DNA of 64,000 bases, taken from the IMG/VR virus record IMGVR_UViG_3300023174_000064, positions 32,001-96,000 of that record; one strand, 5' to 3'. This document shows positions 1 to 64,000 of this stretch, piece by piece. A program made the position numbers and the translations under genes. Positions within the stretch are counted from its first letter, which is position 1. Every line of letters begins with the position of its first letter. This DNA comes from a virus. The notes beneath the pieces were generated by a model, which made no database searches, had not been told where the DNA came from, and saw nothing but the letters and a program-made list of their open reading frames with translations.

Positions 1-239
1 GGAATATCAAAAATAATTCCGGTAGGAATCAGTAGTCTCTGGCCGGGATCAATTTTAATGTACCGAGACCCTTCGGTGGTTTCTAGAATGGGCGGCTTGC
101 ATTCTTTATTGTTTGCACAGAATCCCTTAACTTCGTATAGCGGTTGACCCAGATAAGCACGAACATCAAAACATGCAGCTTGAACTGTTGCGTGTTTTGG
201 AATATGTACGTCTGGGTATAATTTATAGACTTTCAACAT
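1..239 (-). CDS. dut: dUTPase, 5' part (runs off the left edge)
   Basis: Not in ORF track; manual translation MLKVYKLYPDVHIPKHATVQAACFDVRAY...IDPGQRLLIPTGIIFDIP shows trimeric dUTPase motif 1 (A.CFD) and the IPTG segment. ATGs in frame at 245, 242 and 239. Confidence 0.88.
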   Translation of the reverse strand, partial: MLKVYKLYPDVHIPKHATVQAACFDVRAYLGQPLYEVKGFCANNKECKPPILETTEGSRYIKIDPGQRLLIPTGIIFDI

Positions 240-245
240 CATCAT

Positions 246-273
246 AATATACATCAAAAAAACAAAAAGTCAA
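246..273 (-). promoter_or_regulatory. sigma70-type promoter for dut, probably leaderless
   Basis: TTGACT (273-268) - 16 nt - TATATT (251-246) - 6 nt - ATG (239). Confidence 0.6.
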
Positions 274-470
274 GGAGTTTCTAGAACATCTGGTGCAGTA
301 AATCGTGGATTTGTATTAGGATCATAAACCCATCCGTTTGAAGTATCAAGTTCATTTTCGTTTAATTGAATCGGAATCCAACCTCTGTGTTGATATTGAT
401 CACCAATACCGTCCCAAATTATAATATATTCTACAATATTTGTTTCTATATTTACTAGTGCCCAACGCAT
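270..470 (-). CDS. small fibre-tip associated protein
   Basis: 66 aa MRWALVN...IIIWDG...GWVYD...F.AP, the type of small protein that follows Gly-rich phage fibre-tip genes; SD GGAG upstream. Confidence 0.6.
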   Translation of the reverse strand: MRWALVNIETNIVEYIIIWDGIGDQYQHRGWIPIQLNENELDTSNGWVYDPNTNPRFTAPDVLETP

Positions 471-480
471 ATGATGCTCC

Positions 481-1407
481 TTACGACAATACTGCTATCA
501 CACAATAACCGTTTCCGCCTGCTCCACCGTTTCCACCGTTGTTTGAAACTTGACCACCACCACCGCCACCGCCACCACTACCTCGGTATCCTTTTCCACC
601 GTTACCAGCATTAGAGATTGCTCCTCCACCACCACCTTGAGCACCAATCCCAACAGAAAATTTACCAAATATTTGTTGTGTGGAGTCTGATCCGTTAGTA
701 CTAGCACCAGCAGCAGTGTAAATATTGGTAACTCTTGCAAATGCAGGAGAAACTATAGAAGGAGAACCAGAAAGTGTAGTAACAAATTGCGCATTTCCAC
801 CACCTGTTGCAATACCGCCGGTACTTACTCCACCACCACCACAACCACCTCCACTGTATTGGTGTTGAAGTGATTGTGTTGTTACTGTGGCATTACTACC
901 TGCAGTACCAGCAATTGCTGCTACTGCAATGGTGGCAGATTGGATATATCCTGTACCAGCAGATCCTGCTGTTCCTGATGCAGCACCACCACCACCACCA
1001 CCGCCTGCGGTAGACGAAATCATTAAAAATCCTGGAAGACCGTTAATTGTAATAAAAGATTGTTGTCCGGTACCGCCGTTATTGCCGATTGCGTTAGTAG
1101 TTGAACCAGTACCACTAGTTCCTCCTGCGCCTATAGTTACTTGCAAGATAGTTCCAGGTCCACCAAGATCTTCCACCCTAAAATCTTGTAAAGAAACGCT
1201 ACCGCCACCACCGCCACCACCTCCAGAAATAGCTGTAGACGCTCCTGTTTTTCCTCCTCCTCCACCACCACCGCCACCACCAACTAAAAATATACGAAGA
1301 ATTTTTGCTCCGGGTGGAATTACATAGGAACCAGAAGAATCAAACTCTTTGAGAGTTTCTGCAGTAGACGTTAAATTAGGAGAAAATCCAAAAACACCTT
1401 GATTCAT
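481..1407 (-). CDS. glycine-rich fibre-tip/virion protein
   Basis: F.SSGSY..P.GA...IFLVGGGGGG, VTIGAGG, terminal GG.GGNGYCVI pattern typical of phage Gly-rich domains. Confidence 0.75.
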   Translation of the reverse strand: MNQGVFGFSPNLTSTAETLKEFDSSGSYVIPPGAKILRIFLVGGGGGGGGGGKTGASTAISGGGGGGGGSVSLQDFRVEDLGGPGTILQVTIGAGGTSGTGSTTNAIGNNGGTGQQSFITINGLPGFLMISSTAGGGGGGGAASGTAGSAGTGYIQSATIAVAAIAGTAGSNATVTTQSLQHQYSGGGCGGGGVSTGGIATGGGNAQFVTTLSGSPSIVSPAFARVTNIYTAAGASTNGSDSTQQIFGKFSVGIGAQGGGGGAISNAGNGGKGYRGSGGGGGGGGQVSNNGGNGGAGGNGYCVIAVLS

Positions 1408-1829
1408 AATAGACCTGATTCAACAATAAAGTTTGTGGTTGCACTAACTGAAGTGGAAGCAAAAAGTGAACACGTGCTGGCTCCGGTTCCTCCAGGAAGA
1501 ATTAAACCTATTAGTTCTGGCACTTCTTGACGAGGACATGCGGTAGTACCTGCAGTCACTGTGACAGCAGGAATAATTTTTTCTACTATTAATCGCTTAT
1601 TGGTTCCGTTGTCTGTACTAACAAAGAAACGAATAGTTGTGGCAGTGGTTGTTGCTGTTGCTACAATAGCGACACGATTGATACGTTTACCTACACCTGA
1701 ACCAGCAGCCACTGCGGGTCCTGAACAAACGGTTACAAAGCTTGAGGGAGCGATTGTAGACGTATCTGCAGTTAATCCTTGAGCGTACTCTAATATTGGT
1801 TGTGATGTGAATTGTGCTGACGTTGCCAT
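1404..1829 (-). CDS. hypothetical virion protein of the Gly-rich cassette
   Basis: 141 aa beta-rich, T/A-rich; SD AGGAG; 4-nt overlap with downstream gene. Confidence 0.6.
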   Translation of the reverse strand: MATSAQFTSQPILEYAQGLTADTSTIAPSSFVTVCSGPAVAAGSGVGKRINRVAIVATATTTATTIRFFVSTDNGTNKRLIVEKIIPAVTVTAGTTACPRQEVPELIGLILPGGTGASTCSLFASTSVSATTNFIVESGLL

Positions 1830-1844
1830 ATATTCTCCTATTTA

Positions 1845-2291
1845 TTATATAATTCCGATACTGTAAAGATATAAATTTAATCCTGGAAGTAATACTGAAC
1901 CGGTTGTTCCTTGTACTGAACTTACACCAATAACATCACCAGTAGATCCGTTAAACGATGCTACTCCTGTTACTGCTCCGGTAGATCCGTTGAAACTAGC
2001 CACGTAACTGTTAAAAGTAACAGCACCAGTAGATCCGTTAAAACTTTGAACACCTGTGTTTGTAAATGTAATACCTTTACTACCTGCAGACACACTTATT
2101 CCAGTGCTAGCGTATGCAGTTAATGTGCCTGTTAATCCGTTAAACGATGCCACACCAGTAACATCACCTGTTAATCCGTTAAACGAACTTACTGCTATAG
2201 GTATACTTGCAGAATCACTAATAACAGTGGTTGCTGTAATACCTACTGCAAGACCGGAAACTGCTACGAATGGTTGTATGGTATCTGGCAT
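1845..2291 (-). CDS. short fibre-repeat protein
   Basis: Six V(A/S)SFNG(L/S)TG.V-type repeats shared with the large fibres; SD AGGAG. Confidence 0.7.
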   Translation of the reverse strand: MPDTIQPFVAVSGLAVGITATTVISDSASIPIAVSSFNGLTGDVTGVASFNGLTGTLTAYASTGISVSAGSKGITFTNTGVQSFNGSTGAVTFNSYVASFNGSTGAVTGVASFNGSTGDVIGVSSVQGTTGSVLLPGLNLYLYSIGII

Positions 2292-2315
2292 TTTATCTCC
2301 TAGTCATTACCCGTT

Positions 2316-5300
2316 TTATTGAACACGCACAGTGGTTGTGAATACGGTGCTGTTGGCGGAAAGTGGTGTGGCACGAATCAACAAGTTTTTTGGAAAACCA
2401 CTCAAAATTGTACTATAAGACGAAACAGGGCCGGTTGCTCCTGTGCGAATCAAGCCGTATTGCGTGTTTACGGTATTGGTTCCGTCCTGCACCACCAACA
2501 TCTTCAACATTTCAGTTTTGTTCAACACGGTATCACGAGCAGAAATTGTGACCTCAAACGCAGGATAGCCCATTACTGGTGGTATTTGACTATTGTCGTA
2601 AACCGAATCAATCGTGGCAATAGTTTGATTGGCTGTGGTAGCCGTTGTGGTGGTTCGGTAAGTTTGAACAAACGAATAGGTGTCTGCAAACGATGGAGCC
2701 GATACTTGATTAAGGAAACTTCCGGTGGTGATTATTCCGTTAGGTGCCCTTAGTCTAACTGTTTGTGTGGTGTCATTAACACTAATGTATGTGCCGTTAT
2801 TGAGGAAATCGCTATCACCCTCAAAACCGTAATCTCCAATAGTTGTTAAATTTCCATTATTATTTATTGCTACTACTGTTCCGGTATACGGATACAAACC
2901 GTCTGTGTATTGAGTTACCGCACTTAAATTGGTGCTGTATATGTCTGTGGCAGTCAAGTTTCCAAATGTTGCACCACGTGTCACATACAGAGTGGATGCG
3001 GTGATTCCTGCGGTGAAACGGGTCAGAGACGAGAATATTCCGCCTGCTGAAGAGATACCGGCATTTGCTGACAGTAAACGGGTAAAGGTAGCCGTTACTC
3101 CTGTTAGCGATCCGTTGAGTGTTATGCCACCCGCAGCACTAAGACCAGCAGTAAAGTTTTGTTGAGCAGTAAATGTATTTGCTACACTGGTTGTTACTCC
3201 TGTAACTGCTCCTGTTAAACCATTAAAACTGGACACGTATGAGTTAAAGGTAACAGCACCAGTTGAACCGTTCCAACTTTGTACACCAGTATTTGTAAAA
3301 GTAATTCCATTACCACCTGCCGCAATACTTACTCCGGTAGACGCCAACAGACTGAGAGCTCCTGTGAGGCCATTAACAGAGTTTACACCAGAAATAGCAC
3401 CAGTGGCACCGTTGAATGTGGAAACACCTGTAACCGCACCGGTAAGGCCGTTTACAGAATTCACACCAGAAACAGCACCAGTAGCACCGTTGAATGTGGC
3501 AACACCTGTAACTGCACCAGTAGAACCGTTCCAACTTTGTACACCAGTATTTGTTATAGTAGGATTAGTTGTTCCGGTTATGGATATACCTGTACCAGCA
3601 TTAATAGCAGTCACTCCAGTAACTGCTCCTGTTAAACCATTAAAACTGGACACGTATGAGTTAAAGGTAACAGCACCAGTTGAACCGTTCCAACTTTGTA
3701 CACCAGTATTAGTGAATGTAATTCCTTTACCACCTGCCGCAATACTTACTCCGGTAGATGCCAACAGGCTGAGAGCTCCTGTAAGGCCGTTTACAGAATT
3801 CACACCAGAAACAGCTCCAGTAAGGCCGTTGAATGAATTAACTATATTAGAAGCGTAAATGTTTGCAAAAGTTACTCCACCTGTTACTGATAGGTTATTA
3901 ATAAAAATGCCATTTGTAATACCTCGAATACGACCACCATTTAATGATGATATTGTACCAGTATCATCAAATGTCCAAACAGCACCAGATACTCCGATTC
4001 CAACTACATCATTATCAACAGAAACAAACGAATTCAAATTATTACTAACTAGTTCAGCATAACTAAAAGCACCGGTTGGGGCTTTTAGATCTATACCATA
4101 ACCTGTTTCAAAAACATCACTTATTATTGCACCATTTGGTAGCAATACGCTTCCTGTGGCTCCAAGACTAAGTACAGAAGCTCCATTGATTAGCCTATCT
4201 ACATTTACATTTCCTGTTGCGCCATTAACTGAAGACACGCCAGTATTGATTAAAGTTATTTCTTTACCACCAGCAACCACACTGATTCCAGTACCACCAA
4301 AGAATGTTAATGCTCCGGTTAATCCGTTTGCAGAGTTTAAACCAGAGATTGTTCCGGTAGCACCATTGAAGGAATTAACCAAAGGAAGCGTGGTAACAGC
4401 AGAGTTGACCCACAATCCCTGTGTGCTGTCGTAACGCAGAATTTGATTGTTTGCAGGAGTTGTAACAGCAACATCACCCAAGTCATCCAAATTCAATACG
4501 GTTGATGCTCCACCACCGCCTGTGGTGTTTCGGAAGAAACCACCGGGAACAATACGGCAGTCACCAGTAGAAGACGCATTGGAACCGCCGCCACGCACAA
4601 TAAGCCATCCCAAGAACACACCGTTGTATCGTGTAATGTCTGCTTCCGCAAATGTTTCCAGTAGAATGTTGTTTGCGGCAACAGTATCTGTTGAGTAGGA
4701 CGCTGTGCCGTAGTAGATGTATAGCGCATTGTTTAGTCCCGGAATCTTGTAGACTCGCTGTATAGACCAGTTGTTGTTGCTGATGTTTCCAAGAGTTCCG
4801 CTGCCGTTATCGTAATTTCCAAAATTAACGGTAGTGCGGACAACCGGATCTGTTCTGTAAGTACCATCAGCATTTCTGTACAGGTAGAATAGTTGTTGCA
4901 CAGGCACAGAAGAACTGTCTGTGACAAGACTTGGATTGTTGACATCGACATCCATGTTTGCGCCCAAAGCAAACGCAGTACCCGTGGTGTGCTGTATTTG
5001 ACCTGTGGTTCCGTATCCACTCAGCACATAACCGTCTATTTTGAGTGCACCGAAGTAACGAATAAATGTTTCGTATTGTGCGCTTGAAGCGTAGGCTACG
5101 ATTGGGTGGTAGTGAACTCGGTTCACATAAGCCCGTGATTGGTGAACCGCATTACCAATCACCACGCTGTTCAGGTATTGGGTTTGGGTAAAATTGCTAG
5201 ACGACTGTTGTAGATTTCCTGATGAATCAATACGGAAGAAAGTAAAGTCGGATGATGTCATTCCTGCAAGGGTAACACCTGTCTTGGCAGTCCATGTTAC

Positions 5301-6602
5301 GGTTTGCAGAGAGGGTGCAGGATACCCTCCTGTGGCAGCGTTTACCGTGGCAATGATTCCTGCTCCTGCGGAAACATCCACTGCTGCTGTATTTCCTGCA
5401 TTGATTGTAAGGACACCACCGTACAGAAGTCCTGATTGAATTTCTTCAAGAATACGATCACCATTCACTCCCTTAATAAGATCAGCATCCAATCCTGAAC
5501 CTGCACCGTCATTTCCTGCGTGCCATGCGGTGTAACCCGCAATGGTTACTCGACCATTACCAAATGTGGCTCCTGACGCACTAATACCTGCGTTGAATGT
5601 ATTGAGTGCGGTGAATATATTGGCAACAGAAGTGGTTACGCCAGTGACAGCTCCTGTAAAACCGTTGAATGATGTTACGTAATCACCAACATTACCACCA
5701 GACACAGCAACATCAACCTGTTTGCCTTTTCTGGTAACAGTAATGTTGTCACCAACAAAGTTAATATCGTTAACCGACTTGATTACTCTGGCACGATCTT
5801 TATAGATGCCGACTGCACCACCACCAATCGAGCCTGTATTCAGCCACTGAAAATTCTGTGCTACTGTTTGTGCGTCCAGTTTGGTTTTTACCAGACTGGT
5901 AAGTTCTTGTTTAAATTTAGATCCATCAAAAGAAAGCTCACCTTCTTCCAGTACTAACGGATAGTTGGCAGAAATAATATTAGACTCACCGGGATCGCCT
6001 TTTGGTCCTTGAGGACCTTCAGGACCTTGTGGACCTATAGGACCCAGTAATCCTTGAGGACCAGGTTCTCCCTTGGCACCCGGAATACCTTTTGGACCTT
6101 GCGGACCAACAGGACCGATTTCACCTTCTGGGCCTTCTGGACCTTGAACGCCTTGTGGACCTTCAGGACCTACCTCTCCTTTAGGACCTCTGACACCAAT
6201 AGGACCGGGAACACCTTGTGGACCTATTTCACCTGGAACACCTTGAGGACCGATAGGGCCTTGAATGCCTTGTGGACCCATAGGACCTTCTGGGCCTTGT
6301 GGTCCAATAGGACCTTCTGGGCCTATGTCTCCTTGAACACCCTGTTCGCCTTTATCACCCGGCCAGCCAGTCTCTCCAGTATCACCCTTTTCACCTTTTA
6401 ATCCTTGTGGGCCTTGAGGACCGGGTTCGCCTTGAGGACCAGCCCATCCGTCTTCACCTGCGGGTCCTTGGGGGCCTGCTGGACCTTGAGGACCTCGTGG
6501 CCCAACAGGACCTCTCAGATCCTGTGTTGATTGTATTTCACTTTGCGGAGAAACCACAGGGGTTGGTTTATCCAAATTAAAGTATTGCTTAAACTTGTCC
6601 AT
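2316..6602 (-). CDS. collagen-like long fibre protein
   Basis: 59 uninterrupted Gly-X-Y triplets, WHAGNDGAGSGLDAD phage fibre motif, many V.S.NG.TGAV repeats, C-terminal ...LVVQDGTNT..TQYG domain. Confidence 0.85.
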   Translation of the reverse strand: MDKFKQYFNLDKPTPVVSPQSEIQSTQDLRGPVGPRGPQGPAGPQGPAGEDGWAGPQGEPGPQGPQGLKGEKGDTGETGWPGDKGEQGVQGDIGPEGPIGPQGPEGPMGPQGIQGPIGPQGVPGEIGPQGVPGPIGVRGPKGEVGPEGPQGVQGPEGPEGEIGPVGPQGPKGIPGAKGEPGPQGLLGPIGPQGPEGPQGPKGDPGESNIISANYPLVLEEGELSFDGSKFKQELTSLVKTKLDAQTVAQNFQWLNTGSIGGGAVGIYKDRARVIKSVNDINFVGDNITVTRKGKQVDVAVSGGNVGDYVTSFNGFTGAVTGVTTSVANIFTALNTFNAGISASGATFGNGRVTIAGYTAWHAGNDGAGSGLDADLIKGVNGDRILEEIQSGLLYGGVLTINAGNTAAVDVSAGAGIIATVNAATGGYPAPSLQTVTWTAKTGVTLAGMTSSDFTFFRIDSSGNLQQSSSNFTQTQYLNSVVIGNAVHQSRAYVNRVHYHPIVAYASSAQYETFIRYFGALKIDGYVLSGYGTTGQIQHTTGTAFALGANMDVDVNNPSLVTDSSSVPVQQLFYLYRNADGTYRTDPVVRTTVNFGNYDNGSGTLGNISNNNWSIQRVYKIPGLNNALYIYYGTASYSTDTVAANNILLETFAEADITRYNGVFLGWLIVRGGGSNASSTGDCRIVPGGFFRNTTGGGGASTVLNLDDLGDVAVTTPANNQILRYDSTQGLWVNSAVTTLPLVNSFNGATGTISGLNSANGLTGALTFFGGTGISVVAGGKEITLINTGVSSVNGATGNVNVDRLINGASVLSLGATGSVLLPNGAIISDVFETGYGIDLKAPTGAFSYAELVSNNLNSFVSVDNDVVGIGVSGAVWTFDDTGTISSLNGGRIRGITNGIFINNLSVTGGVTFANIYASNIVNSFNGLTGAVSGVNSVNGLTGALSLLASTGVSIAAGGKGITFTNTGVQSWNGSTGAVTFNSYVSSFNGLTGAVTGVTAINAGTGISITGTTNPTITNTGVQSWNGSTGAVTGVATFNGATGAVSGVNSVNGLTGAVTGVSTFNGATGAISGVNSVNGLTGALSLLASTGVSIAAGGNGITFTNTGVQSWNGSTGAVTFNSYVSSFNGLTGAVTGVTTSVANTFTAQQNFTAGLSAAGGITLNGSLTGVTATFTRLLSANAGISSAGGIFSSLTRFTAGITASTLYVTRGATFGNLTATDIYSTNLSAVTQYTDGLYPYTGTVVAINNNGNLTTIGDYGFEGDSDFLNNGTYISVNDTTQTVRLRAPNGIITTGSFLNQVSAPSFADTYSFVQTYRTTTTATTANQTIATIDSVYDNSQIPPVMGYPAFEVTISARDTVLNKTEMLKMLVVQDGTNTVNTQYGLIRTGATGPVSSYSTILSGFPKNLLIRATPLSANSTVFTTTVRVQ
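3202..3821. repeat. internal direct repeat (~200 bp, offset 417 bp)
   Basis: 3202-~3404 and 3619-~3821 are near-identical; first ~90 bp identical. Confidence 0.85.
5982..6512 (-). repeat. collagen Gly-X-Y tract
   Basis: GPV GPR GPQ ... GPK GDP GES, 59 triplets counted by hand. Confidence 0.95.
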
Positions 6603-6608
6603 TGTAAA

Positions 6609-6615
6609 TATTTAG
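6609..6615 (-). promoter_or_regulatory. putative gp55-dependent late promoter
   Basis: CTAAATA 6 nt upstream of the collagen fibre ATG. Confidence 0.5.
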
Positions 6616-6655
6616 AGTATAATTTAAATGGTTCCGGTAATTACAATGTAATTGT

Positions 6656-8365
6656 TCATAAACTTAAAGTATCAACAAAAACTAAACCACCCAAACCAGC
6701 ACCAACTATTGGTCCCGTAGGAATATAAACTTTAACATCTTCTGTTGTAATAAACGGACTGGATATTAAATTATACACAAAAGGAGCAGTATTAGTAGGG
6801 TTGGTTTGTGATATTAAAGTATTTCCTGCGTATACAGACATAGTTTGGTTCCATGAAGGATAATCAAGGGTATCACCAATCAAAACACGAACAGATTCTA
6901 CTAAAACTCTTTGACCATACGAAGAGAATGTGTGTGTTGCTCCAGATAAACCTGGAGCATTTATAAATCCATTTGCATTTTTTGTATTTTTATTTCTATC
7001 TAAACCGCCCATTCCTCCAACATAACGACCACCAGTCTGATATTCTCCACGTAAATAAATATTTTCTATGCCTTTACAATTTTGAAATATTACAGGAGGC
7101 CATTGATAATAACTTTGAGATCCAGTGACCCATTGAATATTTGCACTGGGAGCCGAAGCCAAATTCTTACAAATCATTCCGCAATTATTATAATTTCCTA
7201 ATGCGTTTTGAGCTTTAATTTTAATTTTAGCTTGTTGATTTGGTGTTTCTCCCCATTGACCTCCATCCAATTCTACAATATAATTATCTCCTCGTAAATC
7301 AAAAGGATATACATCAGATTTTGATTCCCCACCTGCTATTCCACAGTTAACAAACTTTACGTAAGCTCCACCAGTTAATTCTATAACTTTACTGGTTCCA
7401 GCAAGGTTTCCTTTAGGTTCGTATTCCCATTTAGTATTAGTAACTAAATATTGGGCAACTGCACCAACAGAATCATTAGATATTTTAAGGAAAGTTCCTG
7501 GCATAATTACTGTACCGGAATCTACGTGTAAATACTCATAACCTTTAATATCAAAAGCAGCATAAGTAACTCCGTACCAAGAACAATCCACGAATCGATT
7601 GACTAAAGCTTGCGTATTTCTAGACCAAACAACAGTGTTAGCACCATTAAAATAAGATCCGGAAACAACATTAGTGTCTTCATTTATATCACAAGTATAC
7701 TTAAGAATAGTATTAAAACCATAAGTACTTATTCTATTAATGTATAATCGTCTTCCACCACCACCACCATTTAAAGTTATACAATTTCTTTGTGTGTTGG
7801 TATTACCACTTAAATCTTGAAATGCCAAGTCATGAAATTCTAAAGTGTCGTAAGGACCTGCAAAAAATACTGTGCTATAATTAGATTTTGTGGTGGTTAT
7901 AACAGAAACATCAGAACCATCACCAGCAAATTTCACTCCAAGAGCAGACGCTAAATTTACTGAGCAAGTAATTCCAGTAATTCCTGTGGTATTACATGTA
8001 TTTAATGCTGTTGGTAAATTTAATTCTCGATTTAATAAATATTTACCACGCGGAATATAAATAGTTCCCGTTCTTGCTGGAACAGATGGAGACGCAGAAC
8101 ATATACCAGTAGGAACTGTAAATCTTAAAAAATCATATGCGTTTTGAAATGCTAAACTGTCATCAGTAACACCATCACCAACAGCACCAAAATCTCTAAC
8201 ATTGCAAAAATCACGTAATTTATTTTCTACTGTTCTATTTACTCCATTTGTGGAAAAAGTATTACCAAATCCGTAAGTATAACCAATACTACTAATTATT
8301 TGATTGGTTTTATCAAACCAAGTTTCAAACGTATCTGTTCCGGTTAATCCTGTTATTCTTGGCAT
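6656..8365 (-). CDS. beta-helix tailspike / depolymerase-like protein
   Basis: RTVENKLRDFCNVRDFGAVGDGVTDDSLAFQNA...IYIPRGKY, pectate_lyase_3-type entry to a right-handed beta-helix; N-terminal DTF..W..KTN module. Confidence 0.85.
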   Translation of the reverse strand: MPRITGLTGTDTFETWFDKTNQIISSIGYTYGFGNTFSTNGVNRTVENKLRDFCNVRDFGAVGDGVTDDSLAFQNAYDFLRFTVPTGICSASPSVPARTGTIYIPRGKYLLNRELNLPTALNTCNTTGITGITCSVNLASALGVKFAGDGSDVSVITTTKSNYSTVFFAGPYDTLEFHDLAFQDLSGNTNTQRNCITLNGGGGGRRLYINRISTYGFNTILKYTCDINEDTNVVSGSYFNGANTVVWSRNTQALVNRFVDCSWYGVTYAAFDIKGYEYLHVDSGTVIMPGTFLKISNDSVGAVAQYLVTNTKWEYEPKGNLAGTSKVIELTGGAYVKFVNCGIAGGESKSDVYPFDLRGDNYIVELDGGQWGETPNQQAKIKIKAQNALGNYNNCGMICKNLASAPSANIQWVTGSQSYYQWPPVIFQNCKGIENIYLRGEYQTGGRYVGGMGGLDRNKNTKNANGFINAPGLSGATHTFSSYGQRVLVESVRVLIGDTLDYPSWNQTMSVYAGNTLISQTNPTNTAPFVYNLISSPFITTEDVKVYIPTGPIVGAGLGGLVFVDTLSL

Positions 8366-8370
8366 AATAG

Positions 8371-8378
8371 TATTTATC
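8371..8378 (-). promoter_or_regulatory. putative late promoter
   Basis: GATAAATA 5 nt upstream of ATG 8365. Confidence 0.55.
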
Positions 8379-8385
8379 GATCCTT

Positions 8386-9912
8386 TTAATCAATTCTATA
8401 ATTGTTTATTTTATTTGCGGAAGCAGCAAGTGAGTATCCAGAAATAGGACTTGCTCCATAAAAAATACTAGAACTGTAGAGAATTCCTGCTGTTGTTCCT
8501 CCAGTATTCACATTATCAATCAATGAAAAATTATTCATTGTGGCAGAAAAATTATCAGCAGACCACAACCAACCAAATGTTTTACCAGGAGCGTCTGTAA
8601 GTTGTTCTACCATATTACCTGTAAATTGGTAGAAAGTAGGAGCAGTATCAAGAGCAGGCGATCTGTGATCGTGTGTAGTCAAATTTCCAAAAAACATACA
8701 CGGACCTATTATTTTATTATTTGTGGCTGTAAAAAATAAAGGATTAGCAGCGCCAGTATAACCACGAGACGCACCAACAAAAACTTGAAGAACTCCAGCA
8801 GATTTTGGAACAGAATTTATAACTTGATTTCCGGATACAGTATAAGAACGAGTTCTTTGAATTTTCGCTCCATTATAAAAATTAATACAAGCAAAACCAC
8901 CTACGTCTGCCGATAATCCGCTTTGAGCAAATGGAGTTAAACCAGTACTGGTTGGCTCATAGTAAAAATTATTATTGTATATCTGACCTACTACAAATTG
9001 AGCGTTTACTTCTGCTGGTTGAGCTATTGGTAGAATATTTCTATAAAATGTATTATTTGAAATTATACTTCGATCATTTTGAATTTTAATGGATCGACCT
9101 TTACAGTTTCTGAAATGATTATTAGTTATTGTTGCAGCACTTTCATTAAATGTAATGCCGTTAATATCATTCGGAAGATAACCAAATACAGATAAACAAT
9201 CACAATCTGAATTACTATTTGATTGTGTCCAACCAGAAGAAACGTTTTCAAAATAACAACCAGAAACGTTTACATTTTTAGGATATGCGTTTCCTGAGCG
9301 TTGTATAGCAACTCCCACTGTTCCAGCAGAGTTTTGAGTTCCTGTTCCGTTTGCACGTGTATGATTTATTACCTGAGAATTTGTTAGATTTACGTATTTA
9401 CTACCACTAATAAATAGACCACCACCCCCAAGTCCTACCCCAAGATCGCCTCCTTGATATGAATTTAGGAACGCACAACGATCAATTTCTATTGTTCCCG
9501 TCATTCCTAGTGAATCTTCTATAGCAAGGCATGCAAGAGCTTTATTATTGCCGTCAAATTTAATTCCTTGCATTTTAACATCATACCCTTGATTTGAAAT
9601 AAACCACATATGTTGTGCTGTGGTTCCGCAAACTATTCGAGCGTCTTCGCCAATAATATGCAAAGTACGATTCATAGTTCTTTCTATTTGGCGATTAAAG
9701 CGCGGACCAGTTCCTGTTAACAGATAATCCCCTTTAGGAAAATACAAAACTGAATTAGTAATACCATTTGCGGCATTAAGAGCAGCACTGATACCTAATG
9801 TATCGTCTATTGTTCCGTTTCCTACTGCGCCGTAATCACGGACAGAAACTAATCTTGGATTTGTAAAGGTTATTCTTGTGTCTGTTCCGGTTAATTTTAT
9901 TGATGGTTCCAT
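8386..9912 (-). CDS. beta-helix tailspike / depolymerase-like protein
   Basis: VSVRDYGAVGNGTIDDT..I.AAL...LYFPKGDY followed by Asn-ladder repeats (ITNNHF, ISNNTF, VSGNQV). Confidence 0.85.
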   Translation of the reverse strand: MEPSIKLTGTDTRITFTNPRLVSVRDYGAVGNGTIDDTLGISAALNAANGITNSVLYFPKGDYLLTGTGPRFNRQIERTMNRTLHIIGEDARIVCGTTAQHMWFISNQGYDVKMQGIKFDGNNKALACLAIEDSLGMTGTIEIDRCAFLNSYQGGDLGVGLGGGGLFISGSKYVNLTNSQVINHTRANGTGTQNSAGTVGVAIQRSGNAYPKNVNVSGCYFENVSSGWTQSNSNSDCDCLSVFGYLPNDINGITFNESAATITNNHFRNCKGRSIKIQNDRSIISNNTFYRNILPIAQPAEVNAQFVVGQIYNNNFYYEPTSTGLTPFAQSGLSADVGGFACINFYNGAKIQRTRSYTVSGNQVINSVPKSAGVLQVFVGASRGYTGAANPLFFTATNNKIIGPCMFFGNLTTHDHRSPALDTAPTFYQFTGNMVEQLTDAPGKTFGWLWSADNFSATMNNFSLIDNVNTGGTTAGILYSSSIFYGASPISGYSLAASANKINNYRID

Positions 9913-9917
9913 GATTA

Positions 9918-9925
9918 TATTTATT
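9918..9925 (-). promoter_or_regulatory. putative late promoter
   Basis: AATAAATA 5 nt upstream of ATG 9912. Confidence 0.45.
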
Positions 9926-9943
9926 GTTATTTAAAATTAAACA

Positions 9944-12900
9944 TTATGGTGGGCATGAAGATATTGTGATGTTGGGATTAGTTATTCCTCGTAAATATTT
10001 AAAATCATTTATTGTAATTTTACCAAAAGAAATTCCAGGAATTAATTTTATATCGTAATCCCAAGACGGGAACACGTAGGTCGGAACATTAAATCTGGTA
10101 GTACACCCAGTAGTTGATGCAAGAGTTGTGGTATTTCTTAAATTATAACTTGCGTAATTTTGTATTACCGGTATTTCTGTTATAACAGTATATGATGGAG
10201 GAGTATCTGTGGTAGAAGTATCCCAAATGCCACAAGTCAATCCTCCTAGCGCATAAGTTATTCCTGTTGTATTATTTATAGCTTGAATAATTTGATTATT
10301 AAATGTGGTTCTCCAAATATATTTGAAGTTGCGTAGTTTAGCTCCTGTAGTAACGTAAAGATCTCTGTATGAGATTGCTGTTGTTGATGAGCTACTACTT
10401 TGAGAAACTTTTCCGCCTAATAGAGTATTCAAGCTTGCAACATGAGAATTTAAAGTAATTCCGTGTGCTGTGCGTTCAGCTGCAGTAAGTCCACCATCAC
10501 CACCATTCCACAGATAAAATATTTCAGCTCCCAATAAGAATGTGTGTGTTATATTCTCATAATAATATCTGCGATCTAAATTATATTTTGAATCTGTATA
10601 ACCCAAACCGTTTATCCAAGGTTGTAGTGGTGTGGATGGAGAACTGCGTTTGCAACTTCTAGTTTCTTGTTGGTCAACAACAAATGCAGTCCAAGCAGAT
10701 GACGGTAATTGTTGTCCACTATCATCTAATACCAATCGGGTTGGATCTGAATCTGATATTGACCAAGACGTTAATATTCCACCCAATTCTCCGTACAGAT
10801 AAGGAGAAGCTGCTGTTCCAAATATGGCACTAAACGGTTGTTGATGTCCATTTAAATCTGGTGGTGGATTATTTGTAGTAATTACACAATCGTAATTACT
10901 GCCTCGTAGACCTGGTATTTTTGTCTTTGTATAATTCCATAATGCTTGATTTAAACCAGCAACTCCAAGAGAACGTAAAGCATTATTCCAAGCTAAATAT
11001 GCAGTATTTCCACTACCGGCTCCCTGTAATACTGCATCTAAATTCACACCTTGTAATTGAGTACTTAATGCTGTAATTCCGTGTTTAGATTGAGTAAATC
11101 TGGCATCTGATGTGATTGCTCTTAGTACTTCTGCATCTGTTGTTTTAATACTATTTTTTAGACCAGGTATACTCCAATTAGAGAATGAACCAACAGCATC
11201 TTCATTATCAAATGCCCAATAATCAAATGTTACTCCATTACTTACTAGTCCGTCTATCCACGGATTCCACTCTGCTTGTACTTTAGTTATTGCGTCATCA
11301 AACCAAGGACTGTAAGTTAATCCCAGACCAGCTGTATCAAAAGTAGAACCCAAGAAAGCTTTTTGGAAGTGGTAACGATAAGTTCCAAGTACACGTTTAC
11401 CTGGTGCAATAGTCTTAAACTTGTCTGCAATAGCCGTAAACCCGGTAATTGTTTGTTTTGCAAGCAGAGATTCATTCACAGAGAATGGTGCACCCGGATC
11501 GATTTGAGTAATACCATTTACCCACACTATAGGTATTATATGAGACAATGATGTACTTCCAATCCAAGGTTCCCAATACGCAACATATACTGCAGGTGTT
11601 GTAGCTACTGCAATTGCGCTTAGTGTTGTGTTTAATTTTAAATTGTTTTCATCATAGTAAGAACCACCTGATGTTCCTAACATCACATTAATTGCGTAAT
11701 GGCGACTTGGTGGTATTGCTCCTACCCCAGGAACAGCCGTATAAGCGTATTTAAACGAATTATTTACTGTTAATTCTCGTTCTAGCCGAATTGGTTGATT
11801 GCCGGTCAACGTCATTAATACATCAACACCACTATAAGTTACACCAACACTGTTTGTATTATATGGAATTGGTTGTGACCAAGCAACATTCCAAGTTTTA
11901 TTGTTTGATCCAGATATTGGATATAAAGTAAGGCCAGTGTCTGTTCCTTCTTTTGGTAATGGGAACGTGTTTGCAGCACTGGCTCCGGTGTAACCAACGT
12001 GGAATCGATAATATACTCTGCTGGCCGGTCCTGTTGCGTACGGACCTGTTGCAGACCATGAAGCACCAGGATAAATTGGATTGTACGCACTGATACCAAC
12101 AACGTCTTCAATTTGAATGGTTGCAGATCCTTCAGAATACGACCAAGTAATACCTCGTGTGCATTTTCCTATTTGATATTGATACGGCTCAAACTGATAA
12201 GTGAGTCCTTCTGGTGCAATATATGTTGGTACTAAACTACTGCCGTAAGACAGATAATTTGCAGTATCACCACCTCTTGCTGTAGAATTTGGTGGACCTC
12301 CCCATCCGTACAAGTAACCATCACTTGGACCAACCCAACCTGGTACGGCTTCTGCCCATCCATATTGTCGAGCAGTTAATCCTCTAGTATTATAAGTTGG
12401 GAGCAGATCAATAAATGCGTAACCACCAGTACTATTAAAAGTGACACCAGACCATGGGCAGGTTTGAGGCACCGCATAATCTTTCCTCTCACCTAGCTGC
12501 ATTTTATTGTGACCTTTTGCTCTCACTGTTTCGGTTACAAAATATTCCGCAGTGGTTGTGTTTGAACCAGAACCTTCGCTTATTGCTCTAGGTTCTCCTG
12601 CTTCTAATAGTAGTACGGCATCGCCCAGATAAGCAGAAATGTGACCACTATCCGAATTTGTTTTTTCATCTCGACCATTAACACCTTTACCCCAAATACC
12701 AAATATTAACGGTTTATTAAAATTATCGTTCGTTTGTGGAGTTCCGTCTGAATTCCAACTTGTATTAGTTAAAAAATTAGAGTGAAAACGTGGTATAACA
12801 TGTTCGGACTTCCACACAAAACAATTTTCTCCAGCAAAATAACCCCAAGGCGGAAGTACTTTACTGTTTATTTGGCCTCGGTCCACATATTTTTTCATTT

Positions 12901-15900
12901 CGTAATAATAAAGAGTGTCTATATCCGAATCTTGTGCTGCATTAACAAACCAGTTATACAATTCGGAAATTGCTGATCCAGTAGTTCCGGGAGCAGGGCT
13001 TTCGCTTGCCAGAGCAGCTTGTAGTAATACTCCGTAAGGGTAAAATTGATATCCATTTCGTGTGGTTTCCCATCCTGCAGTATTACAAGAACCAAAATTA
13101 ACTACTAAATTGTTTGGCATTATGCGGCTAATAACCCACTTCCACGCGTTATTAGCCCATGCACCATACGAAATACCAGGTACACTTGTGTTAAAATAAT
13201 CTGGTGTGTTTGCAGTATCCCATAAACGTCGGTCTCCGGCACGTTTAGTAGCAGTTAATACCTTAATAAAGTCCGGCATGGATTGAGCTGCGTAGCCCCA
13301 TCCTTCCATCCAATGCCCGGTTTGATCTGCACTTGTGCAACCGTACAACATACGTTCCAAACATGAAGCCCACGTTTCTGCCCACATATTATAAGCTGCA
13401 AGCAATCCTTGTCGCTGTGTGTTGTTTATTGCGTACGGATAAACGTACATTGCTGCCAACATTCTGTTTGCAGCAGGTGTTATATTTTGATTGCTAGTAA
13501 TGTAACCTTTATTGTCTGGATCTGGATAAAAATATCCACCACCAACTTTATATGTGTTATACCAGTATTTCTCACCAGTTCTGCCGGTACCAGGTTCTTC
13601 CCATATACTTCCTGGAGCTCCATCAGGATAAACGTAAGCGTCTTTAGGGGTACCGTCTGGCCAATACTTTCTGGTGCAATACCAAGGTCTTCCTTCTTCT
13701 GTGTGTTTCACACCATCAAAAATTTCTTTAACAAACAAGTTTCTAACATCATTCAATATTGGTCCCCAACTAGCGTCTGTTAATAGTGTTATTGGTGAAA
13801 TCACAGGATCAACACTAGAGGTTGCTCCTATGATATTATGCATAATATTAAGAAGACCTTCAAGTGCCCATCCGTCAAACAAATACATTCCAGTATCTGC
13901 AGACCATCCCTGTGGTGACCAAGTATTTAAAGTGACTCCTTGTGCTTTAATGTAATCTAAAGTAGCACCTAGTGGAAACGGTGTTTGACGAACACCAGGA
14001 CCACACAAGCCCATTGGATAATTCTGGTTTGCTTCTAATCTCCAAAGTTGAGTTGTATTAGCTCCACCGTTTGAAATTGACAATCCATTACCACTTCTTG
14101 CTAACGGATAATGTGATCGGTATTCTGCTAAAAGTATTTTTAAATTATTTAAAATTTCTGTGTTTAATGCATCTAAATTAGCTTGAGATTTAATACCAGA
14201 AACAATACCACCATTGTTTTGTAAAATTTGTCGTTGATATTTCCAAGCAGTTCCTAAAACTTTTAAATACGTTGAAACAGTATATACTTGTGTGGCATCA
14301 ATCTCATGTAAAACTTGAAGTAGTTTATTTCTTACAAGATTATAAGAAGTACTACTATTATATGTGGTGGATGGAACATAATTACCGTATAATGGATTTA
14401 TGGTGCTTATGCCGTATAATAAAACATCATTAAATGAATACGGTCGTTTTATTAAATTCTTACCACCAGTTATACCGGAAGTAAACCCAAACAGTCTTGA
14501 TTCAACAATAGTGTTATTACTACTCAATAATCCATACGAATAATTTATATTATTAAAATTATTATACAAATTATATGTTGTGGTTGCGCAAGCTCCGGCT
14601 ATTGCGGTTAATCCGGCAACCACCGAACCAATATCAGCACCAGAATAAAATATATTTTCTGTGCGTGGAGTTAATCTTCCGGTTGATTTGGGACGAAATA
14701 CCCCGGTTGCTGTATTATCAGCGTATGTACTGTAATTTACTCCCGTTGTTTTCTTTTTTGGTGCAGTTATTGTATACAAATCACTAACGTGTGTGTCTGC
14801 AAACGATTTCATGCTTTGGTAAAGGGAATCTGGTAGAACCTCACCGTAAGAATACGTGAAAGAATTTATGGGAGCTGTAGTAGTGCCCGATATAGTTGTT
14901 ACTGTGATTGCATTAGGACCAACAGTTATTCCAACAGGAGTGACTAATGTTAATCCGCTTATTGTGTTTGCAATCACATTTACAGCAATACCACCAATAG
15001 TAACACTTTGTGTGTTTGATAAATAATTTCCAGATATTGTTAAAGTAGTTCCACCACTAATTAATCCAAAACTTGGTGTTACGCTTGTTATAATTGGATT
15101 AAAACCAATAGAACCGGTATCTGTTGTACTTGGACTGCTTTCTCCTCGAATTAAATCATAACTTGTAACATAATAAGTGTAAACAGTACCGGGTGTTGCA
15201 GTATAATCATTAAATTGTTCACTAGTAGTAATTCCTATGTTTTCTAATGTTGGTAAATTCCTATAAATTTTATATCCACTTATACCAGAAATACTATTCC
15301 ATGTTATATTTACACGATCTGTATACACACCATCAGAAGCTGAAACTCCGGAAGGAGGAAATATAAATCCTCTAGTCAATGAAGCATATCCAGTTACACC
15401 AAAATTACTGTCTCCTAATGCACACGAAGATTTAAGAGCGTAAATATATTCTCGACCAATCAAAACATTAGAATCAGTGTAAGCAGTATTAGTAGTGGTT
15501 GCTAACAACGAAAGAGTTTGAGGAGGAACAGACGTATCGTATCGATACACTTTGTAAGCGGTTGCTCCAGTTACTCCGTTCCAACTCAAAATAACACGAT
15601 TAAAATAACTGCCATTAGATGTTGTAAAATTAGCAGGAGCGGTTAATCCTCTCCAACCATAAGCAGGAGAACTTAAATTACTTTCTAAAGTAAATCCATT
15701 TTGTATAACAAAAGATTTAATATTATATTTAAATAAAGTACCAGGCAAAGAAACAGTATCAAAAAAAGTATTAGTGGAAACAGTTCCTGCTAGTATGGTA
15801 TCGTTTTTGAATACTTTATATCCGTTTACTCCTGCTATATTATTCCATTGAACTAAAATTTTATCTTCATATGTACCGTAACTTGCTGTTACTCCTCTAG

Positions 15901-16069
15901 GAATAAAACCAGGCCCCAACGAGCCCGCACTACTTATTAAATTACCAGAAAATAATAATATTTTATACTTTATTTTTTTTTTAATTTTAAATGAAATTAA
16001 ATTACCGGAATCAAAAGTTTTGTTTCCTGTTAATATAGAAGTATCTTGTTGTAATATTTTTAATTTCAT
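9944..16069 (-). CDS. giant multidomain virion protein: 3 FN3-like repeats, IPT/TIG, heparinase II/III-like lyase fold, TIM-barrel-like domain, gp7-like C-terminus
   Basis: AS.G.Y.D.V...W..V.G...YK.YR repeats; P.ITSVTPS.G...GGT.LTISG (IPT); WMEGWGY, NFG, D.GH.....G...LL.EAG, GHN (heparinase II/III-like); last ~78 aa align with gp7 C-terminus. Confidence 0.7.
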   Translation of the reverse strand: MKLKILQQDTSILTGNKTFDSGNLISFKIKKKIKYKILLFSGNLISSAGSLGPGFIPRGVTASYGTYEDKILVQWNNIAGVNGYKVFKNDTILAGTVSTNTFFDTVSLPGTLFKYNIKSFVIQNGFTLESNLSSPAYGWRGLTAPANFTTSNGSYFNRVILSWNGVTGATAYKVYRYDTSVPPQTLSLLATTTNTAYTDSNVLIGREYIYALKSSCALGDSNFGVTGYASLTRGFIFPPSGVSASDGVYTDRVNITWNSISGISGYKIYRNLPTLENIGITTSEQFNDYTATPGTVYTYYVTSYDLIRGESSPSTTDTGSIGFNPIITSVTPSFGLISGGTTLTISGNYLSNTQSVTIGGIAVNVIANTISGLTLVTPVGITVGPNAITVTTISGTTTAPINSFTYSYGEVLPDSLYQSMKSFADTHVSDLYTITAPKKKTTGVNYSTYADNTATGVFRPKSTGRLTPRTENIFYSGADIGSVVAGLTAIAGACATTTYNLYNNFNNINYSYGLLSSNNTIVESRLFGFTSGITGGKNLIKRPYSFNDVLLYGISTINPLYGNYVPSTTYNSSTSYNLVRNKLLQVLHEIDATQVYTVSTYLKVLGTAWKYQRQILQNNGGIVSGIKSQANLDALNTEILNNLKILLAEYRSHYPLARSGNGLSISNGGANTTQLWRLEANQNYPMGLCGPGVRQTPFPLGATLDYIKAQGVTLNTWSPQGWSADTGMYLFDGWALEGLLNIMHNIIGATSSVDPVISPITLLTDASWGPILNDVRNLFVKEIFDGVKHTEEGRPWYCTRKYWPDGTPKDAYVYPDGAPGSIWEEPGTGRTGEKYWYNTYKVGGGYFYPDPDNKGYITSNQNITPAANRMLAAMYVYPYAINNTQRQGLLAAYNMWAETWASCLERMLYGCTSADQTGHWMEGWGYAAQSMPDFIKVLTATKRAGDRRLWDTANTPDYFNTSVPGISYGAWANNAWKWVISRIMPNNLVVNFGSCNTAGWETTRNGYQFYPYGVLLQAALASESPAPGTTGSAISELYNWFVNAAQDSDIDTLYYYEMKKYVDRGQINSKVLPPWGYFAGENCFVWKSEHVIPRFHSNFLTNTSWNSDGTPQTNDNFNKPLIFGIWGKGVNGRDEKTNSDSGHISAYLGDAVLLLEAGEPRAISEGSGSNTTTAEYFVTETVRAKGHNKMQLGERKDYAVPQTCPWSGVTFNSTGGYAFIDLLPTYNTRGLTARQYGWAEAVPGWVGPSDGYLYGWGGPPNSTARGGDTANYLSYGSSLVPTYIAPEGLTYQFEPYQYQIGKCTRGITWSYSEGSATIQIEDVVGISAYNPIYPGASWSATGPYATGPASRVYYRFHVGYTGASAANTFPLPKEGTDTGLTLYPISGSNNKTWNVAWSQPIPYNTNSVGVTYSGVDVLMTLTGNQPIRLERELTVNNSFKYAYTAVPGVGAIPPSRHYAINVMLGTSGGSYYDENNLKLNTTLSAIAVATTPAVYVAYWEPWIGSTSLSHIIPIVWVNGITQIDPGAPFSVNESLLAKQTITGFTAIADKFKTIAPGKRVLGTYRYHFQKAFLGSTFDTAGLGLTYSPWFDDAITKVQAEWNPWIDGLVSNGVTFDYWAFDNEDAVGSFSNWSIPGLKNSIKTTDAEVLRAITSDARFTQSKHGITALSTQLQGVNLDAVLQGAGSGNTAYLAWNNALRSLGVAGLNQALWNYTKTKIPGLRGSNYDCVITTNNPPPDLNGHQQPFSAIFGTAASPYLYGELGGILTSWSISDSDPTRLVLDDSGQQLPSSAWTAFVVDQQETRSCKRSSPSTPLQPWINGLGYTDSKYNLDRRYYYENITHTFLLGAEIFYLWNGGDGGLTAAERTAHGITLNSHVASLNTLLGGKVSQSSSSSTTAISYRDLYVTTGAKLRNFKYIWRTTFNNQIIQAINNTTGITYALGGLTCGIWDTSTTDTPPSYTVITEIPVIQNYASYNLRNTTTLASTTGCTTRFNVPTYVFPSWDYDIKLIPGISFGKITINDFKYLRGITNPNITISSCPP

Positions 16070-16075
16070 TTTTAA

Positions 16076-16327
16076 TTAAATAGGATTTGGTGAAATATCA
16101 CTTTCAATCTCTTCATCTTTTGGTTTGGTTGGTTGAACTGGTGGTACTAATGGTGGACCGAAATAATATTCTGGCTGTTGTGTTTGTAATAATGGAAAAT
16201 TTATTTGAGCAGATATAATTAAAGTTTTGTTTATATTTTTAATGTACATAAAGTACACATCATTTGCTAAAAATTGTTTCAGCAAAACTTTAATATTTTT
16301 TTCAGATTGTTTGACCTTCAGCTTCAT
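16076..16327 (-). CDS. hypothetical protein
   Basis: 83 aa ORF packed between structural genes, SD AGGA. Confidence 0.5.
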   Translation of the reverse strand: MKLKVKQSEKNIKVLLKQFLANDVYFMYIKNINKTLIISAQINFPLLQTQQPEYYFGPPLVPPVQPTKPKDEEIESDISPNPI

Positions 16328-16339
16328 AGTTGTTCCTAA

Positions 16340-16747
16340 TTATTCAGGATTTACTTGAAGTCTGCCTTCTAATAATTTTTCAGAATACGTTACACCAATT
16401 AAAAGTTTTAAATCATAAAATAATTTTCCAACAGGTAATGAATTAGTAGTTTTTTTATCCAGTTCTATCAGAATACCACCATCTAAAGATGTAGTATTGT
16501 AATTAACATTAAGCCGAATACCACCGTATTCAGCTCCAGTACCAGGAGAACTGGCCCCAGTATACCCATATGTCACGCCATTTGTGGTGGCAAAAACTAA
16601 TGGGAAATCGGCGGTTTTATATCTTTCTATTTTAAGTTCAGCCGTATAGGAAGAAAGGTCTACACCAACATCAGAATCGGAAAGATACTGTATCCAAGCA
16701 TTTAAATTACAATTTTTATTTACATCAAGATCGTATTGTGCTGCCAT
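16340..16747 (-). CDS. virion structural beta-sandwich adaptor-like protein
   Basis: YDL.V, DLSSYTA...I, L..GK..YDL, LLEG.L.V.P pattern common in T4-like structural regions. Confidence 0.65.
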   Translation of the reverse strand: MAAQYDLDVNKNCNLNAWIQYLSDSDVGVDLSSYTAELKIERYKTADFPLVFATTNGVTYGYTGASSPGTGAEYGGIRLNVNYNTTSLDGGILIELDKKTTNSLPVGKLFYDLKLLIGVTYSEKLLEGRLQVNPE

Positions 16748-16761
16748 ACAATATATATCAT

Positions 16762-18006
16762 TTATCTGCTGACAGTTTTTCTTTCTTTAAACTTGGATTT
16801 AACAGCGTGTGCTGGAAAAAGAGCAGGTTTATGATCTTTTCTTTCGCTTTGCTTTTTGGCTTGTTCGTCCATCTGCCTAATAATTTCCATTTGATTAGTG
16901 TCTTCAAAGAACTTTAAGTACTGATTTAAATTGTTTTGTACCCGATCGATATCATTCTCTGGAAGACGATTTTCCATCAAAAGTTTCTTACAAGCAGCAT
17001 AACCCATATGGGCCTTTCCTGCGTAAAAAGCAGTCGAACCAATTTCGTCTAAAATTCCATATTTATAAACGTCCTCAGACACGAATAGGATATCTTCGGC
17101 TGGATATGGGATATCCATAGCCATCTTGGCGTATAAGAAACCTAGACGGGGATGACCCATCAGTCTGTAAATTTTAGCGATTTGGTGTAAAGGTTCAGCA
17201 CGAATTGGTCTGAGTTCCCAGGCTTCTAAAAATGCTTGTTGAATTTCTATCCATGGTTTATTTAAGAGACCACGGCACATACCAATACGATATGCTGCGT
17301 AATATTGTTCCTCTTCCCAACCACCCATCATTATTCGTTTTACGTAAGCTTGTTCTGCTTTTTCCCATTGTTGAGAATCAAAATAACTTTGAGCAAGATA
17401 GAACTGATAACGAATGTTATCTGGCTCGTCTACCAGAGCCTTTTCTAGCATTTCTGCGTCTCTTTTGTATTTTTCTACAGGTTCGATACCTACGTTACGG
17501 GCTCCCATTGTTCTAGCAACAATTCCGTATTGACCTTCAATTTTTGCAATTTTTGGTTGTTGGTTTTCAGTTGTTGGATATTCGTGAAGAATACCAACAT
17601 ACTTCCATCCGCGACCTGTTCGGAAGATTTGAGTTCTCCACCACGAGAAATCTTGACGACGGAACTGTAAAGCAAATGCGTCAAGTTCTTCTGAAATATT
17701 TGTTGGAAATTTAAATGTACCTTGAATAAAATCGTCAGCGTCAATCATCCACGCCCAATCAGCTTTACCATCACATAACTTTAAAGCTTCTGATCGATTA
17801 TGACCGAACGAAACCCACGGTTGTTCGTGTAGCTCTCCTGGAATACCCTTCTCTGCAAAATAAGACCGAATAAGATCTTGAGTGCCATCTGTTGATCCAG
17901 TATCAACAATTACCCAATAATCAATATACTTATGGACAGAATCCAGACACTCTTTAATAATGTGAGTTTCATTCTTTACGATCATTGACAGACATAATTT
18001 AGGCAT
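16762..18006 (-). CDS. GT2 glycosyltransferase with TPR repeats
   Basis: LCLSMIVKNE, VDTGSTDGT, FGHNR, IDADD (DxD), LHE; C-terminal FYLAQSY.D, RP.RAEPL TPR helices. Confidence 0.9.
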   Translation of the reverse strand: MPKLCLSMIVKNETHIIKECLDSVHKYIDYWVIVDTGSTDGTQDLIRSYFAEKGIPGELHEQPWVSFGHNRSEALKLCDGKADWAWMIDADDFIQGTFKFPTNISEELDAFALQFRRQDFSWWRTQIFRTGRGWKYVGILHEYPTTENQQPKIAKIEGQYGIVARTMGARNVGIEPVEKYKRDAEMLEKALVDEPDNIRYQFYLAQSYFDSQQWEKAEQAYVKRIMMGGWEEEQYYAAYRIGMCRGLLNKPWIEIQQAFLEAWELRPIRAEPLHQIAKIYRLMGHPRLGFLYAKMAMDIPYPAEDILFVSEDVYKYGILDEIGSTAFYAGKAHMGYAACKKLLMENRLPENDIDRVQNNLNQYLKFFEDTNQMEIIRQMDEQAKKQSERKDHKPALFPAHAVKSKFKERKTVSR

Positions 18007-18023
18007 AGTATAAATCTCCGTAC

Positions 18024-18959
18024 TTATTTATGTGCGCTTTGTAACCAATCTTTAAGTTGTACCTTACAATTCCATCCAAAATGTTGTTTTATCTTGCTGA
18101 TATCTGCCAAAGTTATTCTGGATTCTCCAATTCTTGGAGGAATGTTGATTCTGCTTCCACCAATCATATCAGCTATTTCATTCACTGAATGGTTAACTCC
18201 AGAACCTACATTATAAATTTGACCCCATTTCCAAATATTATATTCTATTTCATTGGTTATTAAATATTTTGGAGCTTGAAATTCTGCAGCAAGAATATTT
18301 GCTTGAACCACATCACTAACGTGAGTGAAATCTCTTCTTTGATTGCCATCACCAACAATAGTCATGGGTTCTCCTGCACTATTTTGTCTTAAAAAGATAC
18401 CAATAACAGGAGCGTATTGACCCTTCAATGGTTGTCGTTCACCGTAAACATTGAAATATCTAAAAATTACTGTTTCTAAACCAAATAAAGAAGAATACAT
18501 TTTACAAAATTCTTCTCCTCCGACTTTAGATACAGAGTATGGATTTAAACAATCATTAGACATGGTTTCTTTTAAAGGAGGAATATTCTTTAAACCATAC
18601 GCAGAAGAAGTAGAAGAGTACATGACCCTTTTTACACCAGCTTCTCTGGCGCACTGCAGCATTGTGCAAGTACCAACAACATTTGTTTTAGCTGCTTTAA
18701 TAGGATTTAAAATTGCTGGTTGAATTCTTGCTTCTGCAGCAAGGTGAAATACGTAATCTATCCCATCATATAATGGTCTAGTGGATTCGTAATCACATAC
18801 GTCTAATATATGATTATTTGTATCAGATCTCCAGTAAAAATGATCATGTACATCTGAAGATTCGTTATCAATTACGGTTACTTCGTAACCTTTTTTTACT
18901 AGCCCATCAACTAAATTTGATCCTATAAATCCAGCTCCACCAGTTACTAATGCTTTCAT
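18024..18959 (-). CDS. NAD-dependent nucleotide-sugar epimerase/dehydratase (extended SDR)
   Basis: VTGGAGFIGS, HLAA, YSVSK (YxxxK), RYFNVYG, RDFTHV. Confidence 0.93.
   Translation of the reverse strand: MKALVTGGAGFIGSNLVDGLVKKGYEVTVIDNESSDVHDHFYWRSDTNNHILDVCDYESTRPLYDGIDYVFHLAAEARIQPAILNPIKAAKTNVVGTCTMLQCAREAGVKRVMYSSTSSAYGLKNIPPLKETMSNDCLNPYSVSKVGGEEFCKMYSSLFGLETVIFRYFNVYGERQPLKGQYAPVIGIFLRQNSAGEPMTIVGDGNQRRDFTHVSDVVQANILAAEFQAPKYLITNEIEYNIWKWGQIYNVGSGVNHSVNEIADMIGGSRINIPPRIGESRITLADISKIKQHFGWNCKVQLKDWLQSAHK
18025..18032 (-). promoter_or_regulatory. putative late promoter upstream of GT2-TPR
   Basis: CATAAATA overlapping the epimerase stop, 18 nt upstream of ATG 18006 with SD GGAG between. 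Confidence 0.4.
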
Positions 18960-20053
18960 TATATTAATTCCTTTTCAACTCTTGCTAAAGCAGATCCAAC
19001 CACTTGATGCATGTCGTAATATTTATAATCTGCTAATCGACCTCCCATAATATATTTGGCAGAATTTACTCTATCCTTATATGATTTATATAATTTATTA
19101 TTTTTTTCATCATTAATTGGATAAAATTTTTCTTTTCCTGGTGTCCATTGTTCTGGATATTCTTTTGTTATTATTGTTTTATTTTGTTTACCAAATATAA
19201 AATGCTTGTGCTCTATAATTCTTGTGTATGGTACTGTTTCTTGTGTGTGATTAATTGCAGCGTTTCCTTGATAATCTGGAATATCGTGTTGTTCGTGTTC
19301 AAACTTTAAACTTCTCCATTCTAAATGTCCTAAATCACAATTAAAAAATTCATCTATAGGACCAGTATAAACAATCTTTCTTGCTGTATTATCAAAGTGT
19401 TGCTTATTAGCAAGATAATCTGTATTTAAACGAACCTCTATTCCATCTAATAATTTTTCAAAAATTGCAGTATAACCGTCTTTTGGTATACCTTGATAAC
19501 AGTCTTCAAAATAATTATCATCCATTGTCAGGCGGATAGGCAATCGTTTTATTATTGATGCTGGTAAATCTTTTGGTTCTTTACCCCATTGTTTTTTGGT
19601 GTAACCGTATATAAATTTTTTGTATATCTCTTCACCTACTTGAGATAATATCCATTCTTCTAAATTTTTTGGATTATCATTTTTAATTTTTACTTGTTCC
19701 AGCTTTTGTTTTGCTTCTTCTGGAGTTTTTACTTCCCATAATTGGTATAAAGTAAAAAGATTTATTGGAAAAGAATATAAATTATCGTTGTCTACTTTTG
19801 GTCTATAAACAAAATGGTTAAATTCTGTCCAACGATTCATGTAATCCCACACACGCTTATTGCTGGTGTGAAAGATATGAGGACCGTATTCGTGTATGTC
19901 TATACCTTCTATCTTTTTAGTATAACAATTTCCACCTATATGATTTCTTTTGTCTATAACCAGACATTTAAAACCAACATCAGTCAGTTCTCTGGCAAAT
20001 ATTGCTCCAAATAATCCAGAACCAACTATGATATAATCATGATATTCTTTCAT
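18959..20053 (-). CDS. glf: UDP-galactopyranose mutase
   Basis: IVGSGLFG, HIGGNCY, YGPHIFHT, YTKKQWG, YQGIP..GY, GRLADYKYYDMHQ. Confidence 0.96.
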   Translation of the reverse strand: MKEYHDYIIVGSGLFGAIFARELTDVGFKCLVIDKRNHIGGNCYTKKIEGIDIHEYGPHIFHTSNKRVWDYMNRWTEFNHFVYRPKVDNDNLYSFPINLFTLYQLWEVKTPEEAKQKLEQVKIKNDNPKNLEEWILSQVGEEIYKKFIYGYTKKQWGKEPKDLPASIIKRLPIRLTMDDNYFEDCYQGIPKDGYTAIFEKLLDGIEVRLNTDYLANKQHFDNTARKIVYTGPIDEFFNCDLGHLEWRSLKFEHEQHDIPDYQGNAAINHTQETVPYTRIIEHKHFIFGKQNKTIITKEYPEQWTPGKEKFYPINDEKNNKLYKSYKDRVNSAKYIMGGRLADYKYYDMHQVVGSALARVEKELI

Positions 20054-20104
20054 TAAATTTCTTTTATTAAACTAGTAATTTTTTAAATTTACTCATAACT
20101 ATAA

Positions 20105-21013
20105 TCATATTAAAAATCCACGTTCTATTAATTTTTTATTATTTAATTGAATTAATTTATCAAATTTACTGTTTGGCATTACTTTTTTATTTTTATTTGC
20201 ACTATTATGCCAATGCCAAGCAAAACAATCTAAAAACATATATTTGTCTGGGCAATCAATTTCAAACCACAATGCATCCCGTTGTTGACTCAATGGTTCA
20301 TCGATTATACTAATTAACCATTCTATATTAAAAAAAGAACCAGGTAAAATTGTATACTTGTATTTTTGATATACCCTAGCAAACATATCCTTTCCCCATA
20401 TAGTTGAACCACCACGAATAGGCATATTTGGTATTTCTTTAATTAGATACTGTGAAAATTCACTATTTTTCTTCAAAGAAAGAACTGTAGCACAAGCACC
20501 TTCAATTTCATAATCTACTGCCGAACCCCATTGATACATGTATTCTTGATCTAATAATGGTTTAAAATCTTTCAATAAAATAACATCCATATCAATCCAA
20601 ATCCCTCCATACTTATGGAGAGCAAGAATACGCAATAAATCACTTTGAAGATAGTGTAAATTGTCTTTGGCTAAAAGACGATCTAATTGACCTTCTAACA
20701 CTGTCCCTTTTGCTTCTTCTATTGGATCGTATATTTTAAATATAATTTGATCTTTGAATGGGGCCAGACATTCTAAATTTTCAATAGAATAATCCGACCA
20801 AAGTATTAAGTTTGTTTTTTGTAAATTTTGTGTAGCAAAATATGATTTGATGCACTCTAATTCTTTTTCTGTCTTTAATTCGCTATAAACATGAAAGTTT
20901 ACCTTTTCTTCGGGATAATCATAATCACTTTGATTTATATTTTTTAAATATTCATAACAATCTAGATAATTACGATATAAATTATAATGAGTTTCTTTTG
21001 AAATATTAATCAT
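20105..21013 (-). CDS. GT32-like glycosyltransferase (DxD sugar-binding region)
   Basis: SDLLRILALHKYGGIWIDMDVI. Confidence 0.85.
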   Translation of the reverse strand: MINISKETHYNLYRNYLDCYEYLKNINQSDYDYPEEKVNFHVYSELKTEKELECIKSYFATQNLQKTNLILWSDYSIENLECLAPFKDQIIFKIYDPIEEAKGTVLEGQLDRLLAKDNLHYLQSDLLRILALHKYGGIWIDMDVILLKDFKPLLDQEYMYQWGSAVDYEIEGACATVLSLKKNSEFSQYLIKEIPNMPIRGGSTIWGKDMFARVYQKYKYTILPGSFFNIEWLISIIDEPLSQQRDALWFEIDCPDKYMFLDCFAWHWHNSANKNKKVMPNSKFDKLIQLNNKKLIERGFLI

Positions 21014-21852
21014 ATATTTTCCATTATTTGTATAATACTATTATCTTCTTCATCGTATATTAAATTAATAGATTCTGCTTGAGGAAAATCTCTAAAATGA
21101 AATATTCTAATTTTATTCTTATCAGCTGCCATCAAAGTATCGTCTGGTCTATTAATTTTATCAGATAGAAGTTTTACGTTTTCTTTGTGGTAATCTTCTG
21201 TTGTTCTAATATCACCAGAATGAACGCTCGTTCCTATACTGTCACATCTATTGGCTAATACACAGATTTTTGTTCTTCCCTTAAATTCTCCAGTTTTATT
21301 AAATCTAGTATTTTCCGACCATCTTTGATTGCTTTGCAGATAAACTGGAACATTTTTTATAAACTTTTTTGATGGTGGTGGTTTCATATCAAACGAGGGA
21401 ATTAAAAATCTATCATATTTTTTAAAATTAATATCTGATAATACTTGTTTTATATAGTCGTCATCACAAGGAACTAAATATTCATCAACATCTAAAAAAA
21501 ATACTATATGAATATCGTCTTCGGATTCAATTGTTTGTTTTGTATTCCATTCGTTTTTAATAAAATGTAAACCATTATTATAACTTCTGCATATTCTTTG
21601 ATATAGATCTTCATTGCATGCGTAATCATTTCCGCTATTATAATAAATGTTAGTTACCTGAGTTTTATCAGAACATATTAATGATACACTAGTATCAGTG
21701 GATATAATATCATTTACTATTTTTTTAGTATTGTCTATAGACAAATCATCATAAATTAAAATTCTGTCTATGCCTATTTTTTTATGATATTTAATCCAAT
21801 CCAGAATACGATGTTCTTCGTTATAAATTTGTGCTATCAAACAGGTTTTCAT
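21010..21852 (-). CDS. GT2-like/GT92-like glycosyltransferase
   Basis: NE...I.DWIKYH..IGID.I.IYDD.S.D and FLDVDEYL. Confidence 0.8.
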   Translation of the reverse strand: MKTCLIAQIYNEEHRILDWIKYHKKIGIDRILIYDDLSIDNTKKIVNDIISTDTSVSLICSDKTQVTNIYYNSGNDYACNEDLYQRICRSYNNGLHFIKNEWNTKQTIESEDDIHIVFFLDVDEYLVPCDDDYIKQVLSDINFKKYDRFLIPSFDMKPPPSKKFIKNVPVYLQSNQRWSENTRFNKTGEFKGRTKICVLANRCDSIGTSVHSGDIRTTEDYHKENVKLLSDKINRPDDTLMAADKNKIRIFHFRDFPQAESINLIYDEEDNSIIQIMENI

Positions 21853-22394
21853 TTTTTATAAATCCAACATCCTTCTTGTGAAGTGATATTATCAAGTAAT
21901 TCATGAACAGCTTTATTAACTCCAGTCCAACCATAATCATGACCTGCTAAATAACCATTTTTCTTTATTTTTGGTAACCAACATTTTATATCTTCAAGCA
22001 CACATTCATACGAATGACAAGCATCAATAAAAACTACGTCTAAAGATTCGTCTTCAAATTGTTTACTTGCTTCTGTTGAATCCATTCTTAATGGAGTGAC
22101 TGCTGTTATAACCGGTTTTATATTTTCCATGAAAACATCATATAAAGTATTGGTTTTGATATAATGATCGTTTTTATGTTCTTCTGAACCTAACCAAGTA
22201 TCAACTGCATAAAATTTAATATTTTTTGCAGAATTTATAATTTCTACAGCAAGATATGCTGTACTTTTTCCTTTCCAACAACCAACTTCAACAATAGTTG
22301 AATCATTAGGTAAAGAAGAAACAAAAAAAGAATATAATTGTGGGTATTCAAACCAATTTTCACCAAAATTTAAATTTTTATAAATGTGTTCCAT
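21849..22394 (-). CDS. class I SAM methyltransferase (Methyltransf_24-like)
   Basis: VEVGCWKGKS, AVDTW, FIDACHSYE.V..DI..W, GGY-like GYLAGHDY. Confidence 0.88.
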   Translation of the reverse strand: MEHIYKNLNFGENWFEYPQLYSFFVSSLPNDSTIVEVGCWKGKSTAYLAVEIINSAKNIKFYAVDTWLGSEEHKNDHYIKTNTLYDVFMENIKPVITAVTPLRMDSTEASKQFEDESLDVVFIDACHSYECVLEDIKCWLPKIKKNGYLAGHDYGWTGVNKAVHELLDNITSQEGCWIYKK

Positions 22395-22406
22395 ATTTTT
22401 CCTTAA

Positions 22407-23063
22407 TTAAATTTTCTTATTAATAAAAAGAGCATCACCGGCCAAATATGGGGTATATGGTTTATCTGTAGGATCTTCGTAATATTCTGCCATTTCAAAA
22501 CCAAATTCTCGTAAAACGGAAGATATATCTTGAAGTGTCGGACTACCAGGACGCCAATTTTTATCTATAACAACTTCAGTTATTATGTATTTTGTATTAT
22601 TTAATATTTTTTGATTCTTGAATGCTTCGTATTCTGCTCCTTCAATATCAGAGCAAATTAAATCTATTGTTTTAATATTTCTAATATCACATTCATAATC
22701 TAGTGTAGTGGTTTCTATTTGTTGCTTTATAGTTGGTAAATATTTGTGTTTGTAGATTGAAGAACTTCCTAATATTTCTGGACTATTTGAATCTATAGAC
22801 CAATAATCAACATGACCTCTGCTCGAATATAATGCTTTAGGAACAAATTCAATTTTTGTATTGTTTTTAAGTTTATTAATTTTTTCCTGACAAATAGATA
22901 TTAGCTGTGGATTACATTCAAAAGATATAAATGTATTTGGTTCATAATAAGAAATAATAGGTTCTATAAAAGAAGCATCATTAGTACCCAATTCAAAAAT
23001 AGTATTTATTTTTTCTTTTGAAATGTGTTTTGTAAATTGTTCAAATAAATATGGTATGTTCAC
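22407..23063 (-). CDS. FkbM-family methyltransferase
   Basis: IFELG, SFECNP, TTLD, IDLICSDIEGAE, GDALF; GTG start with SD AAGGA. Confidence 0.85.
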   Translation of the reverse strand: MNIPYLFEQFTKHISKEKINTIFELGTNDASFIEPIISYYEPNTFISFECNPQLISICQEKINKLKNNTKIEFVPKALYSSRGHVDYWSIDSNSPEILGSSSIYKHKYLPTIKQQIETTTLDYECDIRNIKTIDLICSDIEGAEYEAFKNQKILNNTKYIITEVVIDKNWRPGSPTLQDISSVLREFGFEMAEYYEDPTDKPYTPYLAGDALFINKKI

Positions 23064-23076
23064 TTAAATTGATCCT

Positions 23077-23544
23077 TTATTGATTTTTAATTTTTGATAT
23101 AATATCACTGGTAGAAAAATTTTTTATTTTAGGAAAAAAAATTAACTCTTTTGTGAATTCTTTTCCTATTATGTTTTTGTTTTTATATTCTTCGCCTATT
23201 ACCATTTTTGATGGATTTAAATCCGATATAATATTTGCCAATTCTTCATCAGTGTCGTATACAAAAACTCCATCTACATATTTTAGAGAAAGAAGCATAG
23301 AAATTCTAGAAATTTCATCATTGATTGGTCTATCTTTTCCTTTGTTAGTTTTTACTCTAAAATCTGAATCTAAACCAACAAATACTAAACAATTTTGTAA
23401 ACTGTTACTATATTCTCTACACTTAGATAATAATTCTAAATGTCCTAAATGTAGGACATCATAACAACCATTAGTCCATACAACATCGGTATAATGTGGT
23501 AAAGGACTCCAATCGCCAGCTTGTCCATAATAATTAATGCTCAT
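23077..23544 (-). CDS. nucleotidyltransferase (RfaE domain II / TagD-like cytidylyltransferase)
   Basis: TNGCYDVLHLGH (HxGH), VGLDSD, KG..RPIN, STS.II. Confidence 0.9.
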   Translation of the reverse strand: MSINYYGQAGDWSPLPHYTDVVWTNGCYDVLHLGHLELLSKCREYSNSLQNCLVFVGLDSDFRVKTNKGKDRPINDEISRISMLLSLKYVDGVFVYDTDEELANIISDLNPSKMVIGEEYKNKNIIGKEFTKELIFFPKIKNFSTSDIISKIKNQ

Positions 23545-23553
23545 GATATACTT

Positions 23554-24390
23554 TTATATATTATTTATTTGAGTTTTCCACCACGATATTTTTAATTTAT
23601 TAAAATTAAATTTTGTAGTTTGCATTTCTTCATATTTCTTATATAAAAACTCTTCAGTTATTTCTGACCATTGTTCAATAAAAACAATAGGAAGATCTTT
23701 AAAAAATCTATATGCTGGTTCGTATCGTACGATTGGAATCGTTTTAGAATACAAAGCTTCCCACAATCTATGTGTATCAACTCCATTACCACGAGGACAA
23801 AGAATAAATTTATGTTGTACCATATCATGCAAAAAAGATGATATATTAGTTTTATCATTATTATCGGAACAAATATTAAACCAAGTTTCGCCTTTTTTCT
23901 TTTTATCTAAAAATGCATGAAATAATGGTTGCCTTTCTGGTGGATGTGTTTCTTGTCTAAAATTAACATACAATAAATTATTTCTTTTATTATTTGTGTT
24001 TATTTTTTTAATATCATTTATTTTTGTGGTTATATTACAATACGAATTAGCTATTCCTAATGGGATAGGTATTATATCAGGATGTTCGTAAGTACTATTA
24101 ATTGCATACCAATTTGAAACATTTGATGGTTTGTATTTTACAATATCAGCGTTTATTGCAATATCAGAATTATGTGTTATAACATTTATATTTGTATATT
24201 GTTTATTATTATTTAAAATATAAAATAATTCATTTAAAGCGTATTCAGTTTTTGAAAATATTGTTATATTTGATTTTAAATTTAAATTTATACTTTGATC
24301 AAATGCTGTTGGTTTGTAATAATAATCACAAATAGATTTAAACGTCTCTCCCGAAACAAAATCATCTAATATATCATTTTTAAAATTCAT
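23554..24390 (-). CDS. exostosin/GT47-like glycosyltransferase
   Basis: THNSD, PIPLG, HKFILCPRGNGVDTHRLWEALY. Confidence 0.75.
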   Translation of the reverse strand: MNFKNDILDDFVSGETFKSICDYYYKPTAFDQSINLNLKSNITIFSKTEYALNELFYILNNNKQYTNINVITHNSDIAINADIVKYKPSNVSNWYAINSTYEHPDIIPIPLGIANSYCNITTKINDIKKINTNNKRNNLLYVNFRQETHPPERQPLFHAFLDKKKKGETWFNICSDNNDKTNISSFLHDMVQHKFILCPRGNGVDTHRLWEALYSKTIPIVRYEPAYRFFKDLPIVFIEQWSEITEEFLYKKYEEMQTTKFNFNKLKISWWKTQINNI

Positions 24391-24400
24391 ATAATTTGTT

Positions 24401-25072
24401 TTAATATAAAATTAATTTCCAGCTATTCTTTAATTTAAAAATTCCATTAGCTTTTCTAATATTATGAAATATACCAGATTTTACATTTAAAGATTGGGCT
24501 AAATGTATAAAAGAGCTGTCTATACAATGTACTTCTTGTGCTTCTTCAATTAGGCCACACCAATCTAATAAACAATCAGTTAATGGTGTAACAAATATTT
24601 TTTTAATATTATTATCAATCTTTAAATTAAATTTACAATCAGATCCTTCATTATGAATAAGAATAAAAGGTTCATTTTTTAAACCTAATTTATTTTTAAT
24701 TGTGTTTTCTCTTTTTACATTTCTATTTATTTTAAAATATTTCCATCTAATATCAAATGGTATTCCATTAGTTTCATAGAAAGAAACATCCCAATCATCT
24801 CTTGTTTTATGAAACCCAATAGAAATTATTTTATTACATTGTTTAATTTCTGGTAAACTATAAACGTCTTGATCATTGTTGACTTCTAGAGGCACTATTT
24901 TTGACTCATCATCATACATTTTTTTTACTGTAAAAATATTATTTTTTTTTGTTGGTAGATATAAAATATCTGGTTTTATTTGTTCGTTTATAAATCGAAC
25001 GAGGCCATTGCAAATTAAATGATCCCCTAAACCTAAATGATGATGGAGTAAAATGATATTTTTATTGTCCAT
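24401..25072 (-). CDS. putative GT-B glycosyltransferase (GT9-like motifs)
   Basis: HLGLGDHLI near the N-terminus, EA.EVHCIDSSF near the C-terminus. Confidence 0.55.
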   Translation of the reverse strand: MDNKNIILLHHHLGLGDHLICNGLVRFINEQIKPDILYLPTKKNNIFTVKKMYDDESKIVPLEVNNDQDVYSLPEIKQCNKIISIGFHKTRDDWDVSFYETNGIPFDIRWKYFKINRNVKRENTIKNKLGLKNEPFILIHNEGSDCKFNLKIDNNIKKIFVTPLTDCLLDWCGLIEEAQEVHCIDSSFIHLAQSLNVKSGIFHNIRKANGIFKLKNSWKLILY

Positions 25073-25793
25073 ACCATTTATTATTAAATAATTTTATAGA
25101 GTTTATTTGATCTTTTGGTATGCTAAGATGTGCCAATAAATCGTTTCTCACAAATATCATGTTACCGGTATGACACACGCAGCTATATCCTTTATTGATT
25201 CCTACTTTTAAAGAATCCATAAAACTATAACCTTTAGATTTATTATCTTGTTCTGCTGGAGCTAAACCACTATTAATCTCTATTATTACAATTTTAGGGG
25301 ACAGTTTATGTTCTTCCCAAATTTCATGATCATAAGAATCTATGTCTATATTTAAAATATCATAATTTGATGAAAATTGTTTAACTTGAGCTAAGGATTC
25401 GTCTAATGTTTTTATTTCTGCATTAAAATAAAATATATCACAATTTTCATGCATCGCTTTACAACCAGCATAACCTGCATCAACTTTAGCTTTATCTGAT
25501 ATTGCAGTAAAATGATTTAAAGCTATTACATTTGGATATACTTGTGGTAGATCTTGTAGTGATAGGTATTTTGGTTCACATGCCCCACCAACTAAGGAAG
25601 GCTCAATCATAACAGCATGACATCCTTGATTAATAAGATGCCGTACGTTACTGTATGCGATACCATCGTATGCACCAACATCTACAACCCACATATCAGG
25701 AATATTTAATCCTAATTCCTTGATTAGTTGTTCTAAGATTCCGTCTTCACCATTTTGACTGTATTTATTTTTTATAAAAGTATAATAATGCAT
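25062..25793 (-). CDS. FkbM-like methyltransferase
   Basis: YSQNGEDGIL, VDVGAYDG...SN, IEP, IDIDSYD, GNMIFVR; start placed at ATG 25793 (TAATG coupling). Confidence 0.8.
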   Translation of the reverse strand: MHYYTFIKNKYSQNGEDGILEQLIKELGLNIPDMWVVDVGAYDGIAYSNVRHLINQGCHAVMIEPSLVGGACEPKYLSLQDLPQVYPNVIALNHFTAISDKAKVDAGYAGCKAMHENCDIFYFNAEIKTLDESLAQVKQFSSNYDILNIDIDSYDHEIWEEHKLSPKIVIIEINSGLAPAEQDNKSKGYSFMDSLKVGINKGYSCVCHTGNMIFVRNDLLAHLSIPKDQINSIKLFNNKWYGQ

Positions 25794-26509
25794 TATATTA
25801 TCCACATATTTTCTGATTTAAACCACTCTATTTTTTGTTGAGTTCCTACACAAAAATTAGCATGAATTATTGTTTGTCCTAATCTTTCTTTTGGTCCATT
25901 ATTTGAAAAATATAAATGTCCATTTGTTGCAAATGTAGTTTCAAGTGTATTTAATTTTATATCACCTCTTGCTAAAATATGATTTAAAATTGCTTGATCA
26001 TGCCATTCACCAGAATCTGTTTTTATCTGTGCTAAATTATTTGCTATTTGTATAGCTTCTTGAAATAGTTGTTTTATTGTATTATTGTTTTTTAATAACA
26101 TTACTCCAGCACACCACCTTGATCCAACCGGTCTATCAGTTTGGCATATCATATCATGAGTATCGTTTTCAATTTGTTTTAATTTTTCTGTTGGGTCTTT
26201 TGCAAAAAATACATCAGAATCAATAAAAAATATATTTTCATTTATTTCATTTAAAGTGTCTAATATGCACTTCAATTTAATAAACATTATTAATTTAAAT
26301 TCTTGTGTTCCATAATCCCAATAATTTGATTTAAATTTATAAGACGTTTTTACAGTTACATTTTTTATATTTTTTTCTATAAAAAAATTTTCACTTTCAT
26401 CATCAAGACAAAACATAATCATTTCTTCGTCTGTAAATTTTCGAAGAGATAATATCATGTTGTATGACAATTCTAAAGAACCATTATTTGTAAAGGATAC
26501 ATATTTCAT
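25793..26509 (-). CDS. nucleotide-diphospho-sugar transferase (GT77-like)
   Basis: FIDSDVFF.KDP, CAG.M, HDQAILN, HANFC.G..K. Confidence 0.82.
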   Translation of the reverse strand: MKYVSFTNNGSLELSYNMILSLRKFTDEEMIMFCLDDESENFFIEKNIKNVTVKTSYKFKSNYWDYGTQEFKLIMFIKLKCILDTLNEINENIFFIDSDVFFAKDPTEKLKQIENDTHDMICQTDRPVGSRWCAGVMLLKNNNTIKQLFQEAIQIANNLAQIKTDSGEWHDQAILNHILARGDIKLNTLETTFATNGHLYFSNNGPKERLGQTIIHANFCVGTQQKIEWFKSENMWII

Positions 26510-26511
26510 AA

Positions 26512-27342
26512 TTAAGAACACTCGTTGAATATATTTATATACTTTTGTTTATCTATTTCAGTGATATATCTTTGTTTTCCAATATATTCATTATCATGAA
26601 ATATACCACAAGACGAACAACAATTTAAATGACAATGACCTTTACCATTCTCACCAAACCAGTGTGGATATTTTATTGGATCATTTTCTATACCACTATG
26701 CCATTCTGGAAATTTAATATTCCACCAACCTTGTCCTCTTAATCGTGGAATAGGAAATGGGTGTTTTATTTCATTTCTGTACATGTTGCCAAACCAATCA
26801 TCATGAACATAAGCTTTATCAATTATTCTTGGATAAATTTCTGATCGTAAAAATTTTTGATCTATTCCGTGATTATTATCGATTTCTTTTCTGGGATATT
26901 CTTGTATTAGATCCATCATTTCCGTTATTACGCCATTTCTGCATCCCCATGCGCCACCACAAATAGGCCAACCGTGTTGACAACAATCTCTTAGAATGTG
27001 AAAATCTTTATCACTATTTAACCATTCGTCTACTGCTGCTTTGTCGCGTATTGATAATCTAGAATCTGTATCTCTAGAAATCATAACATCCACGCTTGGA
27101 TCTGATGCTGGATAAAATCTCCAAAACATACCATTCCAGCTAACATCTTCATCCATCATAAACACTTCTGTATTTTTTCTGCCAGTTAATTCTTTTATTG
27201 CTATTTTTGGAACTGTTGGTGCAACATAATAACGACAAGTCCACCCTTCCCATTCTTTTTCTGCTATATCGGCATTTAAAATACCACCCATAATATAAAA
27301 TGGATTTTTACCCCACATAGAAAATGATATTACTTTTTTCAT
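26512..27342 (-). CDS. uncharacterised DxD protein (SRDTDSR family), probable GT-A glycosyltransferase
   Basis: ISFSMWG, MFWRF, SRDTDSR, FHILRD, GGAWG, DQ.FL; start at ATG 27342 (ATGA overlap). Confidence 0.6.
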   Translation of the reverse strand: MKKVISFSMWGKNPFYIMGGILNADIAEKEWEGWTCRYYVAPTVPKIAIKELTGRKNTEVFMMDEDVSWNGMFWRFYPASDPSVDVMISRDTDSRLSIRDKAAVDEWLNSDKDFHILRDCCQHGWPICGGAWGCRNGVITEMMDLIQEYPRKEIDNNHGIDQKFLRSEIYPRIIDKAYVHDDWFGNMYRNEIKHPFPIPRLRGQGWWNIKFPEWHSGIENDPIKYPHWFGENGKGHCHLNCCSSCGIFHDNEYIGKQRYITEIDKQKYINIFNECS

Positions 27343-28181
27343 TGATTTACTCTTTTTAAAATTTGATGACATACTGCATCTAATGTAAAATATTCAGGAT
27401 AAACTTGTTTTATCCGGTTTAACATGTTGTTGTGCTTTTCGTCTGAAATAGACTGTAATATGTTTTTTAAATTGCATATTTGGTTTTGTTTTATTATTAC
27501 ACAAAATTCAGACCAATCCAATTCATCAGACCAAGGAAGGTAGTGATCGTCACTTACATATACAGGAACTGCTCCTATTTGCATTGTTTCATATAATCTA
27601 AAACTACTTTTACCGTATCCTCTGGGGCATAATACAAATTTACTTCTGTTTGTTACATCTATAAAATGGTTTAGTTTATCTTCCGATACTGTTATATCCC
27701 AACCACCTTGTGTGAATAAAAAATCACTGTCTTGTTTGAACGTATTATATAATTCGTTTCGTATTCCATGCGTGGCAGAACCAACAAAAGAACAAAATAT
27801 GTCTTTTGTTTTTGGTTCTGGAACACGAATAGCAGAGCATATTAATGGAATAGGAATACAATTTGGTCCAGAATAATTTCCACCAGCAGAAAATACTTTG
27901 GTGTTTGGTGGTAATTTTTGAGCTGGAGCATCATCGTGTTGACTAACAGTATAGTAAGACAATTCAGGATTTAATGAATTTAAAAATGCTTGTAAGATAT
28001 TCCAAGGCATTCCGTTATTATAATAAGAAGTCCATAAAACTGGAATAAAAAATTTCTTAGTGTTTGGTTGATTTTTTATCAAAAACTCCATAAAATAATC
28101 TTCCAAATATAATCCTTGATGGTAAGGAGGATATGTTGGATAATTTGGTTTAGGTGCAAAAAAATCCAAAGTTATGTTCAT
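27339..28181 (-). CDS. exostosin/GT47-like glycosyltransferase
   Basis: SFVGS, SKFVLCPRGYGKSSFRLYETMQIGAVPVYVSD...LP. Confidence 0.85.
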   Translation of the reverse strand: MNITLDFFAPKPNYPTYPPYHQGLYLEDYFMEFLIKNQPNTKKFFIPVLWTSYYNNGMPWNILQAFLNSLNPELSYYTVSQHDDAPAQKLPPNTKVFSAGGNYSGPNCIPIPLICSAIRVPEPKTKDIFCSFVGSATHGIRNELYNTFKQDSDFLFTQGGWDITVSEDKLNHFIDVTNRSKFVLCPRGYGKSSFRLYETMQIGAVPVYVSDDHYLPWSDELDWSEFCVIIKQNQICNLKNILQSISDEKHNNMLNRIKQVYPEYFTLDAVCHQILKRVNQ

Positions 28182-28876
28182 GAACAAGTTCCTTTTTTAA
28201 ATTGTTCTCTATGATATGGATTTAATTGATAATCATTTCCGTTTTCATCAATACCAAAAGGTTCACCTATAAAATAATTATGTGGATCTTGTTCTCTTGA
28301 CATAGAAATAGGATGACCGCCAAGACGAGTACAGGTATCATGTATGTACACGTTTGTTTCTGGATTTAATAATGGACAAACATAAGACCATAAAAATTGT
28401 TGATCTACATTCTTGATATCGTTAAATATTGGTGTGGTTTCATAATGTTTTATCATTTCATTTATTGGTAATTTTACATTTTTAGCTCCCCAAGCTCCAC
28501 CCAACATAGGAACATCGTGACAGGGATGATCTCGTATTATATGAAACGATCTATTACTATTCAACCATTCATTTACGGCATATACTTCTCTTGGTCCGAT
28601 TCTAGAATCTGTATCTCTTGATAAAAATATGTTAATATCTTCTTGTAGTGGTAAGAATCTATAAGTCATTATATGTGAAGATCCTGGTCTATCTAAAACA
28701 ACAACTTCAGAATGTTTTTTTAATAAATTAATTTTTGATTCGTTAAAATCATTAGAAACATAAAATCTACAAATAAATCCTGGATAATAACGAGCAACCA
28801 GATCTATATTTTTCAATGCACCTTTAAAATAAAGATCATTTTCTCCCCAAAGACAATAACTTACAATATTTTTCAT
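28178..28876 (-). CDS. uncharacterised DxD protein (SRDTDSR family), paralog of 26512-27342
   Basis: VSYCLWG, YRFLP, SRDTDSR, FHIIRDHP.H, GGAWG, DQQFL. Confidence 0.6.
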   Translation of the reverse strand: MKNIVSYCLWGENDLYFKGALKNIDLVARYYPGFICRFYVSNDFNESKINLLKKHSEVVVLDRPGSSHIMTYRFLPLQEDINIFLSRDTDSRIGPREVYAVNEWLNSNRSFHIIRDHPCHDVPMLGGAWGAKNVKLPINEMIKHYETTPIFNDIKNVDQQFLWSYVCPLLNPETNVYIHDTCTRLGGHPISMSREQDPHNYFIGEPFGIDENGNDYQLNPYHREQFKKGTCS

Positions 28877-30372
28877 CGTTGTGTTTCGGTTATTTCTGGA
28901 TCGTAAAGATAATGATATAATATCTGTTCGATATTTGATTCTGTTTTAATTAATCCAGATTTAAACAATTTATCAGAATAATCACTATCTTCTGATAAAT
29001 TTATTTCTGGAAACATTATTTCTCTTGCCATACTAGTTTTTACTGGATTTAAATGATTTATAGGTCTGTATTGAATACCATCTTTTCTAAAATTACCACC
29101 ATTTTTATTGGCATGGCTGAATTGCATAACTAGTTGATTTTGAATATAATAATTACCATAAAATCCAACACAATCCACACCTTTTTCTAATTCTGGTAAA
29201 ATAGCAGTAAAATAATTATGACTAACCATATCATCATCGTCTATAAAGCAAACATATTTTCCTCTTGCTGTCATCAATACTTCATTTCTTTTTTCGCCTA
29301 CTTTTTTTTGTTTTTTATCTTTATTAACAAATATTTCTATTTTATGTGCTTGATCTGCAGGAATTATTTGTTTTAAATGATTTAAAAGTCTTGTTAAAAA
29401 ATGCTCTCTTCCTTCTATAGTAAGAATACCAACAGTCAATAATGTATCAGATACATTTATTTTTTGTTTGATTGTTTGTTCAACTCGTTTAGAAAAACTC
29501 TGTGCGTATTCTTTTGCCTTTTCAAAATTGTCCTCTATTTTAAATTTTAATTTTTTGTAAGTGGTTTCATCAATATTATTAACAATATGGACAAGCTCTT
29601 CTATTGAATTAAAAGTAAATAAACCACCAGTATCAAAATATTCTCCAATATTAGGACAACCAAAATATATTGGGATTGTTTTTGTGATTAAACAATCTAT
29701 TAATTTTTCAGAAAAATAATTTGGTTGAATACAGTTTTCCACAATAATAGAAAATTGTGAATAAAATAAATTATCCTTTTCTCCATTAGGAATATGACCA
29801 TCATGAAGAGTATCAGAGAATCCATTTACGTTAGTTGGAGATCTAGCACTAGACCAAAATACCGTAGGTTTATTTAAATTATTTTTATTGTTCCAGATGT
29901 CTCGACGCATCTCATAGCCAATCATACCACGATGTCCTGTAGCCATGAAGGATATTTGATATTTTTTATCTTTGTATTTTTCTTCTAAACCTTCTTCATA
30001 AACGCCTAAAGAATCTGGATGTTGTAATTCTATTTTATTTAACCAAGTACCACCGTAAAGAAATAAAGTAGAATTATCACAACTATTAAGTATTTCTTCA
30101 TCTGTACACATAATAAGATCATATTCGGATGCATGATCTATGATATCATTGATTCGTTCTTTATTTGGCGAACAAACAGGTTCGCTGGTTACAATTAAAA
30201 CTTTATATGCATTTAAATTTTTAAAAGGAACTTTATATCCTTGAGTGTTTGGAAAACGATATAAAGGAAATTTATTATTACCAAAACGAGCAGTATGTAT
30301 TTCTACTGGTCGATCAAAATCCATTAGATCCGAGCCTAACAGATAATCTGCATTAAAAATTGTTGGTTTCAT
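28873..30372 (-). CDS. GT10-like + GT2 fusion glycosyltransferase
   Basis: N-half FSIIVENC...NYFSEKLIDC....IPIYFG (GT10 motif); C-half G.KRN...ARGKYVCFIDDDD...SED (GT2). Confidence 0.85.
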   Translation of the reverse strand: MKPTIFNADYLLGSDLMDFDRPVEIHTARFGNNKFPLYRFPNTQGYKVPFKNLNAYKVLIVTSEPVCSPNKERINDIIDHASEYDLIMCTDEEILNSCDNSTLFLYGGTWLNKIELQHPDSLGVYEEGLEEKYKDKKYQISFMATGHRGMIGYEMRRDIWNNKNNLNKPTVFWSSARSPTNVNGFSDTLHDGHIPNGEKDNLFYSQFSIIVENCIQPNYFSEKLIDCLITKTIPIYFGCPNIGEYFDTGGLFTFNSIEELVHIVNNIDETTYKKLKFKIEDNFEKAKEYAQSFSKRVEQTIKQKINVSDTLLTVGILTIEGREHFLTRLLNHLKQIIPADQAHKIEIFVNKDKKQKKVGEKRNEVLMTARGKYVCFIDDDDMVSHNYFTAILPELEKGVDCVGFYGNYYIQNQLVMQFSHANKNGGNFRKDGIQYRPINHLNPVKTSMAREIMFPEINLSEDSDYSDKLFKSGLIKTESNIEQILYHYLYDPEITETQR

Positions 30373-31231
30373 TATTAATCATCTCAAAAAGATCATCGTC
30401 TGCTAATTTTAATTTATTAAGAGCTTTGTAATTGTGCTCTATCGCTTTGCTTTTATTTATGTAGGTTTCTTCGTTTAAAGAATCAAATATTTTTTTTTCT
30501 TTATCTAATTCTAACCAAATAATTCCTTCTGGATCAAAAATATCAGGAAGTTTTTTAGTTCCACAATATACAGGAATTGTTCCTGTAGCAAAACAGTCTG
30601 TTAATTTTTCTGTGTAATAAGAATCGTATATACCATTCTCAACAACTACACTAAACATATAATCCTTTAAACCATCAATTTTAGTGTTCCAAGGATTTCT
30701 AGGATCATTTACTGTTCTGCTGGTTCCATGAGCTCCTCCAAATACATCAAAACCACAATCTAATGCTATTCGAGCAATTTGATGCCGATATACGTGGCCT
30801 TCTGTTAGTTTTTTGGGAGAGCAAAACATAGAGCATTGTTTTTTCTTGGGATAAACACTCCATTTATCTTTTGGAATCCACGGATAATTGCTACCATTTT
30901 GGCAATAAACAAAATTTGGATGTAACTGTAGAAGAGCACTGTCACAAGTAAAAATTTTATTATAATAACTATTAAACAATACTTTATAATTGTTTATTAA
31001 AAAATCATAAACATTTGGAACTATAAATCTAGATTCGCATATCCAACCAAATCTTTTTTCTTTGGGTTTAGAAAAATCTGGATTTATTAACAGACCTAAA
31101 TCTAAATGAACATCACAAATACCTTCAGTGTTTGACCAATCGAACTTATTTGGTTTTATGTTTGAACAAGAAGAATATTGTGGTTCGAATGGTAAAGCAA
31201 TACCTTTTACTTTGTACCGGGACTCTGCCAT
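30353..31231 (-). CDS. GT10 (fucosyltransferase-like) glycosyltransferase
   Basis: YMFSVVVEN....YYTEKLTDCFATGTIPVYCG. Confidence 0.85.
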   Translation of the reverse strand: MAESRYKVKGIALPFEPQYSSCSNIKPNKFDWSNTEGICDVHLDLGLLINPDFSKPKEKRFGWICESRFIVPNVYDFLINNYKVLFNSYYNKIFTCDSALLQLHPNFVYCQNGSNYPWIPKDKWSVYPKKKQCSMFCSPKKLTEGHVYRHQIARIALDCGFDVFGGAHGTSRTVNDPRNPWNTKIDGLKDYMFSVVVENGIYDSYYTEKLTDCFATGTIPVYCGTKKLPDIFDPEGIIWLELDKEKKIFDSLNEETYINKSKAIEHNYKALNKLKLADDDLFEMINNETNNF

Positions 31232-31845
31232 GCTATTAAATCCTCACTCATTCCTAATTTTTTAAGTGCTTCTTTTTTAGAATCTACGTCAGCCAATCCC
31301 ATTACTATTACACTAGCATCGTTTTCTTGACCGGGCCAAACACAATATTCTGGTCCTATAAATTTTATTTTAAATCCATCTTTTTGATAAAAAGAATGCA
31401 AAATGCCAATAAGAGCTTCATGATCAAACCATTGACCATTATTTGCCATTTGCCTTGCCATAAATGTCCAATGTTGAAGAAATTCTAATACTTTAGAATT
31501 AAAATCCAAATAAATTGGAGATGCTTTTGCTGCTTGTAATTTATTTGTTGAGCAAGACACAGCTACATCAGTATTACCTACAAACTGGTCAAATACATCT
31601 AATGATTTGCGAACATCAGAATCAATATCTAACCAAACAACTGGTTTTTGTTTTTCTATTAATAATTGGTATATGAACTGAGGCTTACTTAGACAATTTT
31701 TTTGATATGTTCCTAATGATTGTTTTTTTCTAATATCATGAGGAATATTCAATTCTCTTAGTTGTTTTGTAAGACGATGAGAATGGTCACTATAATACGT
31801 TTTATTGTCTATATCACTAAAAAAAGAAATCACTTCGGTTTGCAT
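31207..31845 (-). CDS. GT-A fold glycosyltransferase-like protein
   Basis: KPQFI, VVWLDIDS (DxD), DHEAL. Confidence 0.65.
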   Translation of the reverse strand: MQTEVISFFSDIDNKTYYSDHSHRLTKQLRELNIPHDIRKKQSLGTYQKNCLSKPQFIYQLLIEKQKPVVWLDIDSDVRKSLDVFDQFVGNTDVAVSCSTNKLQAAKASPIYLDFNSKVLEFLQHWTFMARQMANNGQWFDHEALIGILHSFYQKDGFKIKFIGPEYCVWPGQENDASVIVMGLADVDSKKEALKKLGMSEDLIAWQSPGTK

Positions 31846-31847
31846 AA

Positions 31848-32252
31848 TTAAGAGTTTCCTATATGGTATTTAGGCACCAGTTGCCATTCTTTCTTTTCTT
31901 TATGGGGAATAATTTTTAGTTGAGCCAAAGAAATAATTGGTTCTTTGTACTCGTCTGGATCCACAGCTTCTACTAGTCCCCATTCTACCAGAAGCTTTAC
32001 AATCATGTTACGTCGGCCAAGATCGGTATCGTCTATATCTGTTTCTAGTCCGTCTAGATCAAGCATCTCTTTGAAATGCATGATGGCGTATCTGCCGCGT
32101 TTGTGAAGAATATGACAGCTTTGATATAGTTTTTTTTCTTTTTTGGATGACACTCCCATTCGGGTAAGAGTCTCCTTCACCTTGAGAAAATCGTCTTTAG
32201 ATTTTAATTTGATTTCAACTCCAAGGCCATCAAAAATATCTTCGTTTTCCAT
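31848..32252 (-). CDS. regA: translational repressor RegA
   Basis: DDFLKVKETLTRMG, LYQSCHILHK.GRY.I.HFKE, W.LVPKY.IG. Confidence 0.97.
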   Translation of the reverse strand: MENEDIFDGLGVEIKLKSKDDFLKVKETLTRMGVSSKKEKKLYQSCHILHKRGRYAIMHFKEMLDLDGLETDIDDTDLGRRNMIVKLLVEWGLVEAVDPDEYKEPIISLAQLKIIPHKEKKEWQLVPKYHIGNS

Positions 32253-32290
32253 TATATTCCGCTTTCATTAAAAAATTCAGTAATACGGAA

Positions 32291-32686
32291 TTATTTAGGA
32301 TTTTTAGTATTTGTGCCGCCTTGATCTAAAATGGAAAAAATTTCATCCCAATCTTCTTGTTTGATCAGGTCTACTACTTGCTTTGCTTTGGTGTGAGAAT
32401 ACCCGTATAAGGTCTTTAAAGCGTCTATACGGTCATTAGACTCGTCCTTGATCCACTTGCTGAACCTCTTACGGGGTCGAACCGATATACGCAGAAAGTC
32501 AAACTGCATCTTCTTGTCTAGGCCAGACAAACGATTCATCTCATTGGATAAAAAGATGGTGTCTGAGAAGTAAGAAAGACCCCGGTTGGTAAGAAATGGA
32601 ATATATTCTCGTTCGCAACCGGGATCTTCATCCATCAAAGAAACCTTGGTTTGATTTATGGAATTTAAAAAGTCAAACGGTTTCAT
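32291..32686 (-). CDS. gp62: clamp loader small subunit
   Basis: PFDFLNSIN, Y.PFL.NR.LSY..DT, NEMN, RKRFSKW, YGYS..KA; start at ATG 32686. Confidence 0.92.
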   Translation of the reverse strand: MKPFDFLNSINQTKVSLMDEDPGCEREYIPFLTNRGLSYFSDTIFLSNEMNRLSGLDKKMQFDFLRISVRPRKRFSKWIKDESNDRIDALKTLYGYSHTKAKQVVDLIKQEDWDEIFSILDQGGTNTKNPK

Positions 32687-33246
32687 TAGCTCTTTCTTGC
32701 TGCCCAAGACAATTCACCAAATCCAACAATTTCATTAGGCTTGTTTTGAAAAAATTCATTTACTGCCTGAACAACACCCGGCCAACCAGCCGAATAATCA
32801 TGGCCACAAAAGTATCCTCCAGATTTAACTTTTGGATACCAAAGTTCTAGATCTTTTTTAACCGCCTCATATTCATGTGCAGCATCAATAAAAATACCAT
32901 CTATGCTGTTATCTTCAAATGTCTTAGAGGCTTCTTCTGATGTCATTTGAAGTGGTTTAAATTTACCAGCAACAGGTGCCATGTTTGTGATAAACTCTTG
33001 AAATAACGTGTCATCAATTATTGACTTTTCGTCTTTATGCTCTTCACTTCCTTTCCAAGTATCTACAGCATAAATATTTAAATTTTTATTGTACTTGATT
33101 GCTTCTACTATAAAGTAAGCCAGACTTTTTCCCTTCCAAACTCCTACCTCAACAAACGTTCCGTTTTCAGGAAGAATTTGAGCTAATTCCGAATATAAAA
33201 CAGGGAAAGTAAACCAACCTTCTAATTTTTCGTAAAAATGTTCCAT
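32686..33246 (-). CDS. class I SAM methyltransferase (Methyltransf_24-like), paralog of 21849-22394
   Basis: VEVGVWKGKS, AVDTWKGSEEHK, FIDAAHEYE, GGYFCGHDY. Confidence 0.88.
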   Translation of the reverse strand: MEHFYEKLEGWFTFPVLYSELAQILPENGTFVEVGVWKGKSLAYFIVEAIKYNKNLNIYAVDTWKGSEEHKDEKSIIDDTLFQEFITNMAPVAGKFKPLQMTSEEASKTFEDNSIDGIFIDAAHEYEAVKKDLELWYPKVKSGGYFCGHDYSAGWPGVVQAVNEFFQNKPNEIVGFGELSWAARKS

Positions 33247-33251
33247 TATAT

Positions 33252-34211
33252 TTAATCCTTAAAACTACAATTCATCATAAGTTCCACCATAAACGCACAC
33301 AGATTAATCTCTTGATCTGCCACAAACGCTGTCTTGTACTGATATTCACCAATAATAACCACCGCTTGAGGGATGCTGGCAGGTTCTAGGAATTCGTATA
33401 AACCATCGTAGACCTTTCTAAAGATGTCTTGAGGGCTGTTGTCTAGGTTGTTGGCTATCCACTTACGGATCTCTGTAAAGTTCTTGGTCTTCAAGAACCC
33501 CATGAGTTCCTTGACATTCAGTTCTCCAGCAGTACTAAGAATACCAATATCAATAGTACCAGCAGCAGAGTAACGCTGTAGTTCATTTAGAGTTCGTCTA
33601 AAATCTGGAAAATACTTGACTACAACCTTGGATAGCACCATGTTGTCGTATTCAATACCTTCTTCTTCCAAAATACCTTGACAGCGTTCCAGGAACTGTT
33701 TAGCTAGTTCTGGACGTTCCTTGGTTGGGAAATTAAAGTCAATAACCGTACAACGAGAATGAATTGGTTCAATAATCCGATTCTTGTAGTTACAGGTCAG
33801 AATAAAGCGACAAGTCTTGGCAAACTCCTCAATGGCTCCACGAAGGGCTGGCTGGATACTTTGAGCGTTCGAGTAATCAAACTCGTCTAGGATCACGATC
33901 TTTTGCTTGGCGTCTTCAGACAAAGAAACCGTGCTGGCAAACTGCCTGATCTTGGTTCGCAGAGTATCAATGTTACCGTCTTCTGAACAGTTGATCAGGA
34001 TATAGTCTGCACCCAATTGAGTACAGAGAGCACGAGCAACCGTAGTCTTACCCATACCTGGCTTGCCTGCCAACAGTAGATTAGGACATTCCCCCGATTC
34101 AATAATACTATTAAAAGTATCCTTTAAACTCTTGGGTAGAACACAATCATCGATGATTGCTGGACGATACTTTTCTACCAGCAGACCAACCGCATTGTTT
34201 GATGTTAGCAT
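33252..34211 (-). CDS. gp44: clamp loader AAA+ subunit
   Basis: VEKYRP, GKPGMGKTT, ILDEFD, FILTCN, SRC; start at ATG 34211 after SD AAGGA. Confidence 0.96.
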   Translation of the reverse strand: MLTSNNAVGLLVEKYRPAIIDDCVLPKSLKDTFNSIIESGECPNLLLAGKPGMGKTTVARALCTQLGADYILINCSEDGNIDTLRTKIRQFASTVSLSEDAKQKIVILDEFDYSNAQSIQPALRGAIEEFAKTCRFILTCNYKNRIIEPIHSRCTVIDFNFPTKERPELAKQFLERCQGILEEEGIEYDNMVLSKVVVKYFPDFRRTLNELQRYSAAGTIDIGILSTAGELNVKELMGFLKTKNFTEIRKWIANNLDNSPQDIFRKVYDGLYEFLEPASIPQAVVIIGEYQYKTAFVADQEINLCAFMVELMMNCSFKD

Positions 34212-34212
34212 T

Positions 34213-34899
34213 TTATTCCTTGTAAGTGCTGGTTGCATCCATAGCAACCCAGTAAGTTAGAGGACGACTGGCATGAGTAAACTGGCCAATAACATTCTTG
34301 GACAGGGCTACATGATAATCGCCGTCAAACATCTTCATATTCTCTAACTTGAAGTTGAATGAGAAGTCTGCTTGATCCTTATTGTCTCCAACACGGATAG
34401 AGAACACGTTGCAAGTTGGATCCTTAAGATCCTTAACCACCGCAAGCACGGCATCATCATCAGATACGAAGCACAGATCTGGATTTTGTAGAACTGCACC
34501 TGCACGAGACAGTTCGCGGAAATCGTCACTGGTCAGATCAAACTCAACCACCGCATCAATTTTCTTGATACTCTTGGTTGGATAAGACAGCAGCTTGGGG
34601 TCTGAATAGAAGTACTTAACCTTGGAACCACTTGCTCCGGTAATGGTCATGTACTTGTCGTCAAAGATAAACTCTGGATCTTGGAACAGGGAAATCACAC
34701 CCAGTAGCTTGTTAAGATCCCAGATACCAAACTCAGTATCAAAAGACTCCTCAACCTCGACTTCCGCCATGATATTCTTGGTGGGAGACATAGTTGTGAT
34801 CTTTGATCCAGCCTTTACGTACAGATTAGAGTTAATACCACTGAAATTCTTAAGAATGTTCAGGGTGTCCTTAGAAATTGTTGTTGTCGCTTTTGTCAT
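34213..34899 (-). CDS. gp45: sliding clamp
   Basis: TLNILKNFSGIN, FGIWDL..LLG, GDY.V, YWVA. Confidence 0.94.
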   Translation of the reverse strand: MTKATTTISKDTLNILKNFSGINSNLYVKAGSKITTMSPTKNIMAEVEVEESFDTEFGIWDLNKLLGVISLFQDPEFIFDDKYMTITGASGSKVKYFYSDPKLLSYPTKSIKKIDAVVEFDLTSDDFRELSRAGAVLQNPDLCFVSDDDAVLAVVKDLKDPTCNVFSIRVGDNKDQADFSFNFKLENMKMFDGDYHVALSKNVIGQFTHASRPLTYWVAMDATSTYKE

Positions 34900-34914
34900 A
34901 ATATAAAGTTCCTT

Positions 34915-35097
34915 TTATCGTTCAAATCGTTCAAAATTTTCAAAGTCACCATCATCGGATGAGTGACCGTGCTTTAAATCGTTCAGCCATTGTTGTTGGT
35001 CTGGCTTGCGTGGACGCTTCTTTCGCTTTTGCTTTCGTTCCTTTTGTTCACGCTTCCAACGCTCGTATTCAGATTCAGGTTCAGGAGTATACATCAA
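34915..35097 (-). CDS. small charged hypothetical protein
   Basis: 60 aa ORF coupled to rnh stop with SD GAGG. Confidence 0.55.
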   Translation of the reverse strand: MMYTPEPESEYERWKREQKERKQKRKKRPRKPDQQQWLNDLKHGHSSDDGDFENFERFER

Positions 35098-35930
35098 AAT
35101 TCCTCTAGATGTGGCATAAGAGTCTTAAGTTTATGGTTCATAAAATATTGGAGCAGTTTTTCTCTGCCCTTTCCTTGTTGTGATCCATACGTTTCTAGGA
35201 TCTTGTCTTGAAGATCTTGTGGAATGTTATTCATGTCAATAAGAGTACTGTTCCTGATGTATTTAGGATCTTCAAAAAATGAAGAGTTCTCAGAATCTTT
35301 CTTTAGTTGATCAATTCGCTTCTGTGTCATTCGGACCTGTCGCTTACCGTCCGTAACAAAAGTATCATCGTCACTAAGCATATTAGGCACACCATCACTT
35401 GAATCACCTCCAATAACATGTTCAAAAAGAACCCCACGAGGATCTTCACACTTTAAAAATTCCTTGGTGGTTGGACTGTACTGTTGTACATTTGGAAAAA
35501 TTTGCAGTTGCTGAAAGTCCTTATCATTAGAAATAATAAGAATATTTTCAGACTGGCAGTACGTCTTGGTCAGTACGTAAATAATATCGTCTGCTTCTGC
35601 TCCCTGTAGACGAATACTGGGATACGGAAACACTTCTGCTACTTCGTTACGAATCTTGTCCAGCACGGCAAAAGCAGCCTTCCATTCGTCCTTCTTGGCT
35701 TCCTGTTGCTTACGGCGATTTTGCTTGTAGTACGGAAAGTACTTGCGTCGCCAGTAGTCAGTACCGTCACTGCAAATAACCAATTCTCCGTACTTACGAA
35801 AATCGGTTCGGTACTTGCGGTACGTATTTAACACGGTGTGACGAATATAATCCTCATTAAGAGGTTCGCCATCCTTAGAAGCCTGAAAAATATTGGCCAA
35901 GATAATTTGATTGTTGTCAATAAGTAACAT
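35094..35930 (-). CDS. rnh: T4-type RNase H / 5'-3' exonuclease
   Basis: LID.NQI, YWRR.YFPYYK..R, EADDII, S.DKDF.QL, GD.SDGVPN. Confidence 0.95.
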   Translation of the reverse strand: MLLIDNNQIILANIFQASKDGEPLNEDYIRHTVLNTYRKYRTDFRKYGELVICSDGTDYWRRKYFPYYKQNRRKQQEAKKDEWKAAFAVLDKIRNEVAEVFPYPSIRLQGAEADDIIYVLTKTYCQSENILIISNDKDFQQLQIFPNVQQYSPTTKEFLKCEDPRGVLFEHVIGGDSSDGVPNMLSDDDTFVTDGKRQVRMTQKRIDQLKKDSENSSFFEDPKYIRNSTLIDMNNIPQDLQDKILETYGSQQGKGREKLLQYFMNHKLKTLMPHLEEF

Positions 35931-35936
35931 GTTATG

Positions 35937-35964
35937 AGTATATCACGCCTTTTTAAAAAGTCAA
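35937..35964 (-). promoter_or_regulatory. sigma70-type promoter for rnh, probably leaderless
   Basis: TTGACT - 16 nt (ending TGA) - TATACT - 6 nt - ATG 35930. Confidence 0.7.
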
Positions 35965-35971
35965 AACATTA

Positions 35972-36703
35972 TCAGTCATTTAGAATATCTTTGAAATTTT
36001 CCAAAGCAGTGATGATTGTTTTAATTTTGCGCTTACCAAGGAACGAAAACGCTTCCTTTAAATCCGGATCTCCCTTATACGCCTGCTTGAGTTCCTTGAT
36101 ATACGGATCCAAATTCTTTGCCAGCTTCTTAAAATGCACGTGCTTAATGCCTTGTAGAACCAGCCAGTCAGCATGATCCACGTTCTTAAGTTCATCAGAT
36201 TCAGCAAGTTCAAACAGTTCATCAATTCGACTTTCCAAAACAGACATGTACTCCTTTGTCTTGTTTTGAATACGTTCTTGAACATTGACCTTTTCTTTAT
36301 CGGTATTATCTACTTCTGGTCTGGTCTGGCCCAGCATAATAATATCTTTAACCTTGGATCGTATCATTTCAATAGTACGAGGATCCAACTTGGCCCCAAG
36401 AGTCATAATACGACAACGACTGCCAATCTGAATAAACTCTAAAGCGTTGATATTACATGCCATAGCATACTTGATATCTTTCTTAGAGTATTCGTTCTTC
36501 ATCATCCAGTCAATTGTCCAAGGTTTACACAGTGTATCCTCACATGAATAACTGTACCAGTTAAGGGCCTTCAATACTCGGGAATCGTGTTCTTCCGGAG
36601 TCAGTTTATCTGCGTCCTTCCATATGGGTTCATCACCCATAATTAAAGAATCAACAGAATCACCACGACCAATACGACGAGTTTTCTTCTTTTTCTTTTT
36701 CAT
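35972..36703 (-). CDS. hypothetical protein
   Basis: 243 aa ORF in replication block, codon style like neighbours. Confidence 0.7.
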   Translation of the reverse strand: MKKKKKKTRRIGRGDSVDSLIMGDEPIWKDADKLTPEEHDSRVLKALNWYSYSCEDTLCKPWTIDWMMKNEYSKKDIKYAMACNINALEFIQIGSRCRIMTLGAKLDPRTIEMIRSKVKDIIMLGQTRPEVDNTDKEKVNVQERIQNKTKEYMSVLESRIDELFELAESDELKNVDHADWLVLQGIKHVHFKKLAKNLDPYIKELKQAYKGDPDLKEAFSFLGKRKIKTIITALENFKDILND

Positions 36704-36891
36704 CTGTATCCGTATTTTTTAAGTTCTTTTTTGTACCACTCAAAAAATTCTGTTTTTTCTTTTTTCTTTTTATTTTCTTCTTTTTTTATTCTGGCTTCCC
36801 ATAACTTGGGATTTTTAAGATAAGCATCAGGGACTCTAAATTTATGTGGAGATCCTTGATACGGTATTTTTCGTTTATCTTCTTTTCTCAT
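36700..36891 (-). CDS. small basic hypothetical protein
   Basis: 63 aa, ATGA overlaps at both ends. Confidence 0.6.
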   Translation of the reverse strand: MRKEDKRKIPYQGSPHKFRVPDAYLKNPKLWEARIKKEENKKKKEKTEFFEWYKKELKKYGYR

Positions 36892-38612
36892 ACAATACGA
36901 CTAAAGTTCTTTTTCTTATCGAATTGAACCACGTTATTAAATCTATCTAGCAGTTGGTCCGTTTTATGGCTGATCACATAAACGTTTGCTTTGGACCCAA
37001 AACTAGATAGCAGTTTCATCAGCTCATCCACTCCACCACTGTCTAAACTGGAATCAAATACTTCATCCAGAATAAGCAGATTAGTATTGACACTGTTCTT
37101 CAACTTTGCGATCTCTCGCCATGTCAGAAGCAGTGCCAGATCGATCCTCATTTTTTCGCCTTCGCTAAACGACTCGTAACAAAACTCGTCACGATGGCGA
37201 CTCTTAATGACTTCGTTAAACTCCTCATCCAAATGAAAGTTTGCGTAGAAGTCCATACTGTTTAAATACTTGTTCACGTACTTGTTAATTAACGGAATAT
37301 AGTATTTTACAATCTTTGCTTTAATACCACTGTCCTTGAACAGGAATACCAGTTTATCATAAGAACGAAGTGTGTCAAGAGCTTTTTGTTTCTTTTTTAG
37401 TAATTCGCTTTGTTTGGTTAAAAGTTCAGACAGTTTATCTTGATTTTCTTGAATCTTAGATTGAGTATCAGCAGTTTCCACAACAGCCAACATCTCTTCG
37501 TCCAATCTTTGATTTAATTTAACCAAAGACTCTACAGTTTGTTCTTTTGAAGACGATTTAATGATTAGATCGTTTAATTTATTCTGAACACTTATCATCT
37601 TGTTCAGATTATTTTTGGACATATTGATTGCTTCTTTTATTCGATTCAGGCTATTCTTGTGTTCTTCAACCTTTTCTGTCTTCTCAGCAATCACATGTTC
37701 TTTATGCTCTTTGCTGATTGTCTGCTTACAGGTTGGGCAGCTTTGACTCTTTTCAAAGAACTTGATGTCTTCTTGTACACCTTCGAGAGTACTTTCCAAT
37801 TTGAACAACACAATCTGCTGTTTCTTGAGTTCAGCATTTATTTGATCTCCTGGTTCTAATTCGGTTTCCAGGGTCTTCATTGCGCTTTGAAGTTGTTTAA
37901 TTTCTTTTGAAATACTCTTTATAGTTTCTGTATTTTCTTCCAAAGTGCGTTTGCGATCTGCAACACGATCTGAAGTATTCTTTTGATAAGATTCTAAGAT
38001 CTCTTTGGTGGCAGACACCTTTTCATTTACAAGCACTAGTTCAGACTCAATAGCCTGCATTACTCCTTTGGCAGTACCAATCTTGGTCTTTAGTACGCCA
38101 TTCATTTCAGAGAAGATACCAATATCCAAAATGTTCTCAATGACTTGACGACGATCAGCAGGAGTTAACTGCATGAACGGAATAAATGAAGACGAACCAA
38201 GAACCACAACCTGAGAGAACGTTTTATGGTTCATACTTACAATCTGTTCTTCCAAGATGTTTTGGTAATCTTTACTCTTGGCGTCTTCGTTTAAAAGCTC
38301 ACCGTCTTTGAATATCTTAAACATCTTTGGAGCAAGACCACGAACAATCTTATATTCTGTCTTTCCAACAGTGAATTCCAGTTCAACAACACAATTCTTT
38401 TTATTGATACTATTGACCAATTGTGGAATATTCATGTTTCGGAATGGCTTTCCGAACAACGCAAAAGAAATAGAATCAAGAAATGCAAACGATTTGCCGT
38501 TGCCGTTTGAACCACACACCAAAGTGGTTGCGTTCTTGCCTAGTTCTATTTCAGTAAATGTATTACCAAAAGAACCAAAATTCTTAAAACGAACAGTCTT
38601 AAAATTAATCAA
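36888..38612 (-). CDS. gp46: recombination endonuclease subunit, Rad50/SbcC-like
   Basis: GSNGNGKS, CPTC hook, FSEGEKMRIDLALL, ILDEVFDSSLD, ISHK. Confidence 0.97.
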   Translation of the reverse strand: MINFKTVRFKNFGSFGNTFTEIELGKNATTLVCGSNGNGKSFAFLDSISFALFGKPFRNMNIPQLVNSINKKNCVVELEFTVGKTEYKIVRGLAPKMFKIFKDGELLNEDAKSKDYQNILEEQIVSMNHKTFSQVVVLGSSSFIPFMQLTPADRRQVIENILDIGIFSEMNGVLKTKIGTAKGVMQAIESELVLVNEKVSATKEILESYQKNTSDRVADRKRTLEENTETIKSISKEIKQLQSAMKTLETELEPGDQINAELKKQQIVLFKLESTLEGVQEDIKFFEKSQSCPTCKQTISKEHKEHVIAEKTEKVEEHKNSLNRIKEAINMSKNNLNKMISVQNKLNDLIIKSSSKEQTVESLVKLNQRLDEEMLAVVETADTQSKIQENQDKLSELLTKQSELLKKKQKALDTLRSYDKLVFLFKDSGIKAKIVKYYIPLINKYVNKYLNSMDFYANFHLDEEFNEVIKSRHRDEFCYESFSEGEKMRIDLALLLTWREIAKLKNSVNTNLLILDEVFDSSLDSGGVDELMKLLSSFGSKANVYVISHKTDQLLDRFNNVVQFDKKKNFSRIV

Positions 38613-39646
38613 TCTAGACTCTCCATATAAAGTTCACGAACAATATTCTTCAGTTCTTCTTTGTTTTCTGCTTCCATACTGTCAATCTCTTTATTGATTA
38701 AGCTTAGTGTGTCTTCAGAAATATTCACTTCACCTTCTTCACGAACACGATCACTTAGATCTTCAATGATACTAACACTGGCAGGTTCTGCTGCGTAAAG
38801 ACTGTCCAAGAACTGATCAAACTTGGTTTCACTTTTCTTTTCGTACACCAAAACCTTGACGTAAGTTCCCTTATATCGTGCAGGATCAAATCCTTCAATC
38901 AGTGTACCGTTTCTCCACTCCACATTATGAAACATCTTCATTGGGTTTTGAATAAATTGCAGTTCTCGGGTTTCTGTATCTAGGACATGAAATCCCTTTA
39001 CTTCATTGGTATCAATACTAGTCATCTGGTATTGAGTACCAAGATAATGAACATTACCTTTAGAACTCTTGCTGTGAAAATGACCGGACAGCACCATATC
39101 AAATTTTTCTAAGAACTTGTCACTCATGCCTTCATTAAACTTTATTCCGGGCATAACTTCATAACCACTTAATTCTAAATGGCCTGCCAGAATAGTTGCT
39201 TTACTGTCCTTGATTGTTTTCAAAAACTGTTCTTTGTTTTCTTCATTCAACCAAGGAACCATTAGTATGGTTGCACCGTTGAAACACACTTCTGTTGGTT
39301 CTTCGTATAGATGAAATGAAGAGTGGCATTCTCCCAGCACTTCTTTAGGAGAATTTAAACGATTAGTATTCTTATAGAATACATCGTGATTACCAAGAAT
39401 ACAGTGTAGTTCCACACCATTAGTTTCAAACCAGTTAACGAATCGCTTCTTGGTGTGATGTAGTGTGTTAAAGTTAATAAACTTTCTACGATCAAATAAA
39501 TCACCAAGATGAAGTACTTTAGTGATACCGTGTTCTTTCAGATAAGGAAAGAACTGTTCCTCAAAGAACTTTAAAAAGTGATTCAAGAAAAGGGGAGAGT
39601 CTCCTCTGGCCCCAAAGTGTGTATCACCAATAACTGCAATTTTCAT
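38609..39646 (-). CDS. gp47: recombination endonuclease subunit, Mre11/SbcD-like
   Basis: GDTHFG, LGDLFDRRK, GNHD, SGHFH. Confidence 0.97.
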   Translation of the reverse strand: MKIAVIGDTHFGARGDSPLFLNHFLKFFEEQFFPYLKEHGITKVLHLGDLFDRRKFINFNTLHHTKKRFVNWFETNGVELHCILGNHDVFYKNTNRLNSPKEVLGECHSSFHLYEEPTEVCFNGATILMVPWLNEENKEQFLKTIKDSKATILAGHLELSGYEVMPGIKFNEGMSDKFLEKFDMVLSGHFHSKSSKGNVHYLGTQYQMTSIDTNEVKGFHVLDTETRELQFIQNPMKMFHNVEWRNGTLIEGFDPARYKGTYVKVLVYEKKSETKFDQFLDSLYAAEPASVSIIEDLSDRVREEGEVNISEDTLSLINKEIDSMEAENKEELKNIVRELYMESLD

Positions 39647-40248
39647 GATTTATTTTTACTACGCTTCTTGCGCTTCTTTGGTTCGTACTTTTCAATATCT
39701 CGTTCAGAAATATTAAAATGTTCGCTTAATGCTTCACGTTCGTTGGTTTTTTCAAAATAATTTTCTTTAAACCACTTGTGAAGTGTACCATCGTTTAGCT
39801 CTTCTGTCAACTTGAATTTTACATATCCTTGTTTCTTCTCTTTTTCTATACGACGCAAGAAAGCGTAATATATTATTTGAGTAAAATAAGAAAATGGATT
39901 TTTTGATTTGCGTGGATTGAAATTGTGAGCGTACATCAAACAATTTTCAATTCCGTCTCCAATCATTTCATCTTTATACGGATAATTGGCAAAATTAGAT
40001 TTTGAACATAATCGTTCGGCTATCTTTAAGAAGCACTCACCAATATAATTTGAAATTGGTGGACGCTCATCATCAGTATCTTCTGCTTCTCGTATCTCTT
40101 TTTTCCATTTGATCATTTCTGCTAAGAATTCTTTATTATCAACATAATGATCATTATTTAATTGTTTTTCTAATTTCTTTTCTATTGTTTTAGCCGTTTT
40201 ATCTGTTTTTATTTTTAATTTATCTTTTTTAGGTTTTCCACTTGACAT
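39643..40248 (-). CDS. gp55: late-transcription sigma factor
   Basis: HYVDNKEFL, YIGECFLKIA, NF.NY.Y..EMI.DGIENC, NPFSYFTQI.YYAFLRRI.KEKKQ. Confidence 0.96.
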   Translation of the reverse strand: MSSGKPKKDKLKIKTDKTAKTIEKKLEKQLNNDHYVDNKEFLAEMIKWKKEIREAEDTDDERPPISNYIGECFLKIAERLCSKSNFANYPYKDEMIGDGIENCLMYAHNFNPRKSKNPFSYFTQIIYYAFLRRIEKEKKQGYVKFKLTEELNDGTLHKWFKENYFEKTNEREALSEHFNISERDIEKYEPKKRKKRSKNKS

Positions 40249-40270
40249 GCTATAAATTTCCTGATATAAT
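40242..40270 (+). promoter_or_regulatory. consensus sigma70 promoter, antisense, overlapping the gp55 start codon
   Basis: TTGACA (40242-40247) - 17 nt - TATAAT (40265-40270), with TGn extension and AT-rich upstream tract. Confidence 0.65.
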
Positions 40271-40297
40271 ATTTTGTCTGAGTTAATAAAGAACTAT

Positions 40298-41005
40298 TTA
40301 CTTATAGTCTTCCGAGTGGGGATCAGCATTCCAATCTGTCCACTCGTTTCCCAGATCCTTCTTATCTTTTTTATTCCCGGTATACTTGGTAGGATTCATA
40401 CCCTCACCATTGGTGCTGGTAATTTCATCAATCATATCACCAAGTTCTTTTCGATCAAGTATACCTGAGCGAAGAAGTTCAACGATAACTTCTGGTGAAA
40501 AGATCATGTTCATAAACACCATTTTATCATCAAATTTAGGTTTTGCAAGATCTTTTAAGTTGGTTTCTTCTTCTGGGATATTGGTTAGATCTTCCATCAT
40601 TTGTTCCAGTTTACGACGCATATTGTCTAATGCAATTTGATCGTCTAACTCATCTTTTACTGGGGGTGGAAGTTGTGGTGGTTTATTTAAATTAACAGCT
40701 TTTGGTTTTTTGCTGTACTTATCTTCTTTAAACTTTTCTGCTTCGTATAAACTGGTAACTTCTGGAGTTGGTTCTAGTATGGTATTAACCGAGTCTAAAG
40801 AAATGTTAGTTTTAACTTCTGAAGAAAGAATCAACCAATTCTTGAGCATAAAGATTTCTCGCATGCCTCCAAACAAATCTGGAGAAACCATAGTCTTGAA
40901 AACCATGGGTCGGTGAAGACGAAGTTTACCGTCTTTAGTTTTGCGAACATCTGCAATAATGTCTTCACCCGATTTCATTTTGAGTATCTTGTATGTTTTT
41001 CTCAT
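40298..41005 (-). CDS. conserved T4-like hypothetical protein between uvsW and gp55
   Basis: KILKMKSGEDIIADV N-terminus typical of the small beta-barrel ORF at this position in T4-like phages. Confidence 0.7.
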   Translation of the reverse strand: MRKTYKILKMKSGEDIIADVRKTKDGKLRLHRPMVFKTMVSPDLFGGMREIFMLKNWLILSSEVKTNISLDSVNTILEPTPEVTSLYEAEKFKEDKYSKKPKAVNLNKPPQLPPPVKDELDDQIALDNMRRKLEQMMEDLTNIPEEETNLKDLAKPKFDDKMVFMNMIFSPEVIVELLRSGILDRKELGDMIDEITSTNGEGMNPTKYTGNKKDKKDLGNEWTDWNADPHSEDYK

Positions 41006-42494
41006 TGGACTCCTTTGGTAACTGAATAGAAATCAACTTGTACGGAAATCTCTCATTAGTATATATTTTTAGTCTAGCACCAAGATGGTTCATTCCGTGG
41101 TTGGTATAGCTCTTGTAACGTAGATCGTCTGCAATATCAAATAATTTCATTTGTTGTTTGGTATCACTTCTTCGCAATCCGCGACCAATCGATTGCAAAA
41201 CTCTAATTATAGATTTGGACGGAGAAGCAAAAACTACATTATGAATATTTTTAATATTGATACCAGTACTGCAAGTTCCATAAGAAGCCAACAGTATTGA
41301 ATCAGATCCTTTATCTACCGCTTTACGAATTTGTTCGCGTTCGTCTACTTCGGTTTGACCGTGAATAAAGTAAACCGGTTTTGTGGAATCTTTTTGTAGT
41401 ATTTCGTGTAACGGTTTTCCTTGCAGTTCCACAAAGTTAAAAAGAACTAAAGTGTTGCCTGTCAGCTTACTACACAAATTTTTAATAAACTGATTGCGTC
41501 TAGGATTGCTAACAACCCAACGTATCTCGTCTACGTATGTCATCTTCTTGGTTGTTTGAATGTCTTCTGGAGAGTACTGAAATTGTAAACAATCAATATT
41601 GATTTGTGAAAGTAAGTCTTGATCAATTAATTTTTTGGTTGTGGTGGTATGATACGTTGGCCCAAATAATCCCTCAATAACCAGTTTATGGGTTTGTGTG
41701 CCATCCAAAGTACCGGTTGTGCCTATACGGTATTTGGTTTTCTTGGCCTTGCTCATAATAGAAGAAAGTGATTTGGCTTTAAACAAGTGGCACTCGTCTC
41801 CAAACACTCCCATAAAGTCTTCAAAGTAAGCAAACGGTTGATTGTAAATACTTTGCCAAGTGGAAATAATTATTCTCTTAGTGGAAGTTTTGTCCTTTCC
41901 AGACATTACTGTGTGGATGTTTCGGTCTGCTTTCCACGAGTCTTGTTTGGAATAATCTCGAAAATCTGCCAACATTTGAGCAACCAGACTGGTGGTTGGA
42001 ACAATTATCAACAACTTTCCTGTTGGGTTCTTATCCAACATCCAACGGCACAGCAGGTAGATCATCATGGACTTACCAGAGCCTGTAGGAGACACTAGGA
42101 GGGCCCTGGATCGATTCAGAGCGTGTTGGACGGCCTCTACCTGGTAATCGTATGGTTGGATGGGTTTACCGCCTGCACTGAGTGGCAAACTTTGAATGAA
42201 TTGCTTGACTTCTTCTGGCTTGGGAGTATCGTATGGAACCGGAATATGCTCCCAAGTGTACCCACGATCTTTAGCAAACTTGATTACAAGGTCTATCAGA
42301 CCTGCGTAAATGGTCTGGGTGTACAGATTAAAAAGACGAATTTTTCCATCCCAAAGACGCTTTTTGAAAGCTGGGGTGTATTGAAAATTGGGAACAGTAA
42401 ACGTAAAATAACCGTTTAGTTCTCTGGCTAAAGAACGATCACACTCAATCTTTAAATCGACAGCATCAGGTTGTGTGATACGTATATCTGCCAA
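40965..42494 (-). CDS. uvsW: DNA helicase UvsW
   Basis: WDGKIRLF, SPTGSGKS, STWQS, GDECH, GTTGT, QSIGRGLR; TTG start directly after uvsY stop. Confidence 0.96.
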   Translation of the reverse strand: MADIRITQPDAVDLKIECDRSLARELNGYFTFTVPNFQYTPAFKKRLWDGKIRLFNLYTQTIYAGLIDLVIKFAKDRGYTWEHIPVPYDTPKPEEVKQFIQSLPLSAGGKPIQPYDYQVEAVQHALNRSRALLVSPTGSGKSMMIYLLCRWMLDKNPTGKLLIIVPTTSLVAQMLADFRDYSKQDSWKADRNIHTVMSGKDKTSTKRIIISTWQSIYNQPFAYFEDFMGVFGDECHLFKAKSLSSIMSKAKKTKYRIGTTGTLDGTQTHKLVIEGLFGPTYHTTTTKKLIDQDLLSQINIDCLQFQYSPEDIQTTKKMTYVDEIRWVVSNPRRNQFIKNLCSKLTGNTLVLFNFVELQGKPLHEILQKDSTKPVYFIHGQTEVDEREQIRKAVDKGSDSILLASYGTCSTGINIKNIHNVVFASPSKSIIRVLQSIGRGLRRSDTKQQMKLFDIADDLRYKSYTNHGMNHLGARLKIYTNERFPYKLISIQLPKESNEKNIQDTQNEIG

Positions 42495-42929
42495 TTAAAC
42501 TCCTTGGGTAAATTTCAACCAGTCAATCATGGCTCGGATTTGCCATTGACGATTTTGTACAATTTTAATTACACTTTCCAGATAACTAACTTTTTCTTCT
42601 TGAAAGTTAACCTTTTCAGAAGCCTTGATGTAGTCTACATCCGATTCAATCATGTCATCTGCTTCTGTCTTTAGGATGTTTAATTCGAACGGTTCCCAGC
42701 CAAACTGAGTCAATTCTTCTTGACTCATTCGACCAGTATAGTAAAGCCATTTATTTCTGCGAAGAACAGACAACTCGCTGTTCATTCGTTTTAGTTTTAA
42801 CTTTTCATCCATAAACATAACCAGATATTTGTTGTGAAGTTGTGGTGTTCTGGAAGACTCTGCATCAAGAGCAGTTTGATCAATATCCAGATCTTTTTTA
42901 ATCATTACTTTTAATTCATCTAGGTTCAT
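42495..42929 (-). CDS. uvsY: recombination mediator UvsY
   Basis: P.LHNKYL, WLYYTG, R.WQI...IDW.KF..G. Confidence 0.92.
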   Translation of the reverse strand: MNLDELKVMIKKDLDIDQTALDAESSRTPQLHNKYLVMFMDEKLKLKRMNSELSVLRRNKWLYYTGRMSQEELTQFGWEPFELNILKTEADDMIESDVDYIKASEKVNFQEEKVSYLESVIKIVQNRQWQIRAMIDWLKFTQGV

Positions 42930-42935
42930 AATAAT

Positions 42936-42963
42936 ATTATATCACAAAATTACGGAGTTTCAA
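42936..42963 (-). promoter_or_regulatory. sigma70-type promoter for uvsY, probably leaderless
   Basis: TTGAAA - 16 nt (ending TGA) - TATAAT - 6 nt - ATG 42929. Confidence 0.7.
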
Positions 42964-43450
42964 GTGGTTCTACAGTATATCCTGAATGCGCAAATTTAAC
43001 AGAAGCAATTACTTCTGTTGTTGTGGTAGTATTTACTGCAAATTTTATTCCACTTACATATTGAGGAAATACATTTTTAAAATGAACCTTTATCTTAGGT
43101 CTATAAGAGCTGTTTGTAATTAAAAGAGTTGCGTCTGAAACTTTTTCGCTATATGGAAGAGTGTTACAATCTGAAGTATAATTTCCTGTTGTTTTTATCC
43201 AATTGTGTAATTCTGTCCAATTTTTTAAATTTTCATCTACGCGAAAAGTTAATTCCAATTCTTCAAACCGAAACGCTCCTGTTGGTATTTTAACTGGATG
43301 ACCAAATATAGTTGGTTGATCCGCAGTACCAAAACCTATCCCAGGTAAATTTATTGTTTGACAAAAATAAACTACGCCAGGAACGCGATTCAATATAAAT
43401 TGAAAATAATTTACTAAAAGTGGGTTGTGTGATCCGGTAAATCCTACCAT
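42950..43450 (-). CDS. gp3: tail tube terminator / tail completion protein
   Basis: F.L.R.P.V.YFCQ..NLPGI, F.VDE.L.NW.E..NW, SDATL.I, F..VFP; position after gp23. Confidence 0.88.
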   Translation of the reverse strand: MVGFTGSHNPLLVNYFQFILNRVPGVVYFCQTINLPGIGFGTADQPTIFGHPVKIPTGAFRFEELELTFRVDENLKNWTELHNWIKTTGNYTSDCNTLPYSEKVSDATLLITNSSYRPKIKVHFKNVFPQYVSGIKFAVNTTTTTEVIASVKFAHSGYTVEPLETP

Positions 43451-43458
43451 ATTACTAT

Positions 43459-43466
43459 TATTTATG
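43459..43466 (-). promoter_or_regulatory. putative late promoter for gp3
   Basis: CATAAATA directly after the gp23 terminator, 8 nt before ATG. Confidence 0.65.
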
Positions 43467-43472
43467 TAAACG

Positions 43473-43502
43473 AAAAGGGCTCCCTTTTTAGGGGGAGCCC
43501 TT
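43473..43502 (-). terminator. rho-independent terminator after gp23
   Basis: Stem AAGGGCTCCC / GGGAGCCCTT followed by a short T run on the minus strand. Confidence 0.85.
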
Positions 43503-43528
43503 AGCGTTAGTTTTAGTTAAGGTTTAGA

Positions 43529-44962
43529 TCAGAGACCGAAACCAGTGTTACCGTGGAGATTATTGACGGCAAAGATACGGTAGTATTGGTTACCACCGAG
43601 AGCGTTGATGTCAGTGTTCTCGGCGAATGGATTGGATACCATGCCGTAACGAGTCTTGAAGCCGATCTTGGGTTGGAAAGTGCTTTGATCGACTGCACGT
43701 ACCATTTGTAACGGAACGTATGGGCAGTAGAACACACCAGCGTCGTATGGGCTTGCACCACGATAGCCGACTAGGCAGAAGTTTGCACCAGCAGCAGCGT
43801 ATGGATCGATATAAACCTTGAACTTGCCGTTTAGAACGCCAGCAAAAGTGTTGCCGGTGTCATCAACCTCTAGTTGAGTTTGTAGAGCAGGAGTTAGGTT
43901 TAGGAATCCACCCATGGCGAGAGCTGAAGCTACGTCGCTTGAGCAAACGATGAAGTTACCCTTACCACGACGAGTTTCCTTGGCGATTTGGTTAGCTTCA
44001 CGTTCGATTTGGAACATGAGACCACGGAAACGTTCTGCACTCCAACGACCATCAGAGTCGGTGTTTAGATCGTAAACACCACCAGTGGTGAGATCGGCTT
44101 GTTGGCAACCAGTCTTGGCAGTGCGGTATAGGGTGTAGATTAGCTCGCGGTTGATTTCGTTGAGAATTTCAGTGCTAAGAATGTTAGCAAGTTCGCTCTC
44201 AGCGTCAAGACCGTGAACAGCCTTTAGATCTTGAGCTAGCTCAGTGCTGTACTCTGCCTTTAGGGCGCGAGTCTTGGCTTCTACAGCTAGACGCTCAATG
44301 CTGAATGCCATTTGGTTGAAGTTTAGTTTGCCACTTTCGCCTAATTCTTCACCAACGTTGGTTAACATACCACGGAAGCTGTTGATATCAAAGCTGCTTT
44401 CGCGGATACCAAAGTTGGCACCTTGAGCAAAACCACCGTTGTTGCTACCGCTAACACCGATAGGGTTGATGCCTTGGTTAGCAGCAGTGGCAGCACCAGC
44501 AGAGGTGTTACCTGAACCACCGAACTTAGCAAAAACTTCTTGGAATAGAGCTTCGCGGCCTACACCAACGCTACCGCTTTCGGTTTGAGACTGATAGCGT
44601 GAACGCATGGCAAAGATTAGACCGGTTGGTGCACTCATTGGTTGCACGCCAGCTAGATCGTAAGCCATTAAGTTTGGCATGCTACGACGAACTAGGCTGA
44701 TTAGAATAGGATCGTAACCTGCGAGGTTAGAATTACCACCTGCAGCTTGTGTTACTCGGAAACCGCCTGCACCCATGGCATTGGCAGGGGCTTCAATAAG
44801 ATATTGCTCACGAAGAGCCTTCTCTTGATTTTCTAGTAGCATAGCAGTACACTTTTTCTTGTACGAATCTGAAATTGAAGGAATAGCCTCGTGTTCTAGT
44901 AGAGGGTTCCATTTTTCTACGAGTGTATCGTAGGGGGTAGTTTCGTTAAAATCCATTGACAT
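43529..44962 (-). CDS. gp23: major capsid protein
   Basis: LLENQ, DPILISLVRR, GVQPM..PTGLIFAMR, RALKAEYS.ELAQDLKAVHGLDAE, FYCPYVPL, FQPKIGFKTRYG. Confidence 0.99.
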   Translation of the reverse strand: MSMDFNETTPYDTLVEKWNPLLEHEAIPSISDSYKKKCTAMLLENQEKALREQYLIEAPANAMGAGGFRVTQAAGGNSNLAGYDPILISLVRRSMPNLMAYDLAGVQPMSAPTGLIFAMRSRYQSQTESGSVGVGREALFQEVFAKFGGSGNTSAGAATAANQGINPIGVSGSNNGGFAQGANFGIRESSFDINSFRGMLTNVGEELGESGKLNFNQMAFSIERLAVEAKTRALKAEYSTELAQDLKAVHGLDAESELANILSTEILNEINRELIYTLYRTAKTGCQQADLTTGGVYDLNTDSDGRWSAERFRGLMFQIEREANQIAKETRRGKGNFIVCSSDVASALAMGGFLNLTPALQTQLEVDDTGNTFAGVLNGKFKVYIDPYAAAGANFCLVGYRGASPYDAGVFYCPYVPLQMVRAVDQSTFQPKIGFKTRYGMVSNPFAENTDINALGGNQYYRIFAVNNLHGNTGFGL

Positions 44963-44987
44963 TTTTAGTTTCTCCTTGATTTAAAGT

Positions 44988-44995
44988 TATTTATA
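44988..44995 (-). promoter_or_regulatory. T4 late promoter for gp23
   Basis: Exact TATAAATA upstream of SD AAGGAG and ATG 44962. Confidence 0.85.
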
Positions 44996-45007
44996 CTTTA
45001 GTAATTT

Positions 45008-46009
45008 TTAGTAAGTCTTAGTTTGACGCGACAGAGCATTTACATATACAGACATGGGGCCTTCAGTGACTGCAGGTGCATTCCATTGCTCTGTAAGTGT
45101 TTCGGTTTGTTGGGCAACTACTGGAGCAGCCTTCAGATAATTTTCTTTGAGAATTAGAAGCTTGTTTTGGAAGTCTTGAGCGTTGCTGAAATCAATGCTC
45201 TCGGCTAGAGAAGCAAGACGTTCAGCGTCTACTTGAGACATATCAGAAACAGTGCTTAGGAAAATAGCACGAGCTTGACCAGCAGTGACTTCTCGGTTGA
45301 GATTCATGTTGGTTTGAATTTGCTCATTGAGAGCAGATTCTAGTTCTTGGTTCTCGTTAAATAGATCTTCAAGAATATCATGCTTCTTTTCTGGAACTTC
45401 AATGTAGTGAGTCTCGAATAGGCTCTTGAGACCACCAATAAAGCTTTCAGAAATTTCGGTACGAATACCGTTTTCTACGGCTAGCTTGTTTTCTTTCATC
45501 CACTCGTCTACAGCATAGTTTAAATACTCGTCTAGACGAGTTGCTAGTTCTTCAGTAACCTTTTGTACTTCTTCTTGAATGATTGAAGCACTTTCACGAA
45601 GAACTTGTTCACGAATCTTGGTGGTGCGCTCGTTGAGAGCAGCTTCAAAGATTACAGCAGTCTTGCTCATGAATTCTTCAGACAGATTTTCACCGTTAAA
45701 TAGTGAACCAAGATGTTCTTGGATTGTGTCTGGAATTTCGTCTTCATGTGCAGCCTCTTGGTCAGGAAGATCTTGACCTGCAGCTGTTGCGTGAGCAGCA
45801 GCCACGTCTCGTGTTTCCTTGGATCGTCTGGCTGCATCACCAGCAAATTGTGCACCGCCTGGACGAAGGCTCATTTGATTGCGTTGAGCACTTCCTTCCA
45901 TCCAACTGGTGTCAAGGGTACCAAGAAATGGTCCCTTACCTGTGGCATCCATTGCACCTTTGCCTGTTGCATCCATTACTACGGGTCGTTGTTGTTGTGT
46001 CTTTTTCAT
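45008..46009 (-). CDS. gp22: prohead core scaffold protein
   Basis: LSEEF..K...IFEAA, YL.Y...EW..EN.LA...GI..EI.ESF..GLK.LF..HYIEVP, M..Y..AL. Confidence 0.93.
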   Translation of the reverse strand: MKKTQQQRPVVMDATGKGAMDATGKGPFLGTLDTSWMEGSAQRNQMSLRPGGAQFAGDAARRSKETRDVAAAHATAAGQDLPDQEAAHEDEIPDTIQEHLGSLFNGENLSEEFMSKTAVIFEAALNERTTKIREQVLRESASIIQEEVQKVTEELATRLDEYLNYAVDEWMKENKLAVENGIRTEISESFIGGLKSLFETHYIEVPEKKHDILEDLFNENQELESALNEQIQTNMNLNREVTAGQARAIFLSTVSDMSQVDAERLASLAESIDFSNAQDFQNKLLILKENYLKAAPVVAQQTETLTEQWNAPAVTEGPMSVYVNALSRQTKTY

Positions 46010-46031
46010 ATATTTTTCCTAATGGTAATGT

Positions 46032-46039
46032 TATTTATA
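46032..46039 (-). promoter_or_regulatory. T4 late promoter for gp22
   Basis: Exact TATAAATA upstream of ATG 46009. Confidence 0.8.
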
Positions 46040-46078
46040 ATTATTATTTTTTCAAAAATACTAGTAAATTTACGCTTT

Positions 46079-47338
46079 TTAAATCATTCCGTATCGTAGA
46101 TCTTTTTTCATCATCATTAAACGTCTGGCAGCTTCAGTATTCATCTGATCAATATAATTATTTGCCACTTTTCCTGCTAATTTTGCTGTTCCACCAAGAG
46201 CAACACCTGTGGTTTTAGCAAGCGCACCACTTGTTTTGTCGCCCAGCAAATTGGCTGCTATATTTCCTACCACACCGGTAGTAGCGTTCACAGCAATACC
46301 CAGAGGATTTGTTAAATCTAAGATATTTTTATAGTGCTTCATTTGTTCTGCACCTATACCTGACGGATCAAAAATGGCAGCTTGAGCCACTCGACCACTT
46401 CTGATCTTTGCCATAGTTTCTGGAGAAGTTGCAGCCAACATTCTAAAAAAGTTGGTTGTGTCTTCACCAGGAACAGGTTTAGTCATTCTGGAATAAGTTT
46501 CTGCAGCTTTCTTGGGATTTAAAGAAACGTCTAAAGCTTCTGCGGCTGTATCTTTAATTTTTCCAACTACGTCTTTAAATCCTTCGATGTATTTGTTATT
46601 TTGAGTCCACTTGTCAGATTCAATTTTTTTAAATCTTGCTGGATCTTCAGCCTTCATCGCACTAACAGAACCAGAAGGAGTCACGATTCCAGACTCTTGA
46701 TCTGTATCTAAAAGTTTTTCATTTAGAGTAACACTTTCAAGTAAAGACTTTAATGAATTAGGTCTAAATCTGAGAGTTTGTTCAAATATACCACGACTAG
46801 AACGGTTCATTCTAGCCAATCTGGCTGAGTGTCTAGCAGCAGCAAGTTCTTCTGATCGCTTTAATTCATTTTCTTCTGCTCGTTCTCTCATTCTATTTAA
46901 ACGAGCATCTCTTTTTGCTTTTCGTTCTCCTTCCAGTTCCTCTGGAGTTTTTGCTTTTCCGTATCCTTTTACTTTTGGTTTAACAGGAGGTTTTGGAGGT
47001 TCGGGAGTGGGCTCGGGCTTGGGTGGTTCGGGAGTGGGCTCGGGCTTGGGTGGTTCAGGTTCTGGATTAGGAACTAGACCTGGTGGTGGTTCACCGGGAG
47101 CTGGTGGTTGTGGTTCTGGATTAGGAACTAGACCTGGTGGTGGTTCACCGGGAGCTGGTGGTTCAGGTTCTGGATTAGGAACTAGACCTGGTGGTGGCTC
47201 CGGTTCAGAAACTCCTTGTTTATCTGTATTATTATTTTTGTTTTTATCTTTATCTTTACCACCAGCATTACCAGCAGTATCCATTATTGATGGTGGAGTA
47301 ATAACACTTTCTAATAAATTTTTTAATTTGATTTTCAT
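46079..47338 (-). CDS. Pro-rich repeat protein, possible internal head protein
   Basis: 419 aa between gp21 and gp22; PE/PK tandem repeats; repeated L-x-E sites. Confidence 0.65.
   Translation of the reverse strand: MKIKLKNLLESVITPPSIMDTAGNAGGKDKDKNKNNNTDKQGVSEPEPPPGLVPNPEPEPPAPGEPPPGLVPNPEPQPPAPGEPPPGLVPNPEPEPPKPEPTPEPPKPEPTPEPPKPPVKPKVKGYGKAKTPEELEGERKAKRDARLNRMRERAEENELKRSEELAAARHSARLARMNRSSRGIFEQTLRFRPNSLKSLLESVTLNEKLLDTDQESGIVTPSGSVSAMKAEDPARFKKIESDKWTQNNKYIEGFKDVVGKIKDTAAEALDVSLNPKKAAETYSRMTKPVPGEDTTNFFRMLAATSPETMAKIRSGRVAQAAIFDPSGIGAEQMKHYKNILDLTNPLGIAVNATTGVVGNIAANLLGDKTSGALAKTTGVALGGTAKLAGKVANNYIDQMNTEAARRLMMMKKDLRYGMI
46998..47200. repeat. in-frame tandem repeats (2 x 27 bp and ~3 x 54 bp)
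   Basis: ggttcgggagtgggctcgggcttgggt twice; ggttctggattaggaactagacctggtggtgg at 47058, 47112, 47166. Confidence 0.92.
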
Positions 47339-47982
47339 TTTAATTTTCTTAAAAAGTCTTCAAATAATTTTACAGCTTTTTGTTCTAGTTGACGTGCAGA
47401 TACTTTAGAAAGTTCTCGGTGATACTCTTCAATTTGACGTTCAACAAGCATACCATTATCCCAGATCCACTCTTTGCCTTCCATGATACCGTTTACGAAA
47501 GCGTTAGGCGCAGAAGGATCAGCAACAATATCTACAGCGGAAAGCATGAAGTCAGGCTGAACTTCATTGTAACCATTTCTGGCTTTCAGTGAACCCATAC
47601 CACGAGTTGAAACGCCAAGACGAGCACCTTCATTGATCAGATTTTTAACAATCTCACCCATTGGAGTGCTCATAACTTTAGCTTTACCGTACACATCAGA
47701 ACCATCACATTTAAATTCTTTAATAATAATTGCAACACGGTCTAAGTTTACTGTTGGACCTGCTGGATGATTTAGTTCACCAAACGCACGGCTGTTGTTT
47801 ACAAACTCTTTGGTGTAACGATTAACTTCATTTAACAGAATGTGTTTTGGGTACATTCTTTTGTTTCGATTGAGGGTATCGGCTTGCATGAAGGTACCTT
47901 CAATGAAATAATTTTTGCCACCGTCAGCAGCTGCTTCGGTTAAAAACTCTACTTGTTCAACTGTCTCGGTTATTAGTTTCAT
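47335..47982 (-). CDS. gp21: prohead protease
   Basis: MKLITE, NRNKRMYP, GELNHP, GVSTRGMGSL, DIVADPSAP.AFV.GIME. Confidence 0.97.
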   Translation of the reverse strand: MKLITETVEQVEFLTEAAADGGKNYFIEGTFMQADTLNRNKRMYPKHILLNEVNRYTKEFVNNSRAFGELNHPAGPTVNLDRVAIIIKEFKCDGSDVYGKAKVMSTPMGEIVKNLINEGARLGVSTRGMGSLKARNGYNEVQPDFMLSAVDIVADPSAPNAFVNGIMEGKEWIWDNGMLVERQIEEYHRELSKVSARQLEQKAVKLFEDFLRKLK

Positions 47983-47987
47983 TGATT

Positions 47988-48350
47988 TCAGTCTTCCTCT
48001 TCTTCTGAATCTTCGTCATCTTCTTCTGAGTCCTGATCATCTTCCTCATCTTCTTCTTCTTTGGGCTCACCTTCTTCTTCTTCCTCAGGTTGCTCCTCGT
48101 CCTCGGTTTCATCATCATTACCCCCTGCCCATTGAGTTGAAGCCTCTTCCCAACCAGAAATTTTGCCGTCACGATTCTTATCAGCTTTTTTGGCATCCCA
48201 CTTTTCAAAAATAGTGGGAGCAAAAGCTTCGTATTTTTCATTCAAAGCATTTGTTAGAGCTTCATTTAATTTTTCTTTAATTAAGCTTTGAGCTTGAACT
48301 AAATTCTCGTTCATTACGAGGTTTATAAAAGTTTTTAGAGAATTATTCAT
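47988..48350 (-). CDS. acidic prohead core protein (gp67/gp68 position)
   Basis: Helical N-terminus, EF-hand-like loop, poly-E/D tail; synteny between portal and protease. Confidence 0.65.
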   Translation of the reverse strand: MNNSLKTFINLVMNENLVQAQSLIKEKLNEALTNALNEKYEAFAPTIFEKWDAKKADKNRDGKISGWEEASTQWAGGNDDETEDEEQPEEEEEGEPKEEEDEEDDQDSEEDDEDSEEEED

Positions 48351-48768
48351 TTTTAGACCCTTGTTTTTTATTTTCTAACCTGGCCAAGTTTAATACTCGG
48401 TTAAAGGTTTCTTGTGATTCAGACAGTAATTTTACCATTCTTTCTTTGTTGTCATTATTTAGGTTTTTATATAGTTTAGACACCATTTCACGATCTTCTT
48501 CGGTTAGAACACCAATATTTCCGTCTTTTAATTTATATGTTTTTTCAAACAATAAATCTGTAATAACTTTTGTTTCCTGTATATCTGGCATAATAATTTT
48601 AGACAAAGCAGTTTTTTCAAGAATTTTTAACAAATTTTGACTTTCTGATTTGTGAATTCTTTCCATAAGAATAGCAGCACGTTCTCTCAATTCTTCCCCC
48701 AAGACGGTTTGAAATTGTTGGTTTTTGCCTCTAAGAATCATTTCTACTAATCTTTGTGGTGTGCTCAT
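48343..48768 (-). CDS. putative prohead core protein (gp67/gp68 position)
   Basis: 141 aa ORF overlapping the portal stop; synteny only. Confidence 0.55.
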   Translation of the reverse strand: MSTPQRLVEMILRGKNQQFQTVLGEELRERAAILMERIHKSESQNLLKILEKTALSKIIMPDIQETKVITDLLFEKTYKLKDGNIGVLTEEDREMVSKLYKNLNNDNKERMVKLLSESQETFNRVLNLARLENKKQGSKNE

Positions 48769-50345
48769 TGCTGTTCTTTCGATTGTTCTTCTTCTGGTTG
48801 TTCTTCTTCTGGTTGCTCTCCGGACAACATTTGTTGATATTGTTGCATGTCTTGTGCTTCTAATTGTTTTTGCATCTCTCTATTTATTTGTGCATCAATT
48901 TCAAGAATTTCTTCTTCTGATTGCTTTAAGAAATATTTTCTCACGTAATCATTAGAAAAGAATCTACCAATGTAGGGAGTTACTGCCGCGATAATATCTA
49001 ATCTTTCTCGAAGAATATCATTATCTTTCAATTCTGCAAAATACGAATCATTATTGAAAGTAAAAGTTATTTCTTGATGGATACGATTCCAATCTTCTTC
49101 ACTCATTATTCCCTTAAGAATTACTTGAGTTCTTAGAATATCTAAAAATAATGTACTAAATCGATGTCGTAAACGATCAATAAATTTATTAAATCGAACT
49201 TCATCTCGGGTAATCTCAGCAGAACGACCCATGTTAAATCCGCTATCTCCCTGCATTCTGGAGAGAGGAACACCCAATGCACGGAACAACTTTTGTTGCA
49301 GGTACATCACGTCTTCCATTTGACCCAAGTTTTGGCCACCGTCTAGCGTGGTAATTTCGGTACCTCGCCCACCTTCACGGCGCGGCATCCAAAAATCTTC
49401 CAACATGCTCATGTGGTTGCGTTCATCACGAATTTGACCAGTAGTAGGATCGTAAAGAATCTTGTTGCGATACCTGTTCATGATTTCGCGCAGGTATTGC
49501 TCGGCTTTTTGTTTTGGTAAATTACCTACATCCACATAAAAAATACGACGTTCTGGTGCACGCGAAATTCGATAAATGGCAACCGCATCTTCAATTTGAC
49601 GAAGAAGATTCAATGGTCTGACAGCTTTTTGTAGATACCCCACAACTCGCTTTGTTGCCGAATCAATGATACCAGAATGTGCGTACGCAATAGTATCTGG
49701 TGCAATTTTCCAACCAGCACTAGTTGTCGGAAACGCAGAATCTTTATCGGTATCTGCGTATACAAAATAATCTTGAACATTTTTAACAGGAGAAAATGGT
49801 GCCATACCACCATAAACTGCTTTATCTTTTTCTATTTTTTTAATCTTTTTAATCTTGATAGGATCAACAGGAATTAATTCTACAATTCCTTTTCTTAGAT
49901 CGTTCTTATCAATTTTTTTATAGTAATATACTTTAGAATCAATATACCATCTTCTAAAAATATCACTTGCTCTATTAGAAAAATCCATTAATTTTAAAAT
50001 GTGATTGTATTCTGTATACACTTTAGTTTTAATAGTTTCAGACAAATTTACTCGATCAAGATTTAACTTGATTGGTTTTCTGTCTTGATCTAAAACTATA
50101 GCTTCATTTACTATATCTTCAATAGCAGCATCCACTTCTGGATACAATGCCATAGAACGATAATGTTGAATCATCTGGTTTTCGTCACGAACCGCACCAG
50201 AAAAATCAACAAATGTACCAAATACTCCACCAGTTTCTAAAATATAAGAACCATCATAAGAATCTGGAGTGATAATATCACCAGTTTGTTTTGATGATTC
50301 TTGCTTTTTTTTACCTATAGAAAATCCAAATAATTCTAATTCCAT
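48765..50345 (-). CDS. gp20: portal vertex protein
   Basis: LFGFSI, PEVD.AIEDIVNEAI, IYRISRAPERRIFYVDVGNLPK.KAEQY, EDFW.PRREGGRGTEITTL.GGQNLG. Confidence 0.98.
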   Translation of the reverse strand: MELELFGFSIGKKKQESSKQTGDIITPDSYDGSYILETGGVFGTFVDFSGAVRDENQMIQHYRSMALYPEVDAAIEDIVNEAIVLDQDRKPIKLNLDRVNLSETIKTKVYTEYNHILKLMDFSNRASDIFRRWYIDSKVYYYKKIDKNDLRKGIVELIPVDPIKIKKIKKIEKDKAVYGGMAPFSPVKNVQDYFVYADTDKDSAFPTTSAGWKIAPDTIAYAHSGIIDSATKRVVGYLQKAVRPLNLLRQIEDAVAIYRISRAPERRIFYVDVGNLPKQKAEQYLREIMNRYRNKILYDPTTGQIRDERNHMSMLEDFWMPRREGGRGTEITTLDGGQNLGQMEDVMYLQQKLFRALGVPLSRMQGDSGFNMGRSAEITRDEVRFNKFIDRLRHRFSTLFLDILRTQVILKGIMSEEDWNRIHQEITFTFNNDSYFAELKDNDILRERLDIIAAVTPYIGRFFSNDYVRKYFLKQSEEEILEIDAQINREMQKQLEAQDMQQYQQMLSGEQPEEEQPEEEQSKEQQ

Positions 50346-50391
50346 ATATTCACCATTTTGTTTTTAAATCACGCTATGATATGTAGTTGAT

Positions 50392-50931
50392 TTATGCTAT
50401 CTTGTTTACAACATAATGACTGTACACAATACCAACACTAAATGCACCGAGTTTGTTGTCTTGTGCCATATCTAATTGGAATTGACCGATACCTACAGGC
50501 CAACAATTATTAAGGGTAAATTGTTTTATAACCTTAGCTCCGTTTGGATCATATTGTTGTATAGTCCAATCTGATGCAAAATTTGATTTAGGGCTTCCTG
50601 CGTTTGGACTGGTATTTAATTCATGATGATTCATTTGGTTATGCCAGTCATGAAAAGCTTTATATAATGTTTTTGAGCCTACATCGTCTAAAATAGAAAT
50701 TTCCCATGGTTTATATGTACGATCTCCCGGATAACTTACTGTTCTACCTCTCCAATTAACAGAAATACTTCCTACGATTGCTTCAGGTAAATTTGCAGAT
50801 CGAACGTGAAATTCGGTAAATGGAGTTTTTGTCCCTTTGCCTACCGGTCCTATCTGACCGGTTACGGTAAAACGATTTATTCTCGTTCCACCTTTAAATC
50901 CGCCAATAAAGTCTTCTATTTTGTGGCCCAT
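50392..50931 (-). CDS. gp19: tail tube protein
   Basis: GG.R.NRF.V, A.LP...VG.I.V..RGR....PGDRTY.PW...I.DD, WP. Confidence 0.92.
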   Translation of the reverse strand: MGHKIEDFIGGFKGGTRINRFTVTGQIGPVGKGTKTPFTEFHVRSANLPEAIVGSISVNWRGRTVSYPGDRTYKPWEISILDDVGSKTLYKAFHDWHNQMNHHELNTSPNAGSPKSNFASDWTIQQYDPNGAKVIKQFTLNNCWPVGIGQFQLDMAQDNKLGAFSVGIVYSHYVVNKIA

Positions 50932-50943
50932 GTGTGTTCCTTT

Positions 50944-52074
50944 TTAGCTAACCAAAACTTCTCCGGTAGCAGAATTAGTTACTCGTATTGTTATTGTCGA
51001 TACTGGATACACTAAATCAACAACCACATCTAATATTAGATTGCCCGCAGCTCGAACAGCTTGAGTATTATTTGATTCATCACATATTAAACTATAACTA
51101 GCAATACCATTATTTGCTAAAATACCATTCATTATAGGAGTAGCAGAATTTACTACTTGTAGACGTGTGATTGCATCGTTTATCTCAAACAAATACTGTT
51201 TTAGTGTTGTTGTTAATTGTTTTTTGATGTATAAAGCCAACATCATAGAATTTATTATACTTTGTGATGTACCAGATACCGGATATGAGGTTATATTACT
51301 TAAGAAGAAAGTTCCTTGTCCTGGTATTGAGTTTATTGGATTTACTCCACCAGCTGTAAAATAAGAGATATCACTATCTGAGAATTTTTGTGTCAGATAA
51401 AGAACATTTAAAATTCTACCATTCGTATAACCTGCAGGACTTATCCAAATATTATTACTTTCTGCTGTTCTGGCAAAACAACCAGCAACATCCGGACTCA
51501 TTCCACCATCATACACTGTAGCAACACCGGAATTAAGGTAAGTAAATTTTTTACGACCAGCAACGTAAGTGACGTATTTACTTAAAGTTTTTTGACCAAA
51601 ATCTGCCGTAAATCCGTCATAATTACTACTCATTGATAGAGTAGCAATATCTCTGTAATTACCAACAATAGCCATGCAGTCGGTTCTTGTTGTTGCTGCA
51701 TTTATTGCAGCACTCGAAGAAAAAGTATTACCACCATCAAAAATTACATCCAATTCTACTATATTTTTATTATGGAGAGGGCTGTTTGTTAATAAGTTCA
51801 CGTTGTAAAACGATCCAGTGGATCCGGTTCCACCAACAAAACAAGAACCACCGTATTGCAAATAATTCCAAACACCAAACCATTCTCCTTGCCAATCTCC
51901 AGTTGGTCCACTGGTGGCAAATGTAGAATTACTTAATCTGCCTAGCCAGTCATTTAAAGAAGAAACTGTCATTAAACCAGTTTCTTTTTCCGAAATTCCA
52001 TCAGAACCAGTTATACCAAATTTTGGTACAAGTCCTTTAAAAGAAACCATTCCAGCTTTTAGGTCTTGTGGCAT
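50944..52074 (-). CDS. gp18: tail sheath protein, short and divergent
   Basis: NYLQYG, R.DCMA, DVAG..ART, W.SPAG...G.I, VNP....PGQG, LFE.ND..TR, ICDESNNT; between gp17 and gp19. Confidence 0.85.
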   Translation of the reverse strand: MPQDLKAGMVSFKGLVPKFGITGSDGISEKETGLMTVSSLNDWLGRLSNSTFATSGPTGDWQGEWFGVWNYLQYGGSCFVGGTGSTGSFYNVNLLTNSPLHNKNIVELDVIFDGGNTFSSSAAINAATTRTDCMAIVGNYRDIATLSMSSNYDGFTADFGQKTLSKYVTYVAGRKKFTYLNSGVATVYDGGMSPDVAGCFARTAESNNIWISPAGYTNGRILNVLYLTQKFSDSDISYFTAGGVNPINSIPGQGTFFLSNITSYPVSGTSQSIINSMMLALYIKKQLTTTLKQYLFEINDAITRLQVVNSATPIMNGILANNGIASYSLICDESNNTQAVRAAGNLILDVVVDLVYPVSTITIRVTNSATGEVLVS

Positions 52075-52100
52075 TTATATAGTCCTTTATTCCGTTCCAA

Positions 52101-52108
52101 TATTTATG
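52101..52108 (-). promoter_or_regulatory. putative late promoter for gp18
   Basis: CATAAATA in the gp17-gp18 gap. Confidence 0.65.
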
Positions 52109-52112
52109 TTTT

Positions 52113-53762
52113 TTAAAAATTCACTTGTCCTTCATCGTTATCATAGGAACTAATAAAACCAAAACTAAACCAATCGTCTTCTTCTATTTTTTTAATTTCT
52201 CCCTCAAACAGCTCTTTTCTGATATCAATATTAGTAATTTCTTTAAAATACGGCTGTTTTGTAAGCCAAGAGAATAGCACCAAACACATAACTAGGTCGT
52301 CTGTATGACCATCATCTGCACTAAAACTATTCCATTTTGCTACAAACGATAGTAATTCTTTTATTATTTCTTCGTCTTCAATAATTAATTTGTCTTGTTC
52401 TACCAAACTCTTTAGGATAGAACAACCTAATTTTTTTACTATAGCAGTCGTTCTTACTCCAAATAACGTTTCACCTTTACCAAATCCGCCGTTTAATACC
52501 ATTCCAGCTCGGCCTTTATTCATGCTAGTTAGCAAGTTATCATATTCCAGATCGTAATGTAAAATATCAGCAACCTGTCCACCAATATCATTTACTTCTA
52601 CTAACATGTAAGCATTATTGTATTTTTTACCTAAAGCAGCTAAAATGGTAGGATAGAGCATAGGTGAAATAATATTATTTCTATATTTTGCCACAATTTT
52701 GTATGGCGATTCTGTTATATCAAATACCACTGCAGCACTGTAATCTTTTCCTTGTCCTCTGGAGGTATCCACAGTTATCACATATGCTCTGTTGGGCTTA
52801 GGTTCCTCGTATACCGAAAATCCTTCGGCTGATCTGGATAACGGTCTTTTAGAAACCAACACATGTAGTTTAGAAGTAGAAATTAGTGTGTTAGACGAAC
52901 CAATAAAGTCACAATCATATTCGCTTTTAAACTTCTGTTCACCACCAGAACCGCCACCTAATTGCTTAATAGTTCGTTGTTTCCATTTATCGTCTCGTAG
53001 CGGACCACCCGGATATAGAGGAACTTGGCTCCAATGTACCTCTACTGGCACGTATTCGTTCTTGCCTTCTTCTCCGGCCTTCCTAGAGGCTCCCTGCCAA
53101 AGGTTGTAAAACATGTTTAAACCGTTTGGTGTCGATACTATGATGACTTTAGTGGTTTGACCGGATGTAATAGTCGGATACACCGAGCTAAAAAACTCAT
53201 CCGCAATATTAGCTGGAACGTGGGCAAACTCATCCATAAAGATTACGTTATACGAACCACCGCGAACAGCAGAAGCAGAGGTGGCAGATGCCAAAACACG
53301 AGATCCATTTTCTAACTGAATAGAAGTCTTGTTCCACTCAACCACACCGTGTTGAAGCCATTTTGGAAGATACTCGTAAGCTTCTTTTAAACGCTTCATA
53401 ATTTCCATAGCAGTCTTCATCTTGTTGGCAAGAATGGCTATGTTTACGTTTTGATTAAATATTAAATAATGAACCATCCAAGCAACAGTGGTTGTAGTTT
53501 TACCGGTCTGTCGAGGTAGCTTGGCAATAACAAAACGATTATCTTGGATTGTTCTAACAATATTTTCTTGATAATCATACAACCCAAAAGACTCAAGACC
53601 TTTATCTGTAGTTACAATCTTAATGTATTTTTTAATAAAATATACTGGATCGTTCGCACATTTAATGTACTCTTCAACTTGCTCTTTAGTAAATTCAATA
53701 GAAACCCCAATCTCTTTAAGATTAGGATTGCCAAGATAACCTGATTTTTTTTTATATCCCAT
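52113..53762 (-). CDS. gp17: terminase large subunit
   Basis: YLGNPNLK, PRQTGKTT, DEFAHV, STPNG.N.FY, D.SRG.G.DYS, DDLVM. Confidence 0.98.
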   Translation of the reverse strand: MGYKKKSGYLGNPNLKEIGVSIEFTKEQVEEYIKCANDPVYFIKKYIKIVTTDKGLESFGLYDYQENIVRTIQDNRFVIAKLPRQTGKTTTTVAWMVHYLIFNQNVNIAILANKMKTAMEIMKRLKEAYEYLPKWLQHGVVEWNKTSIQLENGSRVLASATSASAVRGGSYNVIFMDEFAHVPANIADEFFSSVYPTITSGQTTKVIIVSTPNGLNMFYNLWQGASRKAGEEGKNEYVPVEVHWSQVPLYPGGPLRDDKWKQRTIKQLGGGSGGEQKFKSEYDCDFIGSSNTLISTSKLHVLVSKRPLSRSAEGFSVYEEPKPNRAYVITVDTSRGQGKDYSAAVVFDITESPYKIVAKYRNNIISPMLYPTILAALGKKYNNAYMLVEVNDIGGQVADILHYDLEYDNLLTSMNKGRAGMVLNGGFGKGETLFGVRTTAIVKKLGCSILKSLVEQDKLIIEDEEIIKELLSFVAKWNSFSADDGHTDDLVMCLVLFSWLTKQPYFKEITNIDIRKELFEGEIKKIEEDDWFSFGFISSYDNDEGQVNF

Positions 53763-54189
53763 CGTCTAAAAATTTCTGGCTGTCAAGAGCCTTGTTTCTG
53801 CTGCGATCTTTGTTTATTAGATCTTGTAATTCACTGGTAGAACCAACGTAAATTGAATTGTTAGTTGTATGATTAACTTTAATTTCTTCTTTCTTGATTG
53901 CTTTAGATTTTTGATATAAATCTATTAAATCTTTATTCATTTCTGAGACAGTTTTTAATAACTGTCCAAGAACTTCATAAGCTCTTGGTGAATCACCTGC
54001 TTTTGCAACTTTAAGAATTTCGTCTATTGCGCAAGAACCATTATCAATCAATCCTTTAATGTTATCACGAACATAATTAAAATCTGCATCAAGACTAACA
54101 CCTGTAGTGTTGTCTTTTTTTATGATAACTGGTTCCGATCCTTTAAATTCTATACCTAAATTTTGAGAAATAATATCAGAAGAATCCAT
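53752..54189 (-). CDS. gp16: terminase small subunit
   Basis: DF.YVR.N, SPRAYEV, NNSIYVGST.ELQ. Confidence 0.92.
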   Translation of the reverse strand: MDSSDIISQNLGIEFKGSEPVIIKKDNTTGVSLDADFNYVRDNIKGLIDNGSCAIDEILKVAKAGDSPRAYEVLGQLLKTVSEMNKDLIDLYQKSKAIKKEEIKVNHTTNNSIYVGSTSELQDLINKDRSRNKALDSQKFLDDGI

Positions 54190-54194
54190 ATAAT

Positions 54195-54863
54195 TTATAC
54201 ATTTCCATTTATAAGAGTTACTCCATCAATATCATATACATTAAAATTAACAGTTCGAATACTTGTACCAGTAGTAATTTTTCCATAAATGTACGATTTT
54301 GCAACAAACTGATAAGAACTAACAATAAATCTTCTGGTACTAAAATCACCTTCAAATTCTTGAGTTAAATTGCTGGTTGCTATACTAACAGGAACATCTA
54401 TATTTTGGCTTAAACTATTCATATTTACTGATATTAAAAATTCAGGAGAAAAATAAGGAAGAATTTGTTCCATTATTTGTAAATTTTCTTCTAAATTTCT
54501 AGTAAAAATACTTAAATTAAACACAAAATTATAAGGAACTTCGGCATAGGAATAACTGGCGGTTAGACCGTTATTGCTTATTTTTTTGTTTGTTTTATTT
54601 AATTTTCGTATAGGATCGTATATTATCTGAGACAATTCAAATGACATTCTAGGAAGAGAAATTTCTATACGTGTTTTATCGCTTATTGAACTGGGTTCAA
54701 TTAAACGTTTTATAAATTTTTCTTTTGCAGTGTACATCAAAGGAACAGTGAATATTCTTTCATCGCCATTTTCATCTGTCTGCTGTAGTTCAACGCCATT
54801 AAAAAGACTTCCAAAAGCAATAACGAGTTTTCTGATAGAATCATTTTTATAGTGTGAAAACAT
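54195..54863 (-). CDS. gp15: tail sheath stabiliser / terminator
   Basis: IRK.VIAFG.LFN, VPL.Y..KEKF, LPRMSFE, YD..RK, QI.EQILPYF.P. Confidence 0.93.
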   Translation of the reverse strand: MFSHYKNDSIRKLVIAFGSLFNGVELQQTDENGDERIFTVPLMYTAKEKFIKRLIEPSSISDKTRIEISLPRMSFELSQIIYDPIRKLNKTNKKISNNGLTASYSYAEVPYNFVFNLSIFTRNLEENLQIMEQILPYFSPEFLISVNMNSLSQNIDVPVSIATSNLTQEFEGDFSTRRFIVSSYQFVAKSYIYGKITTGTSIRTVNFNVYDIDGVTLINGNV

Positions 54864-55792
54864 TAATAATTTCCTTCAGAGAATGGATCAGTTTCTGTGA
54901 AATTTATTATATCAGAATTTGTAGCTTCTTTTTCTATGTCATCATTATCACCAGCTGGTGTTTTATCTTCACTAGAAACAAGCACGATATTTGTTGTTTC
55001 GCCCACAATAGAAGTAACGTAACACTCTATACCGCTGTCTACACCCTTTAGAGTTTGTGATGTTTCTATATTTCCTGTGACATTCACTAATTCTAGATAA
55101 CCGTTTCCTGCAGGTTTAATTGCAACATAACCAACCCCAGTTGCATTTTGTTCCAGTGCGTCTTGTTCCCTGAATCCGTATACTTGATACACCTTTTCTC
55201 CCGGATAATAAGTGTGTAAAGTTATTCCAGCTATATCGTTGCCAATTGCATATTTTTGAGTATACTGGCGGCTTTCTTCTTGTAGTGCATCGATATCTGT
55301 GGTTCCTGTAGTTACGTTCTCTTGATCGTAAGTAAACAGCTCGCATGTTAAACGATACGAATACAATTTTCCTTGTTGATAAAAGGGATTTTCGTGTTCC
55401 ACAAAATTTATTTCAAACATAGATTTTGAGAGTGGAAAATAAATTAAATCTCCTTCTCTTGGTCGAGTAATTTCAGAAAATCTAGTTTGGACTTCTTGTA
55501 TAAAGCGTTTTTTAGATAAAGTAAGAAATATATTATCTTTAATTTCAATTCCAAATTTACTGGCAATATCACCTTGGCCCCTAAATCCGGTAACAGAATC
55601 AATATACATTTCTAATGGTACAGAATCTTTGTAAGATACTTGATTTCCTTCACCAAAAATTTTATCAAATACTACCATATTTCTTGGAATGTAATACATT
55701 TCTCTGCCCATCGTTTTAATTATTTCAATGGTCAGATCTTCTGTTACGTCTTGTTCACCAGAATAATCTTTAAAATATGGATTAGTGGGCAT
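54863..55792 (-). CDS. gp14: neck protein
   Basis: NPYF, YYIPR, SKFG.EI.D, RPREGDLIYFP, FEI.FVEHE.PFYQ.GK, F.E..PF. Confidence 0.95.
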   Translation of the reverse strand: MPTNPYFKDYSGEQDVTEDLTIEIIKTMGREMYYIPRNMVVFDKIFGEGNQVSYKDSVPLEMYIDSVTGFRGQGDIASKFGIEIKDNIFLTLSKKRFIQEVQTRFSEITRPREGDLIYFPLSKSMFEINFVEHENPFYQQGKLYSYRLTCELFTYDQENVTTGTTDIDALQEESRQYTQKYAIGNDIAGITLHTYYPGEKVYQVYGFREQDALEQNATGVGYVAIKPAGNGYLELVNVTGNIETSQTLKGVDSGIECYVTSIVGETTNIVLVSSEDKTPAGDNDDIEKEATNSDIINFTETDPFSEGNY

Positions 55793-55793
55793 A

Positions 55794-56594
55794 TTAACCT
55801 GTCATGAAATCAATTGGCAATTCGTAACTACGTAGGACATCTGCTTCTATTTGTGCTATTTCTGAAGTTGCTTCTGCAAAAATTTGAGCACCGCGCATAG
55901 TGACACCACCGGGTAATTGCACTCCCTCAAACTTAGACATGTTTGCTCCCCATTGACGCTTTATAAGAGCAGTCAAATATCTCTTCAAATAACGATCATT
56001 AAATATTTCAGTGTATTTTTCTGGATCTAAAGCAGCATACGCCAAAATACAAATCCAATTTCCTGCTTTTGCTTCTTCGCTCCAATTCATGTCAAGATAA
56101 AGACGATTGGTTACTTTGCTGAACTCAATAGCCTTTTCTGGTTGAAACATGTCTTGAATTAATTGAATGTATCGTTTTGTGGAATCATAAGAAGCCAGAC
56201 CCATAGAGTAAACACCACTTAAATTTCTATTAATACCAAAATAATCAGTTAGTGCTAATTGATAACGAACGTCAAACATGTTGATATTTGAAAACGCACC
56301 AAATTGCATAACTTTAACTACCGATACTATTTGTTTGCCAGTCGGGCCATCCGCTTCATTTGGTGATAAAATATTTTCTGTATTGATATAACGATTATCG
56401 ATATCTTGTTGGGTTACTTGATATTTAAAAAATACTTTTTCTACACCATCAAAATGACGTTCTGTGAAGTATTGAAGAGCGTCGTCTAAACGGTCTTCGC
56501 ACTGTTCCCAATCCACGTTGATTTCGACAACAGGAGCTCCTAATTGTCGCAAACTATATTGAATTAATGATTCTCTGGAATTTGGTGTTGCCAT
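55794..56594 (-). CDS. gp13: neck protein
   Basis: LR.LGAPV.EINV, ALQYF.E.HFDG, K.Y.TALIKRQWG.N.SKF.G.QLPGGVT. Confidence 0.95.
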   Translation of the reverse strand: MATPNSRESLIQYSLRQLGAPVVEINVDWEQCEDRLDDALQYFTERHFDGVEKVFFKYQVTQQDIDNRYINTENILSPNEADGPTGKQIVSVVKVMQFGAFSNINMFDVRYQLALTDYFGINRNLSGVYSMGLASYDSTKRYIQLIQDMFQPEKAIEFSKVTNRLYLDMNWSEEAKAGNWICILAYAALDPEKYTEIFNDRYLKRYLTALIKRQWGANMSKFEGVQLPGGVTMRGAQIFAEATSEIAQIEADVLRSYELPIDFMTG

Positions 56595-56606
56595 GGTTGT
56601 TAAATA

Positions 56607-56614
56607 TATTTATG
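56607..56614 (-). promoter_or_regulatory. putative late promoter for gp13
   Basis: CATAAATA 12 nt upstream of ATG. Confidence 0.65.
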
Positions 56615-56640
56615 GCAAACAACAATTTACCAATTAGATA

Positions 56641-57162
56641 TTATTCTAAATTTGTGCCTTCTGGTGGGGCGTGAACGTTTACAGGAATTTTCATAACTTC
56701 ACTATAATCTATAGTTTCAATATAGTATTTTCTACTAATAGGCTCTGTTTTTTCGTCTGAATTACTGGGTTCGTAATTTGAAAATCCGGGCATTTTAAGA
56801 GGACAATTTAATTTTGGGTAGTCTAGTTTGCTGTACTCTTCTGATGTTCCAGTCAACCAACTTCTTGGTTTATCACCACAACCACATCCACCACAGTAAA
56901 ATTTGCCTGCAGTTTCGCTGGTTTTGAGATGTTGACATGGTGGCAATTCACCACCATTTGATTGATTACCAAAACATCCCAAAACTCTGAGTTGTTTTGT
57001 TGGCGTATCAATCTTATTATCAGCAAATCCTCTAGACACAATTGCCTGAGCAAAACTTTGTATCAACCCTAGTTTTGTTGATAAGATATTTTTTACTTGT
57101 TGCTCTGGTGGTTCTTCTCTAAACTGTTCATTTTGTTTGTTTTTATTGCATCCACAACCCAT
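56641..57162 (-). CDS. Cys-rich hypothetical protein
   Basis: MGCGC, CGGCGCG, CP; SD AAGGA. Confidence 0.7.
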   Translation of the reverse strand: MGCGCNKNKQNEQFREEPPEQQVKNILSTKLGLIQSFAQAIVSRGFADNKIDTPTKQLRVLGCFGNQSNGGELPPCQHLKTSETAGKFYCGGCGCGDKPRSWLTGTSEEYSKLDYPKLNCPLKMPGFSNYEPSNSDEKTEPISRKYYIETIDYSEVMKIPVNVHAPPEGTNLE

Positions 57163-57190
57163 AATATAATCCTTTCACTTACTATACTAT

Positions 57191-60100
57191 TTATCCGGTC
57201 AAACCTACTGGTGTCAAAGTATAATAACCAGTGAATATTGCTGTTTGTCTTGTTTGTGGTAAAAGATACAAAATAGCATCATTTCCGTTAATATTACAAC
57301 CAAGGTCCCAAGTAAGACGGCTAGGATGTGCTGTAAGATTTATTGCTACTACGTAAGTTTGTCTATCAGTTCCGTCACTAGAAACTCCATCGTGAACAAT
57401 AAGATCTTTTCTACCAATATAGTATCCAGTTGGAATTGGTGCGCCCACAGGCTCCACCCCAATTCCACTTGGCCAAACACCTTGAGAGGTATTTTGATCA
57501 ATGATGTTTACTGTTGAAGTAACATCTATCATATTATATTGATTTTTATTAAATCTGGCTACTTCGGCACTTAAACCTGTTTTAGACACAATTTTAAATG
57601 CATTCATTATTACTCTATTGTTTTCGGTAATACCCATTACTCGACCAAAACTAAAAGTGCCTCCAGAAACAACAGATCCTGTAAATGTAGCACCGGATGC
57701 ACTTAAACCGGCAGCAAAAATTTGTTGAGCAGTAAATGTGTTTGTTACATTTGTTGCTGCACCGCTTGTTGATATGGTAACTGCGCCAGTTAAGCCGTTA
57801 ACAGAAGACACCAGATTTGTAAATGACTGTCCGTTTAGACTCATCGTTCCACTTAACGTGGCACCGGATGCACTTAAACCATTTGGAAGTTGTAATTGCC
57901 CGTAAATAGTGGCAGATTGTTGTAGTGTGGTACCTAATACCGCAGTATTAGAACCTAAACCAATAGCATTAGTACCAATTACTATTTCGTTAATTTGGCT
58001 ATTTGCAGAAGCACGAGTATTATAACCTATGAAAACACCACCTGTTACTGATGTTAATGAAGTTCCTGATCCGAAGTACCTACCAGCATCATATCCTATA
58101 CCAGTATTATTACTGCCTGTTATATTTGATCTAAGTGCCTGCGTACCAATTGCCACGTTACTGCTGCCTGATGTGTTTGATGTTAGAGTATTGAAACCAA
58201 CAGCGGTATTGTCTTGACCACCAACATTACTGCTCAAAGCACCACTACCAAAAGCAGAATTTTCAGTACCAGAAATGTTTGCTGTCAGTGCATTAAAACC
58301 AACACCAGTATTATCAGCACCGTTAGTGTTGACCAATAAAGATCCAGAACCAACAGCAACATTATGAGTTCCTGTGGTGTTTGCGTTTAAAGCCCCAGAA
58401 CCAAGAGCCGCATTTGAAGTAAGATTTCCAGCACCAATACCAACACTAGCACTATTAACAGTAATATCTTTAGTGAAAGCTACACCAGTAATGCCACTGG
58501 GAACCGACAGTAAACCACGTAGTGTGGTGGATGTTGTATCGGTATTACCTATAACTGTAGTGTTTGATCCGTTACCAATAGCATCATAACCTATTACTAT
58601 TTCATTTGTTTGATCATTTGCCCCAGGAGAACAGTCTGCACCTATAAAAATAGAAGCAGTACAGCCAGTATGGTCATCACCATCTGGTAAAAATGCTCCA
58701 GCAGCATATCCTACAGAAACATAACTGTAACCGTCCAGATAATATCCGGAGAAAGCTCCTATACTGGTATTCCATTTTTTATTGTTATTGGCTCCAACGC
58801 TAGTGCCTATGAAAACGTTGTCTTCTTGGCCCAATCCGGTGTTTAAACCAATTCCAATTGATTGTAACGGTCTCGATATTAAACCAGAACCACCGCTTTG
58901 AAATCCAATACCAACACAAGATTCTGGATATAATGCATCTGTGCCTGCTCTACAGCCTATAAAAGTACAATTCTGTGCCCCTGCGGCTTGGCGGCCTTGA
59001 CCGTATTGCGGGCCGTTTCCTCCCGCGTTATATCCTATAAAAACATTTTCTTCGCGAATAGCAGTACATCCGTTGAGTACCTCGTGACCTATTAATACGT
59101 TTCTAAATGGTTGGCCACCAGTAACATATTGAGAAGAAAATAATGGATCTAATATGTTGTCACCAATAACAATAGTATTCGATACGCCGTTTCCTGCAGT
59201 ACTACCATTATCCGCAAAAATACGAGATCCAATACCAATATTATTCCCGTAAGTATACCTGTAAAACTGAGTCGTTCCTGAGACAACCTCTCTGGTTACA
59301 CCAAATCGTGCAATTGTTGTATACTGAGCAGTAAGCCCTACATGTTGGGCACCTAGTATTGGAAGATCAGGTTGTGTTGATGGTATACCAGCAATATTCG
59401 GATAAAACTGGTGATATAATTTTATATTTCCCGCATTTGTTATTCCACCATAACCTATACTACTGATAAGTGTTTCACCTCTAATTACTGTGGAATATAT
59501 AAACCATCCACATACTCCAAGTACAGCCTGGTAACCAGAATACGTAATTCCTTTTTCTGTTGTATAATTACCAAAAATTTGTAATTTTGTTGTTAAAGTT
59601 GTACCAATCACCGCAGTATTGGAACCTAAACCTACCGCATCAGCACCAATTACAATTTCATTGTTTGATAATGAACCAGTATTTACTCGGGTATTATAAC
59701 CTAATAGTACGGATTTGCTTGTGGTTGAGGAATTTTTTCCTGCCTCTGTACCAACAGCAGTATTGTAATTACCGCTTACCATATTGGTCAATGCTTGATA
59801 ACCAACACCCAGATTTCCTGTTGCTGTATTAGCTGCCAGCGCAGCAGAACCCACTGCAGTATTGTAATTACCTGATGAGTTTGTTGATAAGCTGTTATAA
59901 CCTACTGCAGTATTATCATTTCCGTTATTGTTTTGTAGTAAAGAGGAAGCACCAATTCCAGTGTTGTCTTCACCATTTCCATTACTGACTAATGCATTAG
60001 AACCTAATGCAGTATTGAAATTACCTGATGTGTTGTTAAATAAGCTGTTATAACCTACTGCAGTATTATCGTTTCCGTCTGTATTACTGCTTAATACATC

Positions 60101-61045
60101 GACGCCAACAGCTGTGGATTGATTTGGATTTTTACCACGACCAACAGTAATAGTATTAACACGTATATCTGCACCAAACGTGGCACCAGCCGCACTTATA
60201 CCAGCATTAAATGTTTGTACTGGAGTAAACACATTCGCCACTGATGTAGTAACACCAGTAACAGCACCAGTTAATCCGTTAAATGTAGCCACACCAGTTA
60301 AATTACCGGTTAATCCGTTTAAACTACTCACAACATTAGTTACTGTTGGTATACTTGCAGTTAAAGATCCAGTAATGGTAACATTTCCGTTAAAAACAGA
60401 AGCAGCATTAACTGTTAAATTACCGTTTAATGTAGCATTTCCATTTAATGTGGCACCAGCCGCACTTATACCAGCATTAAATGTTTGTACTGGAGTAAAC
60501 ACATTCGCCACTGATGTAGTAACACCAGTAACAGCACCAGTTAATCCGTTGAATGAAGCCACACCACTAACACTATTTGGATTAAATCCTGGAGCAATTA
60601 AATTTCCAGTTATTACGACATTACCATTAAATGTGGCACCACTAGCAGAAATACCTGCTGTGTATTCTTGTAGCGTGGTAAAAATCTGTGTGGTGTCTAA
60701 TCTTGCAATATTTTCTATTGCTCCAAACGATCCGTTTACCGACAAAACGCCAGCATTTGTTATTATGGGATTAGTAGTACCAGTGATGGTTATACCAGAA
60801 TTACCGGATCTAATTCCTGTGACACCAGAAACAGCACCAGTTAAACCATTAAAAGAACTTACGTAATTACTAAAAGTAACAACTCCAGTTAATCCATTAA
60901 ATGCCGCAACATAATCTCCACTAATACCAGTTGAGAGAGACCCACCACATATTCCAGCATTAACAGCTGCAATTAAACTGTTTGTTGTATTGAATAGTGT
61001 TTGAAAAGTATCGTTGCCAGTTAATGAAGTTATTGGTGTTGACAT
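57191..61045 (-). CDS. long tail fibre / adhesin-like protein
   Basis: V.SFNGLTGAV repeats, YadA-head-like NTA.G..AL..N..G repeats, NEIVIG..A.G.GSNT.V.G junction motif three times, C-terminal LIVHDG domain. Confidence 0.85.
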   Translation of the reverse strand: MSTPITSLTGNDTFQTLFNTTNSLIAAVNAGICGGSLSTGISGDYVAAFNGLTGVVTFSNYVSSFNGLTGAVSGVTGIRSGNSGITITGTTNPIITNAGVLSVNGSFGAIENIARLDTTQIFTTLQEYTAGISASGATFNGNVVITGNLIAPGFNPNSVSGVASFNGLTGAVTGVTTSVANVFTPVQTFNAGISAAGATLNGNATLNGNLTVNAASVFNGNVTITGSLTASIPTVTNVVSSLNGLTGNLTGVATFNGLTGAVTGVTTSVANVFTPVQTFNAGISAAGATFGADIRVNTITVGRGKNPNQSTAVGVDVLSSNTDGNDNTAVGYNSLFNNTSGNFNTALGSNALVSNGNGEDNTGIGASSLLQNNNGNDNTAVGYNSLSTNSSGNYNTAVGSAALAANTATGNLGVGYQALTNMVSGNYNTAVGTEAGKNSSTTSKSVLLGYNTRVNTGSLSNNEIVIGADAVGLGSNTAVIGTTLTTKLQIFGNYTTEKGITYSGYQAVLGVCGWFIYSTVIRGETLISSIGYGGITNAGNIKLYHQFYPNIAGIPSTQPDLPILGAQHVGLTAQYTTIARFGVTREVVSGTTQFYRYTYGNNIGIGSRIFADNGSTAGNGVSNTIVIGDNILDPLFSSQYVTGGQPFRNVLIGHEVLNGCTAIREENVFIGYNAGGNGPQYGQGRQAAGAQNCTFIGCRAGTDALYPESCVGIGFQSGGSGLISRPLQSIGIGLNTGLGQEDNVFIGTSVGANNNKKWNTSIGAFSGYYLDGYSYVSVGYAAGAFLPDGDDHTGCTASIFIGADCSPGANDQTNEIVIGYDAIGNGSNTTVIGNTDTTSTTLRGLLSVPSGITGVAFTKDITVNSASVGIGAGNLTSNAALGSGALNANTTGTHNVAVGSGSLLVNTNGADNTGVGFNALTANISGTENSAFGSGALSSNVGGQDNTAVGFNTLTSNTSGSSNVAIGTQALRSNITGSNNTGIGYDAGRYFGSGTSLTSVTGGVFIGYNTRASANSQINEIVIGTNAIGLGSNTAVLGTTLQQSATIYGQLQLPNGLSASGATLSGTMSLNGQSFTNLVSSVNGLTGAVTISTSGAATNVTNTFTAQQIFAAGLSASGATFTGSVVSGGTFSFGRVMGITENNRVIMNAFKIVSKTGLSAEVARFNKNQYNMIDVTSTVNIIDQNTSQGVWPSGIGVEPVGAPIPTGYYIGRKDLIVHDGVSSDGTDRQTYVVAINLTAHPSRLTWDLGCNINGNDAILYLLPQTRQTAIFTGYYTLTPVGLTG
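60180..60550. repeat. perfect 101-bp direct repeat (offset 270 bp)
   Basis: 60180-60280 identical to 60450-60550. Confidence 0.9.
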
Positions 61046-61063
61046 TGTAAGTTAAACTTTCCT

Positions 61064-61753
61064 TTAAATAATACTTCTGATTGTTAATCCGTTTCGGAAA
61101 CCAATATAACCAGTCGTTCCCGTTCTGACTGCAGTAAATATAGGAACCATGTATTCTCCAGTTCCTGCAGTTCTACCAAAACCACTGATTTGTAATTTTA
61201 ATCTGTCTGCACCACAAGGTCCGTTTACAAAATTCATATTATGGGAATCTTGTAGTGTTCTGTCTTGTGTTGTGCCTGCTGTATCGTTTGTTGTGCAACT
61301 AATAGTTACTGGTTTGATCACCATACCGTAATCTCCAGTACTTCCTGTTGCTCCAGTAAATCCACTCATAATAGTTCTTGCAGTATTATTATAAACCCAA
61401 ACACCAAGACCGCCATTAGTGTTATTGTGTTTGATGAGATACCATCCAGCACTTCCTGTTGCAGTAATAGAAGTAGAACCACTAGAAGAAATCAGAGAAG
61501 AAGTATAAGGCGTACATCCATCCCAAGGAACGGTTCCAGCTGTCCATCCCTGACTTTGTAAACCACTATTTAATGTATTTTGTACATAAAATATTTCTTG
61601 AATTTCATTTAATTCAGATGCTTGTAGTGGATATCCTGCTTTAAATGCAACAGCATAATAATTTTTTGAAGCGTTTATTTGAGATTCTACTCTGCTTCTA
61701 AAAGGATTTTGGTTGAACGGAAATCCGCCTGTAAATGGTGTTGGTATTGGCAT
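61064..61753 (-). CDS. miniature DUF4815/VrlC-like virion protein
   Basis: YY.V.FK.G.PLQA.EL.E.Q and GADRLK motifs in only 229 aa. Confidence 0.7.
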   Translation of the reverse strand: MPIPTPFTGGFPFNQNPFRSRVESQINASKNYYAVAFKAGYPLQASELNEIQEIFYVQNTLNSGLQSQGWTAGTVPWDGCTPYTSSLISSSGSTSITATGSAGWYLIKHNNTNGGLGVWVYNNTARTIMSGFTGATGSTGDYGMVIKPVTISCTTNDTAGTTQDRTLQDSHNMNFVNGPCGADRLKLQISGFGRTAGTGEYMVPIFTAVRTGTTGYIGFRNGLTIRSII

Positions 61754-61777
61754 AATTCTATTTTATTTAGTATAAAT

Positions 61778-62875
61778 TTATGTATCGCATGTAAATAATT
61801 CGTTTGGAAACGTATAACCGCTATTTGGTAGTAATTGTGCAAAATCTGATAATTTTATTACACCAAAACTAACACCAACAGGATATTGTGAAATTTCTAC
61901 ATCCCAAGTTGGAAAAATATAAGTTGGAGCAGCCAAACCGGAGATACAACCAAAAGTATAACCTATACTTTGTTTGGAACCTAAAGTATAACCAGTATAA
62001 TTTTTTATTTTTGGTATTTCGTATACGGTTATTAGTGATTGTGCATTGTATTCATTATTAAATATATCCGATCTGTAATTAAATAAATCACGTAATCCTG
62101 CTGGATGCATGATTGGTCTGACAACGCCAGTGTACTCTTGATCACTTAAATTTGCACAATTAATAACGTAAGAGTATTCTTGCCATACATCACCGTCTCC
62201 CATAACCGACCAATTTAATCTGCTTCCTGACAATTGAACATAGCTGGAAGAAACTTCAGCAGAATAATTGCCTAAAGGATTTAAATTATCTTGCATCCAA
62301 TCAAAATTACCACCATTTAATCTAAAAAGGTATCTTTTAGGATAAGAAATAGAAATATTTTCTACTGGAATATTAAAAACTGTGTTTATTAACAGTTTAA
62401 TACTTTCCTCTGATCCTTTCTTTGAGTATATGTTAGATTTTATATTTTTTATTAAATCAATAAGTCCAGTTTCACTGATAATTCCATTAGTTATGGATTG
62501 TTCCGGAATAGCATTCACATAAGAATTTGCAACATTTGTTAATAAACTGGTTGGTATATTTTCTAAATTTGTTAAATCTTCTAGACTGAAAAAATTAATG
62601 CCTGTAATATCATTACATTCGCAAGACAACCATTTATAATATTGTTCCGTTAAAGATATTAAAACAGAATTTGAATTGTTATTAGATATTCTTAACCAAT
62701 ACGGAAATAAATTTGCAATGTTTTGCGGATAATGACAAGTAACTCCAGCAGTTTGTGTTTTTACAAAAAATGAAGAAAGATTAGTGGAAGACGCATCAAA
62801 TTCACCACCACTCAAACCTAAAGTTGTTGGGTTTGTATTTAATTCGTAATTATTATTTTTAAAAATTAAAATCAT
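61778..62875 (-). CDS. gp7: baseplate wedge protein gp7-like
   Basis: YYKWL, LIKNIK...Y..KGSEESIKLL, YP, QEYSYVI, HPAG; follows gp6. Confidence 0.75.
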   Translation of the reverse strand: MILIFKNNNYELNTNPTTLGLSGGEFDASSTNLSSFFVKTQTAGVTCHYPQNIANLFPYWLRISNNNSNSVLISLTEQYYKWLSCECNDITGINFFSLEDLTNLENIPTSLLTNVANSYVNAIPEQSITNGIISETGLIDLIKNIKSNIYSKKGSEESIKLLINTVFNIPVENISISYPKRYLFRLNGGNFDWMQDNLNPLGNYSAEVSSSYVQLSGSRLNWSVMGDGDVWQEYSYVINCANLSDQEYTGVVRPIMHPAGLRDLFNYRSDIFNNEYNAQSLITVYEIPKIKNYTGYTLGSKQSIGYTFGCISGLAAPTYIFPTWDVEISQYPVGVSFGVIKLSDFAQLLPNSGYTFPNELFTCDT

Positions 62876-62879
62876 TTAA

Positions 62880-64000
62880 TTATGTGGATTGTGTTATATT
62901 TGTATTAAATGATGCAGTCAATAAAAATTCATCCTTTATTACGGTAGAGTCTGGATATCGTGGATATGCTGTCATGTCTATAGATTTATTTTTTGCTAAC
63001 ACGTTTTCGCTTATTACAGCATATCCATCAGAATAATTTACATACCCTAAATAACCAAAACCACCAATTAAAGATGAATTTGCATCCACAGAAACAAGTT
63101 TTCCTTCTGTTGCTGTTCCGGTAGAATCAAATGTAATAGGTGTATCTGCCAAATAAATTGTTTGACTGCTATACGATAATCCTGTTGTTTTTATTGCATT
63201 TCCGTATGCTGCTGTGCTTCCAGGTCTTAATTGATTTTTAAAGTTTACTAATTTTTGGCCATCGGAACCACATACTCCTAAAACAAAATTTAAAGAATTT
63301 ATTCCTATACTTTTTATATTTGTAAAATTTGCGTCCGCCACAGTTTTCATATCTGCCACTCTAATATTATTATTAAATATTCTAGGACTATTATAATAAT
63401 TTTGTAATATACCAGCCAAACCAGTCACCGATGTTGAATTAGTTGTTACTACATCTAACGTAATGTTAGCTGTTATTGGTTGTGCCTGAACATATTCAGG
63501 TAAAGTTCCTATTATTGATTTTGCCTTTAAGAATGCTATAGAATTTTTAACTTGTAAAGATCCTGCAGTAATTCCTGTGTTTGCAAAAGAAACAAATATT
63601 CTACCATATGCTGGAGGTGTTGCCGTATCTCCTCCCCATATATTTAATTGTTCTTTTTGGGTTATAGACGAAGGTAGTAAATTTGAAGATAACAAAAAGC
63701 TGTAATAATCTTCTTGTGTTACTGCTCTTTGATTAGCTGCAAACGATTTGGGAGCAGAATAACGAATTGCGTCTAGATTGGGAGAATCTGTTCCACCAGA
63801 AGTAGAAGTAGAACTTTTTATTGTTATACTTGCATTTTTTATAGAAGTAATACTGTTTGCTGCAGTTCCAGAAGAAACCAAATAAGAAACCTGAACAATG
63901 TCGGATTCGTTTATTGTCTTTCCTTCAGAAGTTGAATAACTACTCGCATTTGTTTTTCCAAATACTAGTTGAAATCCATCTACAATTCTTTCAACATAGA
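62880..64000 (-). CDS. gp6: baseplate wedge protein gp6, 3' part (start beyond right edge)
   Basis: Frame open to the window end (YVER...FG...V.YLVSSG..AN), IRYSAP..FAANQRAVT..DY, WGG....PP.YGRIFVS, G.VNY..G. Confidence 0.9.
   Translation of the reverse strand, partial: YVERIVDGFQLVFGKTNASSYSTSEGKTINESDIVQVSYLVSSGTAANSITSIKNASITIKSSTSTSGGTDSPNLDAIRYSAPKSFAANQRAVTQEDYYSFLLSSNLLPSSITQKEQLNIWGGDTATPPAYGRIFVSFANTGITAGSLQVKNSIAFLKAKSIIGTLPEYVQAQPITANITLDVVTTNSTSVTGLAGILQNYYNSPRIFNNNIRVADMKTVADANFTNIKSIGINSLNFVLGVCGSDGQKLVNFKNQLRPGSTAAYGNAIKTTGLSYSSQTIYLADTPITFDSTGTATEGKLVSVDANSSLIGGFGYLGYVNYSDGYAVISENVLAKNKSIDMTAYPRYPDSTVIKDEFLLTASFNTNITQST

Follow-up and report, generated by a model that had tools for sequence, protein, structure and literature searches.

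Genes at the locus

The window analysed here is a stretch of 64,000 nucleotides, positions 32,001 to 96,000 of IMG/VR record IMGVR_UViG_3300023174_000064, which derives from an uncultured freshwater T4-like phage; genome-wide counts were made over the 146,037 bp record, which is about 80% complete. The features concerned are the following:

1845..2291, minus strand: 148-aa protein, almost wholly NG-x-TG repeat, with 8 G-x-T
2316..6602, minus strand: 1428-aa fibre, with a collagen triple-helix tract in the N-terminal part and many NG-x-TGAV-type repeats after it (Pfam Collagen, 7.6e-25; PHROG tail fibre)
6656-8365, minus strand: tailspike-like protein, N-terminal part a pectate-lyase-like beta-helix (PHROG tailspike; Pfam PF12708)
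8386-9912, minus strand: tailspike-like protein, N-terminal part likewise a pectate-lyase-like beta-helix (PHROG tailspike; Pfam PF12708)
9944..16069, minus strand: 2041-aa tail/fibre protein, FN3-like repeats at the N-terminus plus a TIG domain, 44 G-x-T
16076..16327, minus strand: 83-aa ORF between the adaptor and the 2041-aa protein, without family match
16340..16747, minus strand: 135-aa Ig-like fibre-anchoring adaptor (BppU-N/T5 collar-like; predicted structure, pLDDT 91)
16762..18006, minus strand: GT-A (GT2) + TPR glycosyltransferase, 414 aa, candidate priming protein O-glycosyltransferase (Pfam, PDB, structural model)
18025..18031, minus strand: late-promoter-like ATAAATA box, then a GGAG ribosome site; the box starts 25 nt 5′ of the glycosyltransferase start codon
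18024-18959, minus strand: GalE-like NDP-sugar epimerase (Pfam Epimerase, 8.5e-56; NCBIfam galE, 5e-42, below cutoff)
18959-20053, minus strand: UDP-galactopyranose mutase Glf (Pfam GLF, 1.3e-77)
20105..31845, minus strand: main part of a sugar island of low GC (26-31%; Pfam, NCBIfam), with glycosyltransferase domains (GT32-like, GT92/GT2_4, two GT47-like, Nucleotid_trans, GT2, GT10-like), methyltransferases (Methyltransf_24, FkbM, weak FkbM-like), an RfaE-domain-II-like nucleotidyltransferase and five ORFs without Pfam match, one of them the weak FkbM-like
32686..33246, minus strand: second Methyltransf_24 (TylF-like), between gp62 and gp44 (Pfam, 2.2e-21)
57191-61045, minus strand: 1284-aa structural protein, paralogue of the 1428-aa fibre
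61064-61753, minus strand: 229-aa protein with a short (G-x-T)3 run

The adaptor found its top PDB matches among chains of ∼140 aa from the tail tip or baseplate of T5 and DT57C, and its BFVD matches among BppU N-terminal domains and the N-termini of minor tail proteins (TM 0.6-0.84). The 83-aa ORF is found in some relatives, at 46-69% identity.

The GT-A+TPR enzyme

A first-pass annotation of this DNA, made from the letters alone, had identified the 414-aa protein as a GT2-TPR enzyme with kin among protein and peptide glycosyltransferases, and here Pfam, PDB and Foldseek agree. Residues 8-95 match Pfam GT2 (7e-11), the top PDB sequence matches are ThuS (7msk, 4.6e-10), GmaR (22ao, 7.9e-9) and SunS (1e-7), and residues 180-299 match TPR proteins (MamA, CTPR); relatives have precomputed TPR Pfam matches. 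In the predicted structure (pLDDT 85), an alpha/beta GT-A domain (residues 1-165) is followed by 11 helices at 176-388. When this model was searched with Foldseek, ThuS and SunS filled the first six places (E 1e-15 to 2e-13), the next match, TarS, lying eight orders of magnitude behind; CTPR and the TPR domain of OGT were also among the fold matches. The DxD motif (DADD, residues 89-92) shows no variation among 25 homologues and lines up with the IDAD of ThuS and GmaR. Judged by sequence and predicted fold, the protein is a GT-A+TPR enzyme whose closest solved relatives are all protein or peptide glycosyltransferases. The family is large, with 5,397 homologues at E ≤1e-5 and more than 100 at an identity of at least 62%. 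A glycocin system of the SunS type was considered and rejected: the SunS family equivalog TIGR04195 was the top NCBIfam match, yet it scored 47.3 bits against a cutoff of 350, and the neighbouring genes encode the adaptor, fibres and sugar enzymes.

The ATAAATA box found before the enzyme gene lies also 5′ of gp23, gp22, gp18, gp13, the gp3-like gene and both tailspike genes, and late-promoter-like boxes are present inside the sugar island. It was not found before replication genes; of its copies, 21 lie on the gene strand against 7 on the opposite one. This placement of the enzyme behind the same late-promoter-like box as structural genes is counted in favour of the idea that the phage glycosylates its own fibres.

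The sugar island

As the first-pass annotation had it, a sugar island adjoins the enzyme gene; it extends over 15 kb. The GalE-like protein and Glf would together supply UDP-galactofuranose. Membrane-spanning segments were not found in the island proteins (no 19-residue Kyte-Doolittle window exceeded 1.29), and there was no Pfam match in the island to an initiating transferase, flippase, polymerase, ligase or GtrA/GtrB.

In aquatic T4-like phages, a glycosyltransferase cluster is as a rule taken to serve modification of the host surface or of DNA. If the first applied, the island would elongate lipid-linked intermediates of the host and so remodel a polysaccharide of its cell surface, and the GT-A+TPR gene would be a chance neighbour. 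The island is of low GC and hypervariable, resembling O-antigen loci, and this is the usual reading of cyanophage and cyanomyovirus glycosyltransferase clusters (PMC12801897). O-antigen transferases, moreover, often lack membrane helices; the missing helices leave room for a cell-surface product because helix-free cytoplasmic glycosyltransferases also build lipid-linked glycans. We nevertheless regard host-surface remodelling as quite improbable, given that none of the initiating, flipping, polymerising or ligating functions was found in the island, that late-promoter-like boxes occur within it and before the enzyme, that it abuts a conserved enzyme and fibre module in 21 of 21 relatives, and that NeuB and DegT genes, as typical for protein glycans of the flagellin and pilin type, are present in one related island.

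The glycosyltransferases might instead hypermodify the phage DNA, as in the glucosylation or arabinosylation of hydroxymethyl-cytosine of the T4 type. Such modification is classically known from T4-like phages, and glycans on DNA can be among the products of virus glycosyltransferases (work cited in PMC12619734). No gene of the thymidylate-synthase (ThyA)/dCMP-hydroxymethylase family (PF00303) was found in the 146-kb record, an absence that is unproven because the record is about 80% complete; the key enzyme's relatives act on proteins, and the enzyme shows expression signals of the late rather than the early or middle type. This explanation is hardly credible. Both the island without membrane-spanning proteins and the record in which no ThyA-family gene was found are counted for fibre glycosylation.

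Gly-x-Thr in the tail proteins

Expected G-x-T counts were obtained from composition-preserving shuffles. The first-pass annotation had put the motif at roughly 40-45 copies in the 2041-aa protein; the count was 44 against 21.3 expected (z 5.3), and for G-[VILFAYS]-T it was 35 against 9.9 (z 7.5). All of the pentapeptides checked from the annotation's list are present in their places. The two tailspike-like proteins bear 10 and 12 G-x-T (5.0 and 6.5 expected), and the 1428-aa fibre has 31 G-hydrophobic-T against 11.5. Over 14 tail proteins, G-x-T occurred 179 times against 103.5 expected (ratio 1.73, z 8.6) and ranked first of 252 gap-1 residue pairs in an unbiased all-pair scan, so the shuffle check proposed earlier came out above expectation. 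Genome-wide, the 34 G+T-rich proteins held 246 G-x-T (161.6 expected), while the remaining 131 proteins of the record held 100 against 105.2. By the same comparison there was no excess in portal, terminase, capsid or replication proteins, matching the sparseness earlier noted for portal, terminase and replication proteins; gp23 had 3 against 3.1 and gp19 2 against 1.3 expected. The Ser and Cys versions of the motif that had been suggested were not borne out, the ratios in this phage's tail proteins being 0.84-0.93 for G-x-S and 0.95 for G-x-C. The enrichment of G-x-T is real, Thr-specific and limited to the tail and fibre proteins.

The proteins that carry the motif had been described as unrelated. 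In part they are not: the 1428-, 1284-, 148- and 229-aa proteins and 26% of the 2041-aa protein form a paralogous set, linked by an 11-13-residue repeat of the form ..f-N-G-x-T-G-A-V-x-G-V.. that holds nearly all G-x-T of the paralogous proteins. The excess nonetheless persisted when residues covered by paralogues were masked, the 8,801 aa left containing 126 G-x-T against 79.4 expected (1.59 times, z 5.8), with a G-hydrophobic-T ratio of 2.12 (z 6.8). Likewise, the sites of the 2041-aa protein, said to lie mostly outside repeats, were outside the paralogous segments in 29 of 44 cases, the rest lying inside.

These repeats raise the question of whether G-x-T is a structural signature of fibre folds, namely of the NG-x-TGAV repeat, the starts of FN3-type domains and Gly turns that lead into a beta-strand; the enzyme would then have a narrow target (the adaptor loop, one fibre tract) or one outside the virion. 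A large share of the sites does come from one short repeat family and its paralogues. At isolated sites x is hydrophobic and the next residue hydrophobic or Gly, resembling the start of a beta-strand, and the flanking residues alternate between hydrophobic and polar. When the 2041-aa protein was compared with a 51%-identical orthologue, the motif Thr was conserved at 25 of 28 sites (89%) but other Thr at 53 of 123 (43%), a difference for which a structural role accounts at least as well as glycosylation. The beta-strand-start context and the conservation of the motif Thr are counted against fibre glycosylation, as is the collagen tract of the window's own 1428-aa fibre, which does not belong to the G-x-T type (it holds 2 of the 38 sites). 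A purely structural origin is countered by the excess that outlasts the masking of all paralogy, and by the masked set's G-x-? row, in which Thr alone is raised (1.57): the other beta-branched residues, Val (0.83) and Ile (1.08), are not, and Ser stands at 0.94.

G-x-T excess is no general trait of T4-like tails. The tail proteins of T4 (ratio 1.09) and S-PM2 (0.96) showed none, and no homologue of the enzyme was found in either phage. P-SSM2, which is without the GT-A+TPR enzyme, has a mild excess (G-x-T 1.22, G-hydrophobic-T 1.57), G-hydrophobic-T being in excess in its gp7. This milder excess speaks for a structural signature and is counted against fibre glycosylation.

Relatives and distant homologues

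The enzyme is 76-86% identical in 21 relatives. In these, and in one relative at 63%, the gene order is variable sugar island, enzyme, adaptor, fibres; in one relative regA is followed directly by the enzyme, with no island between. The adaptor lies directly 3′ of the enzyme in every relative whose contig reaches it (17 aligned, 42-89% identity), and its loop G-[VL]-T-Y-G-Y-T-G is nearly invariant. The agreement of these close relatives amounts to one evolutionary event, because all belong to one clade. Island gene content is almost wholly replaced among them, 11 of 228 upstream ORFs matching at an identity of at least 40%. In 15 fibre ORFs of relatives that are without BLAST similarity to the window's proteins, G-x-T was 1.87 times the expectation (z 6.4) and G-x-S 0.94 times; in the relatives' island-side ORFs G-x-T stood at 0.82. 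Three relatives (L007, L010 and L014) have (G-x-T)n tracts in their fibres. That the motif recurs in non-homologous fibres of relatives and is absent from those of T4 and S-PM2 argues against a structural signature.

Further afield, a fibre of jumbo phage Tunturi_5 encoded 4 kb from a homologue of the enzyme holds 79 G-x-T against 30.5 expected, with GPT/GAT runs. No G-x-T-rich gene was found within 20 kb on each side of the homologue in two huge phages, or within the 8-kb flanks in PaBG, and these three cases are counted against fibre glycosylation. In 80 bacterial loci from several phyla with a homologue 38-48% identical, a (G-x-T)n collagen-like gene lay within 10 kb of it in 22, 18 of which had the gene within 2 kb; apart from G-x-T, no G-x-b pair rose above 4 ORFs in 2 of the same loci. 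The pairs occur in Actinomycetota, Burkholderiales, Chlamydiota, Verrucomicrobiota, Acidobacteriota and others, and one remote family member is located inside a flagellar operon. Ties between this enzyme family and G-x-T-rich proteins extend far outside the phage itself and recur in independent lineages, which is counted for fibre glycosylation; the tie across many phyla is a further point against a structural signature, which overall we think rather unlikely.

A candidate system for glycosylation of the fibres

The tail and fibres are packed with G-x-T, and the enzyme is of a kind known for that tripeptide; the fibres are therefore probably sugar-coated. The reading that we favour, with modest confidence and from gene content and sequence, is that of a phage-encoded candidate system which O-glycosylates its own tail fibres. 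The enzyme would be made late in infection together with the adaptor and fibres; its TPR arm would grip an extended acceptor chain, and the DxD-bearing GT-A domain would attach a first sugar to Thr in Gly-x-Thr, through its hydroxyl group. The best candidates as acceptors are tandem NG-x-TG repeats in this phage's fibres and, in relatives, collagen-like (G-x-T)n tracts. The island would extend the same glycan, giving activated sugars (UDP-galactofuranose among them), elongating transferases and O-methyltransferases; since it is swapped wholesale among relatives, each would wear a different glycan.

Much less certain than O-glycosylation of the fibres is a glycan coat that takes in all G-x-T of the tail. 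Gly-(hydrophobic)-Thr would then be a general sequon, isolated sites in globular tail, sheath and baseplate proteins would be modified too, and a candidate methylated, galactofuranose-containing coat, island-swapped between strains, would cover the whole tail apparatus. We consider this unlikely; were it true, phages would have an equivalent of the serotype diversity that O-antigens give bacteria.

In a large, widespread clade the fibre genes are headed by a predicted protein glycosyltransferase, with a sugar island of fast turnover alongside. If fibre glycosylation is true, abundant lake phages would bind their receptors with glycoprotein fibres whose glycans differ by strain. This would have consequences for host range, adsorption, stability and the avoidance of recognition by hosts or grazers, and cytoplasmic protein glycosylation would gain an acceptor motif both short and portable.

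Comparison with known systems

The S-glycosyltransferases SunS and ThuS (PDB 7msn, 7msp, 7msk) are the best full-length match in sequence and fold, sharing GT-A, helical/TPR part and DxD. The phage locus, however, has no glycocin precursor, exporter or thiol-disulfide gene nearby, and G-x-Cys is unenriched. GmaR, the Listeria flagellin O-GlcNAc transferase (PDB 22ao), is the second-best sequence match to the GT-A core and adds its sugar to Ser/Thr where a filament protein is exposed; here the candidate target is phage fibres, and GmaR's anti-repressor role is without counterpart. For beta-helical adhesins, HMW1C and the AIDA-I/TibA heptosyltransferases offer a parallel: before the fibre is assembled, these soluble cytoplasmic enzymes hyperglycosylate a long, repetitive surface protein at dozens of sites with short motifs, but they belong to other enzyme families, use other acceptor residues (Asn, Ser) and are bacterial, not of phage.

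To our knowledge, virion glycosylation has been shown experimentally in actinobacteriophages only. In mycobacteriophages, phage-encoded transferases, and in some also methyltransferases, decorate the phage's own structural proteins, the glycans lying on C-terminal tails of capsid and tail-tube subunits (Freeman et al. 2023, as described in PMC12619734 and PMC12801897). That system uses another enzyme family, and the candidate acceptor here is a dispersed fibre tripeptide; capsid or tube glycosylation of that type is not supported for this phage, gp23 and gp19 showing no G-x-T excess.

A biochemical parallel for Thr as the acceptor in G-x-T comes from SgtA of Clostridioides difficile (GT-A plus four TPRs), which adds beta-O-GlcNAc to Thr in the GPT repeats of BclA3, whose gene adjoins its own (PMC7157674). 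SgtA also accepts Ser in vitro (PMC7157674), yet G-x-S is unenriched here, which is counted against fibre glycosylation. The phage carries its enzyme with a 15-kb hypervariable sugar island attached, and the window's candidate acceptors are mostly the NG-x-TGAV repeat and isolated sites, not collagen triplets. Set against the published description of SgtA, the phage candidate would nevertheless follow the same plan: GT-A then TPRs, an enzyme gene beside the candidate substrate gene, a surface-fibre substrate and Thr in Gly-x-Thr, with further sugars added by other enzymes, as proposed for the phage. The pairing of homologues with BclA-like (G-x-T)n genes in bacteria carries the SgtA-BclA3 arrangement far beyond clostridial spores.

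The glycosyltransferase gene stands between a sugar island and the fibre genes

All genes in the window (positions 32001-96000 of a 146,037-bp IMG/VR virus record) are on the minus strand, and their order is of the T4-like myovirus type; the completeness of the record is estimated at ~80%. The order is as follows:

Baseplate genes and a 1284-aa structural protein
gp13, gp14, gp15, gp16, gp17, a short gp18, gp19, gp20, gp21, gp22, gp23 and a gp3-like tube protein
UvsY, UvsW, gp47, gp46, RNase H, gp45, gp44, gp62 and regA
Sugar island of 15 kb
16762-18006, minus strand, GT2 gene (414-aa GT-A+TPR glycosyltransferase)
16340-16747, minus strand, 135-aa protein
83-aa ORF
9944-16069, minus strand, 2041-aa protein
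Two tailspike-like proteins, a 1428-aa collagen-like fibre and small repeat proteins

The tail sheath gene (50944-52074, minus strand) specifies a product of only 376 aa; those of T4 and S-PM2 have 659 and 743 aa. Near-identical DNA pieces were present in several freshwater lake metagenomes, as short contig fragments from four freshwater runs, whose joints had flanks of insufficient length to be relied on. The gp23 capsid protein shared no more than 57% identity with gp23 of cyanomyoviruses, and a megablast search of the window against phage records returned only short ~80% gp23/gp17 matches to cyanophages, and none for the island. Neither psbA nor a ThyA-family gene was found in the ~80% complete record; the host of the phage may be other than a cyanobacterium.

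The enzyme resembles peptide and protein glycosyltransferases

The 414-aa enzyme has a GT2 domain. Among all solved structures its best sequence matches were ThuS, GmaR and SunS, all of which glycosylate peptides or proteins, while TPR proteins aligned to residues 180-299. The top NCBIfam model was that of the SunS family, with 47 bits against a cutoff of 350, and the enzyme is therefore a relative rather than a member. A structural model (25 homologues, pLDDT 85) predicted a GT-A domain and, C-terminal to it, eleven helices; a Foldseek search with this model returned ThuS and SunS first (E ~1e-15), TarS next (2e-7), and then TPR domains including that of OGT. The DxD motif was invariant in the homologue set. 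The family is very large, with 4,407 clusters at E < 1e-30. Most remote representatives are on contigs too short for their neighbourhoods to be read. One remote member (L038:2996-4087) has fliO on one side and fliN/fliM on the other, midway through a bacterial flagellar operon, a position that fits a flagellin-glycosylating role.

The 135-aa protein encoded downstream was modelled as an Ig-like sandwich (pLDDT 91) similar to small T5 and DT57C chains from the collar/baseplate, as well as to the N-terminal domain of BppU, which anchors fibres. On these fold matches it is a fibre adaptor, as the first-pass annotation had guessed. The strict 8-mer TATAAATA showed no excess over chance in the window, and promoters were analysed with the 7-mer ATAAATA upstream of genes in its place. 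This box and a GGAG ribosome site lie upstream of the enzyme gene; the box is also found ahead of gp23, gp22, gp18, gp13 and the tailspikes, and ahead of no replication gene. On this consensus match, the enzyme is probably expressed late, along with the virion proteins.

G-x-T is over-represented in tail proteins, with Thr alone as the third residue

The first-pass annotation had proposed G-x-T, extended to Ser and Cys, as a glycan sequon over the whole tail. Its counts were correct, and those of its quoted peptides that were checked were all present. The 2041-aa protein had 44 G-x-T versus 21.3 in composition-preserving shuffles, and 35 versus 9.9 when x was hydrophobic or small. An unbiased scan of 14 tail proteins, covering every residue pair separated by 0, 1 or 2 positions, also found the enrichment: G-x-T was the top gap-1 pair (179 observed versus 103.5 expected, z 8.6), T-G the top adjacent pair and G-x-x-G the top gap-2 pair, with G-x-S slightly depleted (ratio 0.84). 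Genome-wide, the excess was limited to G+T-rich structural proteins (246 versus 161.6), the remaining 131 ORFs having 100 G-x-T versus 105.2 expected. Shuffle counts gave no excess in capsid, portal, terminase or replication proteins.

Collagen-type (Gxx)n runs were ruled out as the source of the window's excess, holding 5 of the 179 sites. A 308-aa protein (481-1407, minus strand) is 30% Gly and has collagen-like runs, yet is depleted in G-x-T (4 versus 8.7); the trend to G-x-T in the Gly-rich fibre proteins of this phage is thus not universal. Outside the window, positions 107330-111358 of the record (minus strand) encode a 1342-aa Cys-rich structural protein with no BLAST paralogue in the genome; it has 27 G-x-T versus 13.4 expected, among them short G-C-T triplet runs near residues 170-195 and at its C-terminal end.

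The motif-bearing proteins had been described as unrelated, which is not true of all of them. In BLASTP, a quarter of the 2041-aa protein proved paralogous to the 1428-, 1284-, 148- (1845-2291, minus strand) and 229-aa proteins, which also match one another; the mutual similarity is that of a tandem 11-13-residue unit centred on N-G-x-T-G-A-V. This unit explains the residues flanking the motif (Ser at -3, a hydrophobic residue at -2, Asn at -1, Gly/Ala at +1, Val at +3). When each residue under any non-self match was masked, 8,801 residues were left, in which G-x-T was still raised (126 versus 79.4, ratio 1.59, z 5.8) and G-hydrophobic-T reached a ratio of 2.12. The Ser/Cys extension is not supported, G-x-S (0.93) and G-x-C (0.95) both being flat in this set. 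Among residues preceding x-T, Gly alone stood out, with Asn slightly up.

Isolated G-x-T sites look like strand starts, and in orthologues of the 2041-aa protein (51% identity) the motif Thr was kept at 25 of 28 positions, versus 53 of 123 for other Thr (p 6e-6), which suits a structural role; conservation of the motif Gly was no higher than that of other Gly. The strand-start look and the Thr conservation count for a purely structural motif, with the enzyme having a narrower or different target. Val and Ile, however, share the beta-strand preference of Thr, and in the masked set Thr was the only residue raised after G-x (Val 0.83, Ile 1.08); overall, we regard this explanation as doubtful.

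The G-x-T ratio was 1.09 in T4 (18 tail proteins), 0.96 in S-PM2 (17 tail proteins, ~15,000 residues) and 1.22 in P-SSM2; in the last of these G-hydrophobic-T reached 1.57, largely through the 5195-aa gp7. A G-x-T excess is thus no general feature of T4-like tails. No GT2-gene homologue was found at E < 1e-5 in any of the three. The milder excess of P-SSM2 shows that a weaker one can arise without the enzyme and lends the structural explanation some support. Given this excess, the strand-start look of the sites and their Thr conservation, the reading in which every isolated G-x-T of the sheath, the baseplate and globular domains serves as a sequon, giving a whole-tail coat, is much weaker than that of fibre glycosylation.

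The enzyme is conserved while the adjacent island is replaced

The island codes for a GalE-like epimerase and Glf, which together form a route to UDP-galactofuranose, and for an RfaE-domain-II-like nucleotidyltransferase, seven glycosyltransferase-like proteins and several methyltransferases. In no island protein is any segment hydrophobic enough for a membrane helix, and the island lacks a flippase, a polymerase, a ligase and an initiating transferase. Remodelling of the host surface by an island of this content appears improbable, and modification of DNA by the glycosyltransferases far more so. Between window positions 20000 and 32000 the island has 26-31% G+C, versus 33-45% in the structural and replication genes on either side, which fits frequent horizontal replacement.

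The enzyme was found at 76-86% identity in 21 IMG/VR contigs, followed by the adaptor and then fibre genes wherever the contig extends far enough. On the island side, 11 of 228 ORFs (>=180 aa) had >=40% identity to any window protein; the island is almost wholly replaced between relatives. The same layout recurs in a contig whose enzyme is 63% identical (L032:1-10008), with an island containing NeuB (nonulosonic acid synthase), a DegT aminotransferase, a TPP enzyme and a sulfotransferase-like gene; judging by these genes, a completely different sugar chemistry would occupy the same position. In a further T4-like relative (L036:1-4371), gp44, gp62 and regA are followed directly by the GT-A+TPR gene, without a sugar island, which makes the enzyme a core gene and the island accessory; the collagen-like gene after this enzyme is of a charged type, not the G-x-T type. 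The fibres of the relatives are variable. The 15 fibre-side ORFs that BLAST matched to no window protein nevertheless had a G-x-T ratio of 1.87 (z 6.4) and a G-x-S ratio of 0.94, the island-side ORFs having a G-x-T ratio of 0.82. True (G-x-T)n collagen-like tracts occur in some relatives.

Some homologues neighbour G-x-T-rich genes in jumbo phages and bacteria

In the Acidobacteria jumbo phage Tunturi_5, the homologue is 37% identical, and the gene for a 1469-aa fibre is 4 kb away; this fibre has 79 G-x-T versus 30.5 expected, as GPT/GAT runs. One of three huge uncultured phages encodes a 1937-aa protein (55 versus 26.4) 6 kb from the homologue; the other two (L028 and L029) and PaBG have the homologue, with no G-x-T-rich gene in the flanks examined.

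The strongest test was provided by 80 bacterial loci (L040-L119) with homologues 38-48% identical over both domains, from Actinomycetota (including Mycobacterium/Mycolicibacterium and Solirubrobacterales), Burkholderiales, Chlamydiota (Parachlamydiaceae/Waddliaceae), Verrucomicrobiota, Acidobacteriota (Pyrinomonadaceae), Bacteroidota and others. An ORF <=10 kb away with >=10 G-x-T and z >=4 was present in 22 of the 80, and in 18 of these 22 it was <=2 kb from the enzyme gene. Of the 27 qualifying ORFs, all except three encode (G-x-T)n collagen-like proteins, whereas with any other residue in place of Thr the same thresholds yielded at most 4 ORFs in 2 loci. The internal controls for this linkage are the clustering by the enzyme gene and the residue specificity. 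One locus (L054) encodes a 1729-aa BclA-like protein with 290 G-x-T.

Comparison with known systems

Protein glycosylation by GT-A+TPR enzymes is already known, as is virion glycosylation in mycobacteriophages. Literature searches on glycosylated tail fibres returned nothing relevant, and those on SunS with tetratricopeptide nothing at all. SgtA consists of a GT-A domain and four TPRs, is encoded immediately upstream of bclA3, and places beta-O-GlcNAc on Thr of the GPT collagen-like repeats of BclA3, Ser also being accepted in vitro (PMC7157674). The evidence fits a phage-carried fibre O-glycosylation system of the SgtA-BclA3 kind, a reading we hold to be slightly better than an even prospect. 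The analysis shows the enzyme family, the gene position, a probable timing of expression and the partnership across the family with G-x-T proteins; we infer the acceptor here (the Thr of G-x-T), the extension of the same glycan by the island, and the identity of the sugars. Bacterial pairs of the enzyme with BclA-like (G-x-T)n proteins appear unstudied outside clostridia. In the papers searched, four features appear to lack a description: that the carrier is a freshwater T4-like clade of wide distribution; that a tripeptide specific to Thr is in dispersed excess; that a conserved enzyme anchors a hypervariable island free of membrane-spanning proteins; and that in bacteria the enzyme is paired so broadly with (G-x-T)n genes.

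Follow-up and report, generated by a model that had tools for sequence, protein, structure and literature searches.

A domain shared by a gp7-like baseplate wedge protein and a giant multidomain phage protein co-varies with an anchored tailspike gene and may be a duplicated fibre socket

The stretch of DNA analysed here (64,000 nucleotides, hereafter the window) has all of its genes on the minus strand, to which all coordinates given below refer. It belongs to an uncultured T4-like myophage with clear Pfam matches to gp14 (neck), gp15, gp16, gp17 and gp18. The genes are arranged in the order gp48-like, gp53 fused to RCC1 repeats, two tail proteins, gp25, gp6, gp7-like, fibre genes, gp13, gp14 and gp15, such that the gp48-like, gp53 fusion, gp25 and gp6-like genes are all located upstream of the gp7-like gene. 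The C-terminal part of the gp6-like wedge protein is encoded at 62880..64000, in a gene that runs past the end of the window, and matches phrog_219 (baseplate wedge subunit, E 7e-24). The gene for a 365-aa protein (P0002; 61778..62875) lies directly downstream of it in the baseplate cluster, followed by a 229-aa protein with a DUF4815-like N-terminus (61064..61753), which is single-copy in the genome, and by a 1284-aa fibre or spike protein (57191..61045), two genes downstream of the gp7-like gene. No homologues of gp8, gp9, gp10 or gp11 were detected in this stretch. Far from this cluster, a 2041-aa multidomain protein (P0001; 9944..16069) is encoded next to two pectate-lyase-like tailspikes of 508 aa (8386..9912, directly downstream) and 569 aa (6656..8365). 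A 135-aa protein (16340..16747), assigned to phrog_1084 (unknown function), is kept upstream of the giant gene in every relative for which the upstream flank was read.

We accept the 365-aa protein as a putative minimal gp7-like wedge protein of the T4 gp7/P2 gpI class on the combined basis of synteny, with a position after gp6 and gp25, and weak homology. Its match to the Pfam family Baseplate_wedge (PF23786) has an E-value of 0.0013 and 18.7 bits, below the curated cut-off of 27, and stops exactly where the C-terminal module described below begins; 11 of 35 relatives also match this family weakly (best E 4.1e-5). T4 gp7 (1032 aa) is likewise encoded after gp6, and its residues 661-919 were aligned by hhalign to the gp7-like family with E 0.046 and a probability of 1%, with the motifs YSxKGxExSxK and HPxG in common. 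The same motif is covered by the match of distant gp7-like relatives to positions 715-758 of phrog_964, a baseplate wedge family of 1030 positions (E 3e-5). In contrast to T4 gp7, the 365-aa protein lacks the N-terminal 660 residues and is about one third of the size. Because the distant relatives align with the 365-aa protein only over residues ~38-265, the module is, to judge from these alignments, a clade-specific C-terminal addition to the gp7-like protein. Searches of PDB with the gp7-like alignment, by sequence and profile, returned just marginal legume-lectin matches (E ~0.008), which we judged to be due to chance, and the AF2 monomer model of the protein is poor (pLDDT 52). No match to the gp7-like protein or to the module was found in the genomes of cultured phages.

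The giant 2041-aa protein ends in a second, homologous copy of this module. The copy in the giant protein comprises residues 1965-2041 (77 residues) and, with the stop codon, covers 9944..10177 (9947-10177 if the stop codon is excluded), while the copy in the 365-aa protein comprises residues 286-365 (80 residues) and, with the stop codon, covers 61778..62020. The module thus starts at E1965 (window position 10177) and at E286 (window position 62020), respectively. In a BLASTP alignment of residues 1959-2033 of the giant protein to residues 280-358 of the 365-aa protein, 33 of 79 positions are identical (42%, 60.1 bits, E 2e-13), and a profile of the module matches residues 1965-2039 of the giant protein with E 1.9e-29. 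A first-pass annotation of the DNA had suggested that the giant protein ends in a copy of the gp7 C-terminus, and the significance of the pairwise alignment bears this out; the motifs that it quoted are present as written, its coordinates are exact with the stop codons included, and the two copies are 51.6 kb apart, in agreement with its estimate of ~52 kb. Six-frame tblastn searches with both modules as queries identified no third copy in the window (next best E 0.059), and the whole IMG/VR virus record of 146,037 bp contains two copies and no more. The likeness is not peculiar to this one pair, since the module of the giant protein also matches gp7-like modules from dozens of related viral contigs, with identities of 37-53% and E-values down to 4e-20.

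The giant protein consists of a conserved motif (residues 1-45), FN3-like repeats, a TIG domain (325-406), a central region of ~1000 aa (~420-1490), an extra domain of ~470 aa (1491-1960; 10190..11599) and the module. Its homologues range from 1108 to 3013 aa in length. The N-terminal motif of ~45 residues and the central region of ~1000 aa are common to all members of the family, with or without the module, and the repeats and accessory domains differ between members. A comparison with relatives showed that the extra domain is missing from P0058, P0070 and P0004 and that it is N-terminal in P0127 and P0128. The label "carbohydrate-active", which had been attached to this protein, rests on atlas language-model scores of 0.88 to clusters of heparinase II/III, DUF4962 and alginate lyases and of 0.81-0.86 to GH-like clusters, with no Pfam or PDB sequence match for the central region. 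The Pfam search of P0001 matched TIG and no Hepar_II_III, DUF4962 or alginate lyase family, and searches of PDB by sequence and profile, with P0001 and with the family profile, matched the FN3 and TIG parts only. We treat an activity on polysaccharides as a lead suggested by the language-model scores. The window contains 7 matches to the T4 late-promoter motif TATAAATA, as compared to 9.6 expected, and in the absence of any enrichment we did not interpret the copy inside the giant gene (10273-10280).

In the giant-protein family, P0001, P0123, P0124, P0058, P0070 and P0131 carry the module at the C-terminus, as do the fragments P0004, P0065 and P0071. P0127 and P0129 have it at an internal position, cleanly inserted after the last TIG domain and before the central domain, and no module was identified in P0125, P0126, P0128 and P0130, even by an unfiltered HMM search. 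The identity is 47-51% for the module as compared to 40-57% for the central domain, so there is no clear excess of conservation in the module, a point that speaks against the socket reading preferred below. The module copies outside the gp7-like proteins have a single origin: they form one group in the module tree (93/78 support), nested within the diversity of the gp7 modules. This topology fits a single capture of the module from a gp7 gene, which may have been followed by inheritance, relocation and secondary transfer. The proposal that the module had been grafted onto the giant protein is thereby upheld as to its source, but the event is not recent, and the giant-protein family has passed the module on by inheritance since an old graft.

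A motif of ~30 residues, LTGxDTFxTWF...TN, opens both the 1284-aa fibre (profile match E 1.4e-17) and the 569-aa tailspike (~8270-8365; profile match E 8.8e-24; also aligned, A5), and is also present in the fibres and spikes of related phages. We refer to it as the anchor. The 569-aa protein, which carries the full anchor, matches PF12708 and tail spike PHROGs. The anchor of the 508-aa protein is shortened; its orthologue in L107 has a full anchor. No gp10-like Pfam or PHROG match of the kind found in Ackermannviridae-type branching was obtained for the 2041-, 1284-, 569- and 508-aa proteins. An LTG-like stretch in the N-terminus of the giant protein itself was considered as a fibre anchor and rejected, as the relatives conserve a different motif there. 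The window holds two spikes, one with the shortened anchor, for a single extra module, a ratio that counts against a role of that module as a socket.

We compared the module state of the giant protein to the genes downstream of it at 11 loci with readable context, all from related phages. An anchored pectate-lyase-like spike is encoded downstream of the giant gene at all eight loci where the giant protein has the module, be it C-terminal, as in the window (P0001), L113 (P0123), L107 (P0058), L109 (P0070), L116 (P0131) and L104 (a fragmented homologue), or internal, as in L112 (P0129) and L115 (P0127). The spike gene is located either immediately 3' of the giant gene or beyond a small ORF of ~80 aa. 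At the three loci with module-less giant proteins, L110 (P0128), L111 (P0130) and L114 (P0126), which are otherwise syntenic, neither an anchored spike gene nor the anchor motif was found in 13-20 kb. The spike gene is thus missing from all three module-less members with readable downstream genes; those of the fourth, P0125, could not be read. In the central-domain tree, P0127, which has both module and spike, is the sister of P0128, which has neither (99% SH-aLRT), and the starred branches mark at least three forced changes of module state. The module in the giant protein and the anchored spike gene hence co-vary in these genomes.

The numbers of modules and anchors also mostly agree across 20 related records, with one of each in 13 of them, where the anchored fibre is encoded 0.7-2.8 kb downstream of gp7. 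The genome studied here has two modules and as many full anchors, and G003 has two modules and three anchors. The exceptions are G005 and G020, in which the gp7 module is followed by extra domains and no significant anchor match was obtained (none in G020; best E 0.0057, on a 48-aa frame, in G005). G004 seemed discordant, but the C-terminus of its gp7-like protein is module-like, though diverged. In distant phages with gp7-like proteins that lack the module, the downstream fibres begin with a different N-terminus. An anchored fibre near gp7 is uninformative in itself, because any fibre gene would be expected there, and only the pairing with the giant gene is informative.

The first-pass annotation had viewed the module as a terminal plug, by which the giant enzyme would be attached through the same partner as gp7, with the C-terminus of T4 gp7 as its premise. 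That premise does not carry over: the 365-aa protein aligns with residues 661-919 of T4 gp7, and the module has no similarity to the C-terminal 153 residues of T4 gp7. As for the plug itself, candidates for the partner on the baseplate side are the 229-aa DUF4815-like protein and an unoccupied face of the fibre anchor, which as a trimer would offer three equivalent faces as compared to one gp7 module per wedge. A domain common to the gp7-like and giant proteins, and C-terminal in most members of the giant family, is what such a plug would look like. Yet the attachment of the giant protein is unlikely to depend on a terminal module, as the module is internal in two members (P0127 and P0129) and absent from four others, which retain the conserved N-terminal motif. 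Phage fibres and spikes are, moreover, normally attached via their N-termini, and the coupled gain and loss of the module and a separate spike gene would be left unexplained. We therefore consider it unlikely that the module serves to plug the giant protein into the baseplate. The co-variation with the downstream spike gene indicates that the polarity is probably the reverse, with the module acting as a socket that recruits the spike.

The module is a discrete, portable unit, common to gp7-like and giant proteins, of ~77-85 residues with a nearly invariant pair of cysteines and invariant aromatic residues (Y8, Y11, W39, F51 and F59). In the copy of the 365-aa protein, the residues that are invariant across the gp7-like family include C310 and C363. 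A module profile (A2) was built from 22 module sequences and searched against 1.84 billion representatives, which yielded 74 proteins at E <=1e-3 and 36 at E <=1e-10; a few of the weakest (P0106, P0116 and P0118), which match many times over short repeats, are probably false positives. Most matches are gp7-like proteins of ~365 aa with a C-terminal module. Several gp7-like proteins have PKD domains or longer extensions after the module (P0047, P0050, P0054 and P0069; L053), and P0003, a fragment with RCC1 repeats, has a C-terminal module that is 77% identical to that of P0001, so the search for other cargo fused to the module, which had been suggested as a check, did return such proteins. With its cysteine pair and conserved aromatic residues, the module might instead be a small disulfide-stabilised domain at the baseplate periphery that binds glycans or the cell surface and has been appended to polysaccharide-active proteins in the manner of a CBM. 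The enzyme-like, RCC1 and PKD partners, the variable positions and the lyase-like and GH-like leads for the cargo are typical of, or compatible with, binding modules. We nevertheless find this improbable, given that the module bears no likeness to any Pfam CBM or solved fold and is not predicted to form a beta-sandwich. Variability is usually highest in receptor-binding parts, but almost all gp7-like proteins of the clade have the module, with 37-53% identity, and the coupling to the spike gene is not explained by glycan binding.

No Pfam family covers the module in a scan of the 22 module sequences, which gave scattered chance matches only. An AF2 model of the isolated module, computed from 49 sequences, consists of short helices and coil (pLDDT 71, pTM 0.58), and comparisons of this model to PDB (Foldseek; VIA-align against 48,161 chains, no Z >=2) and to BFVD gave no match. 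As a model of moderate quality without a known fold, the predicted structure speaks neither for nor against a socket. The lack of a high-confidence model for both the gp7-like protein and the module, and the rife domain shuffling at the giant-gene locus, would also suit a structural role, in which the module caps or stabilises its own protein or the wedge ring and the copy in the giant protein is a side effect of recombination that has no partner in common with gp7. Such a copy would hardly have been kept across giant lineages with just 40% identity in the central domain, nor re-placed as a clean, intact insertion, nor would its changes be coupled to those of a spike gene, and we regard this explanation as very unlikely. 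All three of these explanations account for the shared domain, but they leave open why some members lack the module, why others have it internally and why it is coupled to a separate spike gene.

Our preferred interpretation is that the module is a duplicated fibre socket, which docks the N-terminal anchor of a fibre or tailspike and would make the giant protein an extra branch point; to this we give about an even chance of being correct. A socket is favoured over a plug because, in addition to the co-variation, fibres dock on the C-terminal part of gp7-like proteins in the solved baseplates of minimal myophages. In the Vibrio phage XM1, the C-terminal residues 201-242 of gp17 are embedded in the tailspike density (PMC10457771). 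In the cyanophage Pam3, two Cys-rich platforms of gp23 dock the N-terminal helical domains of the fibres (PMC9942802), and in the Anabaena phage A-1(L) a C-terminal loop of gp32 holds the shoulder of the long fibre (PMC10966104). Like the 365-aa protein, all three are small gp7-like proteins encoded after a gp6-like gene, and the Cys-rich platforms of Pam3 recall the conserved cysteine pair of the module. The docking of trimeric fibres or spikes, via their N-terminal domains, on the C-terminal part of the gp7-like protein has been seen in structures of XM1, Pam3 and A-1(L); for the module, the corresponding evidence is genomic co-variation. Profile and fold searches of PDB found no sequence or fold similarity to XM1 gp17, Pam3 gp23 or A-1(L) gp32. 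The docking region also differs in that it is here a discrete conserved domain that occurs outside gp7 as well, which was not reported for the three phages (PMC10457771, PMC9942802, PMC10966104).

If the module is such a socket, the copy on the gp7-like wedge protein would serve as the docking platform for trimeric fibres or spikes with the LTGxDTFxTWF anchor. The giant family of FN3/TIG/enzyme-like proteins would have captured one such socket on a single occasion, and the giant protein would join the virion, probably via its own conserved N-terminal motif. There, its socket may recruit the pectate-lyase-like tailspike encoded just downstream, and the outcome would be a branched receptor-binding apparatus. 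From these patterns we infer physical binding between anchor and module, the stoichiometry of this binding and the incorporation of the giant protein into the virion. As a point against the socket, the gp7 module may instead have the single-copy 229-aa DUF4815-like protein as its actual partner. In each of four relatives that we inspected (L043, L033, L018 and L022), the gene for this DUF4815-like protein comes right before that of the anchored fibre. A second DUF4815-like gene was sought near the giant gene and not found. We propose more tentatively, and with somewhat greater doubt than confidence, that the module represents an undescribed fold and a universal transplantable socket for trimeric fibres with the LTGxDTF anchor in a clade of uncultured T4-like phages. 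These phages would gain or lose receptor-binding spikes by transfer of an anchored spike gene together with a socket domain, which could be placed at any permissive site of a virion protein. If true, this would constitute a two-part plug-and-socket cassette for host-range evolution.

Branching of this type has a functional parallel in the Ackermannviridae, where domains of one receptor-binding protein among TSP1-4 of CBA120 recruit further tailspikes into a branched apparatus with multiple specificities (PMC8825819, PMC11414711). The branching proposed for the giant protein resembles it in function, although we infer rather than observe it here. The branching domains of the Ackermannviridae are N-terminal and T4 gp10-like, whereas in this case the C-terminal domain of a wedge protein has been copied and is C-terminal or internal in the giant protein. 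We class the proposed module-based branching with the known modular and branched receptor-binding machinery; the domain family itself is unannotated.

With 74 representative clusters in public data, the module constitutes a domain family that had no annotation. If it is indeed a socket, a rule can be formulated at the sequence level, by which a wedge fibre socket is duplicated onto another virion protein and combined with a spike that carries the matching anchor. This would explain why domains and genes of the hypervariable fibre locus are gained and lost together, and the placement of fibres would become predictable from sequence alone. The socket and anchor, of ~80 and ~30 residues, would then also provide a compact pair for the engineering of phage host range or for the display of cargo on the baseplate.

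The genes immediately upstream of the gene for the giant 2041-aa protein have a conserved arrangement. A 414-aa glycosyltransferase with GT2 and TPR domains (window 16762-18006, minus strand) is located just upstream of the giant gene together with a 135-aa protein, and these two genes were found just 5' of the giant gene in all relatives for which the upstream flank was read. The genes for sugar synthesis located farther upstream vary among the relatives and include NeuB, DegT and methyltransferases. Between the conserved pair and the giant gene there is sometimes a small ORF with an MKLK-type N-terminus, and in the relative L107 a 274-aa protein. In the window, this position between the 135-aa gene and the giant gene is occupied by an unlisted ORF of 83 aa (16076-16327, minus strand), which has the N-terminus MKLK...IK in common with the 2041-aa protein. 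Comparable small ORFs of 80-100 aa, along with the 274-aa Laminin_G_3 protein that also starts with MKLK...IK, were identified at the same locus in relatives (L107, L110, L112-L116). This N-terminus may be a second type of attachment tag, perhaps partnered with the conserved 135-aa protein.

Directly downstream of the giant gene, the 508-aa tailspike (window 8386-9912, minus strand) has a shortened N-terminal anchor, with about 12 residues missing compared to the orthologue in L107. The tailspike anchor of the close relative L113 is shortened identically, and the short form is therefore not an assembly error. At the related locus L104 (G003:12234-15434), the giant-protein homologue is broken up over several short frames, while the anchored spike that comes after it is intact. 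The breaks reflect either decay of the gene or poor quality of the assembly.

About 4.4-6.2 kb past the high end of the window, in the same genome (L003:4402-6246, minus strand), is a fusion protein in which an N-terminal gp53-like baseplate wedge part of 80 aa is joined to a beta-propeller made of RCC1 repeats, about 500 aa long. Another RCC1 protein, of 1342 aa, is located at L003:11330-15358. The module was also seen at the end of P0003, an RCC1-repeat fragment from another sample. The tail sheath homologue (window 50944-52074, minus strand; Pfam scores below the cut-offs) has only 376 aa, a small size that is unusual among T4-like phages.

The gp7 homologue of a more distantly related lineage (L060:2911-7005 of G002; G007) has a size of approximately 1364-1380 aa, with the conserved core close to the N-terminus and a partial module-like stretch. 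Thus, the size of gp7 varies in this group by extension at the C-terminus, whereas the extension in T4 gp7 is N-terminal.

Follow-up and report, generated by a model that had tools for sequence, protein, structure and literature searches.

A replaceable sugar-gene cassette in a conserved three-gene frame of a freshwater T4-like phage, with a candidate role in coating fibre proteins

Gene content of the island

The window analysed here, a 64,000-nucleotide stretch of DNA from an uncultured T4-like phage found in freshwater metagenomes, has 18 open reading frames (ORFs) between positions 16762 and 31845, all on the minus strand. The upstream edge of this island is regA (31848-32252, Pfam), and tail fibre and tailspike genes (PHROG) lie downstream. 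From regA to the gene for a 135-aa protein, 10 of 18 gene junctions overlap by 1-34 nt and the others are spaced by 2-17 nt, with the single exception of a 51-nt gap at 20054-20104. A sequence-only reading of this DNA had described a tightly coupled run of about 17 genes between regA and the fibre genes; the coupling is borne out, and the count is 18. The features are listed below, with Pfam assignments above the curated cut-off unless labelled weak; genes are referred to by their first coordinate.

31207-31845, minus strand: frame gene 1, 212 aa, no Pfam family, begins 2 nt past the regA stop
30353-31231, minus strand: frame gene 2, GT10-like glycosyltransferase (PF00852, 26.7 bits, cut-off 23.9)
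18030-30370, minus strand: replaceable cassette, 15 genes, 28.4% GC (nucleotide comparison with relatives)
28873-30372, minus strand: two-domain glycosyltransferase, GT10-like N-terminal half and GT2 C-terminal half (Pfam GT2, E 2.3e-7)
28178-28876, minus strand: family-less candidate GT-A protein, paralogue of 26512
27339-28187, minus strand: GT47-like glycosyltransferase (PF03016, 74.5 bits)
26512-27372, minus strand: family-less candidate GT-A protein (ESM Atlas lead)
25793-26521, minus strand: GT77-type nucleotide-diphospho-sugar transferase (PF03407, Nucleotid_trans, 70.5 bits)
25062-25805, minus strand: possible FkbM-type methyltransferase, weak (Pfam E 0.0022, TIGR01444 E 4.8e-5, both below cut-off)
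24401-25072, minus strand: family-less protein with a GT9-like lead (ESM Atlas)
23554-24390, minus strand: GT47-like glycosyltransferase (PF03016, 39.6 bits, cut-off 33.4)
23077-23544, minus strand: sugar-phosphate or glycerol-phosphate nucleotidyltransferase (Pfam CTP_transf_like)
22407-23063, minus strand: FkbM-family methyltransferase (PF05050, 43.7 bits)
21849-22394, minus strand: Methyltransf_24 methyltransferase (Pfam, 78.1 bits)
21010-21852, minus strand: GT92/GT2_4-like glycosyltransferase (PF01697, 43.6 bits)
20105-21013, minus strand: GT32-type DXD glycosyltransferase (Gly_transf_sug, PF04488, 41.5 bits)
18959-20053, minus strand: UDP-galactopyranose mutase, Glf (Pfam GLF, E 1.3e-77)
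18024-18959, minus strand: GalE-like SDR epimerase or dehydratase (Pfam Epimerase, E 8.5e-56)
16762-18006, minus strand: frame gene 3, GT2 plus TPR glycosyltransferase (Pfam)
16340-16747, minus strand: 135-aa Ig-like protein (AlphaFold2 model, PDB matches)
2316-6602, minus strand: collagen-like tail fibre, 1428 aa (G-X-Y triplets, PHROG)

The proposed Glf, SDR epimerase and nucleotidyltransferase all have Pfam matches. The best NCBIfam match of the SDR is galE, below cut-off; those of the nucleotidyltransferase, also below cut-off, are RfaE domain II (E 6e-28, the best) and a TagD-like family (E 2e-11). About 11 transferases had been counted from the sequence; eight genes have Pfam support and four candidates are family-less. 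Of the two GT10 genes in that count, 30353 scores above cut-off; the other is the N-terminal half of 28873, a weak Pfam match (E 0.008) that is 35% identical to 30353, in a protein that matches a PHROG glycosyltransferase family (E 3e-34). The GT9-like gene, 24401, stands as an ESM Atlas lead: its neighbours there are viral, GT9 is the closest named family (score 0.93, 173 shared features), and its structure also resembles giant-virus DUF6165 proteins. Three methyltransferases had been proposed; two are firm, including 21849, which is 53% identical to 32686-33246, and the third, 25062, is weak and falls below the FkbM cut-off.

Several cassette families are, as judged from database searches, virus-restricted and not host-like. 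The search with the GT47-like 27339 recovered 39 viral loci against one locus among genome contigs, and that one lies on a 15,998-bp contig that IMG/VR lists too. Proteins 28178 and 26512 are 37% identical (E 2e-39), both come from virus-only clusters, and the pair has a weak GT8/GT77 lead: the closest ESM Atlas clusters of 26512 are 94-100% viral, with GT8 and Nucleotid_trans as the closest named families (score 0.92, lead only). Searches of Pfam, PHROG and NCBIfam with 28178 gave no match.

The sequence-only reading had also seen no export machinery or membrane protein, and this was upheld. When the 18 island genes were screened with a 19-residue Kyte-Doolittle window (threshold 1.6), no transmembrane helix was found and the top window was 1.29, and family searches of the island gave no match to Wzx, Wzy, ABC-transporter or phosphoglycosyl-transferase families. 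No ORF with at least four transmembrane segments was found in any of 21 related cassettes or any of 5 full islands. Ten ORFs of the 21 cassettes have a marginal hydrophobic window; they are mostly soluble enzymes, including SIS, NAD-synthase-like, E1 dehydrogenase, DHQ-synthase-like and C-methyltransferase proteins, and one of the seven tested was without a family match.

Cassette exchange within a conserved frame

Aligned with relatives, the nucleotide sequence loses homology at about 30370-30475 and regains it at 18005-18030. Both flanks are common to five relatives at 71-82% nucleotide identity, whereas the cassette has no nucleotide similarity to them and a GC content of 28.4%, against 37.7% for the rest of the window. 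Because homology breaks at about 30370 and returns at about 18030, we regard this 12.3-kb, 28% GC segment as a replaceable cassette; on this comparison, the 12.3 kb between the frame genes is swapped wholesale among relatives. The homology breaks therefore replace the single 17-gene unit of the earlier reading with a 15-gene cassette in a conserved three-gene frame.

The frame genes, namely the 31207 family, the GT10-like 30353 and the GT2-TPR gene 16762, are present in 6 of 6 full islands. Protein 31207 is 70-85% identical across all six, has an invariant DxD (D73, D75) and aligns weakly with the GT77-like 25793 in hhalign (probability 39%, E 3e-4). The distance from regA to GT2-TPR is 12-14 kb in five long relatives. 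The 259 ORFs from 21 related cassettes form 144 clusters at 60% identity, and the variable parts of the relatives encode SDRs, TPP enzymes, C- and O-methyltransferases, GT10, GT2, GT25, DUF5672 and FkbM proteins. Every cassette examined carries sugar chemistry, not assorted accessory genes. A Galf-containing, O-methylated product, as proposed from the sequence, would thus apply to the present cassette only, since the relatives encode other sugars.

Pelagimyophages and cyanomyophages have comparable regions, described as a hypervariable host recognition cluster and as LPS-like gene islands (PMC7029224; PMC3037559). These too belong to aquatic T4-like myoviruses and are non-syntenic, with fibre, glycosyltransferase and sugar-nucleotide genes of predicted function. 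However, they lie from VrlC to gp14, whereas the lake-phage island lies from regA to the fibres and is a sharp cassette plus a three-gene frame with a polypeptide-type glycosyltransferase. The lake phage also forms a separate lineage: its gp23 reaches no more than 57% identity with cyanomyophage gp23, the figure for gp46 is about 44%, and psbA was not found in the three contigs searched (the phage contig and those of two relatives). With a freshwater source and no psbA in these contigs, nothing identifies the phage as a cyanophage, a point to set beside the mention of cyanophage islands in the sequence-only reading.

The GT2-TPR protein and its collagen-like neighbours

The GT2-TPR protein (414 aa) has a GT2 domain at residues 1-170 and helical repeats at residues 176-390, and it retains a DxD motif (IDADD). 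Across 23 related contigs it shows 76-87% identity, and its gene invariably precedes the 135-aa gene. Using phmmer and profile searches we found PDB matches to ThuS (E 1.7e-11), GmaR and SunS only (E to 3e-10), at 16-19% identity. A Foldseek search with its AlphaFold2 model (pLDDT 86) ranks ThuS and SunS structures in the first six places, with alignments of about 400 columns and E near 1e-14, and TarS next (E 1e-6). Sequence and model thus agree in giving the predicted protein the architecture of SunS, ThuS, GmaR and SgtA, all of which glycosylate polypeptides, and make it a candidate starter enzyme for a glycan on a polypeptide. SunS and ThuS (PDB 7msn, 7msk), S-/O-glycosyltransferases for glycocins, are the best full-length fold match, GT-A plus TPR. 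The phage protein differs from them and from Listeria GmaR in its low identity, and SunS, its best NCBIfam family, scores 47 bits against a 350-bit cut-off.

In Clostridioides difficile, the gene for SgtA (358 aa; a GT-A domain and four TPRs) neighbours bclA3, and the enzyme attaches the initial O-GlcNAc to threonine residues in the BclA3 collagen repeats (PMC7157674). Judged from that published description, the phage enzyme has the same two-domain architecture, a similar size and is likewise soluble, and its gene lies near a collagen-like gene in the phage lineage, as do some of its bacterial homologues. Profile searches gave 415 loci with bacterial GT2-TPR homologues at 38-48% identity. Counting runs of at least 15 G-X-Y triplets within 8 kb of the gene, we found a collagen-like run near the homologue at 34 of 74 loci (median 1.1 kb), compared with 0 of 77 control loci. 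In the bacterial neighbours, Pfam Collagen occurs with BclA_C (below cut-off) or the phage tail collar domain, and the collagen-linked loci also have GT2, GT10 and GT25 genes, including GT2-GT10 fusions like 28873.

In the phage, the fibre encoded at 2316-6602 has 59 unbroken G-X-Y triplets (residues 31-207) and matches PHROG tail-fibre and collagen-like minor-tail families; in several relatives a fibre homologue comes immediately after the 135-aa gene. The AlphaFold2 model of the 135-aa protein (pLDDT 91) has small T5 and DT57C tail-tip proteins as its best PDB matches (TM 0.56-0.58), and the protein is present in all relatives at 42-89% identity. From this model it is probably a fibre-collar component of the virion. 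BclA-type repeats are rich in threonine, whereas the phage repeats are of the GPQ/GEK type: about 11% of triplets in the phage lineage have threonine at Y, compared with 64% in the bacterial neighbours, and the 59-triplet run contains just one threonine at X and one at Y. The phage repeats would therefore offer few SgtA-type threonine sites, and the true acceptor residue or protein may differ from collagen-repeat threonine. The fibre genes of the window contain no mucin-like Ser/Thr tract. A further difference from SgtA is that the phage enzyme heads a variable 12-kb multi-enzyme cassette in a virus.

Candidate acceptors of the glycan

We propose that the phage probably coats its own fibre proteins with sugar, because the genes are membrane-free, the cassette is variable and the frame includes a transferase resembling collagen-glycan starters. 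We give about an even chance to the reading that this lineage-wide locus makes, in the cytoplasm, a glycan that varies between strains and is carried by a virion fibre protein, with the collagen-like fibre as the leading candidate. GT2-TPR would place the first sugar on the protein and the conserved GT10-like and DxD proteins would add a common core. The cassette would supply UDP-Galf via the GalE-like SDR and Glf, together with activated heptose or glycerol-phosphate, and 7-10 cassette transferases would extend the chain before two or three methyltransferases cap it. Recombination in the conserved flanks would then swap cassettes and give each strain a different virion glycan. The sequence-only reading had suggested a soluble pathway with a cytoplasmic acceptor, a virion protein or, less likely, DNA; the comparative evidence supports this direction. 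Chloroviruses and giant viruses are large DNA viruses that glycosylate their own particles autonomously (PMC4691112), and mycobacteriophage virions are reported to be O-glycosylated (Freeman et al. 2023 via PMC12582341; PMC11256854). In these systems soluble viral transferases, sometimes with methyltransferases, act on the viruses' own structural proteins in the cytoplasm and are encoded close to structural genes; the mycobacteriophages have 1-4 transferase genes, compared with the 18-gene locus and swappable cassette of the lake phage. Hosts and virus families differ as well.

The gene content also resembles that of O-antigen and capsule loci (Glf, SDR, RfaE-like enzyme, many glycosyltransferases and methyltransferases), and the phage Glf, at 52-58% identity to bacterial Glf, belongs to the usual bacterial type. 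Transferases of such loci are usually soluble, and soluble glycosyltransferases ordinarily act on lipid-linked intermediates too, so the phage could draw on the carrier and export systems of its host: its enzymes would work on host lipid-linked intermediates, depend on an initiating transferase, flippase, polymerase and ligase of the host, and alter a surface glycan such as LPS or capsule, which might block superinfection or keep progeny from adsorbing to debris. Hypervariability fits a receptor arms race, the 5' end of the island is coupled to regA and the replication genes, and modification of the host O-chain was favoured by the authors who described the pelagimyophage cluster (PMC7029224). 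Remodelling of the host envelope is nevertheless unlikely in our view. Despite their diverse sugars, the cassettes and islands lack proteins with at least four transmembrane segments, which occur at 65 of 77 (84%) bacterial Glf-centred loci. Wzx and Wzy are typically matched to their own repeat unit and, to our knowledge, phage seroconversion systems rely on membrane proteins. The SunS/ThuS/SgtA-like frame enzyme and the virus-restricted cassette families also argue against a host-envelope target.

GT2-TPR is linked to the cassette solely by position and frame conservation, and two functions may lie side by side: a simple fibre sugar added by GT2-TPR, and an independent cassette with another glycan target at a recombination hot spot. 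Consistent with this, the GT2-TPR gene has a core-like GC content of 38.6%, far from that of the cassette, and is conserved like structural genes; bacterial homologues often have merely one or two other glycosyltransferases, and the boundary of the replication and fibre modules is a plastic zone of T4-like genomes (PMC7029224). We rate this somewhat below host remodelling, as conserved transferase-like genes (31207 and 30353) border the cassette at its opposite end too in all six islands, each cassette examined carries sugar chemistry, and GT10, GT2 and GT25 partners occur at the bacterial collagen loci as well. Slightly less probable again is another polypeptide or soluble acceptor, such as host flagellin, pilin, an S-layer protein or a secreted glycopeptide. 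Solved relatives do modify flagellin (GmaR) or bacteriocin peptides (SunS, ThuS), but the window has no glycocin-type precursor peptide, transporter with leader peptidase, thiol-disulfide oxidoreductase or immunity genes, the SunS-family score is far under its cut-off, and the bacterial genomic link points to collagen-like proteins.

Sugars on a modified base of the phage genome are very improbable. DNA-glycosylating phage clusters are known (10.1101/2023.12.21.572611; PMC13326640), and Glf is also present in T4-like Rhizobium and Aeromonas phages. However, the thymidylate-synthase family PF00303 was absent from the phage contig and two relatives (65-85% complete), and PF12851 (Tet/JBP) had no match in the same three contigs, a weak negative, as the Tet_JBP control matched no genome; a 5hmC or 5hoC route to DNA glycosylation was not found there. 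The DNA routes known to us require one of two things: a homologue of thymidylate synthase, as for 5hmC, 5hmU and 5hoC, or a methyltransferase together with a TET-like dioxygenase. The DNA glycans of which we are aware consist of polyarabinose or of one to three sugars, unlike what about ten different transferases would make. The anchor enzyme of the island is, in addition, of the polypeptide type.

The 5' end of the island lies 2 nt past regA, after replication genes, so transcription before the late genes may occur, a point against a virion glycan. No excess of sigma-70-like sites over chance was found, and within the AT-rich cassette TATAAATA-like motifs are about as frequent as chance predicts, partly by our own estimate. 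In favour of the virion reading, the late-promoter-like TATAAATA lies 23-26 nt upstream of the starts of gp23 and an adjacent 333-aa gene. It also lies 11 nt upstream of the start of the GT77-type 25793. At the fibre end, cATAAATA lies 19 nt upstream of the GT2-TPR start, and [C/A]TAAATA precedes the 135-aa gene in most relatives.

Composition of the glycan island

The source IMG/VR contig is 146 kb long and an estimated 80% complete, and the window covers its bases 32001-96000. Every gene from window position 9944 to 35930 lies on the minus strand. Within this run we found 18 ORFs between regA and the 135-aa gene (16340-16747) that precedes the fibre and tailspike genes, and most of them could be placed in a family.

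Table. Family assignments in the island and at regA. Genes are named by window start coordinate. Pfam assignments of island genes are above the curated cut-offs unless marked otherwise.
16762, minus: GT2 with TPR (GT2-TPR)
18024, minus: SDR epimerase or dehydratase (nearest NCBIfam model GalE, below its equivalog cut-off)
18959, minus: UDP-galactopyranose mutase (Glf)
20105, minus: GT32-type DXD domain
21010, minus: GT92/GT2_4
21849, minus: Methyltransf_24
22407, minus: FkbM
23077, minus: cytidylyltransferase-like enzyme (nearest NCBIfam models RfaE domain II, a heptose-1-phosphate adenylyltransferase, then TagD, both below their equivalog cut-offs)
23554 and 27339, minus: GT47
25062, minus: third methyltransferase (below cut-off)
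25793, minus: GT77-type Nucleotid_trans domain
28873, minus: GT2 in the C-terminal half
30353, minus: GT10
31848-32252, minus: regA (Pfam Translat_reg, E 5e-41)

Four genes, 24401, 26512, 28178 and 31207, had no family in Pfam (E up to 5), PHROGs or NCBIfam. Two of them, 26512 and 28178, are paralogues with 37% identity, and in the ESM Atlas the families of 26512 and 24401 fall in virus-only clusters, with weak leads to GT8/GT77 and GT9, respectively. In the 31207 product a DxD motif is invariant, and a profile comparison links it weakly to the GT77-like gene 25793; a PDB profile search with its family gave no match.

Ten of the 18 gene junctions overlap, and no transmembrane helix was found in the 18 products, none of which has a 19-residue hydrophobic window above 1.3. 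Together with the Pfam content, these results confirm the sequence-only reading, which had described a tightly coupled glycan-gene island between regA and the fibre genes with no obvious membrane-spanning protein; only the counts changed slightly. Outside the island, a minus-strand gene between gp44 and gp62 (32686-33246) carries the PHROGs label 'DNA methyltransferase'. We found instead an O-methyltransferase for small molecules, of the Methyltransf_24/TylF-like kind. It shares 53% identity with the methyltransferase at 21849-22394 in the cassette, and it thus represents a fourth sugar-type methyltransferase, located inside the replication module.

A replaceable cassette in a conserved frame

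Next, we compared the island with its relatives. GT2-TPR is 76-87% identical across 21 IMG/VR contigs, and in every contig long enough a 135-aa gene homologue comes next, with fibre genes after that; in the 10 kb on its upstream side the contigs have almost nothing in common. Two more contigs, found with the 135-aa protein, carry the same gene pair. The distance from GT2-TPR up to regA is 12-14 kb in five long relatives. All six genomes have the 31207 family and the GT10-like gene 30353 beside regA and GT2-TPR at the far end, and the genes between these frame members are nearly all unique to one genome, with an SDR gene often found beside GT2-TPR. Nucleotide homology of 71-82% runs from gp62/regA to window 30370-30475 and resumes at 18005-18030, exactly at the GT2-TPR start. 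The GC content is 28.4% in the replaceable part (18030-30370), 38.6% in GT2-TPR and 37.7% in the rest of the window. The island is therefore a sharp cassette within a conserved three-gene frame, a feature that is new relative to the islands described so far.

Clustering the 259 ORFs of the 21 cassettes gave 144 groups at 60% identity and 112 at 30%, and their commonest Pfam families all belong to sugar chemistry (SDR epimerases/dehydratases, TPP enzymes, sugar C-methyltransferases, Methyltransf_24, FkbM, GT10, GT2, GT25 and DUF5672). Cassette DNA is present in lake and freshwater metagenomes from several studies, and an independent lake sample of another study contained the same cassette at 2-4% divergence. 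Contigs of that sample (run X2) are 96-98% identical to the cassette apart from about 1.36 kb of additional DNA, long enough to hold a further gene, at 20054-20104, a 51-nt stretch that is the sole sizeable intergenic gap of the island. In one run the summed contig depth was higher for the regA flank than for the cassette, a measure that cannot rank regions. In the 88.8-kb contig of one relative (L074:4738-5981), GT2-TPR is broken across three frames, representing either a frameshifted pseudogene or an assembly error.

As in O-antigen and capsule loci, nucleotide-sugar synthesis and several glycosyltransferases are encoded together at one variable locus between conserved flanks. The membrane parts of a Wzx/Wzy or ABC locus (an initiating phosphoglycosyl transferase, a flippase or ABC transporter, a polymerase) were not found in the 18 genes, the 21 cassettes and five full islands. 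Only 10 of the 259 cassette ORFs had at least one marginal hydrophobic window; of seven tested, six were soluble enzymes (SIS, NAD-synthase-like, E1 dehydrogenase, DHQ-synthase-like and C-methyltransferase types) and one had no family match. The control was a set of 80 bacterial loci, each built around a homologue of the Glf encoded in the island; 77 of these loci were usable. An ORF with at least four hydrophobic segments occurred within 8 kb in 65 of these 77 loci, which are not independent because streptococci dominate them, compared with none of the 21 phage cassettes and none of the five full islands. The contrast between cassettes and Glf loci in membrane proteins is large.

The phage's gp23 is at most 57% identical to that of cyanomyophages, and gp46 is about 44% identical to that of Methylophilales phage Melnitz and likewise to those of cyanophages. 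The label 'cyanophage' was rejected, as psbA was not found in the source contig or two relatives.

The GT2-TPR enzyme and collagen-like proteins

In GT2-TPR, the anchor enzyme of the frame, Pfam matches place a TPR domain behind a catalytic GT-A (GT2) domain, as in the SunS family. When all PDB sequences were searched with the single sequence and with a profile, it matched only ThuS (7msk), GmaR and SunS, plus TPR proteins, with no other GT2 enzyme among the matches. The best NCBIfam model was the SunS family (TIGR04195; 47.3 bits, E 1.3e-12), which has an equivalog cut-off of 350 bits. On this score we rejected GT2-TPR as a member of the SunS family and regard it as a distant relative. An AlphaFold2 model (pLDDT 86) has strands and helices over residues 1-170 and eleven helices over 176-389; its six best Foldseek matches were ThuS/SunS (about 400 columns, E about 1e-14), with TarS next at 1e-6. 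ThuS, SunS and GmaR glycosylate polypeptides in the cytoplasm. No glycocin partner (precursor peptide, SunT-type transporter, disulfide oxidoreductases or immunity gene) was found among the island and flanking genes. We identified the anchor as a putative SunS/ThuS/SgtA-like polypeptide glycosyltransferase, which is a new addition to the picture of the island.

The GT2-TPR family is abundant, with 5,397 environmental proteins at E of 1e-5 or below, the best 120 of which are all at least 62% identical. Among cultured phages, megablast with the island gave no match and tblastn with GT2-TPR gave no T4-like relative. The closest cultured-phage homologue (37% identity) is in Tunturiibacter phage Tunturi_5 (308 kb, L070), a jumbo phage of Acidobacteriota, where it adjoins a nucleotidyltransferase gene and is itself about 4 kb away from tail-fibre genes. 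Homologues also occur in huge phages of 635-735 kb, one of them also with a GT47-like gene.

Using the profile of the phage family, we found 415 loci in bacterial genomes with 38-48% identity over about 360 residues, in Actinomycetota, Burkholderiales, Chlamydiota, Verrucomicrobiota, Acidobacteriota, Bacteroidota and other groups. Their sole recurrent neighbour is a collagen-like protein. Defined independently of gene calling as an open frame with 15 or more consecutive G-X-Y triplets, a collagen-like run lay near GT2-TPR in 34 of 74 bacterial loci (median distance 1.1 kb) and in 0 of 77 Glf-centred controls. Threonine occupies 64% of the Y positions in the bacterial runs, and the neighbours match Pfam Collagen with BclA_C (below cut-off) or a phage tail collar domain. 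Often the bacterial loci contain additional glycosyltransferase genes of the families GT2, GT10 and GT25, among them GT2-GT10 fusions that resemble 28873. Glycine-rich artefacts of the PE_PGRS type were considered and rejected, being confined to a few Mycobacterium loci; most runs are regular GAT/GPT repeats matching Pfam Collagen. The pairing of GT2-TPR with a (GAT/GPT)n collagen-like protein recurs across Chlamydiota, Verrucomicrobiota, Acidobacteriota, Burkholderiales, Actinomycetota and Bacteroidota (L092-L171), the collagen-like partner often ending in a BclA_C-like or phage-tail-collar domain. The analysis also reveals a broad bacterial family of such pairs, apparently widespread and uncharacterised.

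These bacterial loci have the arrangement described for SgtA of C. difficile, a GT-A protein with four TPRs encoded immediately upstream of bclA3, which adds the first beta-O-GlcNAc to threonines in the collagen repeats of BclA3 (PMC7157674). In its described architecture and arrangement SgtA resembles the phage enzyme: both are soluble, with a GT-A domain and C-terminal TPRs, and both are encoded near a collagen-like gene. In this phage that gene, a fibre gene at 2316-6602, lies about 10 kb downstream of GT2-TPR, and in relatives the distance is 1.9-10 kb. The bacterial collagen link, backed by the control set, is a further new element and points to a fibre protein as a candidate acceptor.

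We then examined possible acceptors in the phage. The 135-aa protein is a confidently predicted Ig-like sandwich (pLDDT 91), and its best solved matches, at a modest TM of 0.56-0.58, are small tail-tip proteins of T5 and DT57C, which we take to be collar proteins holding side fibres. Downstream of its gene are a 2041-aa multi-domain protein, two tailspike-like genes and the 1428-aa fibre with 59 G-X-Y triplets; in several relatives the collagen-like fibre homologue directly follows the 135-aa gene. The phage repeats are of GPQ/GEK type with little threonine, which is rare at the Y position, and this weakens a simple analogy with SgtA. The fibre genes of the window contain no mucin-like Ser/Thr tract. 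Outside the window, 13 kb upstream of its start, a 475-aa protein (G000:C1:18963-20390, on the source contig) carries a (PT)12 tract and additional PT-rich stretches, together with 16 collagen triplets of GDK type and a single hydrophobic segment at residues 262-280; it had no tblastn match among cultured phages. This protein is a plausible second candidate acceptor for O-glycosylation.

Destination of the glycan and expression signals

The comparative evidence, namely the absence of membrane machinery from 21 cassettes, the SunS/SgtA-type anchor and the collagen neighbours in bacteria, points to a protein acceptor, and we consider it about as likely as not that a virion protein finally carries the glycan. 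A more specific proposal, which we hold tentatively, is a viral 'serotype' locus, in which this freshwater T4-like lineage would keep an SgtA-like starter and two core transferases and swap a 12-kb cassette to give a strain-specific virion glycan. The cassette would be drawn from a largely virus-specific gene pool, and the collagen-like tail fibres or the collar would bear a complex glycan that differs from strain to strain, that of this phage with Galf and O-methyl sugars. If true, the virus particle would carry an O-antigen-like diversity system, with effects on adsorption, host range, or recognition by host or grazer.

Other destinations have to be weighed against this. Published work interprets the host recognition cluster of pelagimyophages in terms of host-envelope remodelling (PMC7029224), and this reading could apply here because soluble transferases can use host lipid carriers. 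It leaves unexplained both the polypeptide-type anchor enzyme and the absence of export genes from all the diverse cassettes, and we regard it as unlikely. That GT2-TPR serves the fibre while the cassette serves something else seems rather improbable. Transfer of the sugars to a modified base of the phage genome would need a hydroxylated base, which comes either from a thymidylate-synthase homologue or from the joint action of a methyltransferase and a TET-like enzyme (10.1101/2023.12.21.572611; PMC13326640). Models of the ThyA family and of TET/JBP (PF00303/PF12851) had no match in the source contig and two relatives, which are 65-85% complete, with the Tet_JBP control matching no genome, and we consider DNA glycosylation very improbable.

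In aquatic T4-like phages, islands rich in glycosyltransferases usually carry the annotation 'LPS genes', with a presumed effect on the host surface, and to our knowledge nobody has measured their products; for mycobacteriophages it is established that phage enzymes glycosylate the virion. If the glycan does reach a virion protein, abundant freshwater myoviruses would join mycobacteriophages and giant viruses as bearers of virion glycans, here complex and variable between strains, and the variable cassette would be a new axis of phage diversity alongside receptor-binding proteins. Glycosyltransferase-rich hypervariable islands have already been described in aquatic T4-like phages (PMC7029224; PMC3037559). 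The host recognition cluster shares with the present island a hypervariable, non-syntenic set of fibre and glycosyltransferase genes in a T4-like genome, but the flanking genes differ, being regA here and VrlC and gp14 in pelagimyophages (PMC7029224).

Finally, we looked for signals of expression. The motif TATAAATA lies 23-26 nt before the starts of gp23 (window 43529-44962) and the adjacent 333-aa gene and 5-32 nt before eleven further genes, and from this placement it is probably the late promoter of the phage. Counted over the genome, 13 of its 21 copies sit on the coding strand with a gene start 5-44 nt behind them (examples are at 43529-44962, 45008-46009 and 25793-26521). Several copies are 5-11 nt from the ATG, which would mean very short leaders, or none, on late mRNAs. 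Within the cassette, three copies are on the coding strand, one of them 11 nt before 25793; this is about what the AT content predicts, so we inferred no timing from the motif. At its 5' end the island borders directly on regA. Sites resembling sigma-70 promoters numbered 105 against an expectation of 113, in line with chance, and there was no RNA run among the sequencing runs listed as containing cassette sequence. The related motif cATAAATA is found 19 nt before the GT2-TPR start, with similar motifs in about a third of relatives, and [C/A]TAAATA precedes the 135-aa gene in most relatives. A copy of TATAAATA also lies 21 nt before the start of the gene for the 475-aa PT-rich protein.
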